The notes below the pieces were generated by a model. It did no database searches, was not told where the DNA came from, and saw nothing but the letters and a program-made list of their open reading frames with translations. Below, in pieces: positions 1-64,000 of a stretch of DNA of 64,000 nt (its first letter is position 1; each line of letters begins with the position of its first letter). The position numbers were made by a program, and so were the translations under genes. The stretch lies in assembly GCA_963827865.1 (NCBI GenBank), contig CAWHCO010000005.1, forward strand, positions 43,068 through 107,067. Reading direction: 5' to 3'. The DNA is from an uncultured bacterium. Lineage in GTDB: Bacteria; Actinomycetota; Acidimicrobiia; Spongiisociales; UBA4744.

Positions 1-684
1 CATCGCTATGCGTTCGAGACCCATGCCGGTATCGATACTCTTCGCCGGCAGGTCCCCGACCACGTGATAGGGCCGATCCTGTACATACTGCATGAACACG
101 AGGTTCCAGATCTCGACGAAGCGTTCCTCGTCCACGGCAGGCCCCCCGTCGACTCCGTACCGTGCGCCCCTGTCATAGAAGATCTCGGATGACGGTCCAG
201 CAGGCCCGGCCACTCCCATCTGCCAGAAGTTGTCGTTGCCTCGACGCTGCACCCGGCTCGCCGGCACCCCGACTCCGTCGATCCAGATGGCAGCTGCCTC
301 GTCGTCGGTCTCGTGAACCGTGAACCACAGCAACTGGGGATCTATGCCGAACACATCGGTGACGAGTTCATAGGCGTACGGGATCGCCTTCTCTTTGAAG
401 TAGTCCCCGAAGCTGAAGTTACCCAGCATCTCGAAGAACGTGAAGTGGCGTGCTGTCGTGCCGATGATGTCGATATCGACGGCCCGAAAGACCTTCTGCA
501 CCGATGTGGCGCGCGGGAATGCGGGTTGCTCTTCGCCCAGGAAGTATGGTTTGAATGGCACCATCCCCGCGTTGGTCAGTAGCAGAGTCGGATCGACGGG
601 AATGAGGGGTGCGGACGACCGGACCGTATGGCCCCGTTCCTCGAAGAAGCGCAGAAATGACGAACGTATGCGTGGTGATTCCAT
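1..684 (-). CDS. alaS: Alanine--tRNA ligase, N-terminal part (gene continues beyond left edge)
   Basis: Absent from the ORF track because it runs off the window. The reverse complement of 1-684 reads [52 protein letters not shown]..., the conserved AlaRS N-terminus. ATG at 684-682. Confidence 0.9.
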
Positions 685-696
685 GGGCGCTCCAGG

Positions 697-885
697 TTAG
701 TTGGAGGCCCGAGCCAGACGAGTCCCACCGGCGTCGAGCAGATCGGCCACGACCAGGGCCCCATTGCGGGCGAGGTTCGCCGGTGTCATCGCCGCTCGAG
801 CTCGTTCCACACGGCGGAGAACGCGTACCGTTCCCCAGGCACCGGCGAGAGCGCCGGCGACGAACCACCACAGTCTCACCATCAT
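697..885 (-). CDS. Small hypothetical protein with one hydrophobic helix
   Basis: 62-aa ORF filling the gap between rarA and alaS. Hydrophobic segment LWWFVAGALAGAWG. No family recognised. Confidence 0.4.
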   Translation of the reverse strand: MMVRLWWFVAGALAGAWGTVRVLRRVERARAAMTPANLARNGALVVADLLDAGGTRLARASN

Positions 886-894
886 GCGAGCAGG

Positions 895-2226
895 TTAGCG
901 CTCCCTCGGATCCTCCCGACGAGCGTTCCAGGCGTCGACGCGCTCGGCGATCGTTCCTTCGTCTCCCTGAGTTCCCGGCTCGAACAGCCGGATATCAATG
1001 GACTCGTCTGGGAGGTACTGCTGCACGACGAAGTGCCCCTCGTAGTCGTGGGGATAGCGGTATTCGGTGCCGTGACCGATCGTGCGCGCCACGCGGTAGG
1101 AGCCGTCCCTGAGATGTGGAGGCACCTCGGCACCCGCGGTCGCTTCAACCGCGGCTATCGCCTTGGCGATCGTCGCCGCAATGGTGTTCGACTTCGGCGA
1201 CGTCGCGAGGTAGATCGCGGCGTGCGTCAGCGCGTAGCCTGCTTCGGGGAGACCCACATACGCGAGCGCCCGAGATGCCGCTACGGCGAGCGGGAGAGCG
1301 TGCCGGTCGGCCAGCCCGATGTCCTCGGAGGCGAAGATGATCATGCGTCGTGCGATGAACTCCGGATCCTCACCCGCTTCGAGCATCGTGTGCAGCCAGT
1401 AGACGGCGGCATCGGGATCCGAACCGCGCATGCTCTTGATGAACGCAGAGATGATGTCGTAGTGTCGATCGCCGGACTTGTCGTAGCGTACGATGCGCCG
1501 TTGCAGCGCCTCGGCTATGTCTGCCTCCGTGATCGCCGTCTTCGCCGCTCCGATCGCCAGACCGGCAGCGACTTCCAGACCGTTCAGCGCCAGGCGAGCA
1601 TCTCCGCCAACCCGCTCGGCGAGCGCCGTGCAGGCGTCGTCGTCGATCGTGAGACCCTGCCCTCCAAGGCCCCGTTCCGGGTCGGCCATGGCACGTCTGA
1701 GCAGCACCTCGAGGTCCTCCGGATCGATGCGTTCCAGTCGAAACAGACTCGCCCTCGAGATCAGTGGGGAGTTCACCTCGAAGAACGGATTCTCCGTCGT
1801 GGCCCCGATGAGGATGAGCGTCCCGTCTTCAACACCAGGGAGCAACGCATCCTGTTGCGACTTCGAGAACCGGTGGATCTCGTCGAGAAACAAGACGGTT
1901 CTCCGCTCTTCCTCGCCGAGCCGCCGGTCGGCGTCGTCGAGGATTCGCCGGACGTCCTTTACACCTGCCGATGTCGCGGACAGCTGCTCGAACCAGGCGT
2001 CGCCCGCGGCAAGGCGAGCGAGGGTGGTCTTGCCCGTTCCAGGAGGACCCCAGAGAATCATCGACATCAGCCGGCCCGACTCGACAAGTCCGCGGAAGGC
2101 AGCGCCCCTCCCGACCAGGTGCGCCTGCCCGACGATCTCGTCCAGTGCGGCCGGGCGCATTCGAGCTGCAAGCGGGGCGACCCTCGCCTTCACCTCCGCT
2201 CGACGTGCCTCGAACAGATCTCCCAT
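895..2226 (-). CDS. rarA: Replication-associated recombination protein A (AAA ATPase RarA/MgsA)
   Basis: 443 aa. Walker A GPPGTGKTTLARL and Walker B LFLDEIHRF. The C-terminal MgsA-type region and the position between aspS and alaS match actinobacterial synteny. Confidence 0.9.
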   Translation of the reverse strand: MGDLFEARRAEVKARVAPLAARMRPAALDEIVGQAHLVGRGAAFRGLVESGRLMSMILWGPPGTGKTTLARLAAGDAWFEQLSATSAGVKDVRRILDDADRRLGEEERRTVLFLDEIHRFSKSQQDALLPGVEDGTLILIGATTENPFFEVNSPLISRASLFRLERIDPEDLEVLLRRAMADPERGLGGQGLTIDDDACTALAERVGGDARLALNGLEVAAGLAIGAAKTAITEADIAEALQRRIVRYDKSGDRHYDIISAFIKSMRGSDPDAAVYWLHTMLEAGEDPEFIARRMIIFASEDIGLADRHALPLAVAASRALAYVGLPEAGYALTHAAIYLATSPKSNTIAATIAKAIAAVEATAGAEVPPHLRDGSYRVARTIGHGTEYRYPHDYEGHFVVQQYLPDESIDIRLFEPGTQGDEGTIAERVDAWNARREDPRER

Positions 2227-2227
2227 G

Positions 2228-3988
2228 TCAACCTTCTGCCTTCACCTCCGGCCGGAGAGCGATCCCCAGTTCCCGAAGCTGTTCGTCGTCGACCGAGGTC
2301 GGCGAGCCGCTCATCGGATCGGTACCCGTTTGGGTCTTGGGAAACGGGATCACCTCCCGGATGGATCTTTCTCCTTGCAGTATCGCGAGCAGGCGGTCGA
2401 TACCCACCGCGAACCCCGCGTGGGGCGGTGTACCGAACCGGAGCCCCTTCACGAACCAGCCGAACCGTCGCTCGGCTTCCTCTAGGCCGATGCCGAGGAT
2501 GTCGAACACCTGCTGTTGGACCACCGGATCATGAATCCTGACACTCCCCGATCCCAGCTCGGAGCCGTTGAGAACGAGGTCGTACGATTTCGAGATCGCT
2601 GTTTCGGGTGAGGTGCGCATCTCGTTCACGTCGATAGGAGCGGTGAACGGGTGGTGGGCGGGCGAGAGGCTTCCGTGGTCGTCGACGTCGAACACCGGGA
2701 AGTCGATGACCCACAGGAATGCCAGTTCGTCATGACCCTTCGGCTGCCCCAGGTCGAGGCGAAGTTGACCGAGCACGGTGCTCGCCTTCTTGGACTCGTC
2801 GGCGACGAGCAACAGCAGATCGCCGGGCCGTGCATCGAACATCTCGACGATGCTCGCCTGCTCCTCGTCGGACAGGAACTTGGCAATCGACGATCGCAGC
2901 CCCGCCTCTTCGAGCACCACCGAGATGAGACCCTTCGCCCCCAGGTCCCGGGCCCGGTCGGTCAGCGCATCGAGGGCGGATCGGGACAGGCCGGCACTGC
3001 CTGCGTTGATGCCCTTGACAGCGCCCCCTTCGGCGACCGTCGACGCAAATACACCGAACGCCGAGTCCGCGACGAGGCCGCTTATGTCGTGGATCTCCAT
3101 GCCGAACCGGAGGTCGGGCTTGTCGGTCCCATAGCGCTCCATGACGTCGGCATAGGTGAAGCGACGGAACGGAGTCGGTACTGAGACGCTCCTCACACGT
3201 TCGACGACGGCGGCGATGACGGTCTCGAGCGTCTGGAACACCCCTTCTCTGCCCCAGAAGGCGCCCTCGAGATCGAGCTGGATGAACTCCAGCTGCCGGT
3301 CGCTTCGGAAGTCCTCGTCGCGATAGCATCGGGCGATCTGGTAGTACCGGTCTACCCCGGAGACCATGAGGAGCTGCTTGAACAGCTGAGGCGATTGCGG
3401 CAGCGCATAGAAGGAGCCCTTGCGAAGACGTGATGGGACCAGGACGTCCCTGGCGCCCTCCGGTGTCGAGCGGATCAGGGTGGGTGTGTCGACGTCCATG
3501 AACCCCAATCCATCGAGCACTTCCCGCATCGCCCGAAAGGCCGTCGATCGGGCCCGGAGGTTCGCCGCCATACGTGGGGTGCGCAGGTCCAGGAACCGGT
3601 ACTCGAGCCGGATTCGTTCGTCGATGTCCACCCGATCGTCGAGCATGAACGGCAGTGTCTCTGCAGCCGACAACACGGTCAGTTCTTCGACGGCCACCTC
3701 GACCATGCCTGTCGGCATCTCCGGGTTCTTGGTTCCCTCAGGACGTGCCCGCACCATACCCCGCAGTGAAACGACGTACTCGAGCTTCAGGCTCTTGGCG
3801 TCAGGGATATCGGCGGGGTCGACGACCGCCTGCACGATGCCTGACGCGTCCCGAAGATCGATGAAGATGATTGCGCCGTGGTCGCGACGGCGGCCCACCC
3901 ACCCTGCGATGCGCACGGTGTCGCCTACGCGCTCTTCGGTCACGTGCCCCGCGTACGTGTCCCGATACTCCACGTCTACCTGAGCCAT
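2228..3988 (-). CDS. aspS: Aspartate--tRNA ligase
   Basis: The ORF track gives 2228-4066. The conserved N-terminus MAQVDVEYRDTYAGHVT starts at the ATG at 3988. Class II motifs are present (FRDEDFRSDRQLEF, GSVRIHD, GGFAVGIDRL). The upstream 26 aa are Gly/Arg-rich and overlap the hisS 3-prime end. Confidence 0.95.
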   Translation of the reverse strand: MAQVDVEYRDTYAGHVTEERVGDTVRIAGWVGRRRDHGAIIFIDLRDASGIVQAVVDPADIPDAKSLKLEYVVSLRGMVRARPEGTKNPEMPTGMVEVAVEELTVLSAAETLPFMLDDRVDIDERIRLEYRFLDLRTPRMAANLRARSTAFRAMREVLDGLGFMDVDTPTLIRSTPEGARDVLVPSRLRKGSFYALPQSPQLFKQLLMVSGVDRYYQIARCYRDEDFRSDRQLEFIQLDLEGAFWGREGVFQTLETVIAAVVERVRSVSVPTPFRRFTYADVMERYGTDKPDLRFGMEIHDISGLVADSAFGVFASTVAEGGAVKGINAGSAGLSRSALDALTDRARDLGAKGLISVVLEEAGLRSSIAKFLSDEEQASIVEMFDARPGDLLLLVADESKKASTVLGQLRLDLGQPKGHDELAFLWVIDFPVFDVDDHGSLSPAHHPFTAPIDVNEMRTSPETAISKSYDLVLNGSELGSGSVRIHDPVVQQQVFDILGIGLEEAERRFGWFVKGLRFGTPPHAGFAVGIDRLLAILQGERSIREVIPFPKTQTGTDPMSGSPTSVDDEQLRELGIALRPEVKAEG

Positions 3989-5199
3989 TCCGAAACCTCC
4001 TCGACGGGTGCCTCTCGTTGGTCCCCCGTCGCCATATCTCTTACGGTCACCGCCCCCCGGTGCCACTCGTTCCCGATCACGAGGACCTTCGGTGCCTCCC
4101 TGCGGGAAGCGACCTTGAACTGGGCCTTGACAGAGCGCCCATCGGCGTCATAGTCGACCCGGAACCCATCGGCACGCAAACCGGAGACCAGTCGCGTCGC
4201 CTCGGTCCGCATCTGTTCGTCGGCCACCACGACAAATGCGTCGAGTGTCACATCTTCGTCGATCTCCCCCAGGGCAAGCACCATGCGATCGAGTCCCAGG
4301 GCGAAACCGACGCCTGGGATGGGGTGCCCTCCGATCGATTCCGAGAGGCCGTCGTACCTTCCTCCTCCACCGACCGCGTTCTGCGCTGCATCGAGATCGG
4401 TGGCGATGTACTCGAAAGCCGTTCTGGTGTAGTAGTCGAGACCACGCACGAGGTGAGGATCCTCCACGAAGGGAACGCCCACGACGCCGAGTGTCTCCTT
4501 CACTGTCCGGTAGTGGGCGCTGCACGCATCGCACAGATGGTCGACGGGCGTCGGAGCGTCGCCGAGAACGAGTTTGCAGATCTTGCAGTCGAGGACCCGC
4601 AAAGGGTTGGTGTCGATTCGTTGCCGGCTGTCTTCGCAGAGCCGGTCCTCTCGGGCCTTCAGGTACTCCCTCAGGAGCTCCTGATACGCAGGCCGGCAGA
4701 CCGGGTCCCCGATCGAGTTGAGGGTCACTGTCACATCGTCGAGCCCTATCTCGCGCAAGTAGCGGTAGCCGAGTTCGATGACCTCCGCGTCGGCGAGCGG
4801 AGAGTCGCTTCCGAGATACTCGACGTCGAGTTGGTAGAACTGCCGTCTCCTACCCGCCTGGGGACGCTCGTATCGAAACATCGGTCCCCAACTCGCCGCC
4901 TTGCGCACACCAGACCCACCTGCCTGTTGGTGTGCCCGCATGACCGAAGGTGTCGCTTCGGGCCGGAGGGTCAATGAGCGCCCCCCCTTGTCGGTGAAGG
5001 TGTACATCTGCTTCTGAACGATCTCGGTGTCTTCCCCCGAGCCTCTCGAGAAGAGTTCGGTTGCCTCGAAGAGCGGAGTGATGATGAGGTCGTAGCCGAA
5101 TCGCTCGGTGATCTGATCCCAGATGCGGAGCATCCGCCGCCACGTTCTGGACGCGGGTGCGAGCACGTCATCGGTGCCTTTGGGTGCGCGAATGGTCAT
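3976..5199 (-). CDS. hisS: Histidine--tRNA ligase
   Basis: 407 aa. MTIRAPKGTDDVLAP..., FRYERPQAGRRRQFYQLDVE, GGGRYDGL; typical HisRS. Confidence 0.95.
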   Translation of the reverse strand: MTIRAPKGTDDVLAPASRTWRRMLRIWDQITERFGYDLIITPLFEATELFSRGSGEDTEIVQKQMYTFTDKGGRSLTLRPEATPSVMRAHQQAGGSGVRKAASWGPMFRYERPQAGRRRQFYQLDVEYLGSDSPLADAEVIELGYRYLREIGLDDVTVTLNSIGDPVCRPAYQELLREYLKAREDRLCEDSRQRIDTNPLRVLDCKICKLVLGDAPTPVDHLCDACSAHYRTVKETLGVVGVPFVEDPHLVRGLDYYTRTAFEYIATDLDAAQNAVGGGGRYDGLSESIGGHPIPGVGFALGLDRMVLALGEIDEDVTLDAFVVVADEQMRTEATRLVSGLRADGFRVDYDADGRSVKAQFKVASRREAPKVLVIGNEWHRGAVTVRDMATGDQREAPVEEVSEWLR

Positions 5200-5840
5200 C
5201 GAAGATCCCGGAGAAAAGGGTTGCTGCGGCGTTCGACTCGCATCGTAGTCGTGGGTCCGTGCCCCGGGTACACGGCCGTATCGTCCGGTAGCGGCAGGAT
5301 CTTGGAACGCATGCTCTCGAACATGGCCGGGAGGTCACCGCCTGGCAGGTCCGTACGTCCTATCGATCCTGCAAAGAGGTGATCGCCCGAGAACAGACGC
5401 CCCTCGACGAGAAAACAGCAGTGTCCCGGCGTGTGGCCGGGTGTGTGGATGACTTCGATGTCGAGGCCCGCAAGAAGCAGGCGCGATCCGCCGACCAGCC
5501 GTTCCACACCCTCCAAGAGCCGCATCGGTTCCTCGTAGGCGCCCAACAGCGCTCTGAGTTGTGTTCCCGGGTCGAATGTGAGGAAGTCGTCATCGGGATG
5601 AACGTAGGCAGCGATCCCCGCCTGGTGGCACACCTCCTGTGCGCCACCGGTGTGATCCACGTGTCCGTGGGTGAGGAGCAGCGCTACCGGGGCCAGTGTG
5701 TGCCGATCGACGAGCGCCAGCACTCCATCGGGGTCGGGTGGTGCGTCGACGATGACACACGGCCCGCCCGGCTCGCGCGCGACCACATACGTGTTCGTGG
5801 CGGCAAGCCAGAGGGTGTCGCTGTCGACGAGCATCGCCAC
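5196..5840 (-). CDS. MBL-fold metallo-hydrolase (hydroxyacylglutathione hydrolase-like)
   Basis: 214 aa with the THGHVDHTGG metal motif and later HTPGHTPGH. Same position as the glyoxalase II-like gene next to hisS in mycobacteria. Confidence 0.85.
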   Translation of the reverse strand: MAMLVDSDTLWLAATNTYVVAREPGGPCVIVDAPPDPDGVLALVDRHTLAPVALLLTHGHVDHTGGAQEVCHQAGIAAYVHPDDDFLTFDPGTQLRALLGAYEEPMRLLEGVERLVGGSRLLLAGLDIEVIHTPGHTPGHCCFLVEGRLFSGDHLFAGSIGRTDLPGGDLPAMFESMRSKILPLPDDTAVYPGHGPTTTMRVERRSNPFLRDLR

Positions 5841-5856
5841 AGCCTACCGCGGGGTG

Positions 5857-7395
5857 TCAGGGCCTGGCCCAGTCCGGAAGTTTCACTTCCCGCCAGTCGT
5901 CGTAGCTCCAGTCGGTGTCGAGCAGCGGAAACATCGGGGGGCGAACGTACTCGAGCCGTGGATCGAACCCATACTCCCGGTACGTGATGTGCGCCGCGAT
6001 ATCCCCGACGTGTGGGGTCGCGATCGAGCCGTAGGTGTACAGCGTCGAGTTGTAGGGAGCGTCACTCGCGAACCGCCATGCATCCGACTGGCCCAGCAAC
6101 GCTCCATTGATGTAGAGCTCGTGGTCCGATCCGACCGCATTCCCGTTGATGACGATCTCGTCGGATCCGATCATCGCCAGGACGTCGAGAGAGTCCGGAT
6201 CCTGGTAGAACGTGTCCGCGTCGATGATCACGTTCTTCGGAGAGGTGTCCGATCCCGCGTACATCGTGAGTGATCCCTTCAGCACGAAGTCGATGAGGCT
6301 GTCCCCATCCTGGGAAACGTCGACACCGACAGGCGACGACTGATATCCGACCACAAGGTGGGCGTTTGCCCACAACGTGCCATTGGCCGGGACATCGACC
6401 GTTCCCCAGACGGACCAGGACGCCGAGTCGGCGTATGTCCACCACCAGCTCTCGCTGTGGGAGGACGTGGACTTCCAGATGCGAAGCTTCCCGACACCCC
6501 CGGAGACATACGCCTGCACCCGCCACGCGCGGGCGTCGGAGTCGTTGAGGCAGACACCGCCCGAACCGCATGCCGATTGACGCACCAGCGTCAAGTCGTC
6601 CCAGAAGTCGCCGAAGTTCAACGGCTGCGGATACACGTCTCGAATGTCGCCGAAGGTAGCGGAGGAGACGCCCTGATAGCCCTGGGCACCGTCGGCGAAC
6701 GTCGTGGGAGCACCCGTGATCTTGTGCTCCGCGAAGATGTCGCCATGAGCGACGGTGTCGGGACCGAAATCGAGGTCGCCACCGGCGTACACCTTGCCGA
6801 AGGTCTCTGCATAGGCTCCGTACGAGAGGTCACCCTGGGTCACCCGGAAGAACTCGGACAGTGCCGTCGCGTGCACGTTGGCCGTGATCGCCCGCCGCTG
6901 TATCGAGTCGCCGCGCTTGCCGACCACCATCAACTCGACCATGCCACTGGGAGACGGGGTCACCTCCAGGAGCGTGCCGATGTCGTTGCCGGCTCCGGTG
7001 GCATCCAGAACAGGGTGCACGAACCAGTCCGTGACACCGTCACCGTTGGGATCAGGGTCTTCGTAGGTCCACGATAGGCATCCAGAGTCCCAGGGGTTGC
7101 CTGGTTCTACGAGGTCCCCGTAGGAGGCTGCCGTGGTCGTCTGGCACCGTCGCGCACGTTCTGCCTCGTCGACCCAGTGCAGGTAGTAGCGGGCGTCGAT
7201 CGTCAGCTTCGCGGCGTACCGATCGAGGATCGCCTCGGCCCCTGCAACGACAACGTCCTCTTTCTCTTGTGTTGCCGCGTCGCGGTACTGGCTGGTCGCG
7301 ACTTTCAGCAGCAGCGCCACGGCGACGCTGATGAACAGCATCAACGCCATGACCGTGGCTATCGCCATGCCCTCTTGGTTTCTAAGACGAGGCAT
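5857..7395 (-). CDS. PilX/GspK-like pilus-associated protein (N-terminal hydrophobic anchor, large beta-rich C-terminal domain)
   Basis: 512 aa. The N-terminus NQEGMAIATVMALMLFISVAVALLL resembles the PilX N-terminal segment (Gly followed by a hydrophobic helix, no Glu at +5). It overlaps the upstream pilin gene by 14 nt. Confidence 0.55.
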   Translation of the reverse strand: MPRLRNQEGMAIATVMALMLFISVAVALLLKVATSQYRDAATQEKEDVVVAGAEAILDRYAAKLTIDARYYLHWVDEAERARRCQTTTAASYGDLVEPGNPWDSGCLSWTYEDPDPNGDGVTDWFVHPVLDATGAGNDIGTLLEVTPSPSGMVELMVVGKRGDSIQRRAITANVHATALSEFFRVTQGDLSYGAYAETFGKVYAGGDLDFGPDTVAHGDIFAEHKITGAPTTFADGAQGYQGVSSATFGDIRDVYPQPLNFGDFWDDLTLVRQSACGSGGVCLNDSDARAWRVQAYVSGGVGKLRIWKSTSSHSESWWWTYADSASWSVWGTVDVPANGTLWANAHLVVGYQSSPVGVDVSQDGDSLIDFVLKGSLTMYAGSDTSPKNVIIDADTFYQDPDSLDVLAMIGSDEIVINGNAVGSDHELYINGALLGQSDAWRFASDAPYNSTLYTYGSIATPHVGDIAAHITYREYGFDPRLEYVRPPMFPLLDTDWSYDDWREVKLPDWARP

Positions 7396-8080
7396 TGCGC
7401 AACCTCACTTCCTCGTGAAGGAGGAGCGGATCGAAGCCCAGCCGATCCGAGTACTTGACTCGCAGATCGATGGTGATTAGCGGTGCATCACAGATCTTCG
7501 GCGGGATGGCGCTGTTACAGGAGCTGACGACTGATCGTGTCGCCGGATCCCCGATCCACTCGACTGCCTGGAACAAGGGTCCGTAGGTCGTCCCGGGATC
7601 GGCGACGACTCCCTGCAGGACGATCCGCTGACTGATGACCCTTCCGTAGAGGAACTTCCAATTGGGCGGATGCGAGTCGGTATCCGGTTCGTAAACCGTC
7701 TCCTGAAGATCGCAGACGCCTCCATCGCTTCCGTCCGTGCAGTTGATCAACTCGTAGACGTATTTCTCGGGTTCGGGGTGTGGAGGCCGACGGTCGCTGT
7801 AGAAGGCGATCATGTTCCAATCGAGTTCCTGAACCGCTCGACTTCGGGCGATCGTCTCAGGCTGGTCGGCCTGTCGGAGTTCGATAACCAGGTTCTCCAG
7901 CACGGGTCGTGCGTCCCGCTCGACTTGTGCAATGAGATCCTGGTTCGACACGTTGTGGAGGAGCCCTGTCACGATGGCAGCCACCGACACCAACGTGATC
8001 GTCAGGACCAACGACACGACCATCAGTTCCACGAGCGTGAAACCACGGTCGTCGTGCAGGCGCTTCACGGCGCTGGACAT
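7382..8080 (-). CDS. Prepilin-type N-terminal cleavage/methylation domain protein (minor pilin, PilW-like)
   Basis: 232 aa. The class III signal HDDRG|FTLVELMVVSLVLTITLV has Gly-Phe at the cleavage site and Glu at +5. Confidence 0.7.
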   Translation of the reverse strand: MSSAVKRLHDDRGFTLVELMVVSLVLTITLVSVAAIVTGLLHNVSNQDLIAQVERDARPVLENLVIELRQADQPETIARSRAVQELDWNMIAFYSDRRPPHPEPEKYVYELINCTDGSDGGVCDLQETVYEPDTDSHPPNWKFLYGRVISQRIVLQGVVADPGTTYGPLFQAVEWIGDPATRSVVSSCNSAIPPKICDAPLITIDLRVKYSDRLGFDPLLLHEEVRLRNASS

Positions 8081-9717
8081 GTCTGACTCCCATAGGTCGA
8101 CCAGACCACGTGGTCACCACTTCCGACGTTGAGCGGGGACGACCTCCAGCCGCTGCCCTGCGTGATGCGCGTACCGTCGAAACAGACCTTCGTGACCTTC
8201 CAACTCCCATCTTCCACGGCCGCCGACCCAAGGCCGTCGACGTTGGGGAAGACGGACACGGTGTCATCGGGACTCCCGCGACGTGGCAGGTACTCATAGT
8301 GGTCGACACCCAGGTTGTTGTCGGTGAAGGTGATGAGTCCGTATCCGGAGGGGGTACTCAAGGCAATCGTGATCTCCGCATCCCCTGTCAAGAGCACGCT
8401 CTGGGTGGCCGAGCTGTGGCCGTAATGGGATGAGACATCCACCGTGACCAGAGGGTTCAGTCCTTCGATGAAGGCGGAGACGGTACCGGTTCCGTCCGTC
8501 GTGTAGGTGGTGGTGCCGTTCAGGTCGGTGACGTCGACATCGACGTCACTCAGCTTCACGCCCACGCCGTCGAGAACATGCACCGTCAGTGTCGAGCCGG
8601 AGGCGGCGTCCAGAGAGAACGTCTCCGTGTGATCCGTCACGTCCGGGTAGCCGGCGGGAACCGTCACATTGGGGCGAAGGACTTCGCCGTAGCCGAGGAT
8701 GTGGATGTCGAAGGAGTAGTCACCCGGCACCAGCGGGTATCCGTCGATCTCCTCGATGTCCCAACCGCTTCCATTCCACTCGGGATCGCTGGGGGTGAAC
8801 GTATGATCGCCGGTTGGTCCGTTCAGGACGAGCGTTCCGGTGCCGCTCACCGGTGAGCCGTCGGAGCTGTCCTCCAGCGCGACGTGCAACTCCGCCGGTA
8901 GATAGATCCGCAGGTTCATGTTCCCCGTCTCCGTCGGAGATACATGCACTCTGTCCGATCCAGACGTCAGATCCTCGGGATACAGGTACCAATGCACGGT
9001 GGACGAAGACGTGTCCGAGAGATGTGCGCCGAGCCTTCCGTAGTAGTAGTACTTGGGGCTGCTCTCTGCGTTGGAGTCGACGCCAACGAACACTTGCTCA
9101 TCGGACGAGGAGCCCGGGTGCGCGATGCTTCCGGAGTCGTCGTCATAGACAAGGAAGGCCTTCGGATACGGAAGAATGCTCGGGTCCTTTCCCGCTGGTT
9201 CGACCTTCGTCAGGTCCACGATGACATTCGAGAGATTGTCGTTGGCGGCGAGCGAGGGTGGGGCGACGATGGTCGTCATCTTCACCGGCGTGTAACTACC
9301 GTCGGAGCGCTGCACGGTCACGACGACCTGCTTGAAGTCGATCCCGGAGTTGTAGTGGCCCTCGACGCCGTCCCCGCCCTGGGGGATCACGTTTCCACCG
9401 CTCGCGCTTCCGAAGTACGACACATCGGTGTCGACCGTGTAGCTGGCGCCGCTCACGGTGACCGTCTCGCTGGGTTCGAGAACACCGCTCGGTACCGACG
9501 CCGTGTAGCCCACGTCCTTGTAGGACAGGCTTCGGATCTCCTCGATACGCCCCTGGGCCAGATTGCTCTCGATCGTCTTCACCTTGGACCTGTCCAGGAG
9601 GTTGAAACCGGTCGAAGTCGGCCCCACCGTCATCAAGATGATGATGCCGATGATGACGAGCGCGATCGTAAGCTCGACGACGGTGAACCCGTCCTCCTTC
9701 GAAAGGTGGGATGCCAT
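8065..9717 (-). CDS. Prepilin-type N-terminal cleavage/methylation domain protein (PilV-like) with long beta-sandwich C-terminal extension
   Basis: 550 aa. SKEDG|FTVVELTIALVIIGIIIL is followed by LAQGRIEEIRSL, a PilV-like helix. The C-terminal 350 aa contain carboxypeptidase-regulatory-like strings (TLTVHVLDGVGVKLSDVDVDVTDLNGTTTYTTDGTGTV). Confidence 0.7.
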   Translation of the reverse strand: MASHLSKEDGFTVVELTIALVIIGIIILMTVGPTSTGFNLLDRSKVKTIESNLAQGRIEEIRSLSYKDVGYTASVPSGVLEPSETVTVSGASYTVDTDVSYFGSASGGNVIPQGGDGVEGHYNSGIDFKQVVVTVQRSDGSYTPVKMTTIVAPPSLAANDNLSNVIVDLTKVEPAGKDPSILPYPKAFLVYDDDSGSIAHPGSSSDEQVFVGVDSNAESSPKYYYYGRLGAHLSDTSSSTVHWYLYPEDLTSGSDRVHVSPTETGNMNLRIYLPAELHVALEDSSDGSPVSGTGTLVLNGPTGDHTFTPSDPEWNGSGWDIEEIDGYPLVPGDYSFDIHILGYGEVLRPNVTVPAGYPDVTDHTETFSLDAASGSTLTVHVLDGVGVKLSDVDVDVTDLNGTTTYTTDGTGTVSAFIEGLNPLVTVDVSSHYGHSSATQSVLLTGDAEITIALSTPSGYGLITFTDNNLGVDHYEYLPRRGSPDDTVSVFPNVDGLGSAAVEDGSWKVTKVCFDGTRITQGSGWRSSPLNVGSGDHVVWSTYGSQTCPAP

Positions 9718-9796
9718 GCGGTAGCTATCGGCCGAAACGGCCTATCGGCTTAGTGAAATGTCGAGGGATCCGGAGAACGCACGAAGTGTCTAGTTC

Positions 9797-11959
9797 TCAG
9801 CGCGGAACGAGACGATACGCGTCGTAGACACCTTCGATGCCCCTGAGACCCACAACCAGACGGTCGAGCTGGCCGGGATCAGACAACTCGACCTCGTACC
9901 TGAGCAACGCGGTCCGATCGCTGCTCGTCGTCGACGACGATGCTCGGATGTCGCCGCCAACTCCGGAGATCCACTCGGTGACGTCACGCAACATGCGCGG
10001 TCGGTCGAGGGCCTCGATCTGAATCCACACCGAGAACCGCCCTACCCTGTCCAGCGCCCAGGCGACGTCGATCATCCGTTCTTCGCCCAATGCGTCGATG
10101 TTCGTGCAATCCGAACGGTGGACCGACACTCCACGCCCGACCGTCACGAACCCGACGATGTCGTCGCCTGGAACGGGGGCACAGCATCGAGCGATCCGCA
10201 CCCAGACGTCTTCCAGACCCTCGACGATCACGCCGACCCCGCCGCCGTCGGAGCGTGGCTGCACCGGTGGCAGCTCCGGCAGAGCGGCTTCGGCCGCCTC
10301 CTCCTGCTCGGGTCTTGCGAGACGCACGAGACGGGCGACAACGGTGGAACCGGCAACGCCCGCTTCGCCAACCGCGATGAACAACGAGTCGAGGTCCCGC
10401 TGACCCATTCGCCCGGCGACCTCTCTCAGAAGCTCATCCCGTCGGTTCGAGTGCAGTCCCAGCCCTTCCTTGCGAAGGAGTGACAGAACCGTCTCCCTTC
10501 CCTTCTCGAGCGCGGCGACGCGGCGTTCCTTCCCAAACCACTGTCGGATCTTCGCTCTGGCCCGCGAGGTGCGCACGAACGCCAACCAGTCTCTGCTCGG
10601 CCCCGCGTCCTGTGCCTTGGAAGTGACCACCTCGACGATGTCTCCGGACTCCAGTCTCGTGTCGAGCGGGACCAACCGGCCGTTGACCTTCGCGCCGATG
10701 CACCGGTGTCCTACCTCGGTATGGACGCTATACGCGAAATCGACCGGGGTAGCCCCCCTCGGAAGCGTCTTGACCTCTCCCTTCGGCGTGAGAATGAACA
10801 CTTCGTCCTGGTAAAGGTCGAGTTTTAGGCTCGCCAGGAACTCCGTCGGATCCTCGTACTCGTCCTGAAGGAAACGCATGTCGGCGATCCACGGAAGCGA
10901 CTCGGCCGTCTCGCCCTCCTTGTATCGCCAGTGTGCGGCGATTCCGAACTCGGCGCGCTCGTGCATGTCCCTCGTGCGGATCTGAACCTCGAGCGGACTT
11001 CCACCCGGCCCGATCACCGTCGTGTGCAAGCTCTGGTACAGGTTGAACTTGGGCATCGCGATGTAGTCCTTGAACCGCCCATGCACGGGAGGCCAGGTGG
11101 AGTGGATCACACCGAGTACCGCGTAACAGTCCCGAACGTCTTCGACGATCACTCTGATCCCGATGAGGTCGTGGATGTTCTCGAACGGAAGGCCGCTGGC
11201 CACCATCTTGCGGTAGATCGAGTATTGGTGCTTAGGTCGGCCGCTCACTTCGCCTTTGATGCCGGCCGAGTCGAGCAGTTCCCGCACCGTGTCTACGACG
11301 TCGCCCAGAAACGCCTCCCGCAGAGGTGCACGCTGCTCGAGAAGCGCATTGATCTCGGCGTTTCGCCTCGGATACAGGATAGCGAAACACCTGTCTTCCA
11401 TCTCGTGTTTGATCTCCTGGACTCCGAGCCGGTGAGCAAGCGGGGCATACACCTCGAGACTCTCTCGAGCGATCCGCTGTTGCTTCTCCTCGGGGAAAGG
11501 CCAGATCGTCCGCAGATTGTGCAGACGGTCCGCGAGCTTGATCAGCAGAACCCGAACGTCCTTTGCAAGAGCGACGACGAGCTTCCTGATCGTCGCGGCC
11601 TGCGCCTCCTCCCGCGACCCGAACTTGATCAAGTCGAGTTTCGTCACTCCATCGATCAGCTCGGCGACGTGACCACCGAACTGCTCGGCCACCTGTTCGA
11701 GCGTCAGGTCGGTGTCTTCGACCGTATCGTGTAACAGGGCGGCGCACAGTGTTTCGGCGTCCAAACCGTACTCCGCGAGGATCTCTGTCACCGCAATCGG
11801 GTGTGTGATATAGGGATCCCCCGTTTGACGCATTTGTCCCTCGTGGCGATCCCTGGCGAGAACATAGGCCTCGGACAGTAGCGACGCATCGGCAGCGGGA
11901 TGGTGAGCGCGAAACGAGTCGAGAACCCTCTCCATCCCCTCTTGCGAGAGGTCAGGCAT
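9797..11959 (-). CDS. relA: Bifunctional (p)ppGpp synthetase/hydrolase
   Basis: 720 aa. HD domain (HDTVEDT), RelA/SpoT synthetase region (YIAMPKFNLYQSLHTTV), TGS and ACT-like C-terminus. Confidence 0.95.
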   Translation of the reverse strand: MPDLSQEGMERVLDSFRAHHPAADASLLSEAYVLARDRHEGQMRQTGDPYITHPIAVTEILAEYGLDAETLCAALLHDTVEDTDLTLEQVAEQFGGHVAELIDGVTKLDLIKFGSREEAQAATIRKLVVALAKDVRVLLIKLADRLHNLRTIWPFPEEKQQRIARESLEVYAPLAHRLGVQEIKHEMEDRCFAILYPRRNAEINALLEQRAPLREAFLGDVVDTVRELLDSAGIKGEVSGRPKHQYSIYRKMVASGLPFENIHDLIGIRVIVEDVRDCYAVLGVIHSTWPPVHGRFKDYIAMPKFNLYQSLHTTVIGPGGSPLEVQIRTRDMHERAEFGIAAHWRYKEGETAESLPWIADMRFLQDEYEDPTEFLASLKLDLYQDEVFILTPKGEVKTLPRGATPVDFAYSVHTEVGHRCIGAKVNGRLVPLDTRLESGDIVEVVTSKAQDAGPSRDWLAFVRTSRARAKIRQWFGKERRVAALEKGRETVLSLLRKEGLGLHSNRRDELLREVAGRMGQRDLDSLFIAVGEAGVAGSTVVARLVRLARPEQEEAAEAALPELPPVQPRSDGGGVGVIVEGLEDVWVRIARCCAPVPGDDIVGFVTVGRGVSVHRSDCTNIDALGEERMIDVAWALDRVGRFSVWIQIEALDRPRMLRDVTEWISGVGGDIRASSSTTSSDRTALLRYEVELSDPGQLDRLVVGLRGIEGVYDAYRLVPR

Positions 11960-12470
11960 ACGTTACGAGCGCGTGGAGGTCGGCCCCATTCAGAGAAGCT
12001 CTGCCACCGAGGAACGCCAACTCGATGAATACCGCGACGCCAATGACTTCGGCATCGAGTCGTTCGACCAACCTGATCGCTGCAGCCGCTGTTCCGCCGG
12101 TTGCGAGCACGTCGTCGACGATGAGCACCCTGTCGCCCGAGCGAAGCGCATCCTTGTGCATCTCGAGCGCGTCCGTCCCATACTCCAACTCGTATGTCTC
12201 CCGAATGACATCGGCAGGCAGCTTGCCCGGCTTGCGAATCGGGACGAACCCCGCACCGAGCTGCTCGGCGACCGGGGTCGCGAGGATGAATCCACGGGCT
12301 TCGATACCGACGACCTTCGTGACGGACCCTGTTTCGTAGGGGGCACAGAGCTGGTCGATCAGCATCGAGAAAGCACCCGCATCGGCGAGGACCGGTGTGA
12401 TGTCCTTGAAGACGACCCCCGGCTTCGGGAAATCGGGGACGTCACGAATCAGATCGGCGAACTCGAACAC
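11952..12470 (-). CDS. apt: Adenine phosphoribosyltransferase
   Basis: 172 aa. FKDITPVL and the PRPP motif VLIVDDVLATGGTA. Confidence 0.95.
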   Translation of the reverse strand: MFEFADLIRDVPDFPKPGVVFKDITPVLADAGAFSMLIDQLCAPYETGSVTKVVGIEARGFILATPVAEQLGAGFVPIRKPGKLPADVIRETYELEYGTDALEMHKDALRSGDRVLIVDDVLATGGTAAAAIRLVERLDAEVIGVAVFIELAFLGGRASLNGADLHALVTYA

Positions 12471-12488
12471 CGGCTGATTCTACCTCGT

Positions 12489-13541
12489 TCAGCGCTTCCG
12501 GCCCTTCTTGGGAGGCCGAGGTGCGGCCCCGCTCTTGTGAGACGGTGCCTGCTTGGTCACGGTGGCACTCTTCGGTGTCTCCGCGTCGGAACTCCGGCCG
12601 CGGTCCCGGCGGCGGCGAACCCGAGCCCACTCGTCCTCTTGCTCTTTCCAGGAAGCGAGGATCGGCGACGCTACTGCGATCGATGAGTACGTACCCGCGG
12701 CGATACCGACGAACAGTGCCAACGCGAAGTCGCGGAGCGTCTGAGCGCCGAGCAGGAACGAACCCACGAAGAGCAGGCTCCCGACCGGAAGCAGACTGGT
12801 CAGCGACGTGTTGATCGAACGCATCAGCACCTGATTCATGGATCGGTTGACGAGTTCCGTGATCGTTATGCGCTCCGTGTGAAGCTCCTCGACGTTCTCC
12901 TTGACCTTGTCGAATACGACCACCGTGTCGTAGAGGGAGTAGCCCAGGATCGTCAAGACTCCGATCACGGTTGCCGGTGTGACCTCGAACCTCGTCAGCG
13001 CATACACACCGAACGTGATGACGAGGTCGTGGAACAACGCGGCGATACCCGCCACCGCCATCTTCCACTCGAGTCGCCACGACATGAACAACACGACTGC
13101 AGCCAGGAACACGACGAGGGCGGTGGCGGCACGCTTCGTGATCTGGGCCCCGAAGGTAGGTCCGACCTGGTTGAGTGAGAGCTCGTTGAGCGTCGTACCT
13201 GTTGCGTCGGCGACCGCCTGCTGGAACTTCTCGGACTCAGTCGACGTCAATGATCCGACCTGGACCCGAATGTCGGCCCCGCCGGCGAGTTCCTGGATCT
13301 TCGCCTCCTGCAATCCGAGCCGAGCAAGGGCAGACCGCATGTCCGCCACGCTGGCACCAGCCGGATTGGCGGTCTCGACGGCGACACCGCCTCTGAAATC
13401 CAGGCTCAAGTTGAGTCCGAAAACGATGAGAGCGAGAAACGAGATAAGGACCAGAGCGGCCGAAATGGTCAACCAGATTCGCTTCGCTCCAACGAAGTCG
13501 AAGGAGGTTTCTCCTCGGTAGAGGCGTGTGATGAGATTCAT
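12489..13541 (-). CDS. secF: Protein translocase subunit SecF
   Basis: 350 aa with the SecF N-terminus and six-TM pattern (GLNLSLDFRGG, ILGYSLYDTVVVFD). Confidence 0.95.
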   Translation of the reverse strand: MNLITRLYRGETSFDFVGAKRIWLTISAALVLISFLALIVFGLNLSLDFRGGVAVETANPAGASVADMRSALARLGLQEAKIQELAGGADIRVQVGSLTSTESEKFQQAVADATGTTLNELSLNQVGPTFGAQITKRAATALVVFLAAVVLFMSWRLEWKMAVAGIAALFHDLVITFGVYALTRFEVTPATVIGVLTILGYSLYDTVVVFDKVKENVEELHTERITITELVNRSMNQVLMRSINTSLTSLLPVGSLLFVGSFLLGAQTLRDFALALFVGIAAGTYSSIAVASPILASWKEQEDEWARVRRRRDRGRSSDAETPKSATVTKQAPSHKSGAAPRPPKKGRKR

Positions 13542-15169
13542 GATGCCTCCTGCACTCCACCTGCTGCTGCTCGAATACTGAACCGACCTCTTTCGCCGAG
13601 CCCACTATGTGCAATCGCGCTCACCGCATTCCGGGTGAAGAAGTAGGCGACGAGGATGTCAAGGAAGGTCGCGATGCCCAGCGTGAGGGCAAAGCCCTTC
13701 ACCGGGCCGACGGCGAGCAGCCACAGCAGGACGGCAGCCAGAATCGAGACCGTGTCGGCCGTGAGGATCGTGTGAAACGCCCGAGAGAACCCTTCATCCA
13801 CCGCTGCCTTCATCGTTCGACCGCGGTGAAGTTCCTCTTTGATCCGCTCATAGAACACGATGTACGAGTCGGCGGTGATGCCGACCGACACGACGATGCC
13901 GGTCACGCCGGCAAGGGTCAGGGTGAGCCCCGAGGTCCTGCTCAGGAGCCCGAGCACGATCAGCATCAATGACCCGAACACGCTCAGACCGAGGATCGTC
14001 ACCGCGCCGAGAGACCGGTAGTAGAGCAACATGTAGATTGCGACCAGGATCAAGCCCGCAAGCCCGGCGATGAGCCCCGACCGCAGCGAGTCCGACCCGA
14101 GCGTCGCAGACACACTCTGCACCTGATCCTGCTCGAAGCTCACCGGGAGGGAGCCGTAGCGGAGGATCACGGCGAGGTCCTGTGCCTGGGCCTGCTGGTT
14201 GTCACCGGTGCCCAATGTGATGACGGCGCTGCCGCCCGCAATGCCGGTGTTGGCATCGACGTTCGACGCCACCTGCGGGGCAGAGATGACCTTCCCGTCG
14301 AGCACGATGGCGATCTGGCGCTGCGGGTCGCCCGTCGAGAACTGCGCAGCGGCCCGGGTGAGCTCCTGGAACTTGCGAGCCCCGTCATCGTTGAGTTTGA
14401 GGTCGACCTGCCATTGGCCGGTGGTCTGGCTGAAGTTGGCTAGGGCCTCGGTGATGTCCGAACCCGTCATCGGGTCGGGAGTGCCGTTGGTGGGAGTCCC
14501 ATCACCACCGTCTTGGCATGTCGCGAGTGTCGTTCCGTCGTTGCACAGCGTTCCCACCTCGTACCCGGCGACGAGTTGGCCTTTCGCGTCGTAGTCGGGC
14601 ACCCATGAGTGCAGCAGATCGGGGCTGTCGCTGACCGTGAAGCCGGTCGTCGGGTCTACGCCGGCCGGGAGGGTTGTAGTGGTCGTGGGTGCTGCCGTCG
14701 TGGTGGTCGACCCGGTCGTCGTGGCACCCGCCGCTGTCGTGGTCGTTTCCCCGACCGATGTGGTAGTGGTCGTCTTAGGAGCCGTCGTTGTGGTGGTCGC
14801 ATCCAAGATCGGGCTCTGGAACGAGGCAGCGAAGACCGGTCGGAACGACAGCACGCCGGTCTGGCCAATCGCCTCGAGTGCCCGCTCCCTGTCGGTCACA
14901 CCGGGAAGCTGAACGAGAACGGCGTTGTTTCCGCTGATCGAGATCTCGGGCTCCTGCACTCCGAACGCCTCGATGCGCCCGCGCATGATCTCGACGGCCT
15001 TCGTCAGCACATCAGGATCGGTGCCATCCGGTGCGCGAAGAATCACCGATGTTCCACCCTTCAGGTCGAGACCGAGCTTGGGCGTGCTGTGGCTGGCAAG
15101 GACCGCCGCAACTCCCCCGTAGGCGAGCAGAAGCACGATCACGAGCGTGGTGATCCGCCGCGACATCAC
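13538..15169 (-). CDS. secD: Protein translocase subunit SecD (with Thr-rich insertion)
   Basis: 543 aa. LGLDLKGGTSVIL and GITADSYIVFYERIKEE. 4-nt overlap with secF. Confidence 0.95.
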   Translation of the reverse strand: MMSRRITTLVIVLLLAYGGVAAVLASHSTPKLGLDLKGGTSVILRAPDGTDPDVLTKAVEIMRGRIEAFGVQEPEISISGNNAVLVQLPGVTDRERALEAIGQTGVLSFRPVFAASFQSPILDATTTTTAPKTTTTTSVGETTTTAAGATTTGSTTTTAAPTTTTTLPAGVDPTTGFTVSDSPDLLHSWVPDYDAKGQLVAGYEVGTLCNDGTTLATCQDGGDGTPTNGTPDPMTGSDITEALANFSQTTGQWQVDLKLNDDGARKFQELTRAAAQFSTGDPQRQIAIVLDGKVISAPQVASNVDANTGIAGGSAVITLGTGDNQQAQAQDLAVILRYGSLPVSFEQDQVQSVSATLGSDSLRSGLIAGLAGLILVAIYMLLYYRSLGAVTILGLSVFGSLMLIVLGLLSRTSGLTLTLAGVTGIVVSVGITADSYIVFYERIKEELHRGRTMKAAVDEGFSRAFHTILTADTVSILAAVLLWLLAVGPVKGFALTLGIATFLDILVAYFFTRNAVSAIAHSGLGERGRFSIRAAAGGVQEAS

Positions 15170-15450
15170 TTCTCCAGCTTCCCGGCGACCGCCCGCCGGG
15201 AGATGCGCATGCGTCCTTCTTCGAGGCGGATCACGACGGAATCGTCATCCAGACCGACCACGACGCCGTGCACGCCCCCGTAGGTCTGGACCTTGTCACC
15301 GACCTCCAAAGCGGCTGCGAGCTGTTGCTGCTGCTTCGTCCTGACGCGTTGCGGTCGGATCAGCAAGAAATAGAACATCCCGATGAGCAACGCCAGGAAG
15401 ATCAACGAGGTCCATAGGCTTCCACCTGTGGCATCTGTTTGAGCAAGCAC
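15166..15450 (-). CDS. yajC: Preprotein translocase subunit YajC
   Basis: 94 aa. FYFLLIRPQRVRTKQQQQL...GDKVQTYGGVHGVV is typical YajC. Confidence 0.85.
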   Translation of the reverse strand: MLAQTDATGGSLWTSLIFLALLIGMFYFLLIRPQRVRTKQQQQLAAALEVGDKVQTYGGVHGVVVGLDDDSVVIRLEEGRMRISRRAVAGKLEK

Positions 15451-15500
15451 GCGCTACCTTCTTTGTGACGAGTGGAGGCTCACGCCCGGCGAGCCGGCGG

Positions 15501-17615
15501 TCATGCTAGCGACTCGCCGGAGACTGCAGAAACTCTCCGTTCGATCGTCGAGGCCATGAACCGCTCGAAGCGCCCCTCCACGATGGCTTCCCGCATGGCG
15601 CCCATGAGGCTCAGGGTGTAGGTGAGATTGTGCATCGTCAGAAGTCGGAGGCCGGTCGGTTCCCCGGTCTGGACGAGATGGCGAAGGTAGCCCCGGCTGT
15701 ACGATGTGCAGGTTCTGCAACCGCACGATACGTCGAGTGGGCCGTTCGAACGGGCGTGCTCTGCCCGACGGATGCTGTAGTCACCCTCAGGGGTGAGGAT
15801 CTTCCCGTGCCTGGCGAGTCGTGTCGGCAGAACACAGTCGAAGAGGTCGATTCCACGCGCGACCGCACGCAGCATGCCTTCCGTGTCGCCCAACCCCATC
15901 GTGTAGCGCACCCGGTCTTCCGGCAGCTCACCAACGACGACCTCGATGGCCCTGTCGCGTTCTGCGTCTGACTCCCCGACGGACAACCCGCCGACGGCGT
16001 ACCCCTCGAATCCAAGTTCGGCCGTCCTTGCAGCGCTCTCCACGCGAAGTGACGGATCGGTGCCGCCTTGCACGATCCCGAACATCGACTGATCCTCTCG
16101 CCGTCTCGCCAGCATGGACCGTTCGGCCCATCGAAGCGTCCGCTGCATGGCCGCCTCCACGACAGGACGTGCAGCCGGAAGCCCCACCAGTACATCGAGC
16201 GCAACTGCGACGTCTGAACCGAGGTCCTCCTGGACGGCCACCGCCCGCTCAGGTGTCAGTTCGACGCGAGATCCGTCGTAGGTCGATCGAAACGCGACAC
16301 CGCTCTCGCTCACCTTGGCGTCCAGCGAGAACACCTGGTAGCCGCCAGAGTCGGTGAGGATCGGCCCACGCCAGTTCATGAACTCGTGAAGGCCCCCCAG
16401 GTCGCGTACGACGTCCGCGCCGGGACGCAACATCAGGTGGTATGTGTTCGACAGCACCATGTGCGCGCCGAGGCACGCGAGATCGTCCCCATCGAGGGTT
16501 TTCACGGTGCCGCGTGTGCCAACCGGCATGAATGCCGGAGTCGCGACCGCTCCGTGGGGAGTGTGAAACACCCCGGACCGAGCCATGCCGTCCCGTGCTT
16601 CGATCTCGAGCCTCATGCCGCGCTCCGTGAACATGGCATCCCCGAACGACAAGAACCGGTAGTCGCGTTCGAGGGCCGTTTCGTACACATGCTTCCACGG
16701 CTCCCCGACAAACGCAGCGACCAACACGATCAGAGTTGACCGAGGGACATGGAAGTTGGTGACCATCGCGTCCACCGCGCCGAAGCGGTGTCCGGGTCGA
16801 ATGAACAACTCCGTCGAAGCCGACCCTGGGTGAAGCTGCCCGTCCTGGACCGCCGACTCGAGGGCTCGCACCACGGTCGTTCCGATCGCGACGACCCTTC
16901 CGCCTCGTCGCCTCGCCGCCTCGAACGCGACTGCCGTCTCCACAGGGACGTCGAAGCGCTCGCTGTGCATCTGGTGCGCATCGACGGTCTCTTCGGCAAT
17001 AGGTCTGAACGTGTCGATACCGACTTGGAGATCGATCGACGCCACCTGCACACCTCGATTGACGAACTCGGCCAGCACTCGGGTGCTGAAGTGCAGCCCG
17101 GCGGTCGGTGCAGCGGCCGACCCGAGCTTCTTCGCGAACACTGTCTGGTACTCCGAGGGATCAGCAAGCGGCGTAGTTATGTACGGTGGAAGGGGCACCT
17201 CACCCATCTCGCCTGCCAGTGCCTCGACGTCCCCGTCGAACCGCAACGTCGTATGTCCCGATGCTGGTTGCGCCAGCACGATTGCACTCTCCGTTCCGAA
17301 ACGGAGCCGGGTGCCTGCTCTCACCCTCCGTGCCGGCCGGATCAGTACCTCCCAGCTCCCCCGGCCCTTCTCACCCAGCAGCAGGACCTCAACCGCTCCG
17401 CCCGTGTCCTGCTTCGTGCCTCGGAGTCGGGCCGCTCGCACCTTCGTGGTGTTCAGGACGACGAGGTCCCCCGCATCGAGCATGCCCGGCAGTTCGGAGA
17501 AGCGGCGATCTTCGAGACTTCGACAGTCGAGCAGACGCGCCGACTCCCGTGGCGTCACGGGACGCTGGGCGATGGCAGCGGCCGGCAGCTCATAGTCGAA
17601 GTCGTCGGTGCGCAA
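15501..17615 (-). CDS. queA-tgt: Fused S-adenosylmethionine:tRNA ribosyltransferase-isomerase (QueA) / queuine tRNA-ribosyltransferase (Tgt)
   Basis: One uninterrupted 704-aa ORF. Residues 1-333 are QueA (FDYELPAAAIAQRP..., YRFLSFGDAMF). Residues 334-704 are Tgt starting exactly at its usual Met (MRLEIEARDGMARSGVFHTPHGAVATPAFMPVGTRGTVK) with the zinc motif CGCRTC...H. Confidence 0.85.
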   Translation of the reverse strand: MRTDDFDYELPAAAIAQRPVTPRESARLLDCRSLEDRRFSELPGMLDAGDLVVLNTTKVRAARLRGTKQDTGGAVEVLLLGEKGRGSWEVLIRPARRVRAGTRLRFGTESAIVLAQPASGHTTLRFDGDVEALAGEMGEVPLPPYITTPLADPSEYQTVFAKKLGSAAAPTAGLHFSTRVLAEFVNRGVQVASIDLQVGIDTFRPIAEETVDAHQMHSERFDVPVETAVAFEAARRRGGRVVAIGTTVVRALESAVQDGQLHPGSASTELFIRPGHRFGAVDAMVTNFHVPRSTLIVLVAAFVGEPWKHVYETALERDYRFLSFGDAMFTERGMRLEIEARDGMARSGVFHTPHGAVATPAFMPVGTRGTVKTLDGDDLACLGAHMVLSNTYHLMLRPGADVVRDLGGLHEFMNWRGPILTDSGGYQVFSLDAKVSESGVAFRSTYDGSRVELTPERAVAVQEDLGSDVAVALDVLVGLPAARPVVEAAMQRTLRWAERSMLARRREDQSMFGIVQGGTDPSLRVESAARTAELGFEGYAVGGLSVGESDAERDRAIEVVVGELPEDRVRYTMGLGDTEGMLRAVARGIDLFDCVLPTRLARHGKILTPEGDYSIRRAEHARSNGPLDVSCGCRTCTSYSRGYLRHLVQTGEPTGLRLLTMHNLTYTLSLMGAMREAIVEGRFERFMASTIERRVSAVSGESLA

Positions 17616-17617
17616 GG

Positions 17618-18628
17618 TCAGTCGAGCAGGGTAGGTTGATGGGGAGGCTCGAGCCCGAGATGCCGGAACGCTGCGGGTGTGGCGACACGGCCCCGCTGCG
17701 TCCGTTTCAGCAGACCGCGCTTCAGCAGGAACGGCTCATACGCTTCCTCGACGGTCTCTGCTTCCTCCCCGACGACGATCGCCAGCGTGGAGAGCCCGAC
17801 GGGCCCCCCACCGAACGTCTCCACGATGGCTCGGAGAATGTCGAGATCGACTCGATCCAGCCCGAGTTCGTCCACTTCGAACACGCGCAATGCCTCATTC
17901 GCGGTGTCCGTATCGACGATGCCCGCTGCTCGCGCGACGGCAAAGTCGCGAACCCTGGCAAGGAGCCTGTTGGCAATTCGAGGAGTTCCTCTGCTTCTGC
18001 CCGCGACGATCGCCGCACCCGATTCGTCGATCGTCACTCCCAAGATGCCCGCCGACCGGAGGACGATTCGCGACAGCTCGGCGTCGGAGTAGAACTCCAG
18101 CTTGTCGACGATCCCGAACCGATCCCTCAGTGGAGCCGTCACCTTGCCCTTCCGTGTGGTCGCCCCGACGAGCGTGAACCGTGGCAGCTCCAGGCGAATC
18201 GACTGCGCCGACGGCCCTTTCCCAAGAACGATGTCGAGTCGGAAGTCCTCCATGGCGGGATAGAGCACCTCTTCCACGGCCCGAGGGAGACGGTGAATCT
18301 CGTCGATGAAGAGCACCTCGCCCTCCTCCAGGTTGGAGACGATCGATGCGACGTCCCCCGGACGCTCGAGAGCCGGTCCCGAGGTCACCCTTATTCGGGT
18401 CCCCAGTTCGGCTGCGATGATCCCTGCGAGCGTCGTCTTGCCGAGCCCGGGCGGTCCCGACAACAGGACGTGATCGAGAGGATGCTCGAGTTGTCTGGCT
18501 GCCTCGAGACTGATCCTCAGCCGTTCCTTGACGTTGCCCTGTCCGATGAACTCGTCCAGCCGAGTCGGGCGGAGAGTTTCGTCGGTGTCGTCGGGCAACC
18601 GTTCGGACGTGAGGATGTCTTCTCTCAT
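17618..18628 (-). CDS. ruvB: Holliday junction branch migration ATPase RuvB
   Basis: 336 aa. Walker [20 protein letters not shown], and the RuvB C-terminal winged helix. Confidence 0.95.
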
Positions 18629-19194
18629 CGCTTCCCCAGTTCCTTCAGTGCGAGCCTGAGCGATTCTTCCACGGACAGGTCCTCGGGCAACGAGGCGACC
18701 ACCTCGCGAAGCTCCGTCGGCGCATAGCCGAGCCCTTCGAGCGCATCACGGATTTGCGCCCGGGTGCCAGATCCCATGACATCCGCTTCCACACCGACGA
18801 TGCGGGGGCGGAGCTCGAGGATGAGCTTCTGGGCGCTTCGAGAACCGATGCCGGGCACTACGGTGAGGGCGGCGGCATCCTCCGAAACGACAGCACGACG
18901 AATCTCGTCGGTGCGCAGACTCGCCATCATGGCCATCGCCAGCTTCGGACCGACGCCTGACGCTCCCAGGAGCAGCCGGAACAAGTCACGGTCGACTTGC
19001 TCGACGAACCCGTAGAGATCCAAGGCATCTTCCCGGACATGCAGGTGCGTGTGCAGACTCATCTCGGCCTCCCTCTCAGCAAGGCGCCCGAGATCCCTCG
19101 GAGTCATCGTGATCTCGAAACCGACACCGCCCACGCCCAGCACAATCTTGTCTGGTCCACGCGACATGACCGTTCCGCGCAGCACCCCGATCAC
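18625..19194 (-). CDS. ruvA: Holliday junction DNA helicase RuvA
   Basis: 189 aa. MIGVLRGTV..., HhH motifs ([22 protein letters not shown]). Confidence 0.9.
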
Positions 19195-19667
19195 GGAACC
19201 CTCCTCGAGAGGGCGTGCTGTTGAAGGTGGCAGAGAGCGATCGCGACGGCGTCGGCAGCGTCAGGGGGCGATGGAGGCTCCGGAAGGTTCATCCGGGCGG
19301 CAACCATGCGCTGCACCTGCTCCTTGGGGGCGCGTCCGTACCCTGCGACCGCCGACTTCACCGCCGAAGGGCTGTATTCGACTACCGGAATGCCCAGCTC
19401 GGCCGCGGCGATCATGGCAGCGCCGGACGCCCGCACGACCGAGGTGGCCGTCTGGAGATTCCGGTTGACGAAGACCTGCTCGATCGCCATCACCTCCGGT
19501 GAGAACTCCAGGATCAGGTCTGTGAGATCCCGGCGGATCTCCGCGAGTCTGGTCGGTATGGGATCTGCGGGGTTCGTTCTCACGACCCCGAGCGAGACGA
19601 CTTCACCGTTGCCGACGATTGCATAGCCGGTGGTGGTCAGCCCGGGATCGATGCCGAGAACGAACAT
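19191..19667 (-). CDS. ruvC: Crossover junction endodeoxyribonuclease RuvC
   Basis: 158 aa. MFVLGIDPGLTTTGYA..., EYSPSAVKSAVAGYG. Confidence 0.9.
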   Translation of the reverse strand: MFVLGIDPGLTTTGYAIVGNGEVVSLGVVRTNPADPIPTRLAEIRRDLTDLILEFSPEVMAIEQVFVNRNLQTATSVVRASGAAMIAAAELGIPVVEYSPSAVKSAVAGYGRAPKEQVQRMVAARMNLPEPPSPPDAADAVAIALCHLQQHALSRRVP

Positions 19668-19710
19668 ATGTACGGGAGTGTAACCGGCGAGCCGGGAGTC
19701 ACCACGGCTA

Positions 19711-20451
19711 TCAGGCCATCAAGTCGGCCATCACGTCATCGGGGATATCGAAGTTCGCGAACACCTCTTGGACGTCGTCGAGATCCTCGAGCGCGTCCAC
19801 GAGCCGAAGAATCTTCGGGGCGGTTGCACGATCAACGGGAACGACGGACTTCGGCAGATGGGTCACTTCTGCGCTCTCGATCTCGGTCGCGACCGCTGCC
19901 ACGGCGTCTCTCACCACCGTGAACAGCGCGGGCTCGCTGATCACCTCGAAAGCTCCATCGACAGGTCGTACGTCCTCGGCCCCTGCATCGAGCGCCGCGA
20001 GCATGATGTCGTCCTCGTCTCCACCGGCAACGACGTACCCCTTCTGCTCGAACAGGTACGCGACCGATCCCGGCTCGCCGAGGTTCCCGCCGTTGCGCGA
20101 GAAGGTCGATCTGACGTCGGATGCGGCCCTGTTCCGGTTGTCCGTCAGGATCTGCAGCAAGAGGGCGACCCCTCCCGGACCATACCCCTCATACCAGAAC
20201 TGTTCGTAATCGACTCCCTCGACCTCACCTGTCCCCCGCTTGATCGCGCGATCGATGTTGTCGTTGGGTACCGAAGCCGCTTTCGCCTTCTCGATGGCAT
20301 TGGCGAGCGCCGTGTTCCCGGCAGGGTCGCCACCGCCTTCTCTCGCCGTGACCTCGACAGTCTTGACGAGCTTCGCGAACAGTTTGCCTCGCTGCGCGTC
20401 CTTGGCACCCTTCTTGTGCTTGATCGTCGACCACTTGGAATGTCCGGACAT
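19711..20451 (-). CDS. yebC: YebC/PmpR family DNA-binding transcriptional regulator
   Basis: 246 aa. [28 protein letters not shown] is the family signature. Confidence 0.9.
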
Positions 20452-21029
20452 CAGGCTGCTCCCACGCTCAGGGCCATCATATGTATTCGCGAGTCGCCAG
20501 TCAGTTCGGGATGGAAGGCTGCAGCCACGACATTCCGGTCTCGAACCAGCACGGGATGGTCATCGACCTGCGCCAGCACCTCGACGTGCTCCCCCACCCG
20601 TTCGACCCACGGTGCGCGAATGAACACGGCGTGGAATGGCGCGTCGAAGCTCTCCACATCGATGTCAGCTTCGAACGAATTGTTCTGGCGACCGAAAGCG
20701 TTTCGTTGCACGGTCACGTCTAGCACGCCGAGCAGTAGCTGTGACCCCTCGGTCACACCCGACGCGAGGAAGATCATCCCGGCACAGGTCCCGAAGGTAG
20801 GCAACCCGCCTCCGATCGCCTTCCGCAGTGGTTCGACGAGGCCGAAACGGTCGGCGAGCGTGCCGATCGTCGTCGATTCACCGCCTGGGAACACCAAGCC
20901 GTCCAGACCTTTCAGATCGGCAGGCTGGCGCACTTCGCGCGGGTTCCATCCCAGCGACCGGATGAGATGCGCGTGCTCGCGAACGTCGCCCTGGAGGGCG
21001 ACGATCCCGACGTCTCCCACGCTCACCAA
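20451..21029 (-). CDS. pdxT: Pyridoxal 5-prime-phosphate synthase glutaminase subunit PdxT
   Basis: 192 aa. [20 protein letters not shown] (catalytic Cys), AAFHPELT. The exact start is uncertain by a few codons. Confidence 0.9.
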
Positions 21030-21910
21030 CCTCGCGTCTGGAGCAATTCCGATTCGGAGAGCTCGGATATCTCGATGCCGCGCATCGGTTCGCCGAGTCC
21101 ACGTGACACCTTCCCGACCATCGCGGGGTCCTGGAAGAACGTGACCGCCTCGACGATCGCTCGGGCTCGCGGTGCCGGATCCTCGCTCTTGAAGATGCCC
21201 GACCCCACGAATACACCCTCACAGCCGAGCTGCATCATGAGCGCTGCATCGGCAGGAGTCGCCACTCCCCCGGCGGCGAAGTTGACGACAGGGAGCTTTC
21301 CGGTCTCCGCCACCTCACGTACGAGCGAAACCGGCGCCCCGAGGTTCTTGGCGGCGGTCGCGAGCTCCTCCGGCCCCATTGTGGTGAGTGCCCTCAGCTC
21401 GCGGGTGACGGTCCTCATGTGCCGGACAGCCTCCACGATATTGCCCGTGCCCGCCTCGCCCTTGGTTCGGATCATCGCCGCGCCTTCACCGATACGGCGA
21501 AGGGCCTCGCCGAGATTTCTCGCGCCACACACGAACGGCGTCGTGAACTGCCACTTGTCGATGTGGTGCTCCTCGTCGGCCGGCGTGAGCACTTCGCTCT
21601 CGTCGATGTAGTCCACGCCGAGGGCCTGCAGCACCTGGGCTTCCACGAAGTGGCCGATGCGGGCCTTCGCCATGACAGGGATGTTCACCGCGGCCATGAT
21701 CTCCTCGACCTTGGTGGGGTCCGCCATTCTCGCGACGCCACCTTCTTTTCGGATGTCGGCGGGGACACGCTCGAGCGCCATGACGGCGACGGCACCCGCC
21801 TCTTCAGCGATCTTCGCCTGCTCTGCATTGACGACGTCCATGATCACGCCGCCCTTGAGCATCTCGGCGAGTCCTCGTTTCACCAGATCAGTCCCACGTT
21901 CCACGTTCAC
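21023..21910 (-). CDS. pdxS: Pyridoxal 5-prime-phosphate synthase lyase subunit PdxS
   Basis: 295 aa. [42 protein letters not shown] is the near-invariant PdxS sequence. Confidence 0.95.
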
Positions 21911-21917
21911 TTCCTCC

Positions 21918-22973
21918 TTACCCCTCGATTCTACTGGCAGCCCGCTCGATGGCTTGCTCGTACAGCATGATCCAGCGAGGAAGCACCCGGCGCCAATCGA
22001 ACACGTTTGCCCTGACCCTTGCTGCCCGCCCTTGCCGTCGAACTCGTTCGGGGTTCGTCAGCAGTCCAACGAGCACATCCGCGAGGCGCCCGCCGTCATT
22101 GACGGGCACGTGTTCGCCAACACCTCCCGCGACGCTCACGAATGCCGGTAGGTCGGTGGAAACGACGGCACACCCGGCAGCCATGGCTTCGATCAGGGTG
22201 ACCCCGAAGCTCTCACCTCCAGTGTTCGGAGCGCAGAACACCGAGGACGAGGCGAGGACTTCACGCTTGCGCCGGTCGGACACGGTACCTTCGAACCTGA
22301 CTCCGGTCCCTCCGGAGTCTCTGCTCGCCCCCACGACGACCAACTCCGCGTCGGGTACCGCCGCACGCACTCGCGGCCATGCACCGAGCAGCACGTCGAG
22401 GCCCTTGCGAGGGTCATCGCGCCCGACGAACGCCACGCGATGGGCGACCCGCTCCTGCTCTGTGAACCCCGCAACGTCGACAGCGTTGGGCACGATCTCC
22501 ACACCGGGCGCAAACCCTTCGACGGCCATGGCCGCTTCGGCGCTGACCGCTGTCAGTACATCGATTCGCTCCACGAGATGGGCGAGAAGCGGACCACCGA
22601 ACTTGTACACGGCTCTGACCACGGCGGCGGGCTCGGCGTGAAACGTCCCCACGGTGGGAATATCGGTACCGATCCACGCCGCCGGCCCGACGACCGGGAG
22701 CAGCGGCTCGTGCACGTGCACCACATCGGCGTCGCCTATGGCCTCTTTCACACGCAGAATTGCCCCCGGCTCCAGGCACACCGGAGCCACGGCTTCGTTC
22801 GCTTCCACGTCGGTGCTGCCTCCAACGGACGTCCAGGTCCCATCGGATTCGCCGGGGCCGATCAACTTTGTCTTGTGGCCCGCCTGAGCGAGTTGTTCTC
22901 GTAGTTGCAGTGCCTGCTCTTGCACACCCCCGTGCCTGTCGAGCGCATACGGGCTGACGATCGCGATCCTCAC
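21918..22973 (-). CDS. pimA: GT4 family glycosyltransferase, PimA-like (phosphatidylinositol mannosyltransferase candidate)
   Basis: 351 aa. [20 protein letters not shown] and the C-terminal GT-B EX7E-type region ([15 protein letters not shown]). It sits in the pgsA-acyltransferase-pimA order known from mycobacteria. Confidence 0.75.
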
Positions 22974-23836
22974 GACGCTCGCCTATCGGACGGCCAATTC
23001 GGCTGGAGGATGTGCCACTGCTCAGGTGCGCGCCCGATCAGTTCTTCGAGCGAGACGGCAATCCGACGAGTTCCTTCGGCGATCCGCTCCTCCGCCGTGC
23101 CAGAGCTGGGCATTTCCACAGGCGCTTCGACCACCAGGCGGTGCCCACGCCCCCTCTTGAAGTAGGCGGCGACGGGAAACACGGGGACGCCGTGTCGAAT
23201 CCCCAGCGCGGCGGCCCCTGCGGGCATCGACGTCCTCTCCCCGAAGAATTCGACATCGACTCCCCCGCTCTTCACGTTTCGATCCATCACGAGCGCGACG
23301 GCAGCTCCACGGTCCAAGGCCTCACCGAGACGGTTCATGATGTTCGGCTCGTTTGCGAGGACGACGTCGATACCGAGCTGACGCCGTATGTCGATGAACC
23401 AGTCGACTACATCACTGTCCGGCAGAGCTTCCGCAACGGCCAGGAGTTCCAGACCGATGTCGTGGGCGACGGTGCCCGCCACTTCCCAGTTCCCGATGTG
23501 GGGTAGCGCGAAGATCATGCCGGTTCCTTCGTCACGAGCCGCCTCTGCCCGTTCCACGCCATCTCTGTCGATGTGGCGCAAGATCGCCGGCACGCGGCGG
23601 GGCCGCACCCAGAACGCCTCTGCCCAGTACCGGCCGTACGCTCCGAACGCGGCGCGAGCCGTGTCTTCGACCTCGTGTTCGGATCCGATTGCCCGAGCCA
23701 TGTGACGAAGGCTCATGCGGCGTCGCCGACCCGCGCGTTCGAATGCGAGGCGTCCGGCTCGCACACCCACCGATCGCACGATCGGCTCCGGCAACCATCC
23801 GGCCATGGCGATCCCGGCGCGGTATAGCGCGTTCAC
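22970..23836 (-). CDS. Lauroyl/myristoyl acyltransferase family protein (PIM acyltransferase PatA-like)
   Basis: The track ORF extends to 24115, but that part overlaps pgsA in another frame and is Arg-rich. A GTG at 23836 forms a GTGA overlap with the pgsA stop and gives 288 aa starting VNALYRAGIAMAGWLPEP. The acyltransferase HX4D-like region is LPHIGNWE. Confidence 0.7.
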   Translation of the reverse strand: MNALYRAGIAMAGWLPEPIVRSVGVRAGRLAFERAGRRRRMSLRHMARAIGSEHEVEDTARAAFGAYGRYWAEAFWVRPRRVPAILRHIDRDGVERAEAARDEGTGMIFALPHIGNWEVAGTVAHDIGLELLAVAEALPDSDVVDWFIDIRRQLGIDVVLANEPNIMNRLGEALDRGAAVALVMDRNVKSGGVDVEFFGERTSMPAGAAALGIRHGVPVFPVAAYFKRGRGHRLVVEAPVEMPSSGTAEERIAEGTRRIAVSLEELIGRAPEQWHILQPNWPSDRRAS

Positions 23837-24426
23837 CCGTCGAGTCGTTTCCAGCCGATCCAGAACCGCTGGACGACGGTGATCCACACGAGCATCACCA
23901 TCGCCCACAACATGGGTCCGATCAGCCCGGACAGGATCCCGGCACCAAACAGGATCAGCCGCTCGGCCCTCCCCATCAGCCCGCCTCGACCGTCGGCACC
24001 ACCCTGTTCCACTTTCGCCCGGAGGTACGAGATGAGCAGCGAACCACCGAGCGAAGCGACACACAACGCAACCCATGCCGGCGTGTCCGAGACCGCGAGC
24101 GCCAAACCGGTCCACATCGCCGTCTCTTCCACTCTGTCGGTCACCGAGTCAAGCAGGGCTCCCCGCGCCGACACGCTCCCTCGTGCTCTGGCGACCGCTC
24201 CGTCGAGGGCGTCGACAGCGGATCCCACCAACACGAAGCCGACCCCGAGTTGCGGTCGTCCCACTCCGATCAGGACCGCCCCGGCGAGTGCGACTGCCAA
24301 GCCGAACAGCGTGACGTGCCACGCGCGCACCCCGACCCGGGCGAGCGCCTTCCCTATCGGCGCAAACATGACATTGACCCTGCGGCGGGCTTTCAGTTCG
24401 ATCATGGGTGCAGCAACGTACCACAC
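23833..24426 (-). CDS. pgsA: CDP-alcohol phosphatidyltransferase (phosphatidylinositol-phosphate synthase PgsA-like)
   Basis: 197 aa. The motif DALDGAVARARGSVSARGALLDSVTDRVEE equals DX2DGX2ARX8GX3DX3D. The start may be one of the internal Met codons. Confidence 0.85.
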   Translation of the reverse strand: MWYVAAPMIELKARRRVNVMFAPIGKALARVGVRAWHVTLFGLAVALAGAVLIGVGRPQLGVGFVLVGSAVDALDGAVARARGSVSARGALLDSVTDRVEETAMWTGLALAVSDTPAWVALCVASLGGSLLISYLRAKVEQGGADGRGGLMGRAERLILFGAGILSGLIGPMLWAMVMLVWITVVQRFWIGWKRLDG

Positions 24427-24492
24427 CGCTCGAGCGCCAGGATGAGGGGCGGGATCTCGCCACTAGAATCGTCCGAAACATCAGGAGGTCAT
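24427..24492. promoter_or_regulatory. Divergent intergenic region between pgsA and the EF-G paralog, with a candidate -10 and an RBS
   Basis: TAGAAT at 24464-24469. AGGAGG at 24483-24488 lies 4 nt before the GTG at 24493. No convincing -35 was seen. Confidence 0.3.
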
Positions 24493-26538
24493 GTGGTCCC
24501 CGAGAACATACGGAACGTCGCACTGGTCGGTCACGGTGGAAGCGGGAAGACCTCCCTCGCCGAAGCGTTGCTCTTCGCAGCCGGACAGACCACTCGACTG
24601 GGACGCACCTCGGATGGCAACACCGTCACCGACCACGAGCCCGAGGAGATCGAGCGCGAGCTCTCACTTGGGCTGGCCACAGCATCGTTCCCGTGGGGCA
24701 AGCAGAGAATCACGATCATCGATACCCCTGGGTATGCCGATTTCGTAGGAGATGCCCGCTCTGCGCTCCGCGCTGCCGACATGGCCGTGTTCGTCGTCTC
24801 CGGAGTGGACGGCGTGGAGGTGCAGACCGAGGCGTTGTGGCAGTTTGCCGGTGAAGAGGGCGTCCCACGGATCATCTTCGTGAACAAACTCGACCGTGAG
24901 CGCGCGTCGTTCCAGCAAACACTCGACCAGCTTCGCAAGACGTTCGGCAAAGGTGTCGCCCCGGTACAGGTCCCGATCGGATCGGAGGCGGATCTGTCAG
25001 GCTTGGTCCGCGTCGTCTCGAACACCGCCGTTCGGTACTCGGGTGGCAACCCGAAAGGAATCCCGGGCACCGCGCCGGACTCGATGACCGATGTTCTCGC
25101 AGAGATGCACACGGCCGTCGTCGAATCGGTCGTTGAGACCAGCGACGACTTGCTGGAGGCCTACTTCGAGGGGGTCGAGCCCGACAGGGCGACAATCGTC
25201 GAGGTCACTCGCTCGGGCATTCTCACCGGAGAGATCCAACCGGTGCTGTGTGGATCTGCGACGCAACTCATCGGTATCGACGCGCTCGCCGATTTTATCG
25301 CCGAGTTCGGACCCAACCCACTGGAACGACCCCCTGTTCCACTGACGGGAGGTGGAACTCTCTCCTTCGACGACGGGCCGGTCGCCTATGTGTTCAAGAC
25401 CACGTCCGACCCGTATGTCGGACGAATCTCGCTTCTGCGCGTGTACTCGGGGACGATCAGAGCGGACGACGTGCTCGAGTCGTCGTCGGGCGAGAAGGTG
25501 CGTGTGCACAACCTGTTCACCATGCAGGGCAGAGAGCACAACGATGCGACCGAACTGGTAGCAGGTGACATCGCCGCAGTCGCCAAAATCGAGAATCTCA
25601 CTCCAGGCGACACGCTTCATACGCCCGGGTCTTCGGTGAGGATCGTACCTGTCCTGATGCCACGACCGGTCATGAGTGTCGTCGTATCCCCTCACTCCTC
25701 TCAAGACGAAGAGAAACTCTCGACGGCCCTGGCGAGGATCACCGAGGAAGACCCGACGCTCGAGGTCGAGCGGAGAGCCGAGACGAAAGAGACGGTCCTT
25801 TCCGGTCTCGGCGACACGCATCTCGATGTCACCGTTGCTCGTCTTGCGCGCAAGTTCGGGGTAGAGGTGGAGACGTCGATACCGACGGTCCCCTATCGGG
25901 AGACGATCGGCGCGACCGCAGAAGCCGAAGGCAAACACAAGAAGCAGAGCGGGGGCCGGGGCCAGTACGGCGTCGCGTTCGTCCGCTTCGAACCTCTTCC
26001 GAGAGGCTCCGGGTACGAGTTCGTCAACGAGATCAAAGGTGGGTCCATTCCCCGCCAGTACATCCCTGCCGTCGACAAGGGGGTCCAGGAGGGTCTCGAA
26101 CGAGGCATCCTCGCCGGCTTTCCTGTTACGGACGTCAGGGCGACCGTGTACGACGGCAAGTACCACTCGGTCGACTCGGATGAGCTGTCCTTTCGGATGG
26201 CAGGCATCATGGCGGTGCGGGCAGCCGCCCCCAGTGTGCGGGCCACCCTCCTCGAGCCGATCGTGAAGGCCCGGATCACCGTGCCCGAGGACTACATGGG
26301 TGACGTCATCGGCGACCTCAATGCGAAGCGGGGAAAGGTGCTGGGGATGGACTCGGACGGTCGGTATCGGATCGTGACCGCAGAGGTTCCCTTGGCGGAA
26401 ATGCAACGCTATGCGATCGATCTCCGGTCGATGACCGGCGGACGGGGTAGTTTTGAAATGGAGTTTGACCACTACGAGGAGGTTCCGAGGCAGGAAGCCC
26501 AGAAGGTCATCGCTTCTGCCCACGAGGAAGAGGCGTAG
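24493..26538 (+). CDS. Elongation factor G-like GTPase paralog
   Basis: The track ORF starts at 23689, but the first 268 aa are Arg/Pro-rich antisense of pgsA. A GTG at 24493 behind AGGAGG gives VVPENIRNVALVGHGGSGKTSLAEALL. G1 is GHGGSGKT, G3 is DTPGYADF and G4 is NKLD. EF-G domains II-V are recognisable (GRISLLRVYSG..., GGRGQYG, RGSFEMEFDHYEEVP). Confidence 0.85.
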   Translation: MVPENIRNVALVGHGGSGKTSLAEALLFAAGQTTRLGRTSDGNTVTDHEPEEIERELSLGLATASFPWGKQRITIIDTPGYADFVGDARSALRAADMAVFVVSGVDGVEVQTEALWQFAGEEGVPRIIFVNKLDRERASFQQTLDQLRKTFGKGVAPVQVPIGSEADLSGLVRVVSNTAVRYSGGNPKGIPGTAPDSMTDVLAEMHTAVVESVVETSDDLLEAYFEGVEPDRATIVEVTRSGILTGEIQPVLCGSATQLIGIDALADFIAEFGPNPLERPPVPLTGGGTLSFDDGPVAYVFKTTSDPYVGRISLLRVYSGTIRADDVLESSSGEKVRVHNLFTMQGREHNDATELVAGDIAAVAKIENLTPGDTLHTPGSSVRIVPVLMPRPVMSVVVSPHSSQDEEKLSTALARITEEDPTLEVERRAETKETVLSGLGDTHLDVTVARLARKFGVEVETSIPTVPYRETIGATAEAEGKHKKQSGGRGQYGVAFVRFEPLPRGSGYEFVNEIKGGSIPRQYIPAVDKGVQEGLERGILAGFPVTDVRATVYDGKYHSVDSDELSFRMAGIMAVRAAAPSVRATLLEPIVKARITVPEDYMGDVIGDLNAKRGKVLGMDSDGRYRIVTAEVPLAEMQRYAIDLRSMTGGRGSFEMEFDHYEEVPRQEAQKVIASAHEEEA

Positions 26539-26608
26539 GGAGGGAGTAGACCAATCGAGCAAGGGCATCCCCCTCGGGCATATCCTCGGCAGAGCCCAAG
26601 GAGGCACA

Positions 26609-27907
26609 ATGGCACTGAAGGAAGCCCTAGAGCGGAAGATCGAGGAGTGGAGGCCCCGAACAACCCGCTTGCTGAAGGAATTCGGAGACGTGAAGGTCTC
26701 GGACGTCACCATCTCTCAAGCGATCGGTGGGGCCCGAGGTGTTCGGTGTCTCGTAACGGACATCTCATACCTCGACCCGAATGAGGGGATCAGGTTCCGG
26801 GGACACACGATCCCCGAAACGCTCGCGATGCTCCCGAAAGTCCCGGGGAAGGAGATGCCCTACGTCGAAGGCCACATCTACCTTCTGCTGACCGGTGAGA
26901 TTCCCACCGATGACGACGTCACCCATCTGGTCGAGGACCTGAAGCGTCGCAGAGGCGTTCCCGGCTACGTGTTCGACGTGCTCCGTTCGATGCCGCTCGA
27001 CACCCACCCGATGACGATGTTCTCTGCGGGCATCCTCGCCATGCAGCGCGAGTCCGAGTACGTGAAGGCGTACAACGAGGGCCTTGGCAAGATGGACCAC
27101 TGGCAGCCGACCCTCGAGGATGTGCTGAACCTGTGGGCAAGACTCCCGGAGCTCGGCGCGTTCATCTACCGGCTCAAGTACAAGAGTGACATGCCCATCG
27201 CTTCGGATCCAAACCTGGACCTCGGAGGCGACTTCGCTCACATGATGGGTATCGACGACCCGTACGACGACGTTGCTCGTCTCTACTTCATCCTCCACTC
27301 GGATCATGAAAGCGGCAACGTCAGCGCGCACACGGGCCACCTGGTGGCAAGCGCCCTCTCCGACGTGTACTACGCGGCCTCGGCGATGATCGGCGGGCTC
27401 GCCGGCCCTCTCCACGGCCTCGCCAACCAGGAGGTCCTGCGCTGGATCCAGGGCGTGATGGACAAGATGGGCGGTGTGGTACCGACCGAGGACAAGATGA
27501 AGGAGTTCGTCTGGGATACCCTCAACTCCGGACAGGTGATCCCCGGGTTCGGGCACGCGGTGCTACGCAAGACCGACCCGAGATATGCCGAACAGCGCAA
27601 CTTCTGCCTGAAGCACCTTCCTGACGATCCCATCTTCAAGTACGTGGACGTCCTCTACAACGTGGTTCCCCCGATCTTGGAGGAGCAGGGCAAGGCGAAG
27701 AACCCGTGGCCGAACGTCGACGCTCAGTCAGGCGTCATCCAGTGGCACTACGGGTTGCAGGAGTACGACTTCTACACGGTGCTCTTCGGCATCGGGCGCT
27801 CCCTCGGAGTGCTCGCCAATATCGTGTGGGACAGGGCGCTCGGCTACCCGATCGAGCGACCGAAGTCGCTGACGACGGCGATGCTCGAAGAGATCGCCGG
27901 GGTCTAG
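26609..27907 (+). CDS. Citrate synthase, mitochondrial/eukaryotic-like type
   Basis: ATG at 26609 behind AAGGAGG (26598-26604). 433 aa. LHSDHESGNVSAHT, GFGHAVLRKTDPRY, KNPWPNVDAQSG, YTVLFGIGRSLGVLANIVWDRALGYPIERPKS. Confidence 0.9.
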   Translation: MALKEALERKIEEWRPRTTRLLKEFGDVKVSDVTISQAIGGARGVRCLVTDISYLDPNEGIRFRGHTIPETLAMLPKVPGKEMPYVEGHIYLLLTGEIPTDDDVTHLVEDLKRRRGVPGYVFDVLRSMPLDTHPMTMFSAGILAMQRESEYVKAYNEGLGKMDHWQPTLEDVLNLWARLPELGAFIYRLKYKSDMPIASDPNLDLGGDFAHMMGIDDPYDDVARLYFILHSDHESGNVSAHTGHLVASALSDVYYAASAMIGGLAGPLHGLANQEVLRWIQGVMDKMGGVVPTEDKMKEFVWDTLNSGQVIPGFGHAVLRKTDPRYAEQRNFCLKHLPDDPIFKYVDVLYNVVPPILEEQGKAKNPWPNVDAQSGVIQWHYGLQEYDFYTVLFGIGRSLGVLANIVWDRALGYPIERPKSLTTAMLEEIAGV

Positions 27908-27914
27908 AACCCGA

Positions 27915-27951
27915 AGAAGTGGAGGGTCCTCCGAGAGGACCCTCCACTTCT
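27915..27951. terminator. Perfect 17-bp stem hairpin between convergent citrate synthase and MMPL genes
   Basis: AGAAGTGGAGGGTCCTC cga GAGGACCCTCCACTTCT begins 8 nt after the citrate synthase stop. It is followed by TGTGTCT. Confidence 0.6.
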
Positions 27952-28054
27952 GTGTCTCGTACTTCCTACGCGACTTGGCTGTGCAACTCGCCCACAGGGC
28001 CGTGCGGGTAGGGGTGCGAAGTGCGCGTGGGCGAGTCGTACTCACCCACCCCCT

Positions 28055-30607
28055 TCACTCCTCCACGAATCCGTGGGCTGCGAGCCGCTCCCTGTCGAAC
28101 GTCGTGGTATGGCGGCGCCGATGCCACGAGTCCCACAGTGCGAGCATCGACGGCAACACCAACACCGAGGCGATCAACGCGGCGGCGAGCGCGAACACCG
28201 TTACCTCACCCATCTGCTGCATCGGCTTCAGCGAAGAGGTCATCAGTATGCCGAACCCTGCCATGGTCGTGAAGGCTGATCCGGCGAGTGCCGCTCCCGT
28301 ATGTCGAGCGGTCGACCGGATTGCCTCCTCCTGATCTTCGTACCGGATCCGATCCTCCTCGAAGCGGTGGGTCACGTGGATCGTGAATGGCACGCCGATG
28401 CCGATGGCCATTGCCGAGAGGGTCGCGGTCACCGGGTTGAACGAGATCCCGAACAAGGCCATCATCCCGAATGTCCACAGCACCACCAACGCGACCGGTG
28501 CGATCGTGACAACGCCCAGGAACGGTCTCCTCGTTTCGAACCAGAAGTTCCCGATCAGCAACAGCATGGCGACGATGATCGCCAACAGCAGAGATCGGAT
28601 CTGTGAACTGGAGAGCTTGTCGATGACCACCGATGAGATGATGTTCGTCGATGTCGGTGTCGCTGTCAGGCCCGCGTCCTTCACGGGCGTGAAGTCCCCG
28701 TTCAAGTCGGTGAGCAACTCACCAGCCCGTTCTTCGCCCGCGGAGGTGGAGATCACGAACTGCGCGGCCGTGTAGCTTCCTTCGCTGTCCTTGTGTACCA
28801 CGCGACCCATCGCGTCGGGCGATGCCGTCATGGCCGCGTCGTAGATCGCTGCAACGTCGGCGTTCGACGATACCGTGAGGTCCGGCTGGAGGCCCGCCGC
28901 CCCCGCAGCTTGGAGGAACGTCGAGTCTCCGGACTGAGCGAGCGTCGCTATCACGCTCAGGGGAGACTCGGCGGCCGCGAATCCACCATAGGTGACGACA
29001 TCCGGGGTATCGGAGAGGCTCTGGGATGCGTTGACCATCCCCAGGTAGGCGCCGGGCGTGGCGACATCACCCTTGATGAGAACGTTGGTCTGCTCTCCGA
29101 AGCCACCGGAGAACTCCCGGTCGAGCGTCTTGAACGCCACGACCGATGGTGAGTCTGCCGGGAGGAAGTCGATGAAGGAGAACGTCGTCTTGAGTTGGCT
29201 GAGCCCATACGCACCCAGCCCGCCAAGGAGCAGTGCCACGACCAGCGTGATGACGGGGACCCGTTCCGCGAGCACGGCCGTCCGGGCGGCGATACGGGGA
29301 AGAGCCCGTTCGGTGGTGCCCGCGACGAACGATTCCGGATGCAGTCGACCCCCACGTTCGGCGCGGCGGTCGAGCAGCAGCCTGATGGCAGGTAGGAGCG
29401 TGAGCATCAACACGAAGGCCGCACCGATTCCGATCGCAGTCAGGATCCCGAAGTCTTTCAGTCCTGGGATGGGTGAGATCAGGTTCGTGAGGAAACCGAC
29501 TGCGGTCGTGATCGTGGCGAGGATGAGCGCGACTCCGACTGTGCCGATCGCCCGGGTCGAAGCAGACGCGACGCTCTTGCCCGCGCTGAGCTCCTCCCGG
29601 TACCGACCGGTGAGGTGGATCGCATAGTCGACACCGAGACCAATGAGCAGAATCGGGATGATCTGGGTGATCTCGTTGAGATTCCCTACGACTCCGAGAT
29701 GATCGGGTCCGAGCAGGACGGCCAGACCCTCCATCCAGACGATGGCTGTCATGATCACCAGCAGTGTCAACGTGACGTCGGCGGCGGTTCGACGCACACT
29801 GCTCCAGCGTGAACGCCCACCGCGAGGGCGCACCCAGTAGACGTACCCAAGGATGAGCAGGATGATCAGGAACGCACTGATGAACAGCCGCCCTACCTCT
29901 TTGGAGAAGTCGAACTCGCTCCCGAAGAGCAGCAGTGTGCTGAACGCCTGCACGTTGACGCTGTCGCTCGTGTACTGACTCGCGGCATCGGCAGCCGCCT
30001 GCTCGATGTCGACGATTCGAGTGAGATCGCTCCCTCCCTCCATCGAGGAAGTGTCGAGAAAGACCACGATGAGCCCGGCGGGCGCAACCGTGTCGTCGAA
30101 ATTCGTCTTTGCCGAGACCAGCGCCCGGAGATAGTCGGCCTGGCCGGCCGGAGCCTGCGAGAGGGCGAGCGTGTACAACTGCTGAACTTGGGCGTCGCTG
30201 AGGCCATCCACAGGGATGCCCTGCACGGTGGCAGCCCGAATCACCCCGTCGAGGTACGAGACGATGCCGGCCCTATCCTCACGGTCTGAGACATACTGGC
30301 CCGCGTCGCTCGCGCGGATCGCGTCCTCGACCTCTTGCACTGTCTTGACGCCGTCGGCCGACACGACGTTGTCGCCGGTCAGAATGATTTGCAGCGTCTG
30401 CTCATTGCCGCCGGTGGAGAACAGCTGCTGGATCTCATTCGAAGCTTTGATCTCCGGCGTGTTGGGGGCGAAGCCCTCTTGCCCGCTCGTCACTTCGGAT
30501 CGGGACGCGAACGTTCCGAGCACCGCCGTTGCCAACACCACGACTGCGATCGTCCACCACGGCCACTTTCGAACGATGGCGGACACTGCACTTACGAATC
30601 GCTTCAC
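28055..30607 (-). CDS. MMPL/RND-superfamily membrane transporter
   Basis: About 850 aa with two repeats of a large extracytoplasmic loop plus a 5-6 TM bundle (GVDYAIHLTGRYREE and GIGVPFTIHVTHRFEED). The start is probably the GTG at 30607, 8 nt after GGAGG, rather than 30616. Confidence 0.85.
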   Translation of the reverse strand: MKRFVSAVSAIVRKWPWWTIAVVVLATAVLGTFASRSEVTSGQEGFAPNTPEIKASNEIQQLFSTGGNEQTLQIILTGDNVVSADGVKTVQEVEDAIRASDAGQYVSDREDRAGIVSYLDGVIRAATVQGIPVDGLSDAQVQQLYTLALSQAPAGQADYLRALVSAKTNFDDTVAPAGLIVVFLDTSSMEGGSDLTRIVDIEQAAADAASQYTSDSVNVQAFSTLLLFGSEFDFSKEVGRLFISAFLIILLILGYVYWVRPRGGRSRWSSVRRTAADVTLTLLVIMTAIVWMEGLAVLLGPDHLGVVGNLNEITQIIPILLIGLGVDYAIHLTGRYREELSAGKSVASASTRAIGTVGVALILATITTAVGFLTNLISPIPGLKDFGILTAIGIGAAFVLMLTLLPAIRLLLDRRAERGGRLHPESFVAGTTERALPRIAARTAVLAERVPVITLVVALLLGGLGAYGLSQLKTTFSFIDFLPADSPSVVAFKTLDREFSGGFGEQTNVLIKGDVATPGAYLGMVNASQSLSDTPDVVTYGGFAAAESPLSVIATLAQSGDSTFLQAAGAAGLQPDLTVSSNADVAAIYDAAMTASPDAMGRVVHKDSEGSYTAAQFVISTSAGEERAGELLTDLNGDFTPVKDAGLTATPTSTNIISSVVIDKLSSSQIRSLLLAIIVAMLLLIGNFWFETRRPFLGVVTIAPVALVVLWTFGMMALFGISFNPVTATLSAMAIGIGVPFTIHVTHRFEEDRIRYEDQEEAIRSTARHTGAALAGSAFTTMAGFGILMTSSLKPMQQMGEVTVFALAAALIASVLVLPSMLALWDSWHRRRHTTTFDRERLAAHGFVEE

Positions 30608-30666
30608 GAGACCCACCTCCGGCCGGGGTCAGACTATGTGCGTGCTGGAGTTTGCAGAAATCGGGG

Positions 30667-32592
30667 TCAGCGGGGTGGTCGGACTGCCGCCTTCAAGCGC
30701 TCCACGGCCTCCTCCAACGGTACGCCGCGGTCCTCGTGTTCGCTGTCGTAGCGACGATACCCGACGGTACCGGCGGCAGCGTCCTTGTCCCCGACGACCA
30801 AGACGATCGGCACCTTCGAGGAAAGAGCCCGCCTGATCTTCTCGCCGACAGTTTCGGAGGTGCTGTCCACGTCGACTCGGACCTCTGCGTTGCGTAGGGA
30901 TTCCGCCACCTGCGCCGCATAGTCGAGGTGTCGATCTGCGACGGGGACGATCGCAGCCTGGACGGGAGCGAGCCACGCCGGGAATGCGCCCGCGTAGTGC
31001 TCGACCAGAATCCCGAAGAATCGTTCCACAGACCCGAACAGAGCACGGTGGATCATGACCGGACGCTCGCGCGCGTTATCGGCGCTCGTGTACTCGATCG
31101 CAAATCGCTCCGGCGTCGAGAAGTCCACCTGGATAGTCGACAGCTGCCACTTGCGACCGATTGCGTCTTTGATGTGCACGTCGATCTTCGGGCCATAGAA
31201 GGCACCTTCTCCTTCGGCGATGTCGTACGCGAGTTCGGCGGTATCAAGGGACTTCGCGAGTGCTGCGGTCGCGATATCCCACAGCTCGATTTCGCCAACG
31301 TACTTCTCAGGTCTCGTCGACAGCTCGGCTTCGAATTCTTCGAAGCCGAAGTCGCGGAGCACCATGAGAACGAAGTCGAGGAGATTCTGCAGCTCGGCGC
31401 CGATCTGGTCCAGCGTGCAGAAGATGTGGCTGTCATCCTGGGTGAAGCCCCTCGCCCTGAGCAGGCCATGAACGACACCCGATCGTTCGTAGCGGTAGAC
31501 CGTTCCGAGCTCGAACAGCCGCAAGGGAAGCTCCCGGTATGATCGCGACCTGCTCTTGTAGATGAGTACGTGGAAGGGGCAGTTCATCGGTTTCACGATG
31601 TACGAGTCCCCGTGGTCGAGTTCGAGGGCCGGGTACATGTTGTCGGCGTAGAAGCCGAGATGCCCGGAGGTCTCCCATAGCTGTGCCTTTGCGACGTGCG
31701 GGGAGACGACGAGTTGATAGTCGTTCGCGAGGTGGACGCCGCGGCTGTAGTCCTCGATCACCTTGCGAATCAGGCCGCCTTTCGGGTGCCACACCGCCAA
31801 CCCGGACCCGAGTTCGGGCGGGAACGAGAACAGATCCAGCTCCGTTCCGAGCTTCCGGTGGTCCCGCCGCTCGGCTTCCTGCAAGCGGTGCAGATACGCA
31901 TCGAGAGACTTCTGGTCCTCCCACGCGGTTCCGTAGATCCGCTGAAGTTGAGGCCGGTGCTCGTCCCCCCGCCAGTAGGCGCCTGCAGAGCGCAGCAGCT
32001 TGAACGCCTTGACCCTCGACGTCGACGGCACGTGCGGCCCTCGACACAGATCTACGAACCCGTTGTTCCGGTAGATCGAAATGATGGAACCGACTTCGGA
32101 GGCGTCCACCGACTGGATGATCTCGGTCTTGAACGGCTGGTCGGCGAAGATCTCCATTGCTTCCGGCTGCGGTATCTCTTCCCTCACGAAGGGTTGGTCG
32201 GCGGCGACGATCTCCCGCATGCGCTCCTCGATCCGCTCGAGGTCGTCAGGCGTGAACGGACGCCCGATGTCGAAGTCGTAGTAGAAGCCGTCTTCGATGG
32301 CAGGGCCTATCGCGAACCGGGCTCCTTCGAACAGCGACAGAACCGCCTGTGCCATGACGTGCGCCGTCGAGTGCCGGAGCACCTCGCGCCCCTCGTCCGT
32401 CGCAATAGTCACTATCTCGAGCTTCCCGCCGTGGTCGAGCGCACGCGACAGATCGGTGAGGACTCCGTCGAGCTTGATCGCGACGGCCGCCGCCGCGAGC
32501 CTTGGACCTATGTCGCCGGCGATCTCTAATCCGGTTGCCCCCTGGGGGTAGCTCCTGTGGGAACTGTCGGGAAACTCGATATCGATGGACAC
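30667..32592 (-). CDS. thrS: Threonine--tRNA ligase
   Basis: TGS domain, editing-domain HTAHVMAQAV, class II core (RLFELGTVYRYERSG, GAFYGPKID). The track ORF starts at 32703. I prefer the GTG at 32592 (preceded by GAGG, protein begins VSIDIEFPDSS), because the longer form would overlap the divergent gene at 32670. Confidence 0.9.
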   Translation of the reverse strand: MSIDIEFPDSSHRSYPQGATGLEIAGDIGPRLAAAAVAIKLDGVLTDLSRALDHGGKLEIVTIATDEGREVLRHSTAHVMAQAVLSLFEGARFAIGPAIEDGFYYDFDIGRPFTPDDLERIEERMREIVAADQPFVREEIPQPEAMEIFADQPFKTEIIQSVDASEVGSIISIYRNNGFVDLCRGPHVPSTSRVKAFKLLRSAGAYWRGDEHRPQLQRIYGTAWEDQKSLDAYLHRLQEAERRDHRKLGTELDLFSFPPELGSGLAVWHPKGGLIRKVIEDYSRGVHLANDYQLVVSPHVAKAQLWETSGHLGFYADNMYPALELDHGDSYIVKPMNCPFHVLIYKSRSRSYRELPLRLFELGTVYRYERSGVVHGLLRARGFTQDDSHIFCTLDQIGAELQNLLDFVLMVLRDFGFEEFEAELSTRPEKYVGEIELWDIATAALAKSLDTAELAYDIAEGEGAFYGPKIDVHIKDAIGRKWQLSTIQVDFSTPERFAIEYTSADNARERPVMIHRALFGSVERFFGILVEHYAGAFPAWLAPVQAAIVPVADRHLDYAAQVAESLRNAEVRVDVDSTSETVGEKIRRALSSKVPIVLVVGDKDAAAGTVGYRRYDSEHEDRGVPLEEAVERLKAAVRPPR

Positions 32593-32669
32593 ACCCACCT
32601 CATTGCTCTCGTCTGGTGTAGCGTAAACGAAGGCGTTCCAATCGCCGATCGCTTTACGAGGGAGTTCAG

Positions 32670-33488
32670 TTGCAGGCACTAGATATCGCGGCCCTGCTCG
32701 CAAGTGGTGCGAGCGTGCATCCGCTGTCCTCTGGCACCAACAGCGTATTTCGCGTCACGGATGTCGGCGGTGCTACGTCGATCCTCAAGGTGTATGGCTC
32801 CACGTCCTACCAGCGACGCGAACGCAGGGCGCTCGAGGCACTCGACGGTTTGCAGGGATTGCCCGCCATCATCGAGTGGGGCGCCACCGAGGGGTCGGAC
32901 TGGGTTCGTTTCGCCGACCACGGCCGATGGAGCCTGGCATCACTTCCGGGAGACAGCAAAGCCGCCTCGAAGGCCGGTGCACTTCTCCACCACCTCCACG
33001 AGGCGGACTTCTCGCGCCTGTCGAATCTCGAGGAAGGCATCGGCTCGATCTGGATGGAGACGGCGCTCCGTGGCAACTTCGCCCGGCTCGAACGGTACCG
33101 ACGCCGATTGAACATCCCCTCGGCGGTGTTCGACCGGGCTGTCGATCTCACGTTTCCGAAGGCCGGCCCGCCGAAGGCAAGCCACACCCGCCCGTCACCG
33201 TCGGCGTTCGTCATCGACGATGCGGGAACGGTCACGCTGACCGGCTGGACATGGGCCACCTTGGCTCCACCAGAGTGGGACTACACCTTCACCTACTGGC
33301 AACTGGCCAAGCACGAAGGCGCCGGCGATGCGTTCGCGAGCGGGTACGGAGCTACTGTCGGGCCCGAAGTCTTGAAGGCGTGGATCGTCTTCCACATCAC
33401 TGCCCTGCTCCTCCGTGAAGCTGAGAACAGGGACGGCCGGCTCGATGATCTCCGCCCGTACGTGGACCAACTCGACGCGGCGATCTAG
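32670..33488 (+). CDS. Aminoglycoside phosphotransferase / choline-kinase-fold protein with degenerate catalytic motifs
   Basis: 272 aa. The N-lobe SGTNSVFRVTDVGGATSILKVYGS is typical of the APH/ChoK family. The expected HGDxxxxN and IDWE positions read HTRPSPSA and TGWT. Confidence 0.65.
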   Translation: MQALDIAALLASGASVHPLSSGTNSVFRVTDVGGATSILKVYGSTSYQRRERRALEALDGLQGLPAIIEWGATEGSDWVRFADHGRWSLASLPGDSKAASKAGALLHHLHEADFSRLSNLEEGIGSIWMETALRGNFARLERYRRRLNIPSAVFDRAVDLTFPKAGPPKASHTRPSPSAFVIDDAGTVTLTGWTWATLAPPEWDYTFTYWQLAKHEGAGDAFASGYGATVGPEVLKAWIVFHITALLLREAENRDGRLDDLRPYVDQLDAAI

Positions 33489-33597
33489 TGGAGGACATCT
33501 GTCTCGATCCTCTACGAGCAGGCTTGTTGGGAAGATCACCCCAATTCCACGACCTGCCAGATGACTAGCCCTGCCTGTGTGGAATACGGATAGCCCG

Positions 33598-33624
33598 GTA
33601 CGCGCCGAAAGTCGGGCCGCGTAC
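33598..33624 (+). terminator. Hairpin downstream of the kinase-fold gene
   Basis: GTACGCGCCG aaagt CGG(gc)CGCGTAC forms a 10 bp stem with a 2-nt bulge. It lies 110 nt after the stop at 33488. Confidence 0.3.
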
Positions 33625-33663
33625 AGTGGTAGTTTGACCACGACACGCGCGAACGGAGAGATC

Positions 33664-33924
33664 GTGGCACGGGGCTGCAAAGACCACCAATTCAGTGAAC
33701 CCTTCGCTGTCGGAGGCGGCATCGTTCGTGTGACGTGCTCTCGCTGCGGTGCCGTCCATCTCGACCTCGCTCGACACGATGTGCTCGCAGACTCCGGCCT
33801 CTTTCAGCCAGGTCGCAGCAAGTGGATGGCTTGGGAACCTGACGTCGCCCAACCCGTTCGGTACGAGCGGACGTTCGGCAAGGCCGTTGCGCGCCGGCGC
33901 AGACCCCACTCAGCAGTGGCCTAG
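33664..33924 (+). CDS. Hypothetical small protein with Cys/His cluster
   Basis: GTG at 33664 behind GGAGAG gives 86 aa with GCKDH...VTCSRCG, a possible zinc ribbon. A competing antisense ORF lies at 33565-33909. Confidence 0.3.
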   Translation: MARGCKDHQFSEPFAVGGGIVRVTCSRCGAVHLDLARHDVLADSGLFQPGRSKWMAWEPDVAQPVRYERTFGKAVARRRRPHSAVA

Positions 33925-33985
33925 GTCGCGAAATCCTTCCCTAACCGCTACCTCGGCCATACACTCAGCCGCGAGAGGAGGGCGC

Positions 33986-34201
33986 GTGGCGCAATTGCTC
34001 TTGGCGGCATCGATCATCACAGTGCTCGTTCTGATTGCCGGAAGTCGTTTCCGAGACATCGATCAGGACCTCGAGAGGGAGTCCTGGGTCGAGGCCTATC
34101 GCCCAGCCACCGAGCTCCCGTGTCCGTGGTGTGGCGCCGAGACAGAAGAGTCCGATACTGCCTGTCCGAGCTGCCACCGCACCTTCGGGGTCACCGTCTG
34201 A
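33986..34201 (+). CDS. Small membrane-anchored zinc-ribbon protein
   Basis: GTG at 33986 behind GAGGAGGG gives 71 aa. There is an N-terminal TM helix (LLLAASIITVLVLIAG), then CPWCGAETEESDTACPSCH (CxxC...CxxC). Confidence 0.45.
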   Translation: MAQLLLAASIITVLVLIAGSRFRDIDQDLERESWVEAYRPATELPCPWCGAETEESDTACPSCHRTFGVTV

Positions 34202-34214
34202 GTAATCTGCTCTC

Positions 34215-35159
34215 GTGAGCGGAGTTGGTCTTGTCCTCGGGGGTGGAGGCGTCACCGGCGCGTCCTTCCATCTCGCAGCGCTACTCGCGCTGGAAATGGC
34301 AACCGGCTGGGATCCCACCACGGCCGACGTCATCGTCGGCACATCCGCGGGTTCGTTTGCAGCCGCGGTGGTTCGCTCGGGCAGCCTCTCTTTGGACAGC
34401 ATCGTCCGCCAAGGAGAACGGGAGGAGGACGTTGAACGGCGCATCCGCGCGTGGGTCTACAAGAAGAAGGCCCTCAACGGAGTCGGTCGCTGGATACGGC
34501 ACGGGATAATCCCCAGTCTCCGGCACCCCGGCTTGACGTCGCTGCTCGGTGCTCCTGGACGCTTCGATCCATCGGGAATCGGAGACTGGGTTGCCTCCCA
34601 GGCACCGTCCATCGCAGACAGCTGGCCGGATCGGCCGACAGTCGTAGTCGCCTACGGTCTCGAGGACCGGCGCAGAGTGGCCTTCGGCACGACCGACGCC
34701 CCCGATGTGACGCTGCGTGATGCCGTCTCGGCCTCCTCCGCGGTGCCGGTACTCTTCGATCCACACACCATCAAGGGCAAGAGGTACGTCGATGGAGGTG
34801 TCGCTTCGGGAACCAGCGCCGATCTCGTTCTCGGCAACCCCGAGCCGCTCGACCTGCTCTTGATCCTTGCACCCATGGCAGCGGAAGCACAGAGGAGCGG
34901 TGCCCTCTTCTACGAAGCCGTGTTCGACCGTGTCGGACGCTCTGCGCTCCACGATGAACTCGAGGCGGTGGCCGAGGTGTGGCCAGACACCGACACGCTC
35001 GTGCTTCGTCCAACCCCAGCCGTACTTGCCGCCATGCGGCCCAATCCGATGGATCCGGCGCGCGCTGTGCCGACATTCGTGCGCACGCTGGCGTCGCTTC
35101 GCTCCCGACTCGCCAGGGCCGAGGTGTGGCAGGTTCTCGAGCGTCACCTCGTTGCCTGA
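34215..35159 (+). CDS. Patatin-like phospholipase
   Basis: 314 aa. Oxyanion GGGGVTG, nucleophile elbow GTSAGS, and the catalytic Asp in YVDGGV. Confidence 0.85.
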   Translation: MSGVGLVLGGGGVTGASFHLAALLALEMATGWDPTTADVIVGTSAGSFAAAVVRSGSLSLDSIVRQGEREEDVERRIRAWVYKKKALNGVGRWIRHGIIPSLRHPGLTSLLGAPGRFDPSGIGDWVASQAPSIADSWPDRPTVVVAYGLEDRRRVAFGTTDAPDVTLRDAVSASSAVPVLFDPHTIKGKRYVDGGVASGTSADLVLGNPEPLDLLLILAPMAAEAQRSGALFYEAVFDRVGRSALHDELEAVAEVWPDTDTLVLRPTPAVLAAMRPNPMDPARAVPTFVRTLASLRSRLARAEVWQVLERHLVA

Positions 35160-36139
35160 GGAATCTCCTCCAGCCACGCTGCTTTTTGCCTCTCTCCGGC
35201 AAATGAAGCCTCGATAGATGACCGGGCGATCGCGGCGAGATTCCCCTCTGTCAGTCCTAGTGCTGTCGCCGCCGCAACGTAGTTGTCCGCGATGTACCCC
35301 CCGAAGTAGACGGGGTCATCGGAGTTGATGGTGACGACCGCACCGGCATCGAACAGGCGTTTCAGGTTGTGTCGCGACATCTCGTGGACCACCTGAAGCT
35401 TGAGGTTCGAGAGAGGGCACATCGTGAGTGGGATCCGTTCCTTGACGACCCGTTCGAGGAGCGACGGGTCCTCTTCGATCCTCACTCCATGGTCGATCCG
35501 TTCTGCGTGGAGGAGATCCAGTGCCTCCCAGATGTACTCGGGTGGTCCTTCCTCCCCTGCGTGCGCAACGACGTGCAGCCCTTCGTCGCGTGCGCGGGCA
35601 AACACATCGGCGAACAGTGACGGAGGTCGGCCCATCTCCGATGAGTCGAGTCCGACGCCAATGATCTTCATGCGGTGACGGAGACCATCTTCGAGGGTCC
35701 GCATCGCCGCCTCCGGGCTGAGATGACGAAGGAACGACAGGATCAGCGCGGCGGAGACCCCGAGATCCGATGCCTCCTCCACGGCCCTGTGCAGCCCCGA
35801 GATCACGACATCGAAGGGTATGCCTCGCTCTGTGTGCGTCTGAGGATCGAAGAAGATCTCGGCCCTGCGTACTCCGTCCGCGGCTGCACGTTTCAGATAC
35901 CCCCACGCGAGGTCATAGAAGTCCTGCTCGGTTTGAAGGACGGCGGCACCTTCGTAGTAGATGTCGAGGAACGACTGGAGATCGGAGAATTCGTACGCCG
36001 CCTTGATCTCCTCGACTGTCGAGAAACGCAACGCAACGTCGTTTCGTTTCGCAAGCGTCAGCATGAGATCTGGCTCGAGCGCTCCCTCGACGTGAATGTG
36101 CAGTTCCGCTTTGGGAAGGCTTCGAACGTAGGTTTCCAC
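35144..36139 (-). CDS. add: Adenosine/adenine deaminase
   Basis: 331 aa. LPKAELHIHVEGAL, HAGE, SINSDDP-like TINSDDPVYFG. Confidence 0.85.
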   Translation of the reverse strand: METYVRSLPKAELHIHVEGALEPDLMLTLAKRNDVALRFSTVEEIKAAYEFSDLQSFLDIYYEGAAVLQTEQDFYDLAWGYLKRAAADGVRRAEIFFDPQTHTERGIPFDVVISGLHRAVEEASDLGVSAALILSFLRHLSPEAAMRTLEDGLRHRMKIIGVGLDSSEMGRPPSLFADVFARARDEGLHVVAHAGEEGPPEYIWEALDLLHAERIDHGVRIEEDPSLLERVVKERIPLTMCPLSNLKLQVVHEMSRHNLKRLFDAGAVVTINSDDPVYFGGYIADNYVAAATALGLTEGNLAAIARSSIEASFAGERQKAAWLEEIPQATR

Positions 36140-36205
36140 TGCTGACTTCCCTCGACGGCTATGAATCCCGAATCCTACCCGCCGGTCGGTAGCATCGTCG
36201 CCAAG

Positions 36206-37633
36206 ATGACCACGCTACTCGTCACCCATGCGACTGTCCTCGTCACGATGGATGAGCACCGGAGAGAGATTTCCGACGGCGGATTCTTCGCGAGGGACGG
36301 ATGGATCGAGCAGGTCGCTCCCACCACGGAACTCCCCTCCTCTGCTGATGTCGTGCTCGATCTGACCGATCATGTCGTCATACCCGGCCTGGTCAACACG
36401 CACCATCACCTGTACCAGACCCTCACCCGAGCGTACGCCCAAGACGCGGAGCTCTTCGAGTGGCTGACGACGCTATATCCGGTGTGGGCGAAGCTCACAC
36501 CCCACGACATTCATGTCTCTGCACGACTCGGGCTGACGGAACTCGCACTGAGTGGATGCACCACCTCATCGGACCACCTATACCTGTTTCCGAATGGCGC
36601 CCGTCTCGACGACGAGATCGACGCGGCCCGCGAGATCGGCATCCGATTCCACGCTGCGAGAGGATCGATGAGCCTCGGACAGAGCGACGGCGGCCTCCCC
36701 CCGGATTCGGTTGTCGAGGACGAACAAGCGATCCTCGACGACACACGCAGGGTCATCGAGTCGTTCCACGATCCCGCGCCGGGCTCGATGCTCCGGGTGG
36801 TCGTTGCTCCGTGCTCACCGTTCTCGGTAACACCGGACCTGATGCGAGAGTCTGCGGTGCTCGCCCGCCACTACGGGGTCACGCTGCACACTCACATCGC
36901 GGAGACGATCGATGAAGAAGCGTTCTGTGTCGATCGATTCGGCATGCCCCCGTTGGCATATGCGGAGAGCGTCGGTTGGGTGGGGCCCGACGTCTGGTTC
37001 GCCCACGCGGTACACATGTCCGAGTCGGAGATCGCCAAGATGGCCGATACCGCCACCGGCGTCGCTCACTGTCCGGCCTCGAACATGCGTCTCGGATCAG
37101 GAATCGCCCCGGTCGCCGAGTATCTGGAAGCCGGCGTCCCCACTGCGCTCGGTGTCGACGGCTCCGCCTCCAACGACGGGAACGACCTCCTAGGAGAGGC
37201 GCGACTGGCCATGCTCCTCGCGCGTGTTCGAAGGCGGGGCATGATGCCGATTCGATTGGCACTGGAGGTGGCCACAGTCGGCGGCGCACAGGTCCTCGGG
37301 CGCGACGACATCGGTGCTCTGGCGCCGGGAAAGACCGCCGATTTCGCGGCCTTCGACCTGAACCATATCGAGTACACGGGCGCGCAGCACGACCCAGTCG
37401 CCGCCCTCCTGCTCTGTGCCCCAACCCGGGCCGCCTACACGTTCGTGCACGGATCGCCCGTCGTCTCGGAGGGCCGACCCGTCAACGTCGAGTTAGAAAC
37501 GCTCGTGGAAGAGCACAACCGCGCCGCCCGCGCGACTGCTCGCCTAGCCGACAGCGAACCGCGAACAGCAGACAGCAAGAAAGGGACGTCAGTGCGATTG
37601 GCTGTTCGCTGTCAGCTGTCGACTGTCAGCTGA
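36206..37633 (+). CDS. Amidohydrolase of the 8-oxoguanine deaminase / guanine deaminase-like (TRZ/ATZ) group
   Basis: MTTLLVTHATVLVTMDEHRREISDGGFF..., PGLVNTHHHLYQT, HTHIAET, FAHAVH, GVDGSASND. The last 25 codons or so run through a palindromic repeat element. Confidence 0.75.
   Translation: MTTLLVTHATVLVTMDEHRREISDGGFFARDGWIEQVAPTTELPSSADVVLDLTDHVVIPGLVNTHHHLYQTLTRAYAQDAELFEWLTTLYPVWAKLTPHDIHVSARLGLTELALSGCTTSSDHLYLFPNGARLDDEIDAAREIGIRFHAARGSMSLGQSDGGLPPDSVVEDEQAILDDTRRVIESFHDPAPGSMLRVVVAPCSPFSVTPDLMRESAVLARHYGVTLHTHIAETIDEEAFCVDRFGMPPLAYAESVGWVGPDVWFAHAVHMSESEIAKMADTATGVAHCPASNMRLGSGIAPVAEYLEAGVPTALGVDGSASNDGNDLLGEARLAMLLARVRRRGMMPIRLALEVATVGGAQVLGRDDIGALAPGKTADFAAFDLNHIEYTGAQHDPVAALLLCAPTRAAYTFVHGSPVVSEGRPVNVELETLVEEHNRAARATARLADSEPRTADSKKGTSVRLAVRCQLSTVS
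37547..37630. repeat. Inverted arrays of 7-nt repeats (GCTGTCN words) at a convergent gene junction
   Basis: The left arm is GCCGACA GCGAACC GCGAACA GCAGACA GC. A 24-nt spacer follows. The right arm is GCTGTTC GCTGTCA GCTGTCG ACTGTCA GC. The arms are imperfect reverse complements. Confidence 0.6.
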
Positions 37634-39836
37634 TCTCTGCGATGTCCTCCGGGTGAATAGGCAATCGCGTCACCGGCTTGCCCGTAGCGACACGAACCGC
37701 CGCCGCCACCGCGGCTGCCGAAGAGATCGACGGCAGCTCCGAGAATCCCTTGGCGCCGAACGGCCCCCATGAACTCGGCTGTTCCAGGACGACGGCCTCG
37801 ACCGGAGGCATATCCTCGATCGTCGGCAGGAGGTAGTCGGTGAACGTCGGATTCTTGATGACGCCGTTGTCGAGTATGACCTCTTCCATCAGTGCCATGC
37901 CGAATCCTTGCGCGATTCCGCCCTCGATCTGTCCGATCACCTGCATAGGGTTGAGAGCCTTCCCGACGTCTTGGGCCGTGTCGATTCTGACGACGCGGAC
38001 CAGCCCGAGGACCGGATCCACATCGACGACCGCCCGGTGAGCAGCGACGCAGAAGTCGACGTGGACGTCGCCTTGTCCGTTCTCGTCGGGCTCCTCGGTG
38101 GGAGCGTGCCGATAGCGGATCTCGCCAACGACCGGCCCCCCGGCGCACAGCTCAGGCCAAGTCGCGACGAGTCGACCATTTCGCCACACTCCCTCGTCAT
38201 CCATTTCGTCACCGCCCACTCGTTCGAGAGCGGCGGCACGAGCCCGCCGAGCGGCGTGCTCGACTGCGCCGCCGGTCATCTGGGTCTGTCTGGAGGCCGA
38301 CGAAGAGCCCGCTGAACCGATCTGTGAGGTGTCATCCCATGCGATCTCGACTCGTTCCAAGCCCAGGACGCTGCGCGCGATCTGGGCGAGGATCGTGATC
38401 ATGCCTTGTCCGACTTCGGCCGCGGCGGTGTGGACACGAGCACCGTCCGGAGTCAGTTCGACTCTCGCGTCTGCGTAGTCATCGAACGCCTCGGAAAACG
38501 CCAGGTTCTTGACTCCGACCGCATAGCCGATGCCTCGAACGACCGCGGAGGCCGGAGTCGTGAGACCCGTGCCGCCTGGCCGTCGATCGGTGTCCTCATC
38601 GGGCAATGGGATCGACATCACCGACCGGATGACCTCCTCGGTCGGAAGCGGATCGACGATTCGCTGACCTGTCGTCGCCAGCACGTCACCGGGACCGATG
38701 GCATTCTTCAATCGGAGTTCCAGTGGATCCATGTCTAGTGCAGCGGCGAGCCTGTCCATCTGCGCTTCATACGCGAAACAGACCTGATTGGCACCGAACC
38801 CTCGCATCGCCCCCGTCGGCGGGTTGTTGGTACGCACCGCATACCCCTCAACGAACACGTTGGGGCAGCGGTACGGTCCCGCAGCGAAGTACACGGCGTT
38901 TGCGATCACGGCCTCGGACGTGTTCGCATACGCACCACCATCCAACACGAGCTTCGCGTCGACCCTGACGAGCGTCCCGTCAGGATCTGCCTCGTGCCGG
39001 TACCACATGTGGGCGCTATGGCGCTTCACATGCCCGACGAAGCTCTCGTCTCGCCCATACACCATCTTGACGGGACGCCCCGTTCGCAACGCGAGCATGC
39101 ACAGGTGGGTGTGCAGGCTGAGGTCCTCTCTGGACCCGAACGCCCCGCCAAGACCCGTCGGGTGAACACGAAGCTGGTCGGACTCGAGTCCGAGACACCG
39201 AACGAGCTGCTCGTGGTCGACATGAATCCACTGCGACGGAGGGTAGAGGTCTACCCCACCAGACCCGTCCGGGACGGCAAGTCCTGCCTCGGTGCCCAGT
39301 GGCGCCTGGTCGATATTCGGCGTCTCGTAGTAGCCCTCGACGACGACTGCGCCGTGCGCTTCGTGGTCGCCCCGTCTCACCCGCATCTCTCTGAAGATCT
39401 CTCCAAGCTCAACCGCCTCTTCGAGATTCGTTGCGGGAGTCAGCGGCTCCACCTCGACACCGATCGCAGCGGCGGCCGCACGCGCCTGGTCTCGCGTCTC
39501 GGCAGCAACCAACGCGACGGCCTCGCCCCAGAAACGGATCTCTCCTTCGGCGAGAACCGGCTGGTCCTGCACGATCTGGCCCTGGTACTTGAAACCGGGC
39601 ACGTCACCCTGTGTGAGGACGGCGACGACCCCTTCCATGTCGAGCGCGGGTGTGACATCGATCGAGATGATCCGGGCACGGGGCGCGAACACCCTATGTG
39701 TGGCTCCCCACAGCATGGTCTTGGCACTGAGGTCGCCCACATACGCGAATGCCCCCGAGACCTTCGCGGCGCCGTCCGGTCGTCGAATGGACTCGCCCAC
39801 ACCTCCGCTCACGCGCCTCGATGTTCTCGCCGTCAC
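37626..39836 (-). CDS. Xanthine dehydrogenase family molybdopterin-binding subunit (set 1)
   Basis: 736 aa. a/b-hammerhead N-terminus (IRRPDGAAKVSGAFAYVGD), GLGGAFGSRED, GFGANQVCFAYE, IEGGIAQGFG. GTGA overlap with the FeS subunit. Confidence 0.9.
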   Translation of the reverse strand: MTARTSRRVSGGVGESIRRPDGAAKVSGAFAYVGDLSAKTMLWGATHRVFAPRARIISIDVTPALDMEGVVAVLTQGDVPGFKYQGQIVQDQPVLAEGEIRFWGEAVALVAAETRDQARAAAAAIGVEVEPLTPATNLEEAVELGEIFREMRVRRGDHEAHGAVVVEGYYETPNIDQAPLGTEAGLAVPDGSGGVDLYPPSQWIHVDHEQLVRCLGLESDQLRVHPTGLGGAFGSREDLSLHTHLCMLALRTGRPVKMVYGRDESFVGHVKRHSAHMWYRHEADPDGTLVRVDAKLVLDGGAYANTSEAVIANAVYFAAGPYRCPNVFVEGYAVRTNNPPTGAMRGFGANQVCFAYEAQMDRLAAALDMDPLELRLKNAIGPGDVLATTGQRIVDPLPTEEVIRSVMSIPLPDEDTDRRPGGTGLTTPASAVVRGIGYAVGVKNLAFSEAFDDYADARVELTPDGARVHTAAAEVGQGMITILAQIARSVLGLERVEIAWDDTSQIGSAGSSSASRQTQMTGGAVEHAARRARAAALERVGGDEMDDEGVWRNGRLVATWPELCAGGPVVGEIRYRHAPTEEPDENGQGDVHVDFCVAAHRAVVDVDPVLGLVRVVRIDTAQDVGKALNPMQVIGQIEGGIAQGFGMALMEEVILDNGVIKNPTFTDYLLPTIEDMPPVEAVVLEQPSSWGPFGAKGFSELPSISSAAAVAAAVRVATGKPVTRLPIHPEDIAEIS

Positions 39837-40276
39837 TGCACGCTCCTGACTGCCCTGATGATGGACCCATACCCGGTACAGCGACAGATGTTGCCTGCAA
39901 GGGACTCGCGGATCTCACCGTCGGTCGGGTGCGGGTTCTGATCGAGGAGGTGTGTGGCGGCGACGACGATTCCCGGCGTGCAGTAGCCGCACTGGACACC
40001 TCCCTCATCGAGGAGTGCCCCTTGCACCGGGGAGAGGCCCGCCTCGGGAGTCAACCCCTCCACTGTGACGATGTCGGCGCCCTCGGCATCGAGCCCCAAG
40101 ACGAGGCATGAGCACACAGGCTGCCCGTCCATCAAGATGGTGCACGAACCGCACTCGCCCTGCTCGCAGGCGTCTTTGCTCCCGGTTACACCGAGGTTCT
40201 CGCGCAGGACTCTCAGTAGGCTTTGCGCACCATCGACGGCCACTTCCGTCTCGATCCCGTTGAGTTGGAACCTCAT
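39833..40276 (-). CDS. (2Fe-2S)-binding subunit of xanthine dehydrogenase family enzyme (set 1)
   Basis: 147 aa. CEQGECGSCTILMDG, CGYCTPG, NICRCTGY. Confidence 0.9.
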   Translation of the reverse strand: MRFQLNGIETEVAVDGAQSLLRVLRENLGVTGSKDACEQGECGSCTILMDGQPVCSCLVLGLDAEGADIVTVEGLTPEAGLSPVQGALLDEGGVQCGYCTPGIVVAATHLLDQNPHPTDGEIRESLAGNICRCTGYGSIIRAVRSVQ

Positions 40277-41064
40277 AGCAAACGCTCCAGTGTGCGTCGT
40301 GCGATGACGCCTACTCCGTGCCGCCGGTATCGTGCAGTGGCCCGGTGGTCTGTGATCGGAGATGCCTCTTCCGACACGAGCCGTTGGAACTCATTGAGCG
40401 CCGCTTCGCTCGGCGATCGTTCTTCGGAGATCATCTCCTCGGCCCGCCGAGCCCTCGTCACCGTTGGCGCGACCGAACCGAGTGCGACGCGTGTCCTCCC
40501 GTCGGAGAATCGAGCAATGCACACCGATGCGATCGCAATCACCATCGCCGATCGGGTACCGATCTTCGAGAATCCCTGCCGCTCCGGCATGTGTAGGGGA
40601 AGCTTGACCCCAACGACAAGCTCGTCCGGCATCAGTGCTGTGCGTTTGACGCCAATGAAGAACTCGTCCCAGCGCAACTCCCTGGATCCGTTCACCGACC
40701 GGGTCACGATGCTCGCGTCGACAGCTGCGAGAAACGGGAGGGCGTCACCCGCGGGACTCGCCGTCCCGATGTTCCCTCCGATCGTTCCCACATTTCGGAT
40801 CTGGGGTGAACCGACCGTGCGAGCCGCCTCGGAGAGTCCAGGCCACGGGGAGCGTTCGAGGCGAGCATGCGTGACGCCGGCACCGATCCATTCCTCACTG
40901 ATTTCGGCGAGTTCATCGATCCGGCGCAGCGCCACGATCCTGGAGGGGTGACGGTGCCCGAAGTTGACCTCGACCATCAGGTCCGTCCCACCCGCGAGGC
41001 ACGTCGCGTCGCCATCGAGCGCCTGCACCGCGTCGTCGATCGTTGTCGGGAACTCGATGTGCAC
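40273..41064 (-). CDS. FAD-binding subunit (CoxM/XdhB-like) of xanthine dehydrogenase family enzyme (set 1)
   Basis: LAGGTDLMVEVNFG, GNIGTASPAGD. The track ORF reaches 41226 with an Arg/Pro-rich leader. The first in-frame start near the conserved N-terminus is the GTG at 41064 (VHIEFPTTIDDAVQAL). The start is uncertain. Confidence 0.75.
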   Translation of the reverse strand: MHIEFPTTIDDAVQALDGDATCLAGGTDLMVEVNFGHRHPSRIVALRRIDELAEISEEWIGAGVTHARLERSPWPGLSEAARTVGSPQIRNVGTIGGNIGTASPAGDALPFLAAVDASIVTRSVNGSRELRWDEFFIGVKRTALMPDELVVGVKLPLHMPERQGFSKIGTRSAMVIAIASVCIARFSDGRTRVALGSVAPTVTRARRAEEMISEERSPSEAALNEFQRLVSEEASPITDHRATARYRRHGVGVIARRTLERLL

Positions 41065-41126
41065 GTCGGACCCAAATCTAGCGACTCGCCGTCCCTGTCG
41101 GCTTCTTCTCTTGTAGGGTCCGGCAC

Positions 41127-41792
41127 ATGGACATCGATGCGATCCTCGGGCAGTGCGAATCCGCGCTTGAAGAGAAGGGCCAGGTCGACATCGGTGCGTT
41201 GGGCTTCTGGAAGGCGGTAGGGGCACTCAAGCGAGACCAGCAGCTGGTGGCGCGCTATGGAAGTCGTGTCGCGGCAATCGACGAGGACGCGTTCTCTCGA
41301 TGGGCCGGTGTTCGGCTCCCGATCGTGGTCGGTATCGGCGGGATGCTGCTGCTGACCGTCGCTGGACTCGTGGCCGTCTCGATCGCCTACTACGTCGACG
41401 CACCGTGGAACGGTATCTGGGTGTTGGTCGGCACAGGGCTTCTCCTGGCCTCGACGCACACCCTCGCGCACTACATCGTCGGTCGGACGGTCGGGATCCG
41501 ATTCACCCACTGGTTCATCGGACCAAACCCCCAACCGGGCGTCAAGATCGACTACGCTACCTACCTCTCCACGCCACCACGTGCGCGGGCGTGGATGCAC
41601 GCATCGGGGGCGCTGGCCACGAAACTGGTCCCGTTTCTCAACATAGGGGCCGCGTGGGGTTCCCACTCTCCTGCGTGGACCACATGGGTACTTCTCCTTC
41701 TCGGCGCCGTGATGGTCACGACCGACGTCTTCCTGTCTACGAAGCAGTCGGATTGGAAGAAGTTCCGTAGAGAGATGCGCTACACCTCCTAG
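41127..41792 (+). CDS. Hypothetical multi-pass membrane protein
   Basis: 221 aa. A soluble N-terminal 60 aa is followed by 4-5 hydrophobic helices. It contains HTLAHYIVG. No family recognised. Confidence 0.5.
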   Translation: MDIDAILGQCESALEEKGQVDIGALGFWKAVGALKRDQQLVARYGSRVAAIDEDAFSRWAGVRLPIVVGIGGMLLLTVAGLVAVSIAYYVDAPWNGIWVLVGTGLLLASTHTLAHYIVGRTVGIRFTHWFIGPNPQPGVKIDYATYLSTPPRARAWMHASGALATKLVPFLNIGAAWGSHSPAWTTWVLLLLGAVMVTTDVFLSTKQSDWKKFRREMRYTS

Positions 41793-41809
41793 GCGGGCGT
41801 GCGCCCGCC
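41792..41809 (+). terminator. GC hairpin immediately after the membrane-protein stop
   Basis: GGCGGGCG tg CGCCCGCC overlaps the last base of the TAG stop. Confidence 0.35.
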
Positions 41810-41813
41810 GTCC

Positions 41814-41933
41814 CCGGTACCTGGTACGCCACCTAGCCGCGGAGTCGGGCCGCGGGGCGAGCCGTACCCGCAACTACTCCGGACGCGCTCTACCGCCAGG
41901 CGCGATACGAGGTACAAGGTACGAGGTACGACC
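41814..41933. repeat. GTAC-heptad inverted-repeat element, copy A
   Basis: The left arm is CCGGTACCTGGTACGCC. The right arm is ATACGAG GTACAAG GTACGAG GTACGAC C. An inner CCGCGG...CCGCGG hairpin is present. It shares the exact 17-mer TACGAGGTACAAGGTAC (41906-41922) with 53545-53561. Confidence 0.65.
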
Positions 41934-41949
41934 GGCCCTTTGGCGGGCC

Positions 41950-42945
41950 CTACATCGTAAGGACGGCTGCCCCCGCGACCCGGCCTTCGCGGAGGTCCAA
42001 GAGCGCTCGGTTCGCCTCCTCCAGCCGGTACTGCTGGACGACCGTCCTGATGGGGATCTCGGCGGCGAGCTGCAGGAATTCGCGCGCATCTTCCTTCGTG
42101 AAGTTGGCGACGCTGCGTATCTGTCGCTCCAGCCACAGGTGCCGGTAGTCGAATGCGGGCATCTCGTCGAGATGGATCGCGTTGATGGCGACCGCTCCTC
42201 CCCTATCGACCGCCTTCAGCGCCTGGACGACGACCGAGCCCACCGGTGCGAATGTCACGGCTGCGTCCAGTGACATCGGCGGCGGTTCGTCATACCCGCC
42301 TACCCAGACAGCGCCCATCTCGGTGGCCCTAGCCCGCTCTCCCTCGGACCTGGTGGCGACGTACACACTGCATCCCCAGTGCAGGGCAACCTGCAGGGAG
42401 AGCAGCGCCGACGCTCCGAATCCGTAGAGCCCGAGGCGACCTCCCGGTTGAATGCCTGACACCTTCAGTGCTCGGTAGCCGATCACTCCACCACACAGCA
42501 GCGGAGCGACGTCGACATCAGACACGCCTTCAGGAAGATGAAACGCGTACCCCGCATCGGCTGTCGCCTTCTCGGCATATCCGCCATCGCGGTCCCATCC
42601 GGTGAACACCGCCGACGTGCACAGGTTCTCGCGACCCGACCGGCAGAAGTTGCACCTGCCGCAACTCCCGCCGATCCAGCCAACACCCGCTCGCTCCCCC
42701 ACGCTCCACCCCTCCACGGCGTCACCGACTGCTGCGACCGCACCGACGATCTGATGTCCCGGTATCACCGGAACCCGGTGCGGCTCGATGTCGCCCTCAA
42801 CCTCCTGGAGGTCGGTACGACACACACCGCACGCCGTCACATCGAGCAACAGTTCTCCGGCCATTGGAACAGGATCGTCCGTATGTTCGAGGCGCAGCGG
42901 CTGTCGGTCGACTGGAGCCAGTTCGTACAGCAGCTGCGCACGCAT
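41950..42945 (-). CDS. Zinc-dependent alcohol dehydrogenase family oxidoreductase
   Basis: The start is taken at the ATG at 42945, 1 nt after the upstream stop; the track gives 43002. CGVCRTDL, GHQIVG, structural-zinc CGRCNFCRSGRENLC, and the GLYGFGASA Rossmann motif. Confidence 0.85.
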   Translation of the reverse strand: MRAQLLYELAPVDRQPLRLEHTDDPVPMAGELLLDVTACGVCRTDLQEVEGDIEPHRVPVIPGHQIVGAVAAVGDAVEGWSVGERAGVGWIGGSCGRCNFCRSGRENLCTSAVFTGWDRDGGYAEKATADAGYAFHLPEGVSDVDVAPLLCGGVIGYRALKVSGIQPGGRLGLYGFGASALLSLQVALHWGCSVYVATRSEGERARATEMGAVWVGGYDEPPPMSLDAAVTFAPVGSVVVQALKAVDRGGAVAINAIHLDEMPAFDYRHLWLERQIRSVANFTKEDAREFLQLAAEIPIRTVVQQYRLEEANRALLDLREGRVAGAAVLTM

Positions 42946-42946
42946 A

Positions 42947-44416
42947 TCAAAGCTCGGAGAGCAGCCCGGTCTTCTCGTTGAACGCCTCGATGTGACGATC
43001 AATTACGTCGACCTCCGACTGAACCGATGTCCAGTAGTCGTCGTCGTACCACTGAGCCTGAATCTCCTCGTAGGTCTTGCCCTGCTGCTCGACCCACGTG
43101 TAGTACTTGAGGTTGTGGATACGCATGCGACCTTGGTAGTCGAGTTCGACCATGGCGTCGGTTCCGACACCTCGCAGGTAGCGCTCGAACGCGACGACTG
43201 CGTCGTCCCGGGTGAAGGCACCGCGTTCTTCATTGAGCTCTCTCAGTCGTGACTCATACATCTCGACGGAGTCTGTCGCTACGGTCATCACGACGTCCTG
43301 GCCGGTCATCTGGTTCCACTTCGCGAACTTGATCGACGACAGCATGTTCGCAACGCTCGATATGCCGAGCTGAGGGAGTTCCTCCACGAAGGATGCGTCC
43401 ACACCTCGCTCGATCAGGTAGTCCTGACCGACCGGCTCGTTGAAGAGGCGCAAGATCTGCATGGTGGCTTCGTCATCGATAGCCGTTACGAAGTCGGTGT
43501 TCTTGACATTGTGGATCCACGGGACGTGCTTGTCGCCGATTCCTTCGATCCTGTGCGCGCCAAACCCGTTCTCCAGCAGCGTCGGGCACTGCAGGGCCTC
43601 GCTTGCGACGATCTTGGACGTCGGATACTGCTGCTTCATGTAGTCGCCGGATCCGATGGTCCCTGCCGACCCTGTGGTCAGCGCGACACCGCGGTACCGG
43701 TCCCCCGGTCCCATGATCTCTTCGAGGACCTCGACCATCGCGGGGCCGGTGATGGTGTAGTGCCAGAGGTAGTTGCCGAACTCATCGAACTGATTGAAGA
43801 TCACGACGTCCTCACCGGATCGACGGAGTTCCCACGTCTTGTCGAAGATCTCTTTGACGTTGCTCTCCGATCCGGGGGTCGCTATGACCTCGCCTGCGAC
43901 CTTTGACAACCACTCGAATCGTTCGCTGCTCATGCCCTCCGGGAGGATGGCGACGGACTCGCACGCGAGCAGATTCGAGTCGTAGGCTCCGCCGCGGCAG
44001 TAGTTTCCGGTCGATGGCCACACGGCCTTCTGGCTGGTTGGATCGAACTGGCCGGTCACCAATCTCGGCACGAGACACCCGAATGCGGCCCCGACCTTGT
44101 GCGCTCCCGTCGGGAACCATTTGCCGACCAACGTCACGATACGGACCGGAACACCGGTGAGAGCGGACGGGTACTCGAGAAAGTTCACGTCCCCATACCC
44201 TCCCCCGCTCGGCACAGGCTCGTTCTTCCACGTGATCCTGAACAGGTTGATCGGATCCAGGTCCCACAGGCCGACGCTGCCGAGTTTCGCTTTGATCGAT
44301 TCGGGTACCAGTCCCGGATCGCGCTGCTGGGCGAATGTCGGAATGATGATGTTGCGCTCGCGCGCCCTCTGAACTGCCCGTCCTAACGGCGCCTCGTGGA
44401 TGGTGAGGTCGATCAC
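42947..44416 (-). CDS. Fold-type II (tryptophan synthase beta-like) PLP-dependent enzyme, 489 aa, unknown specificity
   Basis: GKWFPTGAHKVGAAFG (candidate PLP lysine), TGNYCRGGAYDS, GSAGTIGSGDY. It has a long N-terminal extension (NLFRITWKNEP). The GTG start forms a GTGA overlap with the upstream gene. Confidence 0.7.
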   Translation of the reverse strand: MIDLTIHEAPLGRAVQRARERNIIIPTFAQQRDPGLVPESIKAKLGSVGLWDLDPINLFRITWKNEPVPSGGGYGDVNFLEYPSALTGVPVRIVTLVGKWFPTGAHKVGAAFGCLVPRLVTGQFDPTSQKAVWPSTGNYCRGGAYDSNLLACESVAILPEGMSSERFEWLSKVAGEVIATPGSESNVKEIFDKTWELRRSGEDVVIFNQFDEFGNYLWHYTITGPAMVEVLEEIMGPGDRYRGVALTTGSAGTIGSGDYMKQQYPTSKIVASEALQCPTLLENGFGAHRIEGIGDKHVPWIHNVKNTDFVTAIDDEATMQILRLFNEPVGQDYLIERGVDASFVEELPQLGISSVANMLSSIKFAKWNQMTGQDVVMTVATDSVEMYESRLRELNEERGAFTRDDAVVAFERYLRGVGTDAMVELDYQGRMRIHNLKYYTWVEQQGKTYEEIQAQWYDDDYWTSVQSEVDVIDRHIEAFNEKTGLLSEL

Positions 44417-45642
44417 GGAATCTCCAGTCTGTCGATCACTGCCTTTGCGGCATCCAATGTGGGTTCGATCGTGTACGGCTCGGCACCCGCCATGCCCGCG
44501 GCGCGCACCGCAGATGCGACGTCCTTGAGGCCGCTCCCCGTGTTGAGCACGACGACACTGTCTGACTCGGTCAGCACTCCTAGCTCACGCGCCTGTAGAA
44601 AGCCTGCGTAGGCCGCGGCACCCGCCGGTTCGCCGAACACGCCGCTCGCCCGGGCCATCGTGGGAATCGCATCGAGGATCTGATCATCCGACACGGTCAC
44701 GTACGCACCTTCCGTTTCCACGACCGCCGCCATCGCCTTGATGCGGTCGCGTGGAAGGCCGGCCGAGATCGAGTCGGCCACCGTCGTCGCTTCGATCGAC
44801 GGCTTGGTCAGCACGTCCTCGCCGTTGGCCCAGGCTTCGGCGAGGTAGTTGCTCCCGGCTGCCTGAGCGCCGATCAGTCGGGGCACACGGTCGATCCAAC
44901 CGAGTTCGAGAAGGTCCTTGAAGCCTTTGTGCAGCCCCCCGATGATGCATCCGTCTCCGACACTCACAACGACGGCGTCTGGCACGTGCCAGCCGAGTTG
45001 CTCTGAGATCTCGTACGCCGCGGTCTTCTTGCCTTCGGTCATGTACGGGTTGTACGCGGTGTTGCGGTTGTACCAGCCGTACTGCCCCGCGACCTCGAGA
45101 CATAGCTCGAATGCATCGTCGTAGGTGCCCTGAACCGTGAATACGGTGGAACCGAACACGAGAAGTTGCGCGATCTTCGCCTGCGGGGCAGACGCCGGCA
45201 CGAAGATGACGTTCCGCTGTCCAACCGATGCCGAGATGCCTGAGAGCGCTGCTGCCGCGTTGCCGGTCGACGCGGTCGTGACGATCTCTGCTCCGCGCTC
45301 CTTCGCCTTCACGACGGCGATTGCGCTCGCGCGATCCTTGAACGATGCCGTCGGCTCGCGTCCGTCATCCTTGATCCAGGTCCCGGAACCAACCTCGTAC
45401 ATCGGTGTCCAACCGATGGTGAGGGGCGGAACCTCGGCGTCAGGACTTATCGGGAGCAGTGGTCGGTACCGCCACATCGACCAGTCGGACCCGAGTCGGT
45501 CTCGATCAACGGTCTCCCGCAAGGAGTCGTAGTCGTAGATGACGTCGAGAATGCCTTCATTACCGTGTTCGGGACAGACGTACTCGACTTCGTCCGGCTC
45601 GTACACCGTCCCGCAAATGACACAGCGAAGCCCGATGATCAT
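44413..45642 (-). CDS. Threonine synthase-like PLP enzyme with N-terminal zinc ribbon
   Basis: The ATG at 45642 forms an ATGA overlap with the carbamate kinase stop. 409 aa. CVICGTVYEPDEVEYVCPEHG, PTASFKDRASA, ASTGNAAAA. The track ORF 44413-46452 has a 270-aa Arg-rich false extension. Confidence 0.8.
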   Translation of the reverse strand: MIIGLRCVICGTVYEPDEVEYVCPEHGNEGILDVIYDYDSLRETVDRDRLGSDWSMWRYRPLLPISPDAEVPPLTIGWTPMYEVGSGTWIKDDGREPTASFKDRASAIAVVKAKERGAEIVTTASTGNAAAALSGISASVGQRNVIFVPASAPQAKIAQLLVFGSTVFTVQGTYDDAFELCLEVAGQYGWYNRNTAYNPYMTEGKKTAAYEISEQLGWHVPDAVVVSVGDGCIIGGLHKGFKDLLELGWIDRVPRLIGAQAAGSNYLAEAWANGEDVLTKPSIEATTVADSISAGLPRDRIKAMAAVVETEGAYVTVSDDQILDAIPTMARASGVFGEPAGAAAYAGFLQARELGVLTESDSVVVLNTGSGLKDVASAVRAAGMAGAEPYTIEPTLDAAKAVIDRLEIP

Positions 45643-46592
45643 CTCGTGATCCGTGTCCCTGTCTCGCCTCGCACCGCCCGCTCGATGTTCTCGGGGTTCG
45701 TGATGATGACTTCGGTACCGCCGGCGTCGAGGTACATGATCGCCGCCTCGATCTTGGGGGCCATGCTTCCTTTGGCGAAGTGCACGCCTTCGGCGAGGTA
45801 CTGTCTCGCCTCCTCGAGCGTCATTGAGCCCACCCAACGCTGTCCGGGGGTCCCCCAGCCGAGGGCGACCTGCTCCACCGCGGTTGAGATGAGCAGAAGA
45901 TCTGCGCCAAGCTCCCCTGCCAGGAGCGCGGACGCGCGATCCTTGTCGATCACCGCGGAAACACCTTTGAGCCAGCCGCCCGGTTCGGAGACGACGGGGA
46001 TCCCGCCACCGCCGACACAGATGACGGCCATGCCTTGTCCGAGCAGACCACGAATGGCGTCGATCTCGACGATTCGTTTCGGCTGTGGTGACGCGACGAC
46101 CCGCCGCCAGCCTCTGCCAGCGTCCTCCACGACCTCCCATCCATCGGACGAGCGCCGCAGTTCGGCGGTGTCCTCGTCCATGAACGATCCGATCGGCTTT
46201 GACGGATGTTCGAATGCGGGGTCGGCCGCATCGACCTCGACCTGGGTGACCACGGTTGTGACGGTCTTGTCGATTCCAAGGGCGAGGAAGTCGTTGTAGA
46301 GGTTCTGCTGGAGGGCGTAGCCGATCGCACCTTGGGTGTCGGCACCGCAGGCGTCGAGCGGAACTTCGTGCAGCTCTCCCCGCGCGAGTTCGGACCGACG
46401 GAGTATGAATCCGACCTGCGGCCCGTTCCCGTGGGTGATCGCGACGTCCCACCCTTCCTTGATCAGTTCTGCGATGTGGTGGTCCGTCTCTCCCGCGGCC
46501 TTGTACTGGTCCTCGACTGTGGAGTGCTCGCTGTCTTTGATCAACGAGTTGCCGCCGATCGCCACCACCGCCAGTTTCGTGTTGCTCAACAC
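45639..46592 (-). CDS. arcC: Carbamate kinase
   Basis: 317 aa. LAVVAIGGNSL, ITHGNGPQVG, VCVGGGGIPV, and a C-terminal family pattern. Confidence 0.9.
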   Translation of the reverse strand: MLSNTKLAVVAIGGNSLIKDSEHSTVEDQYKAAGETDHHIAELIKEGWDVAITHGNGPQVGFILRRSELARGELHEVPLDACGADTQGAIGYALQQNLYNDFLALGIDKTVTTVVTQVEVDAADPAFEHPSKPIGSFMDEDTAELRRSSDGWEVVEDAGRGWRRVVASPQPKRIVEIDAIRGLLGQGMAVICVGGGGIPVVSEPGGWLKGVSAVIDKDRASALLAGELGADLLLISTAVEQVALGWGTPGQRWVGSMTLEEARQYLAEGVHFAKGSMAPKIEAAIMYLDAGGTEVIITNPENIERAVRGETGTRITR

Positions 46593-46618
46593 CGTCTCCT
46601 TCTGGAGGATGGCTCGAC

Positions 46619-47593
46619 CTACATGGTCAGAGCCATCACCGCTTTCTGTGCGTGCAGCCTGTTCTCCGCCTGGTCGAAGACGACACTGTGTGGACCGTCG
46701 ATCACACCGTCTGTGACCTCGATGTTGCGGTCGGCCGGCAGCGGATGCATGTAGATGGCGTCTTCGCTTGCGAGCGCCATCCGGCGCTCGTCGGTGATCC
46801 AGTCCGTGTACTTGTCGCCGATCGCCTTCGACTTCGCGTCGTCGGTTGTCGTCAGCATCGCACCCCAGCTCTTGGCATACACCACGTCCGCACCGCGAAA
46901 CCCATCATCGAAATCCTCGACGATCTCGAACGAGCCGTGCGCCCTGCGAGCGTTCTCCTCTGCCTGAGCCACGATTTCGGGCATCAGCTTGAACTCAGGG
47001 GGACGAGTCAACCGAACGTTCATCCCGAAACGGGTGGCCAGCAGGATGAGGCTCTGCGGCACACTCAGCGGCTTCTGGTAGCTGGATGCGTACGCATAGC
47101 TCACGTTGATCGTCTTGCCGCGAGGATCGCCCTTCTTCTCGATGATCGTCATCAGGTCGGCGAGGATCTGGTGTGGGTGGTAGATCTCGCACTGCATATT
47201 GAGCACGGGCACTCTGCTCGCCTCTGCGACCGCTCGCTGGTACTCGTTGCCGACTCCCCAGTCGACCTGCCGGATGGCGATGCCGGCGCTGTACCGTCCG
47301 AGGATCTCACCGATTTCGGTGGCGGTATCCCCATGGCTGATTTGAGTCGTCCGGGACTCCATGAACATGGCGTGCCCACCGAGCTGCGCCATGCCGGCCT
47401 CGAAGCTCGCCCTCGTCCGCGTGCTCGAGAAGAAGAACAGCATTGCGAGCACCTTGTCGCGCAGGTACGCGTGCGGCTCGCCGAGCGCCTGCTTGCGCTT
47501 CAAGTCGAACGCGACGTCCATCACCGTGTCGATCTCGTCCTTGGTCCACTCCTGGGTCGTGATCATGTCACGACCCCTCAATCCCGTCTGCAT
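46619..47593 (-). CDS. Ornithine carbamoyltransferase-family protein (atypical substrate motifs)
   Basis: 324 aa. STRTRASFE, HPHQILAD, C-terminal MHPLPADRNIEVTDGVIDGPHSVVFDQAENRLHAQKAV. SWG replaces the OTCase SMG loop and HPLP replaces HCLP. The RBS is AAGGAG. Confidence 0.85.
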   Translation of the reverse strand: MQTGLRGRDMITTQEWTKDEIDTVMDVAFDLKRKQALGEPHAYLRDKVLAMLFFFSSTRTRASFEAGMAQLGGHAMFMESRTTQISHGDTATEIGEILGRYSAGIAIRQVDWGVGNEYQRAVAEASRVPVLNMQCEIYHPHQILADLMTIIEKKGDPRGKTINVSYAYASSYQKPLSVPQSLILLATRFGMNVRLTRPPEFKLMPEIVAQAEENARRAHGSFEIVEDFDDGFRGADVVYAKSWGAMLTTTDDAKSKAIGDKYTDWITDERRMALASEDAIYMHPLPADRNIEVTDGVIDGPHSVVFDQAENRLHAQKAVMALTM

Positions 47594-47607
47594 CGTTGGC
47601 TCCTTGC

Positions 47608-47640
47608 AGTCTTCAGTCTTCAGTCATCAGTCTTCAGTCC
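47608..47640. repeat. Tandem heptamer array CAGTCTT x 4.7 in the gap between the two carbamoyltransferase genes
   Basis: CAGTCTT CAGTCTT CAGTCAT CAGTCTT CAGTCC. A partially complementary array, GAGAACT GAGAACC, lies at 47690-47703 after a GC-rich spacer. Confidence 0.7.
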
Positions 47641-47706
47641 GGAACGACGGAACCTCGGCCGCCGACGCGTCTACCGACGACCGAAAACCGAGAACTGAGA
47701 ACCGTT

Positions 47707-48660
47707 CTACTCCATCGCTCCCAGCACGAGGGCAAGGAGGGACATGCGCATCACCACACCGTTGTACGCCTCCTGCCAGTAGCGAGCGTACTTGGTGGCA
47801 TCGACATCGGGCGGCAACTCATCCATGCGAGGCAGCGAGTGCAAGATGATCGCATCCGACTTCGCCTTCTCCGCGAGGAGTTTCCTGGTCACCTTGTAGT
47901 TGTCGGGCGTGAGACCCGTCTCAACCGCGCGTTCGTCGCGCCCCTTCGTGTAGTCGGCCTGCACGACGGGCTCCATGTAGATCACGTCCGCCTCGGCGAT
48001 CACGTCGGCAACGTGGTCGGCCGTCCTCACAAAAAGGTTCTGCTCCGCGAGTTCCGCCTTGAACTCCTCGGTCAATGACATCTCAGGTGGCGCCACCGAG
48101 ATCATCTGGGCGTCGAATTGTGTGAGCGCGTACCCGAGCGAGTGCATGGTTCGCATCCGCATGTCACCGATCGCCACGAAGGTGAGCCCGTCGATCGTTC
48201 CCTTCTCGACGAGCACCGTATACAGATCGGTGAGGACCTGAGTCGGATGTTCCCCCCACCCGTCCCCGGCGTTGATGACCGGAACGCTCGACCACTTGGC
48301 GGCCTCCTGCGGTGCACCCTGCTGGAAGTGCCGCATGACGATGACGTCGCCGTAGTACTCCAGCATGTGCACGGTGTCCTTGATCGATTCCTGGTAGAAG
48401 TCACCTGCACGCGTCATCTTGGCGTCGGAGAATCCCAGCACGTGGCCTCCGAGCCGATGCATCGCCGCCTCATGGGCCATGCGTGTTCGCGTCGACGGCT
48501 GGTAGAAGGCTGTCAGCAGAGTCTTGTCCGACAACAGATCAGTGTTCCGACGTTCACGAGCGATCGGCTCCAGCTCGGACGCGGTCTCGAATACGTGCTC
48601 GAACTCTGCCCGTTCGAAGCCCTTCAGCGACAGGATGTCCCGGCCGGCGAAGCTCCTCAT
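47707..48660 (-). CDS. Aspartate carbamoyltransferase-like protein (PyrB paralog)
   Basis: ATG at 48660 behind AAGGAGAG. 317 aa. PSTRTRMAHE, VINAGDGWGEHPTQ, LHSLPRMDELPPDVD, and a C-terminal YNGVVMRMSLLALVL. There is no adjacent pyrI or pyrC. Confidence 0.8.
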   Translation of the reverse strand: MRSFAGRDILSLKGFERAEFEHVFETASELEPIARERRNTDLLSDKTLLTAFYQPSTRTRMAHEAAMHRLGGHVLGFSDAKMTRAGDFYQESIKDTVHMLEYYGDVIVMRHFQQGAPQEAAKWSSVPVINAGDGWGEHPTQVLTDLYTVLVEKGTIDGLTFVAIGDMRMRTMHSLGYALTQFDAQMISVAPPEMSLTEEFKAELAEQNLFVRTADHVADVIAEADVIYMEPVVQADYTKGRDERAVETGLTPDNYKVTRKLLAEKAKSDAIILHSLPRMDELPPDVDATKYARYWQEAYNGVVMRMSLLALVLGAME

Positions 48661-48773
48661 TGACACTCTCCTTTCGAGGAACGGTCCAAGCCTATCGCTT
48701 CCCACACCCCGCACCGCCGTTTGGGATTGCGGATCCGCCGTGGCCCGTCCCGACCCGGTAGGCTTGCCCGAAC
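48661..48773. promoter_or_regulatory. Divergent control region between the carbamoyltransferase operon and the ABC importer operon
   Basis: 113-bp gap flanked by two outward-facing starts. It contains the 10-bp perfect palindrome GCGGATCCGC (48729-48738) and a CCGCCGT direct repeat (48715-48721, 48736-48742). Confidence 0.3.
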
Positions 48774-49901
48774 GTGGAGGGTAGGAAGCGGACGAACCTG
48801 AGGCTCCTGTCGCTCGCCGGGAGCCTCTTCCCTGTGATTGCTGTCCTCGCCGCGCTCCTGGTCGGCGCTTTCATGCTGCTCATCCTGGGAGCAGATCCCC
48901 TCAAGGGTTTCGGCGCCATGATCGACGGAGCTTTCGGTGGGGTCCGCCAACTCTCGGATACCGCAGCGAAGGCGGTCCCGCTGCTCCTCGTCGGTGTCGG
49001 TATCACGATCGCGTTCCGGGCGAACGTGATCAACATCGGCGGCGAGGGCCAGATCGTTCTCGGCGCACTCTTCTCGACAGGAGTCGCACTCCTCTTGCCG
49101 AACCTGCCAGGTTGGCTGCTGTTGCCGGGCGTGTTGATCGCAGGCTTCGTGGGCGGTGCGCTGTGGGGAGCGATCCCAGGCGCGTTGAAGGCCTACTTCA
49201 ACGTGAACGAGATCCTCAGCACGATCATGCTCAACATCGTCGCCGTGCAGATCATGAACTTCCTCCTCCAGGGACCTTGGATGGACCCGGTGGAGCTTCG
49301 ACGCGGCAGCCGCATCCCACAGACCACCCGGCTCCCGCATCAGGCCGACCTCCCGCTGTTGATCAGGAACTCCCGTCTCAACATCGGACTCATCATCGCG
49401 ATCGTGGCGGCGGTCATCGTCTACGTCTTCCTTTGGCGTATGACCGAAGGCTTTCGGATTCGGGCCGTCGGCTTCAACCCGTTCGCATCGCGATACGCAG
49501 GCATGCAGGTACAGCATCGGGTCGTGCTCGCGCTCACACTATCCGGCGCGTTGTGTGGTCTCGCCGGTGCGATTCTCGTGTTCGGGAGTGAGGCACACCG
49601 TTTCGTGACAGACGGTTCGGCCACGGGATTCACGGGCAGCGCCGGCTTCAACGGAATCGTCGCCGCCCTCTTCGGAGGTCTCCATCCCGTCGGCACGATC
49701 CCCGCATCGCTTCTGTTCGGTGCCCTCCTGGTTGGGGCGAACAAGCTCCAGCGGGTCGTCCAGGTGCCGGCCGCCCTGATCGTGGCACTCAACGGCCTCA
49801 TCGTGGTGTTCGTTGTCAGCGCGGCAATCTGGAAACGGCGTCTCACACACCGAATTCAGTTGATCACCTCTCGGGCAAACGAGACAAGGGACGAGCCATG
49901 A
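48774..49901 (+). CDS. ABC transporter permease (BMP/nucleoside-type system)
   Basis: 375 aa polytopic membrane protein with the pattern of the sugar/nucleoside ABC permease family (NIGGEGQ, GFNGIVAALFG). Confidence 0.85.
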   Translation: MEGRKRTNLRLLSLAGSLFPVIAVLAALLVGAFMLLILGADPLKGFGAMIDGAFGGVRQLSDTAAKAVPLLLVGVGITIAFRANVINIGGEGQIVLGALFSTGVALLLPNLPGWLLLPGVLIAGFVGGALWGAIPGALKAYFNVNEILSTIMLNIVAVQIMNFLLQGPWMDPVELRRGSRIPQTTRLPHQADLPLLIRNSRLNIGLIIAIVAAVIVYVFLWRMTEGFRIRAVGFNPFASRYAGMQVQHRVVLALTLSGALCGLAGAILVFGSEAHRFVTDGSATGFTGSAGFNGIVAALFGGLHPVGTIPASLLFGALLVGANKLQRVVQVPAALIVALNGLIVVFVVSAAIWKRRLTHRIQLITSRANETRDEP

Positions 49902-50830
49902 GTGAGTTCTTCTCGGCTGCGGCGCTCGTCACCACCATCGGAGCAGGCATTCGGTACGCGACCTCGTACCTGTATGCGGCGCTCGGCGAGACGTTCGGCC
50001 AGCGCAGTGGCGTGCTGAACCTCGGCGTTGACGGAATCATGCTCCTCGGAGCCTTCGGCGCCTACTACGTGGTCCTCGAGACCGGCAACTTGTGGCTGGC
50101 CCTTTTCATCGCTGCCGTCATCGGGCTGGTGATGGGACTCGCCATGGCATTCGCGAGCGTCACCTTGCAGGCGGAGCAAGGCATCAGCGGCATCGGTTTC
50201 TACCTCTTCGGCCTGGGTATGAGCGACCTCCTGTTTCAGAAACTCGTCGGTACACCGCGGCCTATCAGCGGATTCCCAGACGTCCACATCCCGTGGCTCA
50301 GTGACATCCCGGTCGTCGGTCCCCTCATCTTCTCCCACAGCCTGATCGTGTACGGAGCATTCCTGCTGGTCCCGATCGGAACGTTCGTCCTCAATCGCAC
50401 CACGATCGGGCTGAAGATCCGATCGGCCGGAGAGAACCCGGCCGCCGTCGACACGCTCGGAGTCTCGGTCGCAAGAGTCCGCTATGGAACGGTCATGTTC
50501 GGGAGCATGCTGGCAGGTATCGGGGGCGCCGCCCTCACGACGGAACTCGGCATCTTCCAGCAGAACCTCACCGCCGGCCAAGGCTTCATCGCCGTCGCCC
50601 TCGTCTACTTCGGAGCTTGGAGACCGGTGGGCGTGATGTACGGGGCGCTTCTGTACGGCCTCGTCGCGTCGATCGTCTCTCAGCTGAAGACCCTCGGGAT
50701 CATCCCGCGCTCGGTGTCGGACCTCGCGTCGATGCTTCCGGCCGTGATCACGATCCTCGCGCTCGTCGTCGTCGTTCAGCGGGAACGGCAGCCGGCGGCA
50801 CTCACAAAACCATACCAACGAGGGGGCTAG
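49898..50830 (+). CDS. ABC transporter permease (BMP/nucleoside-type system)
   Basis: 310 aa with an ATGA overlap with the preceding permease. LNLGVDGIMLLGAF, IRSAGENPAAVDTLGVSV. Confidence 0.85.
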   Translation: MSEFFSAAALVTTIGAGIRYATSYLYAALGETFGQRSGVLNLGVDGIMLLGAFGAYYVVLETGNLWLALFIAAVIGLVMGLAMAFASVTLQAEQGISGIGFYLFGLGMSDLLFQKLVGTPRPISGFPDVHIPWLSDIPVVGPLIFSHSLIVYGAFLLVPIGTFVLNRTTIGLKIRSAGENPAAVDTLGVSVARVRYGTVMFGSMLAGIGGAALTTELGIFQQNLTAGQGFIAVALVYFGAWRPVGVMYGALLYGLVASIVSQLKTLGIIPRSVSDLASMLPAVITILALVVVVQRERQPAALTKPYQRGG

Positions 50831-50847
50831 CCCCCGGAAGGAGCAAC

Positions 50848-51876
50848 ATGAGACGACTCACCGTGACCGGCATCGTGGTGCTGGTGTTCGCGCTGGTTGC
50901 CGCCGCCTGCGGTGGCGGAGCTACAACCACGACCGCGGCACCGGGCACGACCACACCACCGACCGAGCCACTGAAGGTGGCGATGGTCGCCCCGAGCGCG
51001 GTCAACGACCTCGCGTTCAGCCAGAGCATGTACGACGCCCTGCTGGCAGTACAGGAGGAGATGGGTGGCGAGTCGGCGATGCAGATCGCATACTCGGACA
51101 ATCTGTTCGTCGTCGACGACGCCGCTGCAGCGATCCGTGACTACGCCAATGAGGGATACGACTTGGTGATCGCCCATGGTTCCCAATTCGGCTCGTCCCT
51201 CCAGGAGATCGCACCCGACTACCCGGACACCGCATTCGCGTGGGGAACCGCAGGTGACACGTTCGGCCTCGCGAACGTGTTCGCCTACGAGGCGGCCTCT
51301 GAGGAAGGCGGGTACGTCGAAGGTGTGATGGCCGCGGCGCTCTCCACGTCGGGCGTGCTCGGTGTTATCGGCCCCATCGAGGTCGGTGACGCAGCCCGCT
51401 ATGTCAACGGGTTCGTCGCCGGCGCGACGGCCCAGAACCCGGCGATCGACGTGAAGGTGAACTACACCGGTTCGTTCAGCGACGTTGCCCTTGCGGCGAC
51501 GGCTGCGAATACCGAAATCGCGGCGAGCGCCGACGTGTTGACCGGCACGGCCCAGATGGTCACCGGCGCCGTGGGTGTCGCCAAGGACGCCGGCGTTCCG
51601 TGGTTCGGTACGCAGGCGGACCAGACACAGCTCGCCCCGTCGATCGTTGTCGCGTCGCAGGTGTACCACTGGGAAGTGGTCGTCAAGCAGATCATCGACC
51701 TGATGAACCAAGGCACGATGGGTGATCAGTCCTTCGTGATCAATCTCTCCAACGGTGGTGAGGCGATCGCGTACAACCCCGGCTACTCACTGCCGGACGA
51801 TGTAAAGCAGCTGGCCGAAGACACCGTCAAGGGAATCTCCGACGGCTCGATCAACCCGCCACGACCAGGCTCGTAA
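50848..51876 (+). CDS. BMP-family ABC substrate-binding lipoprotein (purine nucleoside receptor-like)
   Basis: ATG at 50848 behind GGAAGGAG. Signal peptide with lipobox LVAAAC, a Thr/Pro linker, then the BMP/PnrA-like pattern (VAMVAPSAVNDLAFSQS, IAHGSQFG). Confidence 0.85.
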   Translation: MRRLTVTGIVVLVFALVAAACGGGATTTTAAPGTTTPPTEPLKVAMVAPSAVNDLAFSQSMYDALLAVQEEMGGESAMQIAYSDNLFVVDDAAAAIRDYANEGYDLVIAHGSQFGSSLQEIAPDYPDTAFAWGTAGDTFGLANVFAYEAASEEGGYVEGVMAAALSTSGVLGVIGPIEVGDAARYVNGFVAGATAQNPAIDVKVNYTGSFSDVALAATAANTEIAASADVLTGTAQMVTGAVGVAKDAGVPWFGTQADQTQLAPSIVVASQVYHWEVVVKQIIDLMNQGTMGDQSFVINLSNGGEAIAYNPGYSLPDDVKQLAEDTVKGISDGSINPPRPGS

Positions 51877-51886
51877 GGAGACGACG

Positions 51887-53458
51887 ATGCACCCCCAGGG
51901 AACCGACTCCACGTCCGTTGGCATCGATCTCGAGATGCGCGGCATCGTGAAGCGGTTCCCCGGGGTGCTCGCCAATGACCACGTCGATTTCGACGTCCGC
52001 CGTGGAGAGGTCCACACACTCCTCGGAGAGAACGGAGCCGGCAAGTCCACCTTGATGAAGATCCTGTACGGGCTCCAACAGCCCGATGACGGCGAGATAT
52101 ACATCGACGGCAGGCCGGTCGTGATCTCCTCTCCCAGCGACGCGATCGACCATGGCATCGGCATGATCCACCAGCACTTCATGCTCGTCGAAACCATCAC
52201 GGTCGCCGAGAACGTCGCTCTGGGTCTGAAGTCCTCTCGGGGACCGCTCCTCGAACTCGACGTCGTCTCGAAGCGCATCGAGGAGCTATCCAAGGCGTAC
52301 GGCATCAAGGTCGATCCGAGAGCGTATGTGTGGCAGCTCTCGGTCGGTGAGCAGCAGCGGGTGGAGATCATCAAAGCCCTCTATCGCAACGTCTCGCTGC
52401 TCGCCCTCGATGAACCCACCGCGGTGCTGACCCCGCAGGAGGTCGACGATCTGTTCGTGACGCTCAGGCGGATGGCGGCCGAAGGTCATCCCCTGATCTT
52501 CATCTCTCACAAGCTCCACGAAGTGCTGGACATCAGTGATCGGATCACCGTGCTTCGCAACGGCCGCAGGATCGGCACAGTCCCCAAGGAGGGAGCCACA
52601 AAGGCAAGCCTCGCGTCGATGATGGTCGGCCGCGAAATGTTGCTCGAACGTGAACACAAGCCCGCCGAGATCGGCGCCCCCCGACTCCAGGTGCAAGGCC
52701 TGAGAGCCAAGAACGATCGGGGACTCGACGCGTTGGATGGCGTCGACCTCGAGGTCAGGTCAGGTGAGATCCTCGCGATCGCGGGCGTTTCGGGCAACGG
52801 ACAGCAGGAACTCGCCCAGGTGATCGCCGGGCTGCGACCGGCGACCGAAGGAAAAGTACTCCTCGACGGCGTCGACGTGACCACGTGGAAGACACGAGAC
52901 CGTCGGCGTGTGGGCCTCGCCTACATCCCAGAGAAGCGCATGCGCGACGGCGCCGTCCAGCAGTTCACCGTCGCCGAGAACCTGATGTTGCACGACTACG
53001 ACAAGCTCCCGTTCGCGAAGCGGAGTTTCCTCGACTTCGCGGCGATCGAGGAACACTGCGACGAGCTGATCGAGGCTTTCAACGTGAAGACGCCCTCACA
53101 GAAAACACTGCTGAGCGCCTTGTCGGGCGGCAACATCCAGAAGGCGATCCTCGCCCGGGAGCTGTCAGGAAACCCGAAGGTGCTCATCGCAGCACAACCG
53201 ACACGTGGTGTCGACATCGGAGCCACCGAGTACATCCATCAACGGCTCCTCGACCAACGGTTCATCCACGAGAAGCTCCTCGATCAACGCAAGGCCGGCA
53301 CCGCAACCTTGCTCATTTCCGAGGATCTCGACGAGATCCTGGTTCTCGCCGATCGAATCGCGGTCATGTACGAGGGCCGGATCATGGGCATCGTCGACAG
53401 CGACGATGCCACAGTCGAACAACTCGGCCTGATGATGGCAGGCGTGGCAGAGGATTGA
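51887..53458 (+). CDS. ABC transporter ATP-binding protein, duplicated ATPase domains
   Basis: 523 aa. Walker [10 protein letters not shown] and GVSGNGQQE; signature [11 protein letters not shown] and [11 protein letters not shown]. Confidence 0.9.
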
Positions 53459-53479
53459 GCAGCCGTCGGCTGCTCAATC
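53453..53479. terminator. Perfect 12-bp stem hairpin spanning the ABC ATPase stop codon
   Basis: GATTGAGCAGCC gtc GGCTGCTCAATC. The stop TGA is at 53456-53458. Confidence 0.55.
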
Positions 53480-53480
53480 C

Positions 53481-53572
53481 GTACCTCGTATGTACCTCGT
53501 ACCGGTACGGCCCGCCCCGCGGTCTGGAAACGCGTTTGTTCGAGTACGAGGTACAAGGTACAAGGTACAAGG
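53481..53572. repeat. GTAC-heptad inverted-repeat element, copy B
   Basis: The left arm is GTACCTC GTAT GTACCTC GTACCG GTAC. The right arm is GTACGAG GTACAAG GTACAAG GTACAAG G. It lies between the convergent ABC ATPase and YgfK-like genes. Confidence 0.7.
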
Positions 53573-53602
53573 CCCCGATGTCTCGTGCCGGTCCCTTTCG
53601 AC

Positions 53603-56600
53603 CTAGCTGGCGGCCACAGGCAAGTAGGGCATCGAGCCTCGCAAGCCCTGCATGATGGCATACATGGTTGCAGCCGCCTCGAGCCGCAGGACCGCACCAT
53701 CTTTACCCGATGCGTCGATGACGGTGAACTCGTCGGGATCGACGTGCACCGTTCCCAATGGGTTCTCGTAGGTGAGCGAGCCGTTCAGCTCTATGCGGTG
53801 TGTCTCCCCTGCGAACCGCCCTTCCATGGCACCGTTGTGCAGCATGAATGCGTTGTCGGGCTCGGAGAGGAAGTCATCTCTGTTGAGGTAGAGGCGCGGC
53901 TTGTCACGGTAGGGCTCGCCTGCCGTCGGGCAGAACGTCACGCAGTTCCCGCACTCGTTGCAGAAGTCGGTGAGCACGGCGATCTGGTACCCCTGTTCGA
54001 CCGAGAACGACTCACCCGGTGCGACGCTTGCCCCTTCACCTCCGATTGTGACAACGGGCAGATCGAACGACACCGGCTCCATCGTGTAGGTCATCAGCGC
54101 CATGTTCGGGCACACGCCGACGCAGATGCTGCAGTAGAGGTCACAGTCGAGACAACGTGACGCCTCGTTCTGAGCTTCTTCCGCCGTGTAGGGGAACGTC
54201 CCCATCCGGAAGTTCTTGCGCTCGCCGACCGGAACGTGTGTGATGGGTACCCGATACTCCCGGTGTGCCTTGCGCACCTGGATGTCCGCCACCGAGAACA
54301 CCGGCAGATTCCTCTCTGCCGGCACCACGCTGCCACCCTCGCGCTCGATGATCGTCGCCGCGACCACCTTGGCGTCACCTGCCGCTTTCACGATCGATGC
54401 CGGCCCCGGGGCGGCGACGTCACCCGCCGCGAACACACCGGGGATCGACGTCTCCATCGTGGCCGGATCGACGTCGAGGTATCCGCCCCGGGTCAACGCG
54501 GGCAGCTCCTCGTCGAAGAAGTCGATCAGCGCATGCTGGCTGATCGCGAGAATCATCGTGTCGAACGGAAGCTCGAACTCGGACCCTTCGATCGTGTGCG
54601 GCACCTTGCGACCGGACGCGTCCCTGTCGCCCCGGTATTCGTTGCGGACGCACACCAACCCGGCAAGAGCTTCGTCTTCGATGTGCAACGCGACGGGGCT
54701 GGTCAGCTCCTCGACCCGGATGCCCTCTTCGAGCAGCAGATGAACCTCTTCCCTGTCGGCCGGCATCTGATCGATCGTGCGCCGGTACACCACGGTCACG
54801 TGATCGGTTCCGAGACGCCATGAGGTTCGTGCGCAGTCCATCGCCGTGTCACCGGCCCCGATGACCGCCACCCGGTCTCCGATCGGCACCGGGTGGCCCT
54901 CCCTTGCCGCCCTGAGGAAGTGGAGGGCGTCCATGACACCATCGGCTTCCTCACCCTCGAGGCCGAGGCGTTTGCCGATCTGGGCGCCGGCTGCAACCAG
55001 CACGTAGCGGTAGCCCTGCTTCCGTAGGTCCGAAACGGTGAAGTCTCGTCCCGCGGTCTGGCCGAATCTGGTCTCGACGCCGAGATCGTTGACGACCTTC
55101 ACATCCTTGTCGATCTCGATCTGGGGAAGCCGGTACTCGGGAATCGCGCCCGACACCATGCCGCCAGGGTAGGGGTGCTGTTCGAACATCGTGACTTCGA
55201 ACCCTTCCCCGGCGAGCACTTCCGCAGCTGACATGCCCGCGGGCCCCGCTCCGATGATCGCCACCTTGATCCCCGTCGCCGGCTTCGGGACCGTTGCAGC
55301 GGGTTCGGTCTCGAGCGTCATGACGAAGCGCTTCATATCCCGGATCGCGAGTGGCTCGTCGTAGTGGGTTCTGATGCAGGTGTGCTCGCACAGGTGGTCA
55401 CAGACCTGGCCGAGAATCGTCGGGATCGGGTTGTCCTGGCGGGTGACCGCAACGGCCGTCGCCCAGTCGCCATCTCGGACGGCACGCATGTACTCGGGGA
55501 CTCGCTGGTTCACCGGGCACTCGTCCTCGCATGGGGCCGCGATGCAGTCGAACAGGTCGAGGGGGCGCACGGTCTTGGAACGGCTCCTGAAGAACGAGCC
55601 TTTCTTCAGATCCCATGCTTGACGCGCCTCGGCCGAGTAGGCGCGCAGGTTGACCCGCGCGGCGGCCGTGACCAGCGCACGACGAGTCGCCGGGTTCCGG
55701 GGCAGAACCCCGCCCTCATTCAGACTCGCGACCTCTTCGGCCGCCTGCTCGATACCGAGGCTCACTGCGAATACTCCCGTGAGTTCACCGGGGCGTTCCA
55801 GGGCGGTGCGCACGATCAACTCGTCGAGGTTCTCCGCACCCGCACGGTCGAGCGCAGTATCGGTGGTCTCGAAGTACTGCAGCATCCGCATGTAGCCGCC
55901 GGACCTGAGCAGGTCGCTGCACACTGTGATCGTGCTCATTCCCGAGGCGAGCAGCGACGGAGCATTGAAGGCGTCCGCTCCCCCCGCGAAGGACATGAGC
56001 AGGTCCCCGGCGAAGTCCTCGTTGATCCGGTTGGCGACGTTGGTGGTGATCGCGTGCAGGGCTCGCCCGGACATGTACATGGTCTCGTCGGTGAACACGT
56101 CGCGGAAGTTCTCCACCTCGAGGGTGTTGGTGAGCTTGACGCCGAAGGTGAGGCCTTCACCGGCTCCGACGGCTTTGAGCCTGCGCAGCATCGGGACGGC
56201 ATCTGCGTATTGCAGGTCGTGTCCGAAGGCGGCGTCGGGAACCGGCACATCCCTGTAGCCGAGGTCGGACAGGATGGAACGCACACCGTCCGGGCCGAGC
56301 AGGGTCGGATTCAGCTTGACACTCGTGTGCAGATGTCGCTGCTTCATGAGGTACTGGCTGATCGTCTCGATCTCGTCCGGGGGACAACCGTGCATCGTGG
56401 AGAGGGTGATTGTGTCCGACAGCCGTCTCGGAATGTGGATTGAGCGCACCTCCGGGTAGTCCGCCGCGACGATCTCGACCATCTCACCCAGGCGTTCGGA
56501 GGCGTCGTCCATCCGTTCGAAGTACCACTGGACGTTCGGCTGCTGGATGCCTGCATAGTCGTACCCGACACTCATGTTGAAGATCAGGCCGGGATCATCG

Positions 56601-57025
56601 CCGGGGAAGCCGAGTCGCCGGTGGAGGGCATGGATGAGCACCCACGCTCGCAGATACTCCTCGAACGACTCGTGTACCTTCAACTCCTGGGACCACTCGA
56701 CGTTGTAGCCCTCGTCTTGGCAGTCGATACATGGTTTGGGCACGTCGAGCTCATCGAGCGTCTGGACGGTCTTCAGCTCGATGAACCGTGCACCGTGGAG
56801 CCACGCGACGACGATGTTCTGTGCCATCTGTGTGTGCGGTCCTGCCGCGACGCCGAATGGCGTGTCGAGCGCCTGACCGTAGACGTTGGTTCGGTAGCGG
56901 TCCGTCGGGTCGGGAACGAAGAAGGCGGAACGCGGGAACCCGAAGATCGTGTCCTCGGTCTCGAGTTCGGAGAACACCCATCTGCTGAGCGCGCGGGCGC
57001 TGATCGGGTGGAATCGATCGGACAT
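53603..57025 (-). CDS. YgfK-like multidomain oxidoreductase (DHOD/DPD-like barrel + GltD-like FAD/NAD(P) domain + 2x[4Fe-4S] ferredoxin)
   Basis: ATG at 57025 behind AGGAGTG; the track gives 57121. 1140 aa. N-terminus IFGFPRSAFF...GVAAGPHTQMAQNIVVAWLHGARFIELKTVQ. VAIIGAGPAGMSAA..., VAVIGAGDTAMDCART, CLDCDLYCSICVGVCP, CNECGNCVTFCP. Confidence 0.8.
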   Translation of the reverse strand: MSDRFHPISARALSRWVFSELETEDTIFGFPRSAFFVPDPTDRYRTNVYGQALDTPFGVAAGPHTQMAQNIVVAWLHGARFIELKTVQTLDELDVPKPCIDCQDEGYNVEWSQELKVHESFEEYLRAWVLIHALHRRLGFPGDDPGLIFNMSVGYDYAGIQQPNVQWYFERMDDASERLGEMVEIVAADYPEVRSIHIPRRLSDTITLSTMHGCPPDEIETISQYLMKQRHLHTSVKLNPTLLGPDGVRSILSDLGYRDVPVPDAAFGHDLQYADAVPMLRRLKAVGAGEGLTFGVKLTNTLEVENFRDVFTDETMYMSGRALHAITTNVANRINEDFAGDLLMSFAGGADAFNAPSLLASGMSTITVCSDLLRSGGYMRMLQYFETTDTALDRAGAENLDELIVRTALERPGELTGVFAVSLGIEQAAEEVASLNEGGVLPRNPATRRALVTAAARVNLRAYSAEARQAWDLKKGSFFRSRSKTVRPLDLFDCIAAPCEDECPVNQRVPEYMRAVRDGDWATAVAVTRQDNPIPTILGQVCDHLCEHTCIRTHYDEPLAIRDMKRFVMTLETEPAATVPKPATGIKVAIIGAGPAGMSAAEVLAGEGFEVTMFEQHPYPGGMVSGAIPEYRLPQIEIDKDVKVVNDLGVETRFGQTAGRDFTVSDLRKQGYRYVLVAAGAQIGKRLGLEGEEADGVMDALHFLRAAREGHPVPIGDRVAVIGAGDTAMDCARTSWRLGTDHVTVVYRRTIDQMPADREEVHLLLEEGIRVEELTSPVALHIEDEALAGLVCVRNEYRGDRDASGRKVPHTIEGSEFELPFDTMILAISQHALIDFFDEELPALTRGGYLDVDPATMETSIPGVFAAGDVAAPGPASIVKAAGDAKVVAATIIEREGGSVVPAERNLPVFSVADIQVRKAHREYRVPITHVPVGERKNFRMGTFPYTAEEAQNEASRCLDCDLYCSICVGVCPNMALMTYTMEPVSFDLPVVTIGGEGASVAPGESFSVEQGYQIAVLTDFCNECGNCVTFCPTAGEPYRDKPRLYLNRDDFLSEPDNAFMLHNGAMEGRFAGETHRIELNGSLTYENPLGTVHVDPDEFTVIDASGKDGAVLRLEAAATMYAIMQGLRGSMPYLPVAAS

Positions 57026-57038
57026 ACTCACACTCCTA

Positions 57039-58061
57039 TCACAGCCGGGCGTGGAGTCGCTTCGCCTGCTCTCGAGCTCTCGCCCGGATCTCCTTCGCGT
57101 CGACCTTCGTCGGGCTGCCATTCTCGAACACGACCTCGCCGTCCACCACGACCTTCAGAGGTCGGACACCTGGGGTGAACGCGAGGTGCCACGGGTCCAT
57201 CGGTTCGTAGGACCACGTCACTTCGTCCTCGAGCGCCTCCGGCGCGAGGTTCCATCCTTCCTCGAGCCACTTCCACGCTGTCTCAGGCGATGCGGTCACG
57301 TCGACGGACCGATGCATGACGTAGGCGAGGCGGAACGACTCGATCATCGCGGCGCCGATCCCGTCCGTGCCGAGCGCAACGGGATTGTCGAATCGCACCG
57401 GGTTCGCGTACCCCACGGCGTTGTTCAGGTTGGACCGAGGGTTGTGCACGATCGTGCCATGGAGTTCGTGGTCGGTCGGCAGATGCACGGCGTGGATCAG
57501 CAGCCAGTCGTCGGTTGCGAGCCCTTGGAGCTTGAACGTCGCGTCCCTATCGACTTCGCCTTCTGCGACATGGACGTGGACACCGACTCTCAGATCGTTG
57601 GCGAGTCCGGCGGCGGCCTCCAGGCTTTCATCGGTGCAGGTGAACGCTGCGTGGATACCGACGAGCCCGTTGCCACCTGCCTTGATGAAGCGTTCGTTCT
57701 CTGCGAGTCCCCTCAGGGCCCCTTCATGCCCGTGCCTGTCGGTGATCCCGTAGGCGCAGACGACCCGTACGCCGACCTCGGCACACGCGTCTGCGATCAC
57801 CGACAGACTGCCTTCGATCGCGTTCGGCGACTCGTTGTGATCGATGATGACGGTGGTTCCCTGTTCGAGCGCCTCGAGTGCGCCGAGTTTGGCGGACCAC
57901 TCGATCATCTCGAGGTCGAGGGCGGTGTCGAGCCTCCACCAGACCTGCTCGAGGATCTCGAGGAAGTTGGCTGGGGTGGCCGGCGGTGCGGGCATGCCTC
58001 GTGCGAGCGTCGAATACAGGTGGTGGTGTGCGCACACCATGCCAGGGGTGGTCGATGCCAT
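57039..58061 (-). CDS. SsnA-like amidohydrolase, short form lacking the usual N-terminal segment
   Basis: 340 aa. It starts MASTTPGMVCAHHHLYSTLARGMPAPPATPANFLEILEQVWWRLDTAL. GGGAGGAGG lies 5 nt upstream of the ATG at 58061, and only 19 nt separate it from the upstream stop. Confidence 0.7.
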   Translation of the reverse strand: MASTTPGMVCAHHHLYSTLARGMPAPPATPANFLEILEQVWWRLDTALDLEMIEWSAKLGALEALEQGTTVIIDHNESPNAIEGSLSVIADACAEVGVRVVCAYGITDRHGHEGALRGLAENERFIKAGGNGLVGIHAAFTCTDESLEAAAGLANDLRVGVHVHVAEGEVDRDATFKLQGLATDDWLLIHAVHLPTDHELHGTIVHNPRSNLNNAVGYANPVRFDNPVALGTDGIGAAMIESFRLAYVMHRSVDVTASPETAWKWLEEGWNLAPEALEDEVTWSYEPMDPWHLAFTPGVRPLKVVVDGEVVFENGSPTKVDAKEIRARAREQAKRLHARL

Positions 58062-58080
58062 AGAACCTCCTCCCGCAAAC

Positions 58081-60630
58081 CTACCCGCTGCGTGCCAGCG
58101 GGAGCGTGTTCCTCCAGGCGCCGTCTCGGTCGTGCATTGCTGCGGCGACCGCCGGCGCGGTCGGGACCAGCCCGATCTCGCCGACGCCCTTCACGCCGTA
58201 CGGGGCGTTCGGTTGGGGCACCTCGATGATGATGACGTCAACGTTCGGCATGTCCTTGGCACGCAGAATGCCGAGGCTGCGGAAGGTCATGTTGATAGGC
58301 CGTCCTGAGTCGTCGACGGGGAAGTCCTCGGAGAGGGCGTACCCGAGGCCCATGTGGACAGCACCTTCGATCTGTCCTTCGACGAGGGTCGGATTGACCG
58401 CCTTTCCCACGTCGTGCGCTGCGACGACCCGCTCGATCTCGCCCGTTTCGCGATCCATGATGACCACCTGCGCGGCGTATCCGAACGCGGAGTGAATGGT
58501 CGGATGCTCGACACCGGATTCGAGTGAGTTCGTCCAGTCAATGACGTACTGGCCGTGGTGGTCGACTCCCACCGTCCTACCTGCCGCGATCGCGTTCCGG
58601 CAGGCGTCTTGGATCGCTCCCGCGCCGAGCAGCGTGCCCCGCGAACCGGTCGTCTGTCCGTCGCCTAGCTCCCTCGTGGTGTCGACGATCACCCGGACGT
58701 TCGCCGTGTCGACGCCGAGTTCCTCGGCCGCGACCTGCTGGGCGACCGTGTGGATGCCTTGGCCCATCTCGGTCCAGCAGTGGCGCACTTCCACGGTGCC
58801 GTCCTCTTCGAATCGAACAACAGCCCTCGACACCTCCTTGTACCCATTGCCGAGGCCGGTGTTCTTCAGCGCGAGGCCGAGCCCCACCGCCTTGCCTTCC
58901 GATCGGGCGTTGTGGTAGACGTCTTTGACGGCATCGAGGCACTCCGAAGCCCCTCGGCAGCCATCGTCCATGATCTGACCGGGGCCCCATTCGACGCCGG
59001 GGGTGATGACGTTGCGCGCTCTGATCTCCCAGCCGGAGATGCCGACGACTTCCGCCAGCCGATCGAGGGCCCCTTCCATGGCGAACTGTGCCTGGTTGGC
59101 ACCGAACCCTCGAAACGCTCCGCACACCGGGTTGTTGGTTCGCACCGCGATCGACTCGACGTCGACGTTTGGGACGACGTACGGACCGGTGGCGTGCCCT
59201 GCAGCGCGTTCGAGCACCTTCATACCGACGGAGGCATATGGGCCGGAGTCGCCGACGAGACGCGCCTTCACCGCGGTCAGCCGACCCTCCTCGTCGCATC
59301 CCACCTCGTACTCCAAGCGGATGGGGTGGCGTTTGGCGTGCATCAGGAGCGATTGCTCCCTGGTGAGTGTGCACTTGACGGGCCTTTGGAGGAGCCAGGC
59401 GGCGAGCGCGGTCTGGCCCTGGTTAGACATGTCCTCCTTGCCTCCGAACGCCCCTCCGTTCGAGACGAGCTCCACCGTGACTGTGTCGCTCGATACGGCG
59501 AGCAGTGCGGCGATCTGATCGCGGTCGTCCCACACCCCTTGGCCGCCCGAGTAGACGTGGAGCTTGCCGCCCGGCATAGGCACGGCAAGGGTCGATTCAG
59601 GCTCCAGGAACGCGTGTTCGACCCGTTGGGTGGTGAACACCTCGTGGATCGTGTGTGCACTCGATTCGAGCACTGAGTCCACATGGCCGCGCTGGTAGGT
59701 AGAGCGCGACAAGACGTTGCCATCGAGTCCCCACACGGCATCCTCGTCCGATGCGAGCGCCTTCTCAGCGTTCGTGAACGGAGCAAGCGGGCGGTACTCG
59801 GCGGTGACCAGCTCGGCGGCACGGCGGGCCGTCTCCCGATCCTCGGCGACGACGACCGCAAGCACATCACCGAGATAGGACGTGCGGCCCCCTTCCGGGA
59901 TGAAGACGGGCCAGTCCTTGTCGATCAACCCGACGCGCAGCGTTCCCGGCAGATCCTTGGCTGTGAACACGCCGACGACACCATCGGCTTCTTCCGCGAT
60001 GCTGGTGTCGATGCGAAGGACGTCTGCACGAGCATGATCGGCGAGCCGGAGCGCTGCATGAAGCATCCCATCGACGCGCAGATCATCGATGAACCCCCTG
60101 CTCCCGAGAGCCAGTTCTCTCGCCTCGTACTTGGCGCCGGTCGAGCCGACCCCACCAGGCGGCGAGACTTCGATCGGGCCGTCGTGGGCGACTGCCTCGA
60201 TGGCTTCGAAGACCTTGAGGTAGCCGGTGCAACGGCAGAGGTTGGCCCCGAGGTGGCGTTGGAGGTCGCCGCGGGTGAGGTCCGCACCCTTCTTGTCGAT
60301 GAGGGCCTTCGATCGCATGATGATGCCCGGAGTGCAGAACCCGCACTGGGTAGCACCGTATGCAGCGAACGCGTCCGCGAAACGATCACGCTCCCAATCG
60401 GACAGCCCTTCGAGGGTGACGATGCTCGTTCCTTCGGCCTTGTCGACGTCCATCTGGCACGACACGCGAGCTTTGCCATCGACGAGGATCGTGCACGCAC
60501 CGCACTGACCCGAAGGCGAGCACCCGTCCTTGGGTGAGGTGACATCGAGTTCTTCGCGGAGTGCGGCCAGGAGATGCGGGTGGCCGTCCTGCACCTCGAC
60601 TGGAGTGCCGTTCAGCTCGAAGCGAGTCAT
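58081..60630 (-). CDS. Fused (2Fe-2S)-binding + molybdopterin-binding xanthine dehydrogenase family protein (XdhD-like architecture)
   Basis: About 850 aa. The N-terminal 150 aa are an FeS domain (CSPSGQCGACTILVDG, CGFCTPG, NLCRCTGY), fused directly to the hammerhead and Mo domains (NGGAFGGKED, GFGANQAQFAME). The start is either the ATG at 60630 or the GTG at 60639. Confidence 0.85.
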   Translation of the reverse strand: MTRFELNGTPVEVQDGHPHLLAALREELDVTSPKDGCSPSGQCGACTILVDGKARVSCQMDVDKAEGTSIVTLEGLSDWERDRFADAFAAYGATQCGFCTPGIIMRSKALIDKKGADLTRGDLQRHLGANLCRCTGYLKVFEAIEAVAHDGPIEVSPPGGVGSTGAKYEARELALGSRGFIDDLRVDGMLHAALRLADHARADVLRIDTSIAEEADGVVGVFTAKDLPGTLRVGLIDKDWPVFIPEGGRTSYLGDVLAVVVAEDRETARRAAELVTAEYRPLAPFTNAEKALASDEDAVWGLDGNVLSRSTYQRGHVDSVLESSAHTIHEVFTTQRVEHAFLEPESTLAVPMPGGKLHVYSGGQGVWDDRDQIAALLAVSSDTVTVELVSNGGAFGGKEDMSNQGQTALAAWLLQRPVKCTLTREQSLLMHAKRHPIRLEYEVGCDEEGRLTAVKARLVGDSGPYASVGMKVLERAAGHATGPYVVPNVDVESIAVRTNNPVCGAFRGFGANQAQFAMEGALDRLAEVVGISGWEIRARNVITPGVEWGPGQIMDDGCRGASECLDAVKDVYHNARSEGKAVGLGLALKNTGLGNGYKEVSRAVVRFEEDGTVEVRHCWTEMGQGIHTVAQQVAAEELGVDTANVRVIVDTTRELGDGQTTGSRGTLLGAGAIQDACRNAIAAGRTVGVDHHGQYVIDWTNSLESGVEHPTIHSAFGYAAQVVIMDRETGEIERVVAAHDVGKAVNPTLVEGQIEGAVHMGLGYALSEDFPVDDSGRPINMTFRSLGILRAKDMPNVDVIIIEVPQPNAPYGVKGVGEIGLVPTAPAVAAAMHDRDGAWRNTLPLARSG

Positions 60631-60722
60631 CGGCCACACCTTACGCGCCCGAGGGCGGTTGTGCCCCCGCTACCCGGCTCTCGGAGAGACGACACCTCGG
60701 GAGCGCTAGCATCTGATCTCGG

Positions 60723-61538
60723 ATGATCACCGAGTACGTGCGCTCCGGCTCCGTCGAAGAAGCCTTCGGGCTGCTGACATCGCTCGGATCCAGGGCGCGC
60801 CTGATGGGCGGAGGAACCGACCTCTCCCTCCACCCCCCTGCAGAGGTCGACACGCTCATCGACCTCTCAGGAGCGTCGCTCGACGGCATCACTCGTGACG
60901 ATGGAACCATCTCGATCGGCGCCACGGTCACGTTGACCGAGATGCTCGAGTATGAACCGCTCGGCAGCGTCTGGTCGGGTGTTGTGCACACAATGCTCCG
61001 ACGGGTTGCGTCTCCCCTCCACCGCAACGCTGCTTCGATCGGTGGCCATCTGGCGAGGGGACGCCTGTCGGACGTGGTGCCCGTGATGCTCGCGATCGAC
61101 GCGTCGGTGAAGTTCTATGACGGTGCAGCGAAACAGATGCCACTCGGGGAGTTCTATTCGACGAGACGCAACAGGCAGCCGTTGGTCGTGACCGGTGTGG
61201 AGATCCCCGTCGATGGTGGCAGGGCCGCATTCCGGAAGTTCGCCCGTACCACGTATGACCTGGCGATCCTCAATGTGGCGTGTGGAGTCCGCTTCGAAGG
61301 CGCCGTTGTTTCGTCCGCGAGGATCGTTGTCGGCGAACGACCGAGCCTCGCTGTAGATCTCGGTGACGCGTCGCAGGTCCTGGTCGGCCATCCCTTCGAT
61401 GAGGATTCGATAGCGGAGGCCGCCCGTGTCGCGAGGGACACGGTCGACGTTCGCTCCGATCCCAGGGGAAGCGCCGAGTATCGCCGGCACCTCACCGAGG
61501 TGCTCGTTCGTCGTTGTCTCTCGGAGGTTGGCCCATGA
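60723..61538 (+). CDS. FAD-binding subunit of molybdenum hydroxylase (YgfM/CoxM-like)
   Basis: 271 aa. MGGGTDLSLH, ASIGGHLARG, and the C-terminal CO dehydrogenase flavoprotein-like region (DPRGSAEYRRHL). Confidence 0.8.
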   Translation: MITEYVRSGSVEEAFGLLTSLGSRARLMGGGTDLSLHPPAEVDTLIDLSGASLDGITRDDGTISIGATVTLTEMLEYEPLGSVWSGVVHTMLRRVASPLHRNAASIGGHLARGRLSDVVPVMLAIDASVKFYDGAAKQMPLGEFYSTRRNRQPLVVTGVEIPVDGGRAAFRKFARTTYDLAILNVACGVRFEGAVVSSARIVVGERPSLAVDLGDASQVLVGHPFDEDSIAEAARVARDTVDVRSDPRGSAEYRRHLTEVLVRRCLSEVGP

Positions 61539-62002
61539 ACCTCACGGTGAATGGTGTCGGGTTCGACGTGGAGGTCACACCTTCCGAGAGTCTGCTGGAC
61601 CTGCTGCGACGGCTCGGATTCAAGGGTGTGAAGAACGGCTGCGACAACGGAGATTGCGGGGCGTGCGCCGTGCTGATCGACGGCAGGGCTGTCACGTCGT
61701 GCGACTACCCGGCGCCGGCCGCGGCCAACACCAACATCCTGACCGTGGAAGGTCTCGAAGCCGAGGGTGAGCTGCACCCGATCCAAGCTGCGTTCCTCGA
61801 CACAGGCGGGGTCCAGTGCGGCTTCTGCACCCCGGGGATGCTGATCAGCGCCTACGAGCTGCTGAGTCGGGTCTCTGAGCCTTCAGATGACGAAATACGC
61901 GAAGCGCTGCGCGGAAATCTGTGCCGCTGCACGGGCTACGTGAAACCGGTGGAGGCCGTCAGGATCGCTGCTGCGAGGATGCGGGAGGCGGACGGTGGCT
62001 GA
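61535..62002 (+). CDS. (2Fe-2S)-binding subunit of xanthine dehydrogenase family enzyme (set 3)
   Basis: The ATG at 61535 forms an ATGA overlap with the FAD subunit stop. MNLTVNGVGFDVEV, CDNGDCGACAVLIDG, CGFCTPG, NLCRCTGY. Confidence 0.9.
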   Translation: MNLTVNGVGFDVEVTPSESLLDLLRRLGFKGVKNGCDNGDCGACAVLIDGRAVTSCDYPAPAAANTNILTVEGLEAEGELHPIQAAFLDTGGVQCGFCTPGMLISAYELLSRVSEPSDDEIREALRGNLCRCTGYVKPVEAVRIAAARMREADGG

Positions 62003-64000
62003 TCGGTTCGTCGTCGTCGGTCAGAGCGAGCGTCGTGTGGATGGGCGTGCCCTCGTGACGGGCAAACCGGTGTTTGCCGGCGACCTCGACCTTCCCGGCA
62101 TGCTGCATCTCGCGATGCTCGGTTCGCCGCACCCGCATGCACGTATCACCTCGATCTCGACGGAGCGGGCGGAGGCACTCGAAGGGGTGGAGCTCGTGCT
62201 GACGCATTTGAATACACCGTCGGTCCGCTACACGACCGCTGGGCAAGGGCATCCGGAGCCGTCTCCATACGATTCGCGGATGTTCGACCCGAAGGTCCGC
62301 TTCGTCGGGGATCGTGTAGCCGTTGTCGCCGCCACGTCGAAGGAGATTGCAGAACGTGCGCTGGAGCTCATCGCGGTCGAGTACGAACCGCTGACGCCCG
62401 TCCTGTCGATCGACGACGCGCTCGCCGACGGGGCGCCGGTCATCCACGACGAGGCGGACGCGTCGGGGATCTGGGACGCCGAACACAACATCGCAGGAGT
62501 GGTCGAGGCCGACGTCGGCGATGTCGATACGGCGATCGAGTCGGCGTTTGCGAGTGTCGAGTTCACGGGAGAGACCCAGTACGCGCAACACGTCCCACTC
62601 GAGCCGCACGTATCGCTGGCCTACCTCGACGACAACGGACGGCTGGTGCTCTACACGAGCACCCAGGTTCCCTTCCACGTGCGTCGGATCATCGCACGCG
62701 TCCTCGACATCCCGGCCGGACAGATCAGGGTCATCAAGCCTCGCATCGGAGGAGGCTTCGGCGTGAAACAGGAGATCCTCATCGAGGACCTCGTCGGACT
62801 CGTCACCTACCGGACCGGTCGGCCGTCCAAGTTCGAGTACACCCGAGCCGAGGAGTTCTTCCAGTCCCGCACCCGGCATCCGATGCGGGTGACGATCCGG
62901 CTGGGAGCCGACAAGGACGGACACCTGACCGCGGTGCACATGGACGCCCTCGAGAACACAGGTGCCTACGGGGCCCACAATCTGACCGTTGTATCCAACG
63001 CCGGCTCGAAGACACTGCCCATGTACAACAAAGCACCGAACGTGCGATTCACGGCCAAGGGCATCTACACCAACATGCCCGTCGGCGGCGCCTACCGGGG
63101 CTACGGTGCGACGCAAGGGATCTTTCCGCTCGAAGTGGGCATCGACATGCTCGCCGAGAAGCTCGGTATCGACGCACTCGAGCTTCGACGTCGCAACCAC
63201 ATCCGCTCCGGCGAGACCAGTCCCATCTTCGAGGAGCTCGGCGAGGGCCGGAAGGGCGTGCCGCAGACGATCGGCAGCTGCGGCCTCGAACGATGCATCG
63301 ACATCGGGGCCGAACGGATCGGCTGGTCGGCCAAGCGCAGCAAGCGCTTCCGTGAGGGGCCCTGGGTGCACGGTGTCGGCATGTCCATCCACATGCAGGG
63401 CTCGGGGATTCCCGCGATCGACATGGCCGCGGCGACCATCAAGATGAACGACGACGGTTCGTTCAACCTGCTGGTCGGCGCGACCGATCTCGGAACGGGC
63501 TCGGACACCGTTCTCGCACAAATGGCCGCCGAAGTCCTCGGCGTCACCCTCGACGACATCATCGTCCTTTCATCCGATACCGACGTGACCCCGTTCGATG
63601 TCGGCGCGTACGCGTCATCGACGACCTACGTGTCAGGCTCGGCGGTGGTGCGGGCCGCCACCGCCGTCAAGTCGCAAATCACCTCCGTCGCAGCGGCCAT
63701 GCTCAGGGTCGACGGTGATGAGCTCCAGGTGGGCGATGGCAGGGTCATAGCGAACGACGGTCGTACCGTCACGCTGGCGGACGTCGCACTACGGTCGCTG
63801 TACGGTGTCGACCAATTCCAGATCGGCTCGACCGCCTCGTTCGTCGGCGACGTCTCTCCCCCACCATTCCTCGCGTCGTTCGCCGAGATCGCAATCGACA
63901 CGGAGACCGGTGAACTGAGGATCGTCGACTACGCCGCTGCGGTGGACTGCGGAACGGCAATCAACCCGCGTCTTGCCGAGGGCCAGGCCGAGGGAGCTCT
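61995..64000 (+). CDS. Xanthine dehydrogenase family molybdopterin-binding subunit (set 3), partial, continues beyond right edge
   Basis: Absent from the track because it is open at the window end. GTG at 61995 behind GGGAGG reads VADRFVVVGQSERRVDGRALVTGKPVFAGD..., RIGGGFGVKQE, YRGYGATQG, GATDLGTGSDT, NPRLAEGQAEGA. Confidence 0.85.
   Translation, partial: MADRFVVVGQSERRVDGRALVTGKPVFAGDLDLPGMLHLAMLGSPHPHARITSISTERAEALEGVELVLTHLNTPSVRYTTAGQGHPEPSPYDSRMFDPKVRFVGDRVAVVAATSKEIAERALELIAVEYEPLTPVLSIDDALADGAPVIHDEADASGIWDAEHNIAGVVEADVGDVDTAIESAFASVEFTGETQYAQHVPLEPHVSLAYLDDNGRLVLYTSTQVPFHVRRIIARVLDIPAGQIRVIKPRIGGGFGVKQEILIEDLVGLVTYRTGRPSKFEYTRAEEFFQSRTRHPMRVTIRLGADKDGHLTAVHMDALENTGAYGAHNLTVVSNAGSKTLPMYNKAPNVRFTAKGIYTNMPVGGAYRGYGATQGIFPLEVGIDMLAEKLGIDALELRRRNHIRSGETSPIFEELGEGRKGVPQTIGSCGLERCIDIGAERIGWSAKRSKRFREGPWVHGVGMSIHMQGSGIPAIDMAAATIKMNDDGSFNLLVGATDLGTGSDTVLAQMAAEVLGVTLDDIIVLSSDTDVTPFDVGAYASSTTYVSGSAVVRAATAVKSQITSVAAAMLRVDGDELQVGDGRVIANDGRTVTLADVALRSLYGVDQFQIGSTASFVGDVSPPPFLASFAEIAIDTETGELRIVDYAAAVDCGTAINPRLAEGQAEGA

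Follow-up and report, generated by a model that had tools for sequence, protein, structure and literature searches.

A purine-catabolism gene cluster of an uncultured Acidimicrobiia bacterium with a possibly rewired lower half of the reductive 2,8-dioxopurine pathway

Gene content of the cluster

The window analysed here is a 64,000-nucleotide stretch of DNA from an uncultured Acidimicrobiia bacterium, in which a 29-kb gene cluster occupies positions 35144-64000 (Table 1). Open reading frames and profile searches place every gene of the original prediction at or near its expected position, and family matches bear out the list of deaminases, three Mo hydroxylases, YgfK, an SsnA-like protein, carbamoyltransferases, PLP enzymes and an importer. 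The cluster ends about 300 bp beyond the window, and housekeeping genes lie upstream. Searches with E. coli proteins (tblastn) found no ygeY, hyuA, yqeB, yqeC or mocA in the window and, for YgeX, a weak PALP-family match only, in agreement with the prediction that the cluster is devoid of ygeX, ygeY and hyuA; HyuA is also absent from the 7 kb past the window.

Table 1. Features of the cluster, with window positions, strands and the matches on which they were assigned (bit scores, with model cut-offs in brackets)
Feature	Position	Strand	Basis
Adenosine deaminase	35144..36139	-	NF006850, 513.8 bits (419)
8-Oxoguanine deaminase-type amidohydrolase	36161..37633	+	NF006055, 677 bits (532)
XDH set 1 Mo subunit, PucD-like	37626..39836	-	TIGR03196, 733 bits (under cut-off, 783)
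XDH set 1 2Fe-2S subunit	39833..40276	-	pucE/XdhC-type matches, 172-180 bits
XDH set 1 FAD subunit	40273..41064	-	Pfam FAD_binding_5 + CO_deh_flav_C; NCBIfam XdhB-type matches
221-aa membrane protein	41127..41792	+	Hydrophobic/transmembrane segments; close relatives only
Zn-dependent alcohol dehydrogenase family protein (Zn-ADH)	41950..42945	-	TIGR02822, 380 bits (283)
PLP489, divergent CysK/CBS-fold PLP enzyme, 489 aa	42947..44416	-	PALP, 40 bits (weak)
ThrC-like PLP enzyme	44413..45642	-	TIGR00260, 172 bits (167); NF006050, 287 bits (under cut-off, 303)
Carbamate kinase	45639..46592	-	NF009007, 386 bits (266); arcC, 363 bits (358)
Compact YgeW-type carbamoyltransferase ("OTCase-like")	46619..47593	-	Under all family cut-offs
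Pseudo-ATCase (ATCase-fold carbamoyltransferase)	47707..48660	-	TIGR00670, 255 bits (237)
BMP/PnrA-type ABC importer (permease 48774-49901, permease 49898-50830, binding protein 50848-51876, ATPase 51887-53458)	48774..53458	+	Pfam Bmp, 135 bits; permease and ATPase matches
YgfK (2,8-dioxopurine oxidoreductase, DOPOR)	53603..57025	-	TIGR03315, 908.5 bits (835.3)
Short SsnA-type amidohydrolase, 340 aa	57039..58061	-	SsnA models best, 248-263 bits (under cut-offs)
FeS-Mo fusion hydroxylase, TIGR03311 "selenium-dependent XDH" type	58081..60639	-	835.8 bits (830.45)
Set 3 FAD subunit, YgfM-like	60723..61538	+	Pfam FAD_binding_5 + CO_deh_flav_C; 25% identity to YgfM
Set 3 2Fe-2S subunit	61514..62002	+	XdhC/glyceraldehyde-DH gamma-type matches, 168-188 bits
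Set 3 Mo subunit, XdhD-type	61998..64000, off window edge	+	Best model TIGR03313

Family assignments suggest that purines would be taken up by the BMP-type importer and funnelled to urate. In particular, adenosine deaminase and 8-oxoguanine deaminase would feed the purine pool, the former with adenosine, while the latter probably converts 8-oxoguanine to urate and has its real start slightly downstream of 36161; its homologues (45-64% identity) lie two genes past short SsnA in relatives. XDH set 1 (37626-41064, minus strand) has equivalents of bovine Glu802, Phe914, Arg880 and Glu1261 in its Mo subunit and a FAD subunit of 263 aa in the public assembly annotation; it is predicted to be a classical, PucCDE-like xanthine/hypoxanthine dehydrogenase that would produce urate. 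Two further genes are lineage-specific extras. The 221-aa membrane protein, which has no match in Pfam or NCBIfam, is restricted to three loci (L001-L003), and Zn-ADH, missing from 79 of the 82 loci with PLP489 and from each of the 37 with short SsnA, is limited to near-identical relatives, so that its original inclusion in a set of replacement genes is not supported.

Relation to the known reductive pathway

The reductive 2,8-dioxopurine route encoded by ygfK/ssnA/xdhD was reconstituted in two 2025 studies (Li et al., PMC12507026; Liu et al., bioRxiv 10.1101/2025.04.24.650524), and the original description of several of its steps as biochemically unassigned is thus outdated. According to these studies, urate is converted in E. 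coli and Clostridium sporogenes to 2,8-dioxopurine, its dihydro form, ureidomethylhydantoin, 2,3-diureidopropionate, diaminopropionate and pyruvate by a pathway that comprises XdhD-YgfM or XdhAC, YgfK, SsnA, HyuA, YgeW, YqeA, YgeY and YgeX. Like these systems, the cluster combines an XdhD-type Mo enzyme, whose FAD subunit resembles YgfM, with YgfK and an SsnA-type hydrolase; it also has a YgeW-type transferase, carbamate kinase and an upstream XDH, and shares the logic of obtaining ATP from carbamoyl phosphate. Together with the family matches, this supports the view of an actinobacterial version of the pathway. On the other hand, its XdhD is divided into three subunits, its SsnA is short, a TIGR03311-type fusion is added, a BMP importer stands instead of the UacT/XanQ permeases, and yqeB, yqeC and mocA are not nearby. 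YgeX, YgeY and HyuA are all missing; a pseudo-ATCase stands in the YgeY slot and two unrelated PALP-fold enzymes stand for YgeX. The new part of this version of a known pathway is its lower half.

Two of the Mo hydroxylases are non-classical. The FeS-Mo fusion carries the equivalents of Glu802 and Phe914 (bovine numbering), is a fixed partner of short SsnA, its gene being directly upstream in most of the 37 loci that have this protein. The original prediction correctly recognized it as a fusion and took it to be XdhD-like; this label was rejected, since the fusion is 26% identical to E. coli XdhD while set 3 is closer. Indeed, the set 3 Mo subunit (767 aa when complete, full length in locus L084) shares 42% identity with residues 164-855 of XdhD, as well as the XdhD-only GEG loop (Glu606) and a Gln at the bovine-802 position. 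By these features, set 3 is assigned as a true XdhD-type enzyme with separate FAD, FeS and Mo subunits, and its Mo subunit is a candidate reductase of urate to 2,8-dioxopurine, a step that may be carried out by set 3 and/or the TIGR03311-type fusion.

YgfK, which passes its curated model as anticipated, shares 33% identity with residues 1-1004 of E. coli YgfK and, with its most probable start at 57025, is 1140 aa long; it would dearomatise 2,8-dioxopurine. The six-membered ring would then be opened by short SsnA, for which the SsnA models are the best matches, as foreseen, although the scores stay below their cut-offs. This protein, with 32% identity to E. coli SsnA residues 56-438, is shorter by some 55 residues at its N-terminus and by four internal segments, and keeps all metal ligands, which are invariant. 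It is a genuine short form, also present in other genomes, with at least 80 metagenome loci.

The carbamoyltransferases and the PLP pair

Carbamate kinases produce ATP from carbamoyl phosphate and ADP, and the enzyme of the cluster, 49% identical to E. coli YqeA, would be its source of ATP. The compact transferase is closer to YgeW than to ArgI (34% vs 30% identity), has the YgeW motifs SYxKPLSVPQ and KSW, and is missing the ornithine-binding motif DxxxSMG. In its neighbour, the aspartate-binding residues of ATCase are gone (R229 to P, K84 to Y/Q) and HPLP is replaced by HSLP, as in 11 of 11 orthologues. This protein fits the pseudo-ATCases as delimited by Barba et al. 2013 (PMC4016543), with which it shares P. 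abyssi ATCase as closest genuine relative, retention of STRT and HPTQ, H[ST]LP for HPLP, loss of the RxQ motif, and a gene that adjoins a YgeW-type gene, XDH genes and carbamate kinase. Subgroup 1 of that study includes the ureidoglycine carbamoyltransferase Rxyl_2847, while subgroup 2, from Nocardioides sp. JS614, adjoins a ygeW homologue, xdhABC and hyuA, with no activity reported for the YgeW-linked subgroup. The window protein differs in having P-V-V at the RxQ position, which matches none of the three published signatures.

Of 25 informative loci, 16 had a pseudo-ATCase gene beside that of the YgeW-like transferase and 8 had YgeY there; a single locus had both, and none had neither (Fisher p = 8e-6, without phylogenetic correction and for loci that are not phylogenetically independent). 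Together with this alternation, the loss of K84 and R229 implies that both ureido groups are released by phosphorolysis, which would yield at most 2 ATP for each urate. The pseudo-ATCase is thus proposed as a phosphorolytic substitute for YgeY. A biochemical precedent exists in the phosphorolysis of allantoate (diureidoacetate) by a known pseudo-ATCase (PMC4016543), whereas the substrate proposed here is a ureidopropionate.

The ThrC-like gene (lysine motif SFKDR) is translationally coupled to carbamate kinase and PLP489, with 4-nt start/stop overlaps at both junctions, and adjoins PLP489 in 61 of 82 loci. PLP489 has the lysine motif FPTGAHK; its best Foldseek matches are CBS and CysK (TM-score 0.4-0.6), and homologues with 67-75% identity occur in at least 599 species. 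In 25 loci, the same BMP importer lies within the PLP-pair module. Since no bona fide YgeX was found in 80 PLP-pair loci, the pair probably replaces YgeX. Moreover, HyuA adjoins the same pair in 22 other loci, and the different ring-opening route once suggested is therefore not indicated, although the hydantoin-opening step is unaccounted for in the cluster itself, given the absence of HyuA from the window and the next 7 kb. The absence of ygeX, ygeY and hyuA is thus borne out, but their replacement as a block is not supported, as the pseudo-ATCase alternates specifically with YgeY and the PLP pair takes the place of YgeX.

Proposed pathway and alternative explanations

Taken as a whole, the cluster may encode purine uptake, funnelling to urate and a reductive 2,8-dioxopurine pathway whose lower half is rewired, a reading to which we give a probability of about 0.6. 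After hydantoin opening, 2,3-diureidopropionate would lose both ureido groups by phosphorolysis, one through the compact YgeW-type transferase and the other through the pseudo-ATCase, which would use phosphate instead of YgeY's water, with a maximum of two carbamoyl phosphates released. Diaminopropionate, perhaps as the D-isomer, would be turned into pyruvate and ammonia by ThrC-like and PLP489 acting together. Genomic context and motifs suggest these putative substrates, for the two transferases as well as the two PLP enzymes. The scheme resembles the arginine deiminase pathway (catabolic OTCase and carbamate kinase) in that ureido phosphorolysis to carbamoyl phosphate precedes substrate-level phosphorylation, but it would involve another substrate, other transferase subfamilies and two transferases in series.

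An unlikely alternative, yet the most credible of those considered, is that transferases, carbamate kinase, PLP pair and importer form a separate module for another ureido or hydantoin compound (e.g., of the allantoin, dihydropyrimidine or citrulline type) merely co-located with purine genes. Such a module would fit the allantoate activity mentioned above and the many Anaerolineae loci that combine it with a hydantoinase and a BMP importer and in which XDH, SsnA and YgfK are absent for 10 kb around; against the purine reading, PLP489 is without a nearby pathway gene in about 20% of long loci. However, at least six phyla have the PLP pair or the transferases directly among genes for SsnA, YgfK, XdhD-like proteins or YgeY, with varied gene orders. 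Pathway genes (HyuA, YgeY, SsnA, YgfK, XDH, carbamoyltransferase, carbamate kinase) adjoin the pair in 31 of 34 long loci, a pattern that spans Acidimicrobiia, Chloroflexota, Terriglobia, Desulfobacterales, Halanaerobiales and Polyangiaceae. The YgeY neighbour of the YgeW-like gene scores above the cut-off of its curated model (553 bits vs 321), and in other loci adenine or 8-oxoguanine deaminases adjoin the transferase pair.

It is still less probable that short SsnA and the TIGR03311 fusion act apart from the pathway as a purine-hydroxylase/deaminase pair unable to open dihydro-2,8-dioxopurine, in which case the reductive route would be incomplete or non-functional. This would be in line with the sub-threshold SsnA scores and with the near-constant adjacency of the fusion, as compared with YgfK within reach in 12 of the 37 short-SsnA loci and HyuA in 1. 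Against it, YgfK immediately follows short SsnA in the window and in L096, L136, L091 and L105, the last with HyuA adjacent as well, and the metal ligands are those of E. coli SsnA. It is very improbable that the ATCase-, OTCase-, ThrC- and CysK-like genes are simply pyrB, argF, thrC and cysK of biosynthesis, clustered by chance. In favour of this, the ATCase-like protein passes TIGR00670, the ThrC-like protein passes the threonine synthase model TIGR00260 and public databases label homologues aspartate carbamoyltransferase and cysteine synthase. Against it, the ATCase-like protein is without K84 and R229 and has the pseudo-ATCase motif HSLP, the OTCase-like protein has YgeW motifs and no DxxxSMG, PLP489 reaches 80 bits where the cysK model requires 351, and pyrC, pyrR, arg and hom/thrB genes are absent nearby. 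In addition, the genes show coupling to a catabolic carbamate kinase and form a unit conserved at 67-78% identity across phyla.

Li et al. coloured SsnA neighbours by Pfam family (PF00291 and PF00185), a level at which the PLP pair and YgeX, or pseudo-ATCase and YgeW, would not be told apart; in their similarity network, they noted SsnA gene clusters of Chloroflexota that include an F420-type reductase (PMC12507026). Similarly, Anaerolineae loci with PLP pair, transferases and HyuA (L021, L073, L077) carry SsnA and an F420-oxidoreductase-like gene, whereas the window uses YgfK. Three additional lineages have a PLP489 paralogue (44-46% identity) next to the fusion or short SsnA, in support of the purine reading. 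Counting against that reading, the two PLP genes of Anaerolineae are separated by a gene for a membrane glycosyltransferase, odd for a catabolic operon. The pair, made up of uncharacterised vitamin-B6 enzymes, is common in sediment bacteria.

The cluster and its surroundings

The cluster belongs to the known reductive urate pathway, which was reconstituted in two 2025 studies (Li et al. 2025, PMC12507026; Liu et al. 2025, bioRxiv 10.1101/2025.04.24.650524). Along this pathway, urate is reduced to 2,8-dioxopurine by XdhD-YgfM or by the clostridial XdhAC, and YgfK then dearomatises the product; HyuA yields 2,3-diureidopropionate, one ureido group of which is phosphorolysed by YgeW, with ATP formed via YqeA, while the other is hydrolysed by YgeY, and diaminopropionate is finally converted to pyruvate by YgeX (PMC12507026; 10.1101/2025.04.24.650524). 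The order of ureido removal is disputed, and the question of which group goes first was raised in a 2025 commentary. So far the pathway has been worked out in gut Firmicutes and E. coli only. The original prediction had seen here an actinobacterial variant of a poorly understood pathway; the membership stands, with a distinct lower half, while "poorly understood" has been overtaken by the 2025 reconstitution.

Gene content was derived from an ORF listing, codon-position GC and scans with NCBIfam and Pfam models, and all the genes that had been named were found. In particular, curated NCBIfam cut-offs are exceeded by YgfK, the FeS-Mo fusion (TIGR03311), carbamate kinase, adenosine deaminase and 8-oxoguanine deaminase. 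To the left of about 34 kb, all genes are housekeeping genes, including aminoacyl-tRNA synthetases, RelA, SecDF, RuvAB, PdxS and citrate synthase. At the other end, an identical public contig (L084), reached via the FAD subunit sequence, gives the set-3 Mo subunit a full length of 767 aa, followed 3' by a convergent nicotinate phosphoribosyltransferase (NAPRTase) gene and then a two-component system. These flanks delimit a cluster of about 29 kb, as had been proposed. Beyond position 64000, where selD, yqeB and yqeC had been among the genes to look for, the NAPRTase and the two-component system were found, while those three genes are absent from the window and the next 7 kb. Two NCBI MAGs and several JGI metagenomes contain exact matches, the fusion probably having been given another start codon in public assemblies; among species genomes, the closest is that of an uncultured Acidimicrobiia bacterium (L003, at 93% identity).

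Features of the window, in order of position (blocks 1 to 8 form the cluster)
Block	Feature	Position	Strand
	Three successive ORFs of 512, 232 and 550 aa, gene-like in codon bias, no Pfam match	5857-9717	-
	One 704-aa ORF joining QueA (Queuosine_synth, residues 4-329) and Tgt (TGT, residues 343-694)	15501-17615	-
1	Adenosine deaminase	from 35144	-
2	8-oxoguanine-deaminase-type amidohydrolase		+
3	PucCDE-like XDH (Mo, FeS, FAD; set 1)	37626-41064	-
4	221-aa membrane ORF		+
	Gap with heptamer repeats	41815-41931	
5	Zn-ADH (last of block 5)		-
5	PLP489 (489-aa PLP enzyme)	42947-44416	-
5	ThrC-like protein	44413-45642	-
5	Carbamate kinase		-
5	YgeW-like carbamoyltransferase	46619-47593	-
	Gap with heptamer repeats	47607-47704	
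5	Pseudo-ATCase (first of block 5)	47707-48660	-
6	BMP-type ABC importer		+
	Gap with heptamer repeats	53481-53572	
7	YgfK		-
7	340-aa SsnA-like hydrolase (short SsnA)		-
7	FeS-Mo fusion hydroxylase	58081-60639	-
8	FAD, FeS and Mo subunits (set 3), divergent from block 7	60723 to past the window end	+

No riboswitch was found when all of the window was scanned against Rfam at gathering thresholds, and the divergent promoter regions have no common motif that could be an operator; only heptamer-repeat hairpins are present, in convergent and intra-operon gaps. Tandem heptamers (TACGAGG, CAGTCTT/ACCGAGA, GTACAAG) in three intergenic gaps form the inverted arms of long hairpins. There are 7 copies of the sequence GGTACRAGGTAC, against an expectation of 0.19, and the hairpin that separates the genes of the two carbamoyltransferases folds at -48.4 kcal/mol (z = -3.5). 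They may be terminators, stabilisers or REP-like elements.

Enzymes of the upper pathway

YgfK scores 908.5 bits against the TIGR03315 cut-off of 835.3, carries the Pfam domains Fer4_20 and Pyr_redox_2 and matches E. coli YgfK at 33% identity across residues 1-1004 (tblastn), which places it in the YgfK/DOPOR family. Upstream of ygfK, at a distance of 13 nt, is the SsnA-like gene, which encodes a protein 32% identical to E. coli SsnA over residues 56-438. This protein lacks some 55 residues at its N-terminus, with the beta-strands there, as well as four internal segments, and only positions 58-349 of the roughly 440-aa profile are matched, with scores of 248 (TIGR03314) and 263 bits (NF005540) against cut-offs of 455 and 444. 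All metal ligands are kept: the short form and E. coli SsnA agree at the HxH motif, at the further histidines and at the aspartate of GTDG. A frameshifted pseudogene was considered and rejected, the upstream in-frame stretch containing neither a start codon nor SsnA-like sequence. The same short form was found at 59-79% identity in at least 80 loci of a metagenome scan, and by sequence it is a real lineage-specific form. Where such a locus is 8 kb or longer (37 loci), the fusion is usually directly upstream of the short SsnA, YgfK follows in 12 and 18 contain an 8-oxoguanine-deaminase-like gene, a neighbourhood that supports a working SsnA. YqeB is adjacent in 6 and YqeC in 4, and thus these selenium-cofactor markers do accompany the SsnA family elsewhere. 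HyuA was found once, directly after YgfK (L105), which suggests that HyuA is missing from the present cluster and not replaced by other chemistry.

The fusion had been taken for the XdhD-like enzyme. With E. coli XdhD as the query, the closest protein is instead the Mo subunit of set 3 (42% identity), the fusion reaching 26%; the latter passes the selenium-dependent XDH model TIGR03311 (835.8 bits, cut-off 830.45). The best model for the set-3 Mo subunit is TIGR03313, at 597 against a cut-off of 1102, for an ORF that is cut by the window end and whose FeS domain is in a separate gene, not in a single FeS-Mo polypeptide. In the Mo-subunit alignment, set 3 carries the GEG loop of XdhD, a loop that XdhA, set 1 and the fusion lack and whose Glu606 has been proposed to orient urate (Li et al., PMC12507026). 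Like XdhD, set 3 has Gln at bovine position 802 (KQ(D/E)) and Tyr at 914, positions at which set 1 and the fusion are classical (Glu and Phe); the equivalents of Arg880 and Glu1261 are kept in all. The DOPDH-diagnostic bovine positions Phe1009 and Ala1078 map unreliably in the alignment and were left out of the comparison. The FAD subunit beside the set-3 Mo subunit is 25% identical to YgfM, so that loop, glutamine and YgfM-like partner are all present. By sequence, then, three separate subunits make up the XdhD-type enzyme here, and the fusion is a member of another family. Among the families proposed for model searches, YgfK and carbamate kinase thus pass, while SsnA, YgeW and the XdhD-type enzyme (TIGR03313) score below the cut-offs. 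Since the nearest relatives of DOPDH are, according to Liu et al. (10.1101/2025.04.24.650524), selenium-dependent nicotinate dehydrogenases, set 3 may have a nicotinate-related role. Just past the window, the NAPRTase gene (L084:9790-11331) runs convergently towards the 3' end of the gene for the XdhD-type Mo subunit.

Two carbamoyltransferases in the lower half

The lower half appears to be a distinct, widespread and apparently undescribed variant, with two transferases in series and a PLP pair (the ThrC-like protein and PLP489) in place of YgeX. Carbamate kinase is 49% identical to E. coli YqeA. The YgeW-like protein, 34% identical to YgeW and slightly nearer to it than to ArgI, carries the YgeW motifs SYxKPLSVPQ and KSW but lacks the YgeW insertions, and it scores 174 (TIGR03316) and 178 bits (NF005538) against cut-offs of 500 and 453. 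The second transferase passes the PyrB model TIGR00670 (255, cut-off 237), and its best PDB match is 1ml4, yet K84, R229, Q231 and HPLP, which mark genuine PyrB, are not all preserved. Indeed, the carbamoyl-phosphate motifs STRT and HPTQ are kept, HSLP replaces HPLP (in 11 of 11 orthologues) and the residues that hold the aspartate beta-carboxylate are changed, K84 to Y/Q and R229 to P (MAFFT and HMMER alignments). These motifs, the loss of RxQ, P. abyssi ATCase as the nearest genuine relative and the non-pyrimidine context (carbamoyltransferase, carbamate kinase, purine genes) agree with a pseudo-ATCase as defined by Barba et al. 2013 (PMC4016543), although the residues at the RxQ positions match none of their subgroups exactly. 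One subgroup, in Nocardioides, has a pseudo-ATCase beside a ygeW homologue, xdhABC and hyuA, and an enzyme of another was experimentally shown to phosphorolyse allantoate (PMC4016543); the likeness to the JS614 protein of Nocardioides is by published description (PMC4016543).

Among 25 loci with a visible neighbour, 16 have the pseudo-ATCase beside the YgeW-like gene and 8 have YgeY there, while one has both and none lacks both, a count that includes partial matches at locus edges (Fisher p = 8e-6, uncorrected for phylogeny). A first exclusivity test had given p = 0.11, many loci being cut just upstream of the YgeW-like gene. Together with the motifs, this alternation suggests that the pseudo-ATCase does phosphorolytically what YgeY does hydrolytically; both ureido groups would then end as carbamoyl phosphate. 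That two cationic residues have been lost fits a substrate in which a beta-amino group replaces the carboxylate of aspartate, which would be 3-amino-2-ureidopropionate, and we infer that such a substrate would favour the cleavage order of Liu et al. The alternation offers a direct handle on which ureido group is removed first. In an Anaerolineaceae locus (L169:5812-9094), an amidohydrolase, an adenine deaminase and a GntR/UTRA regulator precede the two transferase genes, between which lie two uncharacterised proteins of 695 and 651 aa.

The PLP pair and its distribution

As had been predicted, ygeY and hyuA are absent from the window: E. coli YgeY and HyuA, as well as YqeB, YqeC and MocA, had no tblastn match anywhere in it. 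YgeX gave a weak PALP-family match only, to 128 residues of the ThrC-like protein (28% identity), PLP489 being unmatched, and no DAP ammonia-lyase model is among the NCBIfam matches listed, so that by sequence neither protein belongs to YgeX. Both keep PLP lysine motifs, SFKDR in the ThrC-like protein and FPTGAHK in PLP489. The former lies in a catabolic gene context and scores 172 with TIGR00260 (cut-off 167) and 287.5 with NF006050 (cut-off 303). PLP489 has no close solved relative (CysK, 58 bits), and its AF2 model (pLDDT 68, pTM 0.76) returned generic CysK/CBS matches in Foldseek, without functional specificity. In other lineages, a paralogue (44-46% identity) neighbours the fusion or the short SsnA.

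PLP489 has more than 8000 database relatives and homologues at 67-75% identity in at least 599 species genomes, mostly Anaerolineae and also Acidimicrobiia, Terriglobia, Desulfobacterales, Halanaerobiales, Polyangiaceae and Burkholderiaceae. Eighty loci (±10 kb) were searched by tblastn with the window and E. coli proteins, and all ORFs were clustered. The ThrC-like gene is present in 61, carbamate kinase in 33, the YgeW-like gene in 33, the pseudo-ATCase in 32, the BMP transporter in 25, XDH-like genes in about 20, SsnA in 13 and YgfK in 10. At least one pathway gene is near the pair in 31 of 34 long loci; the Zn-ADH and the 221-aa ORF have near-identical relatives only. YgeY occurs in 9-11 of the 80 loci (NF009555, 553 bits, cut-off 321) and a D-hydantoinase/HyuA homologue in 22-23 (TIGR02033, 536 bits, cut-off 393); with HyuA beside the PLP pair in these loci and after YgfK in L105, the different ring-opening route that had been suggested is not borne out.

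No bona fide YgeX was found in the 80 loci. This absence, the placement of the pair among pathway genes in varied orders across phyla and its translational coupling to carbamate kinase lead us to propose that the pair replaces YgeX. It is the complementary distribution of the pair and YgeX that would suggest a YgeX-type activity on D/L-2,3-diaminopropionate, with the labour possibly divided into racemisation and elimination, or replacement and dehydration; the pair is thus a concrete, cheaply testable candidate for a new diaminopropionate-degrading activity. Neither 2025 paper mentions the two substitutions, and the colouring of neighbours by Pfam family (PF00291, PF00185) in the network of Li et al. 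(PMC12507026) would mask both. Thousands of PLP489 homologues carry the name "cysteine synthase" and thousands of pseudo-ATCase homologues, wherever named, "aspartate carbamoyltransferase", which is probably systematic misannotation.

The cluster suggests that environmental Actinomycetota and Chloroflexota have a version of the pathway with a different, energetically richer ending. We give roughly one chance in three (about 0.35) to the full reading, by which the PLP pair would be a new two-enzyme disposal of 2,3-diaminopropionate or ureido-diaminopropionate and, with the pseudo-ATCase acting on the alpha-ureido group, would make a "double substrate-level phosphorylation" urate breakdown of about 2 ATP per urate, the dominant environmental form in sediment Chloroflexota and Actinomycetota, the swap settling the order as 3-ureido by YgeW and then 2-ureido.

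A membrane-anchored family-2 glycosyltransferase (PgfS/ArnC-like) lies between the ThrC-like and PLP489 genes in L070 (L070:9028-9960) and 25 other Anaerolineae loci, which is unexpected within a catabolic operon. A block 3' of the hydantoinase (L070:13467-20285; also L022, L029, L052, L064, L075 and others) is conserved in 8-12 Anaerolineae loci. It encodes uncharacterised proteins of 534 and 210 aa, a Mrp/Nuo antiporter-like protein, a 448-aa uncharacterised protein and SelB, and may represent a selenoprotein-containing membrane complex tied to the module.

Follow-up and report, generated by a model that had tools for sequence, protein, structure and literature searches.

A six-gene operon in a purine-catabolic island as a probable variant of the lower half of reductive uric-acid degradation

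Here, we analysed a six-gene operon on the minus strand of a 64-kb stretch of bacterial DNA (the window, meaning the whole stretch). Comparison of its proteins and gene neighbourhoods with known systems leads us to suggest, with a probability of roughly 0.6, that the operon encodes a variant of the lower half of reductive (2,8-dioxopurine) uric-acid degradation, in which a pair of PLP enzymes stands in for YgeX and two carbamoyltransferases (TCases) are employed. In the anaerobic uric-acid pathway published in 2025 (PMC12507026; bioRxiv 10.1101/2025.04.24.650524), 2,3-diureidopropionate (DUPA) is an intermediate, which is converted by YgeW (with ATP formation by YqeA) and then YgeY to DAP, from which YgeX yields pyruvate; an R (D) configuration was proposed for the intermediates. 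If our proposal is true, the operon is built for two ATP instead of one per urate. An earlier note on this DNA had read the operon as catabolic and purine-linked, belonging neither to pyrimidine nor to arginine biosynthesis, which is supported, and had envisaged that opening of the purine ring yields a di-ureido intermediate, which fits DUPA. Its remark that this is not a described pathway was overtaken by the 2025 publication but stands for the gene combination itself; overall, its interpretation is partly supported.

The six coupled open reading frames run from 48660 to 41950, and the genes called independently for this DNA in GCA_964431765.1 are the identical six, bearing out the order and sizes first noted. 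The leading gene encodes an ATC-like carbamoyltransferase (47707..48660, 317 aa) and starts with ATG at 48660, preceded by GAAAGGAG. An intercistronic spacer of 113 bp (47594..47706) separates it from the gene of a short OTC/AOTC-like carbamoyltransferase (OTC-like; 46619..47593, 324 aa), followed by a carbamate kinase of the YqeA/ArcC type (45639..46592, NCBIfam), the stop of which overlaps the start of a threonine-synthase-like PLP enzyme (ThrC-like; 44413..45642, 409 aa) in ATGA. A GTGA overlap joins the latter to the gene of PLP489, a fold-type II PLP enzyme of 489 aa (42947..44416), from which a Zn-dependent alcohol/aldehyde dehydrogenase (Zn-ADH; adh_fam_2, TIGR02822; 41950..42945) is separated by 1 nt. 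The 3' end of the operon is marked by a convergent plus-strand gene for a 221-aa membrane protein without family match (41127..41792). NCBIfam and Pfam uphold the family assignments; bit scores are set against the curated NCBIfam cut-offs.

The operon is embedded in a purine-catabolic island of ~29 kb with three xanthine-dehydrogenase-family enzymes. On one side lie a three-subunit xanthine-dehydrogenase-like enzyme (37626..41064, minus; pucD-like, 733 bits) with FAD (40273-41064), 2Fe-2S (39833-40276) and Mo (37626-39836) subunits, an 8-oxoguanine-deaminase-type amidohydrolase (36161..37633, plus; NF006055, 677 bits, cut-off 532), which would supply urate to the pathway, and an adenosine/adenine deaminase (35144..36139, minus; NF006850, 513 bits, cut-off 419). 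On the other side, a Bmp/PnrA-type (nucleoside-type) ABC importer with two permeases, binding protein and ATPase is encoded divergently (48774..53458, plus); 18 of 79 related loci have a transporter of this type linked to the module. It is followed by a YgfK-type Fe-S flavoprotein (53603..57121, minus; TIGR03315, equivalog, 908 bits, cut-off 835), which shares 33% identity over its full length with E. coli YgfK, a 2,8-dioxopurine reductase, and by a short, 340-aa SsnA-like amidohydrolase (57039..58061, minus) assigned by homology to E. coli SsnA (32% identity to residues 56-438) and under the cut-off of NF005540 (263 versus 444 bits). A fused 2Fe-2S/Mo enzyme of the selenium-dependent xanthine dehydrogenase type (58081..60639, minus; TIGR03311, 836 bits, cut-off 830) and an XdhD/YgfM-like enzyme (60723..64000, plus; FAD 60723-61538, 2Fe-2S ending at 62002, Mo from ~61992) complete the island. 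The XdhD-like Mo subunit shares 42% identity with E. coli XdhD; its gene is interrupted by the window end, encodes 767 aa when complete and is the last of the island, which stops just beyond the window. YgfK, the SsnA-like and XdhD-like enzymes and a second and third XDH, none of which the earlier note had recognised, provide the decisive context for the operon.

By homology, the island matches the upper half of the pathway described in 2025. Deaminases, xanthine-dehydrogenase-family enzymes, YgfK and the SsnA-like hydrolase would, like their E. coli counterparts, convert purines to urate and 2,8-dioxopurine, the ring of which is then reduced and opened, and DUPA or a cyclic precursor would be the expected product. 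Comparison with the E. coli proteins revealed no homologues of HyuA, YgeY or YgeX in the island. The lack of the hydantoinase HyuA counts against our proposal and implies either that genes outside the island supply one step or that the intermediates are unlike those of E. coli. The absence of pyrI, pyrC, an argF context and arcA/arcD stated in the earlier note was borne out across the entire 64-kb window, in which we found neither these nor other arginine-biosynthesis genes, and no uricase, allantoinase or dihydroorotase.

The urate clusters of E. coli (xdhD-ygfM, ygfK, ssnA, hyuA, ygeW, yqeA, ygeY, ygeX) and C. sporogenes represent the same pathway type. The E. coli cluster and the window have in common XdhD-like, YgfK and SsnA-like proteins, a carbamoyltransferase beside a carbamate kinase, terminal fold-type II PLP enzymes and surrounding purine deaminases and importers. 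In contrast to E. coli, the window has no HyuA, YgeY or YgeX and an SsnA-like protein ~100 residues shorter; the short OTC/AOTC-like enzyme takes the place of the 396-aa YgeW, the second, ATC-like TCase sits at the usual place of YgeY, and two non-orthologous PLP enzymes sit at that of YgeX. The C. difficile variant of the pathway, with UacX for YgfK and the hydrolase UacY for YgeW/YqeA, shows that the steps subject to evolutionary variation are those of ureido cleavage. That variant is fully hydrolytic and gains no ATP from the ureido groups, whereas the one proposed here would be the opposite, i.e. fully phosphorolytic. The same energy logic, from ureido phosphorolysis via carbamoyl phosphate to ATP, operates in the arginine and agmatine deiminase pathways with their catabolic OTCase or PTCase and carbamate kinase; however, the window has no deiminase or antiporter, and its two TCases belong to different branches and would act in series on one molecule.

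The 79 related genome loci were gathered via PLP489, and many of them stem from related Anaerolineae, which inflates locus counts. Many species from several phyla share the gene order ATC-like, OTC-like, carbamate kinase, ThrC-like, PLP489, which is thus not a chance arrangement. A carbamate kinase is present in 35 loci, an OTC-like gene in 32, an ATC-like gene in 17 and YgeY in 9, and the OTC-like gene is followed by the carbamate kinase in 25. Directly upstream of the OTC-like gene lies the ATC-like gene in 16 loci and YgeY in 6. Among the 33 loci with an OTC-like or YgeW gene the two never occur together (16 versus 8; one-sided Fisher p = 0.0018, with loci counted as independent of phylogeny). 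ATC-like and YgeY are hence mutually exclusive neighbours in the same slot, but a locus from Bipolaricaulia (L092) combines an M20 peptidase with two TCases, so that this alternation misses some of the variation in ureido cleavage. In 58 of the 79 loci, no more than 10 kb separates ThrC-like from PLP489. YgeX occurs in none of the 79, an absence conditional on sampling via PLP489. The two PLP enzymes are a conserved pair in YgeX's place. They occupy the YgeX position of otherwise canonical clusters in L092 and L091 (Calditrichota), in a Desulfobacterota locus (L093), where they follow YgeY and YgeW (63% identity) with a HyuA-like gene close by, in Terriglobia (L040), together with SsnA, XdhD, YgeY, a true YgeW and YgfK, and in Halanaerobiales (L058), together with HyuA and YgeY. 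The genome-neighbourhood comparison that the earlier note had suggested yielded synteny with XDH, YgfK, SsnA, HyuA and YgeY that is conserved across phyla. In one locus (L033) an aminotransferase and a 2-hydroxyacid dehydrogenase adjoin the module, neighbours that are not conserved among the 79 loci.

The ATC-like protein barely exceeds the aspartate carbamoyltransferase model TIGR00670 (255 bits, cut-off 237), an observation that speaks against our proposal. It conserves STRTR, HPTQ, R105 and R167, yet carries HSLP at the HPLP site, Y for the aspartate-binding K84, R for S80, and an 8-aa insertion that breaks up the R229-x-Q231 region; these changes are invariant in 14 orthologues. Judged by its residues, it lacks the substrate-binding residues of an aspartate carbamoyltransferase. 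Its signature matches that of the 'pseudo-ATCases' described by Barba et al. in 2013 (PMC4016543), which include the ureidoglycine carbamoyltransferase of Rubrobacter. Compared by published signature, both are PyrB-annotated paralogues that kept STRT and HPTQ, lost RxQ, have HSLP for HPLP and lie alongside carbamate kinase or purine genes. Subgroup 2 (Nocardioides JS614) adjoins a ygeW homologue, xdhABC and hyuA, and no function was proposed for this ygeW-linked subgroup, the sole assayed one being subgroup 1 with an HPLA motif and allantoate as substrate (PMC4016543). The OTC-like protein remains under every curated NCBIfam cut-off, and neither TCase attains those for OTCase or PTCase. The HPLP and SWG motifs reported for it earlier were confirmed ('YMHPLPADRN', 'YAKSWGA'). 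Together with a proline-rich loop they are consistent with the hallmarks of knotted transcarbamoylases (AOTCase, SOTCase, YgeW/YTCase): the loop region and the lysine motif 'DVVYAKSWGA' are shared with X. campestris AOTCase, the best match of its C-terminal domain (42%; YgeW is next with 37%), although it has HPLP rather than HCLP, no arginine-cluster context and none of the extra helices of YgeW. Located beside the carbamate kinase, it is the positional equivalent of YgeW. The kinase itself exceeds NF009007 (386 bits, cut-off 266) and TIGR00746 (363 bits, cut-off 358) and is 49% identical to E. coli YqeA; such enzymes convert carbamoyl phosphate and ADP to ATP.

Both PLP enzymes share fold type II and the catalytic lysine with threonine synthase and cysteine synthase/CBS. 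ThrC-like has an N-terminal Cys3-His/Asp ribbon and barely exceeds TIGR00260 (172 bits, cut-off 167). In contrast to threonine synthase, however, T88 is replaced by A, R160 by M/T, N188 by D, N191 by I/V/T and R242 mostly by S (T. thermophilus numbering, 47 orthologues), with T88A and N188D invariant throughout; four threonine synthases of solved structure all keep the replaced residues, and one replacement is an invariant Asp. ThrC-like has no phosphate site of the threonine synthase kind. PLP489 reaches no NCBIfam cut-off (CysK 80 versus 351 bits) and, by sequence, falls outside every named family, while its identity is 61-84% across most phyla sampled. Its CysK/CBS-like core (residues ~80-390) keeps the PLP lysine (Lys107 within a near-invariant GAHKVGA motif) and the Asn-loop (STGNY) common to CysK/CBS, from which helical N- and C-terminal extensions of ~80 and ~100 residues distinguish it. 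In a fold comparison, its nearest folds were CysK, CBS, beta-cyanoalanine synthase, SbnA and O-ureidoserine synthase, with neither dehydratases nor YgeX among them. Of the relationships considered for it in the earlier note, the cysteine-synthase-like one holds, whereas OrtB-like and diaminopropionate-ammonia-lyase-like ones do not. In L089, L094 and roughly a dozen long genome loci, PLP489 is found by itself among housekeeping genes, so its substrate is not exclusive to the urate pathway and ThrC-like is not an obligate partner.

We thus hypothesise that the OTC-like enzyme fills the role of YgeW and that the ATC-like enzyme takes over the hydrolase step of E. coli YgeY by phosphorolysis, with each enzyme using phosphate to split off one ureido group of DUPA. 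Family chemistry faintly hints that the alpha (2-) ureido group might be the target of the ATC-like enzyme and the 3-ureido group that of the OTC-like enzyme. Carbamate kinase would convert the two carbamoyl phosphates to two ATP per urate versus one. ThrC-like and PLP489 would jointly stand in for the diaminopropionate ammonia-lyase YgeX and consume the C3 diamino acid, most simply to pyruvate and ammonia, and its removal would draw the unfavourable phosphorolyses forward.

But why should two enzymes be used where YgeX alone suffices in E. coli? This counts against the proposal and raises the rather unlikely alternative that the PLP pair does not carry out plain diaminopropionate deamination, so that end product or step order differ from E. 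coli. Beta-replacement to serine or cysteine, urea elimination from albizziin, or racemisation of a D-configured intermediate prior to lysis are conceivable, in line with the beta-replacement folds nearest to PLP489, the proposed R (D) intermediates, the solitary occurrence of PLP489, the aminotransferase and 2-hydroxyacid dehydrogenase of L033 and the coupled ADH of the window. Nothing points to a nucleophile or another product, however, the accompanying ADH and L033 neighbours are not conserved, and removal of DAP is the simplest role given the positional replacement of YgeX. It is doubtful, too, that the OTC-like enzyme alone serves urate breakdown while the ATC-like enzyme, sharing the carbamate kinase, acts on a different ureido substrate, for instance carbamoyl-aspartate (from orotate/pyrimidines) or, as in Rubrobacter, ureidoglycine/allantoate. 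A catabolic ATCase has been postulated in the literature, the ATCase cut-off is exceeded, and activity on allantoate/ureidoglycine was shown for a related pseudo-ATCase (PMC4016543), but aspartate-binding K84 and RxQ are gone, HSLP differs from the HPLA of the Rubrobacter group, the genes for such routes (uricase, allantoinase, dihydroorotase) are missing from the window, and the gene alternates with YgeY in the same position.

An anabolic module that makes diaminopropionate and carbamoylates it, so that ureido amino acids of the albizziin type enter a natural product, would agree with the fold resemblance of PLP489 to SbnA and O-ureidoserine synthase and with DAP-carbamoylating TCases in antibiotic pathways. 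We consider it highly improbable, as NRPS and tailoring genes are missing from the neighbours, which comprise importers, deaminases, XDHs, YgfK, SsnA, HyuA and YgeY, the carbamate kinase belongs to the ArcC/YqeA type and the module is distributed over fermentative environmental lineages. Even less credible is an accidental cluster of ordinary biosynthetic pyrB, argF, thrC and cysK, as public annotation (aspartate carbamoyltransferase, cysteine synthase) and two equivalog cut-offs exceeded by few bits might imply: substrate-binding residues are replaced in ATC-like and ThrC-like, OTC-like and PLP489 are far under the cut-offs, translational coupling ties the genes to carbamate kinase, and the synteny with the urate genes is conserved across phyla.

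Returning to the operon as a proposed urate module, the Zn-ADH (TIGR02822, 380 bits, cut-off 283.5) was found in only 2 of the 79 related loci and is a lineage-specific, Acidimicrobiia-specific accessory, though translationally coupled here. The pathway membership that the earlier note had given it was therefore not upheld, and of its suggestion that PLP enzymes and ADH process a C3 skeleton only the part on the PLP enzymes fits the 2025 pathway. The repeat-containing gap of 113 bp that it had recorded (47594-47706) comprises two mutually complementary 7-nt tandem-repeat arrays. These are predicted to pair as a long hairpin (MFE -52.3 kcal/mol, z -2.47) ending just 5' of the OTC-like ribosome binding site, and in a relative (L004) both hairpin arms are shorter by one repeat unit.

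Six minus-strand open reading frames form the operon, exactly at the positions and in the order proposed in the earlier note, and the same genes were predicted independently on identical DNA from the MAG GCA_964431765.1 (uncultured Acidimicrobiia). Families were assigned with NCBIfam and Pfam, employing the curated cut-offs as threshold. The first gene (47707-48660, ATG at 48660 preceded by a ribosome-binding site, GAAAGGAG) encodes the aspartate-type carbamoyltransferase ATC-like and is separated by a 113-bp spacer (47594-47706) from the gene of the ornithine-type carbamoyltransferase OTC-like (46619-47593), after which a carbamate kinase gene (45639-46592) begins at a distance of 26 bp. The threonine synthase-like gene (ThrC-like, 44413-45642) follows with an ATGA overlap, the gene of a 489-aa PLP enzyme (PLP489, 42947-44416) with a GTGA overlap and, after a 1-nt gap, a Zn-ADH gene (adh_fam_2, 41950-42945), whose product passes its curated cut-off. 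Carbamate kinase also passes the curated cut-offs (NF009007: 385.8 bits vs 266; TIGR00746: 362.6 vs 358.25). Hence, a YgeW/YqeA-type coupling of carbamoyltransferase and carbamate kinase is present, with an OTC-like gene that is not a YgeW orthologue. The ADH is not conserved and is thus treated as a coupled accessory. Within the spacer, the minus strand carries CAGTCTT (x4.7) and ACCGAGA (x3.6), two tandem-repeat arrays with 7-nt units, which pair into a hairpin of ~30 bp (−52.3 kcal/mol, z = −2.47) ending just before the ribosome-binding site of the OTC-like gene. A related locus (L004) lacks one repeat unit in each arm, so that the hairpin is preserved. No riboswitches were found in an Rfam scan of 33-64 kb.

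The operon is part of a purine-catabolic island that extends from ~35.1 kb to just beyond the end of the window; in a longer contig, it ends directly after the Mo subunit of an XdhD-like enzyme. On the downstream side of the operon, the island encodes an adenosine deaminase, an amidohydrolase of the 8-oxoguanine deaminase type (gene starting at 36161; 677 bits, cut-off 532) and a pucD-like, three-subunit enzyme resembling xanthine dehydrogenase (XDH; 37626-41064). A convergent plus-strand gene (41127-41792) between the XDH genes and the operon codes for a 221-aa multi-pass membrane protein without family match, which is conserved among the closest relatives (79-81% identity). The upstream side harbours a divergently transcribed Bmp/PnrA-type ABC importer, a YgfK protein (TIGR03315: 908 bits vs a cut-off of 835; 33% identity to E. 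coli YgfK along the entire length) and, adjoining ygfK on the minus strand, a 340-aa SsnA-like hydrolase (57039-58061). SsnA is the best family for the latter protein, at 263 bits vs a cut-off of 444 and 340 aa vs 442 aa in E. coli; ~55 N-terminal residues and other segments of E. coli SsnA are missing, and the short length was also called on independent metagenome contigs (L085, L087). A fused enzyme of the selenium-dependent XDH type (58081-60639) is followed by the XdhD-like enzyme (60723-64000), with FAD and 2Fe-2S genes at 60723-62002 and a Mo subunit from about 61992, which shares 42% identity with E. coli XdhD and has its FAD partner present. The island thus contains three separate enzymes of the xanthine dehydrogenase family (pucD-like, selenium-dependent XDH type and XdhD-like); selenium-cofactor genes of the selD, yqeB or yqeC type were not seen within the window.

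Two studies from 2025 established the reductive or 2,8-dioxopurine pathway (PMC12507026; bioRxiv 10.1101/2025.04.24.650524). According to these studies, urate is reduced to 2,8-dioxopurine by XdhD-YgfM, 2,8-dioxopurine is reduced by YgfK, and the ring is opened by SsnA to yield ureidomethyl-hydantoin, from which HyuA forms 2,3-diureidopropionate (DUPA). One ureido group of DUPA is then cut with phosphate by YgeW and the resulting carbamoyl phosphate is used by YqeA to form ATP, the other ureido group is hydrolysed by YgeY, and 2,3-diaminopropionate (DAP) is deaminated by YgeX to yield pyruvate. We searched the window with the pathway proteins of E. coli MG1655 (tblastn, 1e-5) and found clear counterparts of YgfK, XdhD and YqeA as well as a probable one of SsnA. 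HyuA yielded no match at this threshold and YgeY none either, both in the window and in the continuation of the contig; for YgeX, the sole window match was a 128-aa stretch of the ThrC-like protein (28% identity), and the contig continuation contained none. Compared to the E. coli cluster, the XdhD-type Mo enzyme, YgfK and the couple of carbamoyltransferase and carbamate kinase are hence present, whereas HyuA, YgeY and YgeX are absent. Given the upper-pathway homologues, the six operon genes occupy the expected place of the lower pathway.

Other routes and substitute enzymes were considered. The earlier note had stated that pyrI, pyrC, an argF context and arcA/arcD are missing, and indeed no pyr, arg or arc gene occurs anywhere in the 64 kb; Pyd-type pyrimidine catabolism and the oxidative allantoin route were both rejected on gene content. 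The amidohydrolase gene at 36161 could be dismissed as a hydantoinase gene, its product being of the 8-oxoguanine deaminase type, and the 221-aa protein as a missing HyuA, YgeY or YgeX, being a membrane protein. A search for a substitute hydantoinase in other Acidimicrobiia loci returned unrelated genes only. The island (35144-64000) lacks a hydantoinase/dihydropyrimidinase gene, yet such a gene is found ~2 kb from PLP489 in 20 of 79 related loci.

The ATC-like protein passes the model TIGR00670 (255.1 bits vs 236.95) and fails NF002032 (228.9 vs 263). It keeps the carbamoyl-phosphate site (STRTR, R105, HPTQ) and R167, but the residues for aspartate are lost: all 14 orthologues analysed (14/14) show S80R, K84Y, HSLP for HPLP and an 8-residue insertion that breaks the R229-x-Q231 aspartate motif. 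Barba et al. 2013 defined 'pseudo-ATCases' by this signature, i.e. STRT and HPTQ kept, RxQ lost and H[ST]LP/HSLP present (PMC4016543), and the ATC-like protein agrees with their definition, including the non-pyrimidine context beside ygeW-like and xdh genes. One of their subgroups, to which no function was assigned, is located in Nocardioides next to a ygeW homologue, xdhABC and hyuA, while a member of another subgroup was assayed as ureidoglycine carbamoyltransferase (PMC4016543). In public annotation, the whole ATC-like family is called aspartate carbamoyltransferase. The OTC-like protein falls below every curated cut-off, be it for OTCases (264.5 vs 306 and 249 vs 280.85 bits), for AOTCase (NF003384: 255.6 vs 288) or for YgeW (TIGR03316: 174 vs 500), and no arg genes are nearby. 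With 324 aa, it is also shorter than the ~396-aa architecture with extra helices typical of the YgeW model. The HPLP and SWG motifs claimed for this protein can both be read in its sequence; SWG stands in a KSWG context, where OTCases such as ArgF/ArcB have DxxxSMG and HCLP. Identities amount to ~39% to the P. furiosus OTCase and the X. campestris AOTCase, 34% to YgeW and 30% to ArgI. The second-substrate domain is closest to AOTCase (42%), with which the OTC-like protein shares the proline-rich-loop region and the lysine motif 'DVVYAKSWGA' typical of knotted transcarbamoylases.

For the ThrC-like protein, the model TIGR00260 was passed (172.2 bits vs 167.1) and NF006050 failed (287.7 vs 303). 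The PLP lysine in SFKDR is conserved and an N-terminal Cys3-His/Asp ribbon is present. Positions T88, S155, R160 and N188 (T. thermophilus numbering), which we take to be the substrate-phosphate site of threonine synthase (Omi 2003, Murakawa 2011), are invariant in four solved threonine synthases. In 47 ThrC-like orthologues, they are replaced almost throughout (T88A in 47/47, S155T in 45/47, R160M/T in 46/47 and N188D in 47/47), which makes O-phosphohomoserine a very unlikely substrate; a substituent that is positively charged or a ureido group would be compatible with the newly acquired, invariant Asp. PLP489 scores far below the CysK cut-off (80.5 bits vs 350.95) and matches no named family, as is also the case for its 32-46% identical relatives; no close solved structure is available. 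An AlphaFold model from a shallow alignment (pLDDT 61.5) was discarded in favour of one from a more diverse alignment (pLDDT 89.8), which shows a CysK/CBS-type core with helical N- and C-terminal extensions. The best Foldseek matches were cysteine synthases, CBS, beta-cyanoalanine synthase, SbnA and O-ureidoserine synthase (target TM ~0.8, 18-25% identity), and Lys107 as well as the STGNY loop (Asn-loop) are conserved. From the three homologies suggested for PLP489 in the earlier note, the cysteine synthase-type fold was thus borne out, while OrtB and diaminopropionate ammonia-lyase had to be abandoned, as neither an OrtB match nor similarity to YgeX was detectable.

The PLP489 family is very large and very conserved, with >8000 sequences scored and 61-84% identity across most phyla sampled. 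We fetched 80 loci via PLP489, dropped one duplicate of the source lineage and mapped both the window proteins and those of E. coli onto the remaining 79; the following counts therefore refer to a sample anchored on PLP489 and rich in related Anaerolineae. ThrC-like accompanies PLP489 in 58 of the 79 loci, usually directly upstream, and in one Anaerolineae lineage at a distance of ~1 kb, separated by a glycosyltransferase gene. Carbamate kinase was found in 35 loci, OTC-like in 32, HyuA in 20, the Bmp transporter in 18, XDH Mo subunits in 17, ATC-like in 17, SsnA in 10, YgeY in 9, YgfK in 6 and the ADH in 2. YgeX occurs in none of the 79 loci (0/79), all of which had been collected through PLP489. 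Directly upstream of OTC-like or YgeW we found ATC-like (16), YgeY (6), a contig edge (8) or other genes (4), and 25 times carbamate kinase directly downstream. In the 33 loci that carry OTC-like or YgeW, ATC-like (16) and YgeY (8) are mutually exclusive (one-sided Fisher test, p = 0.0018, uncorrected for phylogeny). In several otherwise canonical clusters, the pair of ThrC-like and PLP489 is found at the place of E. coli ygeX: in Terriglobia (L040) with SsnA, XdhD, YgeY, a true YgeW (67-69% identity) and YgfK, in Halanaerobiales (L058) with HyuA, YgeY and an OTC-like carbamoyltransferase, and further in Calditrichota (L091) and Bipolaricaulia (L092). In Desulfobacterota (L093), YgeY, YgeW (63% identity), ThrC-like and PLP489 are consecutive, with a HyuA-like gene nearby.

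Taken together, we infer with fair confidence that OTC-like together with carbamate kinase performs the function of YgeW/YqeA and that ATC-like acts in place of the hydrolase YgeY. Both ureido groups of DUPA would then be converted to carbamoyl phosphate and further to ATP, with ATC-like standing in for YgeY. A weak point of this reading is a Bipolaricaulia locus (L092, 5175-14622), which pairs an M20 enzyme with two carbamoyltransferases: it encodes a luciferase-like F420-type reductase, SsnA, ThrC-like, an M20/M28 peptidase, PLP489, carbamate kinase and two OTC-like proteins. This compact nine-gene run, in which XDH and HyuA are absent, fits the F420 variant mentioned for Chloroflexota (PMC12507026). 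As to regiochemistry, the parent families carbamoylate alpha-amino and omega-amino groups, respectively, so ATC-like might act on the 2-ureido and OTC-like on the 3-ureido group, a tentative assignment that would agree with the order of Liu et al. for YgeW and YgeY.

With moderate confidence, we propose that the pair takes over from YgeX in removing the diaminopropionate skeleton; the single basis for a diaminopropionate ammonia-lyase role is its positional replacement of YgeX. The two enzymes could possibly combine stereo-inversion with beta-elimination of D-diaminopropionate. Alternatively, a mono-ureido intermediate might undergo beta-replacement or lose urea, leading to serine or another product. 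New chemistry of the PLP pair is a real possibility. That the pair employs PLP chemistry new to purine catabolism and that HyuA-less clusters, the present one included, also proceed from reduced purine to open-chain ureides on a route different from that of E. coli appears rather unlikely to us; in that case, the Acidimicrobiia/Chloroflexota module would be a biochemically distinct lower pathway that goes beyond non-orthologous replacements. PLP489 evidently has a further role outside the module, since its orthologues (~62% identity) in Cloacimonetes (L089) and Aminicenantes (L094) stand alone among housekeeping genes, with no ThrC-like, carbamoyltransferase or purine genes within 10 kb. Lone PLP489 genes in housekeeping neighbourhoods were also seen in about a dozen long genome loci.

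The pathway itself, the ATC-like paralogue class (noticed in 2013) and the classical couple of catabolic carbamoyltransferase and carbamate kinase are already known. Our literature searches found no description of a doubly phosphorolytic lower pathway, of a short OTC/AOTC-like carbamoyltransferase in the role of YgeW or of the ThrC-like/PLP489 pair in that of YgeX, and no follow-up work on pseudo-ATCases. If this reading is correct, the ureido groups obtained from one urate can supply anaerobic uricolysis with two ATP by substrate-level phosphorylation instead of one, which alters the assumed energetics of purine fermenters. The two 2025 groups are at odds over the ureido group attacked by YgeW, named an open question in a commentary, and the present loci bear on it: as the aspartate-type carbamoyltransferase alternates with YgeY and the ornithine-type enzyme with YgeW, they favour the 3-ureido group as the target of YgeW and the 2-ureido group as that of YgeY. 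In the published neighbourhood survey, genes were grouped by the Pfam-level categories PF00185 (YgeW) and PF00291 (YgeX), which would merge the present carbamoyltransferases and PLP enzymes with YgeW and YgeX; surveys at this level mask the variant. The four families are very large (thousands of metagenomic members, 61-96% identity across phyla) and at present annotated as aspartate carbamoyltransferase, ornithine carbamoyltransferase, threonine synthase and cysteine synthase, names that would introduce errors when the metabolism of Chloroflexota, Acidimicrobiia, Desulfobacterota and others is reconstructed. The module also extends the 'gut' urate pathway to lineages from sediment and wastewater and is a source of alternative enzymes for engineered uricolytic probiotics.

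Further features were observed around the module. A GntR-type regulator precedes it in 13 loci. In an actinomycetotal locus (L033, 2595-4947), genes for an aminotransferase and a 2-hydroxyacid dehydrogenase (glycerate/hydroxypyruvate type) adjoin the OTC-like gene; together with the Zn-ADH of the window, this hints that the C3 product is routed via aldehyde or keto-acid reduction in some lineages. Anaerolineae loci such as L027, L049, L061 and L077 share a glycosyltransferase-2 gene inserted between ThrC-like and PLP489, a conserved uncharacterised protein of 190 aa between PLP489 and HyuA, and a gene for the selenocysteine elongation factor SelB ~7 kb downstream. Among the best 120 metagenomic clusters, which span Acidimicrobiia and Chloroflexota, ATC-like is conserved at 81-96% and PLP489 at 73-100% identity, suggesting strong constraint or a recent horizontal spread of the module.

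Follow-up and report, generated by a model that had tools for sequence, protein, structure and literature searches.

The window, i.e., the whole stretch of 64,000 nucleotides that was analyzed, contains three consecutive genes on the minus strand, which encode a molybdenum hydroxylase, an amidohydrolase, and an Fe-S flavoprotein (Table 1). The raw open reading frame calls for this trio were 58081-60639, 57039-58061, and 53603-57121, and the supported starts are those given in the table. The start at 60630 is based on public gene calls and on the sequence, and the starts of the other two genes are additionally backed by Shine-Dalgarno sequences, i.e., GGGAGGAGG 7 nt upstream of the ATG of the second gene and TAGGAG upstream of the ATG of the third gene. 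With these starts the spacers are exactly the 19 and 13 nt that had been given in a sequence-only reading of this DNA, and the Pfam content agrees with the domain description given there for all three genes. GC3 is 0.80-0.82 in each gene of the trio, the GC content across the window is flat (0.62-0.66), and the cluster is flanked by housekeeping genes. A promoter and terminator scan of positions 53300-61000 revealed no signal exceeding the shuffled expectation and none internal to the trio, which, together with the Shine-Dalgarno sites and the short spacers, supports an operon. An Rfam scan of the whole window at the gathering threshold revealed no riboswitch and no other RNA.

Table 1. Positions, strands, and supporting evidence of the trio and of neighboring genes in the window
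Feature	Position	Strand	Evidence
8-Oxoguanine-deaminase-like amidohydrolase	36161-37633	+	NF006055, 677.3 (cut-off 532)
PucC/E/D-like three-subunit Mo hydroxylase	37626-41226	-	TIGR03196 (pucD), 733 (below the cut-off of 783.65); FeS and FAD subunits
Two fold-type-II PLP enzymes: CysK-like, 42947-44416 (489 aa); ThrC-like, about 44413-45642	42947-45642	-	PALP domains
Carbamate kinase (YqeA/ArcC)	45639-46592	-	NF009007, 385.8 (cut-off 266); 48% identity to E. coli YqeA
YgeW-like carbamoyltransferase	46619-47593	-	Similarity to E. coli YgeW
Atypical ATCase-like carbamoyltransferase	47707-48714	-	OTCace_N and OTCace domains
BMP-family ABC transporter, four genes (two permeases, Bmp binding protein, double ATPase)	48774-53458	+	NCBIfam, Pfam
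YgfK/DOPOR-type NAD(P)H-dependent Fe-S flavoprotein, 1140 aa	53603-57025	-	TIGR03315
Short-form SsnA amidohydrolase, 340 aa	57039-58061	-	Amidohydro_1, partial SsnA HMM matches
FeS-Mo fusion molybdenum hydroxylase of the XdhAC type, FAD domain absent, 849 aa	58081-60630	-	Pfam, TIGR03311
FAD-binding subunit (YgfM/XdhB-like) of a divergent three-subunit Mo hydroxylase	60723-61538	+	NCBIfam, comparison with E. coli
[2Fe-2S] subunit of the divergent Mo hydroxylase	61514-62002	+	XdhC/PucE-type matches; 155 aa in public contig L002
Mo subunit of the E. coli XdhD type, incomplete at the window end	61995-64000	+	767 aa in full in L002

The first gene of the trio encodes a protein with the Pfam domains Fer2, Fer2_2, Ald_Xan_dh_C (hammerhead), MoCoBD_1 (from residue 308), and MoCoBD_2; the Mo domain of DOPDH has been reported to span residues 307-839 (Liu et al., bioRxiv 10.1101/2025.04.24.650524). 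It had been proposed to be XdhD-like, which did not hold: the score against the XdhD model TIGR03313 was 202.7 bits, far below the cut-off of 1101.9, the identities to E. coli XdhA (27.7%) and XdhD (26.2%) are nearly the same, and an alignment revealed that the XdhD-specific active-site insertion with Glu606 is absent. The score against TIGR03311 (XdhAC, 'selenium-dependent xanthine dehydrogenase') was 835.8 bits and thus only marginally, by about 5 bits, above the cut-off of 830.45. Its identity to E. faecalis Xdh is 40.5% across 99% of the protein, and that to Collinsella Xdh is 38.5%. The genes of both enzymes lie within ssnA-ygfK clusters, and the E. faecalis enzyme is the sole Mo hydroxylase of the canonical cluster ssnA-ygfK-hydA-dpaL-ygeY-ygeW-arcC. 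On these comparisons the protein is assigned to the enterococcal/clostridial FeS-Mo XdhAC type and is not an XdhD orthologue.

The active-site residues were compared using the bovine XOR numbering, with homologues of E. faecalis and Collinsella, taken from records classified as plasmids, as proxies for C. sporogenes DOPDH; a sequence search of the PDB found no DOPDH structure. The equivalents of E802, R880, F914, and E1261 are kept in the FeS-Mo protein, and A1078 is replaced by Thr. The position of F1009 is occupied by the non-aromatic Asn, and by Val in the enterococcal and Collinsella enzymes. E802, R880, E1261, and the exchange A1078T are common to all three proteins. F1009V and A1078T/S have been reported as DOPDH-specific changes (Liu et al., bioRxiv 10.1101/2025.04.24.650524). 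The FeS-Mo protein is probably a DOPDH-like oxidoreductase that interconverts urate and 2,8-dioxopurine.

The second gene encodes a protein with an Amidohydro_1 domain, which contains the motifs CAHHHLYSTLARGM and FLEILEQVWWRLD quoted in the sequence-only reading in support of an SsnA-type enzyme. This call was correct insofar as SsnA is the closest characterized relative, with 32% identity to E. coli SsnA (residues 6-340 against 56-438) and 30-32% to characterized or annotated SsnA proteins. The alignment revealed that the metal/catalytic motifs HxH, HVAE, HAVH, and GTDG are all kept, and that the motifs WWRLDxALD, IDHxxSP, and VHNPRSNxNNxVGY are common to this protein and E. coli SsnA, but are found neither in GuaD nor in the 8-oxoguanine-deaminase homologue. 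However, the protein belongs to a truncated subfamily that fails the SsnA cut-offs. The scores were 263 against NF005540 (cut-off 444) and 247.8 against TIGR03314 (cut-off 455.5), and the HMM match covered only the model positions 58-349. The protein begins 5-10 residues before HxH, so that about 55 residues are missing at the N-terminus, and shows four deletions further inside, and it is not a complete two-domain SsnA of about 440 aa with the N-terminal beta-sandwich part.

A truncated pseudogene or a mis-called start was ruled out by an upstream stop codon and the Shine-Dalgarno site, and also because the length of 340 aa is kept across hundreds of genomes. Among more than 120 clusters of short SsnA proteins at 90% identity, the length is exactly 340 aa in almost all cases; other forms of about 400 aa and the canonical form of 430-450 aa occur at 40-50% identity. 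In an AlphaFold2 model (pLDDT 76), which matched cog0402 amidohydrolases at a TMq of about 0.77, the protein has the amidohydrolase fold; a PDB sequence search found no close structure (best E value 8e-8). By analogy with its characterized relatives, short SsnA is probably the ring-opening hydrolase for reduced 2,8-dioxopurine. It would define the minimal catalytic unit of SsnA, a unit that is missed by the curated HMM cut-offs.

The third gene encodes a protein that had been identified as YgfK from an N-terminal motif, which was indeed found in E. coli YgfK. The score against the equivalog model TIGR03315 was 908.7 bits (cut-off 835.3), and the protein aligns over its full length with YgfK of E. 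coli (33% identity) and of E. faecalis (36%), so that the protein is classified as a YgfK equivalog. Reciprocal searches of the window against the urate locus of E. coli, as they had been suggested, returned best matches in both directions for YgfK and for SsnA. The architecture comprises an N-terminal barrel-like part, a DPD-type 4Fe-4S part (Fer4_20, residues 493-573), a two-dinucleotide-binding domain (Pyr_redox_2, residues 587-884), and paired C-terminal clusters with ferredoxin-type Cys motifs. Every Cys motif is kept in an alignment with the E. coli, E. faecalis, and Collinsella proteins, in which lineage-specific insertions were also seen. NADPH-dependent reduction of 2,8-dioxopurine has been demonstrated for E. 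coli and C. sporogenes YgfK only (PMC12507026; bioRxiv 10.1101/2025.04.24.650524), and by extension a 2,8-dioxopurine reductase is the most likely prediction for the protein studied here.

Directly upstream of the trio, a second Mo hydroxylase is encoded divergently. The FAD subunit matched the NCBIfam models XdhB, PucC, and Se_sel_red_FAD (YgfM family) without reaching the cut-off of any of them, and is 27.8% identical to E. coli YgfM and 23.7% to XdhB. The Mo subunit is 42% identical to E. coli XdhD (E value 1e-169) and 33.7% to XdhA, and it carries the XdhD-specific insertion containing Glu606. By these sequence features, it is the Mo subunit of this FAD-FeS-Mo operon that is the true XdhD homologue; the enzyme lies partly outside the coordinates stated in the sequence-only reading. 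The XDH genes around the trio had been described as an aerobic-looking cluster, but nothing specifically aerobic was seen in them.

On the other side of the trio lies the Bmp ABC transporter, which is likely a purine or nucleoside importer as judged from its sequence, and which adjoins the trio in many related loci. It is followed by two carbamoyltransferases. The ATCase-like protein is 37% identical to E. coli PyrB and keeps STRTR, HPTQ, and R167, but the ligands of the Asp side chain are altered (R229K, Q231R) and an insertion is present. For the YgeW-like protein, YgeW is the closer E. coli relative (33.7%, 174 bits), ahead of ArgI (30%, 138 bits); YgeW motifs are present and the SMG loop of OTCase is absent. 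The PDB relatives of the two PLP enzymes next to the carbamate kinase are threonine synthases and cysteine synthases only, and both enzymes are candidates for a terminal step from diaminopropionate to pyruvate. The genes between 36161 and 41226 can be read as a putative upstream set that funnels purines.

Several genes of the known pathway were not found nearby. tblastn searches of the window with E. coli and E. faecalis queries revealed no HyuA/HydA, YgeY, YqeB, YqeC, MocA, XdhC, SelD, SclA, or YedF, and for YgeX/DpaL nothing beyond a weak match (26-28% identity) to the ThrC-like gene. The selenium accessory genes selD, yqeB, and yqeC, for which a search had been proposed, are thus all missing from the 64 kb. 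The absence of a HyuA-type enzyme, YgeY, and YgeX from the window leaves a gap in the pathway as drawn, i.e., at the second ring opening.

The distribution and synteny of the trio were analyzed in a sample of 80 related species-level loci. Short SsnA itself is present in no fewer than 500 species genomes, most of them from Acidimicrobiia and Chloroflexota (uncultured, from environmental metagenomes). A full-length YgfK gene lies immediately downstream of short SsnA in about 70 of the 80 loci, and the FeS-Mo gene lies immediately upstream of SsnA-YgfK in about 48, most of which have no XdhD-type gene within 10 kb. The arrangement is not due to chance, because the identical gene order is found in dozens of independent genomes. 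In two loci (L018 and L078) the XdhD type takes the place of the FeS-Mo fusion beside SsnA-YgfK, and in L078 the ATC-like, YgeW-like, carbamate kinase, ThrC-like, CysK-like, SsnA, and YgfK genes form one operon-like string. A further locus (L092) has a fused FeSMo-SsnA gene followed by a CysK-like gene. Two apparent long fusions in the representative library (P0143, P0198) were read as frameshifted junk and discarded. In 17 of the 80 loci, an ATCase-like gene (at least 66% identity) lies near SsnA-YgfK. No match was found in the 80 loci for HyuA/HydA, SelD, MocA, SclA, and YedF, the last three searched for with E. faecalis sequences only; YgeY was found in a single locus (L068), and YgeX-like genes were found in three (L026, L059, and L065). 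In 10 of the 80 loci, homologues of yqeB/yqeC are located at a distance of 4-10 kb from the trio; one of these loci (L012) has yqeC only. Gene identities, synteny, and conservation of the trio are thereby established.

The presence of such genes in an actinobacterium had been called unexpected. Yet gut Actinomycetota such as Collinsella also have the cluster, Actinomycetota and Chloroflexota are among the SsnA-bearing phyla of Li et al. (PMC12507026), and the trio is widespread in Acidimicrobiia, in which it is apparently native. The supplement of Li et al. (PMC12507026) contains no taxon list from which the presence or absence of the short-SsnA clade in their similarity network could be read. 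Recent horizontal transfer of the trio is unsupported, given the flat GC content, the housekeeping flanks, and the conservation across the class.

Two papers of 2025 described a route from urate to 2,8-dioxopurine, which is reduced by YgfK and then opened by SsnA, on the basis of orthologues from E. coli, C. sporogenes, and C. difficile (PMC12507026; bioRxiv 10.1101/2025.04.24.650524). The chemistry of the sequence-only reading, a Mo-enzyme step and a reduction followed by ring hydrolysis, was thus borne out experimentally in these papers. By analogy with these orthologues, the trio would form an operon whose products start the reductive (2,8-dioxopurine) degradation of uric acid, and a probability of roughly 0.78 is assigned to this reading. 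The points that speak against it are the SsnA scores under the cut-offs, the missing N-terminal segment and low identity of SsnA, the marginal TIGR03311 score of the FeS-Mo protein and its Asn in place of Val, and the absence of HyuA, YgeY, YgeX, and the selenium, mocA, and xdhC-type genes from the window. We infer that the divergent trio proteins catalyze the reactions of the orthologues, and likewise which of the Mo enzymes reduces urate and every downstream assignment. The FAD-less FeS-Mo enzyme would interconvert urate and 2,8-dioxopurine at the molybdenum center, with electrons passing through its two [2Fe-2S] clusters. YgfK would then reduce 2,8-dioxopurine, the electrons moving from NAD(P)H via FAD and the 4Fe-4S clusters to the FMN site. 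Short SsnA, as a mononuclear-metal amidohydrolase, would hydrolyze the reduced ring and thereby pull the unfavorable reduction forward. The XdhD-type neighbor could feed the same route, either as an additional urate reductase linked to NAD(P)H or as a purine hydroxylase. The genes at 42.9-48.7 kb would complete the pathway: the two carbamoyltransferases and the carbamate kinase may take the ureido groups off as carbamoyl phosphate for ATP formation, and the PLP enzymes may break the C3 diamine down into pyruvate and ammonia.

The roles of the two Mo enzymes could also be reversed, i.e., the FeS-Mo protein of the trio could be a conventional xanthine/hypoxanthine dehydrogenase that makes urate, and the XdhD-type neighbor could reduce urate to 2,8-dioxopurine, like XdhD-YgfM of E. 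coli. TIGR03311 is indeed named xanthine dehydrogenase in NCBIfam, the full purine-binding triad E802/R880/E1261 is kept, the neighbor combines the similarity to XdhD and the Glu606 insertion with an FAD subunit for NAD(P)H, and SsnA-YgfK is accompanied by the XdhD type alone in L018 and L078. However, the urate clusters of E. faecalis and Collinsella contain no Mo hydroxylase other than the TIGR03311 enzyme, which must, therefore, supply 2,8-dioxopurine there. Moreover, the FeS-Mo protein has the A1078T change reported for DOPDH, it is the type found directly upstream of SsnA-YgfK in most loci of the sample, mostly with no XdhD type close by, and the PucCDE-like enzyme in the window is already available as a xanthine dehydrogenase. 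Reversed roles are thus rather unlikely.

Considerably less probable is that the short-SsnA/YgfK module descends from urate enzymes, but acts on a different heterocycle, e.g., some other oxopurine, a pteridine, or a compound that resembles a pyrimidine. The truncation of SsnA and its scores under the family cut-offs, the consistent absence of HyuA and near absence of YgeY and YgeX, and the altered substrate ligands of the accompanying carbamoyltransferase would fit such a shift. The 8-oxoguanine-deaminase-like gene nearby would fit as well, but deamination of 8-oxoguanine yields urate. In addition, YgfK exceeds an equivalog-level cut-off, the SsnA-specific motifs are kept, and the surroundings are rich in purine genes, i.e., three XDH-family enzymes, a purine deaminase homologue, the Bmp-type transporter, the YgeW-like transferase, and the carbamate kinase. 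A selenate reductase or selenium-metabolism system, suggested by the legacy names of TIGR03315 and TIGR03314, is hardly credible, as YgfK activity neither needs selenate nor is stimulated by it (Liu et al., bioRxiv 10.1101/2025.04.24.650524), both 2025 papers put the proteins in urate catabolism (PMC12507026; bioRxiv 10.1101/2025.04.24.650524), and selenium genes are missing from the window.

The locus, read as an operon for the entry into reductive uric acid degradation, is not a new system, but the known pathway in a stripped-down lineage variant that is common in environmental Acidimicrobiia and Chloroflexota. The pathway was described in 2025 as anaerobic, largely gut-associated, and enriched in Bacillota; its core of Mo enzyme, SsnA, and YgfK is conserved as an operon in uncultured members of Acidimicrobiia and Chloroflexota, with no fewer than 500 species-level genomes. 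The truncated SsnA and the different downstream half matter for annotating how purines and nitrogen are turned over in soils and sediments. A more far-reaching and tentative idea is that these lineages run a distinct, more energy-conserving pathway, in which the 340-aa SsnA may open both rings, because a HyuA-type enzyme is never nearby, two transferases remove the ureido groups, and PLP enzymes other than YgeX catalyze the final step. If this were true, the YgeW-like and the re-tooled ATCase-like transferases would work phosphorolytically and could yield up to two carbamoyl phosphates, and two ATP, per urate, and the pathway, now regarded as a selenium-dependent property of anaerobes in the gut, would represent a major sink for purines in soil and sediment.

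Among known systems, the cluster of Enterococcus faecalis, Clostridium sporogenes, and Collinsella (xdhAC/xdh-ssnA-ygfK-hyuA-ygeX-ygeY-ygeW-arcC) shares with the window the FAD-less FeS-Mo type (E. faecalis 40.5%, Collinsella 38.5%), YgfK (36%), an SsnA homologue, a YgeW-like protein (31%), a carbamate kinase (46%), and the adjacency of ssnA and ygfK. In contrast, SsnA is the 340-aa short form in the window, HyuA/HydA, YgeY, DpaL/YgeX, XdhC, MocA, SelD, SclA, YedF, YqeB, and YqeC are missing, and the locus additionally has a transferase of the ATCase-like kind, a Bmp ABC transporter, and two PLP enzymes that differ from DpaL/YgeX. The hosts also differ, i.e., free-living, high-GC Acidimicrobiia versus gut anaerobes.

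In E. coli K-12 the genes are contiguous as ygfK-ssnA-ygfM-xdhD, as had been stated in the sequence-only reading. Homologues of YgfK (33%), SsnA (32%), YgeW (34%), and YqeA (48%) are present in the window, and the genes beside the trio encode a Mo subunit of the XdhD type (42%, with the insertion carrying Glu606) and an FAD subunit resembling YgfM/XdhB, like the XdhD-YgfM urate reductase of E. coli. However, this enzyme consists of three polypeptides in the window, whose genes are divergent to the trio, the Mo gene within the trio is of the TIGR03311 type instead, and hyuA, ygeX, ygeY, yqeB, yqeC, and mocA are missing.

The third comparison is with dihydropyrimidine dehydrogenase and dihydropyrimidinase (PydA/PydB). 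Here the substrate would be a purine-derived bicyclic compound, YgfK carries an additional domain at the N-terminus, and SsnA falls into the deaminase-like cog0402 branch of the amidohydrolases. Nevertheless, the principle appears to be the same, i.e., a flavin/Fe-S reductase dearomatizes the ring and an amidohydrolase opens it, and the analogy to reductive pyrimidine catabolism has also been drawn by Li et al. (PMC12507026).

The ORF listing and translation confirmed the three consecutive minus-strand genes of the sequence-only reading, and with supported start codons the spacers were indeed 19 and 13 nt. Promoter-like and terminator-like sites inside the trio were not above shuffled expectation, and an Rfam scan of the window gave zero matches. 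The GC content is uniformly high across the window (0.62-0.66), and the GC3 of the trio genes is 0.80-0.82. The 1140-aa protein passed the TIGR03315 equivalog model (908.7 bits, cut-off 835.3) and is over its full length 33% identical to E. coli YgfK and 36% to E. faecalis YgfK. In an alignment with YgfK homologues all Cys-cluster motifs were conserved, and so was the N-terminal YgfK motif named in the sequence-only reading.

Features of the trio and its surroundings (positions in the window)
Feature	Position	Strand	Remark
QueA-Tgt ORF, 704 aa	15501-17615	-	QueA 1-331, Tgt 337-693
PucD-like Mo subunit	37626-39836	-	
ThrC-like and CysK-like (489 aa) fold-type-II PLP enzymes	42947-45642	-	occupy expected YgeX place
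ATCase-like carbamoyltransferase	47707-48714	-	passes TIGR00670 PyrB cut-off
Bmp transporter block	48774-53458		
YgfK, 1140 aa	53603-57025	-	start: public calls, sequence, Shine-Dalgarno
SsnA-like, 340 aa	57039-58061	-	start: public calls, sequence, Shine-Dalgarno
FeS-Mo fusion, 849 aa	58081-60630	-	start at 60630: public gene calls, sequence
FAD subunit	60723-61538	+	divergent from trio
[2Fe-2S] subunit	61514-62002	+	divergent from trio
Mo subunit, XdhD-type	61995 to past window end (64000)	+	767 aa in public contig L002

The pathway of the orthologues was solved by two studies in 2025. Urate is reduced to 2,8-dioxopurine by XdhD-YgfM in E. coli and by the selenium-dependent XdhAC (2,8-dioxopurine dehydrogenase, DOPDH) in C. 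sporogenes, YgfK (the reductase, DOPOR) uses NAD(P)H to reduce 2,8-dioxopurine, opening of the ring by SsnA is followed by that of the second ring by HyuA, YgeW and carbamate kinase yield ATP, and YgeY and YgeX then lead to pyruvate and ammonia (PMC12507026; bioRxiv 10.1101/2025.04.24.650524). Selenate is not among the YgfK substrates (bioRxiv 10.1101/2025.04.24.650524). The reductive or hydroxylating step followed by ring hydrolysis that had been proposed from the sequence thus proved right, and for the orthologues it now counts as established. The trio itself probably interconverts urate and 2,8-dioxopurine, reduces the latter and hydrolyzes the ring (estimated probability about 0.78).

The best family of the 340-aa protein was SsnA, yet it stayed under both curated cut-offs (263 vs. 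444 and 247.8 vs. 455.5) and covered only positions 58-349 of the SsnA model. Compared with E. coli SsnA (32% identity, residues 6-340 against 56-438), it is missing about 55 residues at the N-terminus and has deletions at four internal sites. The HxH and HxxE motifs, the strand-6 His and the strand-8 Asp are kept, as are SsnA-specific motifs that are absent from GuaD and from the local 8-oxoguanine-deaminase homologue. The AlphaFold2 model (pLDDT 76, pTM 0.81) aligned to cog0402 amidohydrolases with a TMq of 0.75-0.78 but a TMt of only about 0.6, as would be expected if the barrel is complete and the accessory domain reduced. An artefact was ruled out, because nearly all of more than 120 SsnA clusters (90% identity) are exactly 340 aa long. 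The representatives at 50% identity also include forms of about 400 aa and canonical SsnA of 430-450 aa, at 40-50% identity.

The FeS-Mo fusion had been taken as XdhD-like, and this did not hold. The XdhD model gave 202.7 bits against a cut-off of 1101.9, and the protein is equally near to E. coli XdhA (27.7%) and XdhD (26.2%); on these comparisons it is not an XdhD orthologue. It marginally passed TIGR03311, "selenium-dependent xanthine dehydrogenase" (835.8 vs. 830.45), and is 40.5% identical to the Xdh of E. faecalis (99% of the length) and 38.5% to that of Collinsella aerofaciens, in both of which Xdh is the sole Mo hydroxylase of a canonical ssnA-ygfK urate cluster. Aligned with these two proteins it retains E802, R880, F914 and E1261 (rat/bovine XOR numbering), while A1078 is replaced by Thr and F1009 by the non-aromatic Asn. 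The active-site differences of the C. sporogenes DOPDH are F1009V and A1078T/S, and its Mo domain comprises residues 307-839 (bioRxiv 10.1101/2025.04.24.650524); MoCoBD_1 starts at residue 308 of the FeS-Mo fusion. For this FAD-less enzyme there is no candidate electron donor. The Cys ligands of the first [2Fe-2S] motif are present in it, unlike in E. coli K-12 xdhD (locus L001, 25317-28187), where the alignment revealed an N-terminal "Fe-S" region without them.

Judged by sequence, the real E. coli XdhD homologue is the Mo subunit of the divergent neighbour enzyme, which is 42% identical to XdhD (E 1e-169) vs. 33.7% to XdhA. It contains the XdhD-specific insertion with Glu606, a residue proposed to orient urate (PMC12507026). 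These features would also suit the main rival, in which the roles are reversed, with the FeS-Mo enzyme as xanthine dehydrogenase and the XdhD-type neighbour as urate reductase; this rival is considered unlikely. Since the XdhD homologue adjoins the trio, the two known types of urate-reducing Mo enzyme seem to be encoded by neighbouring genes. In two related loci (L018, L078) the XdhD type replaces the FeS-Mo fusion next to SsnA-YgfK, which suggests that the two types can functionally stand in for each other in supplying 2,8-dioxopurine.

The cluster extends from about 36.2 kb to slightly beyond the window end, and housekeeping genes occupy the first 35 kb; one ORF in this stretch, which matches QueA and Tgt end to end, is apparently a fusion of queA and tgt. 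In L002 a NAPRTase gene and a two-component system follow the Mo subunit. The cluster also encodes an 8-oxoguanine-deaminase-like protein, a Zn-dependent alcohol dehydrogenase, a Bmp-type ABC transporter, a carbamate kinase (48% identity to YqeA), a YgeW-like carbamoyltransferase and a PucCDE-like Mo hydroxylase. In the PucD-like subunit of the latter the equivalents of E802 and E1261 are retained, but Asn stands at the R880 position and the score lies slightly below the pucD cut-off (733 vs. 783.65), so this subunit may act on a substrate other than xanthine. In the closest species representative (L008, identical cluster order) only a 3' ABC ATPase fragment (14513-14962) lies between ygfK and the carbamoyltransferases, and thus the transporter block was gained or lost between close relatives.

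The ATCase-like carbamoyltransferase has altered aspartate side-chain ligands (R229K, Q231R) and an insertion, and is probably liable to mis-annotation as pyrB. Its pairing with the YgeW-like enzyme is conserved in urate clusters of the clade. Together the two could cleave off both of the ureido groups in the form of carbamoyl phosphate, from which carbamate kinase would form ATP. Using tblastn, no homologue of HyuA, YgeY, YqeB, YqeC, MocA, XdhC or SelD was found within the 64-kb window, and thus the selenium and cofactor genes selD, yqeB and yqeC, which the sequence-only reading proposed to look for, are not in it. YgeX gave only a weak family match to the ThrC-like gene (26-28% identity); the ThrC-like and CysK-like enzymes might act in its place. 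The CysK-like gene is conserved with the module in Acidimicrobiia and Chloroflexota alike.

The nearest proteins are from named Acidimicrobiia MAGs. A scan with one genome per species yielded at least 500 confirmed relatives, and the best 80 were retained for all following locus counts. Going by record title, 38 of them belong to Acidimicrobiia, 8 to other Actinomycetota and 25 to Chloroflexota, while 7 are unclassified and 2 others possibly mis-binned. Full-length YgfK directly follows the short SsnA in about 70 of these 80 loci, and the FeS-Mo gene is immediately 5' in about 48. The two carbamoyltransferases adjoin the module in 15-17 loci, accompanied by carbamate kinase and the CysK-like gene in about 16 each; in L078 all of them form a single operon with SsnA-YgfK. 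None of the 80 (L008-L087) has a HyuA/dihydropyrimidinase homologue within 10 kb of the module, so the second ring opening is without a candidate in the clade. Some relatives carry selenium-cofactor markers, as in 10 of the 80 loci (L012, with yqeC only, L019, L033, L038, L046, L052, L053, L056, L063, L077) yqeB/yqeC homologues occur at a distance of 4-10 kb from the trio, with 45-50% and 31-37% identity to E. coli YqeB and YqeC. None is in reach in the window or its closest relatives L008-L011, and selD was found in none of the 80 flanks.

Chloroflexota were stated to lack YgfK/UacX (PMC12507026). In Chloroflexota loci L020, L021, L023, L029, L032, L036, L075 and others, a YgfK homologue directly follows the short SsnA (57-61% identity, full coverage). 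The luciferase-like gene, proposed as F420-dependent reductase (PMC12507026), occurs in five Chloroflexota loci of the 80, all also with full-length YgfK, e.g., L075. In a farmland metagenome contig from ENA (L092, 10001-13510) a 1169-aa ORF joins an XdhAC-type FeS-Mo protein to a short SsnA beginning right at the HxH motif, with a CysK-like PLP gene directly 3'. This fusion is a singleton cluster from one contig and may be a sequencing artefact; as Rosetta-stone support it is therefore weak.

Taken together, the system found here is a known pathway. It had been called unexpected in an actinobacterium, but Actinomycetota, like Chloroflexota, are already among the SsnA-bearing phyla (PMC12507026), and gut Collinsella has the canonical cluster. 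Within the searchable literature, no paper was found that links Acidimicrobiia to the 2,8-dioxopurine pathway. New is the lineage variant, with a minimal SsnA missed by curated HMM cut-offs, adjoining Mo enzymes of both types, and a locus that has lost HyuA, YgeY and YgeX and gained an ATCase-like transferase and two PLP enzymes of other kinds.
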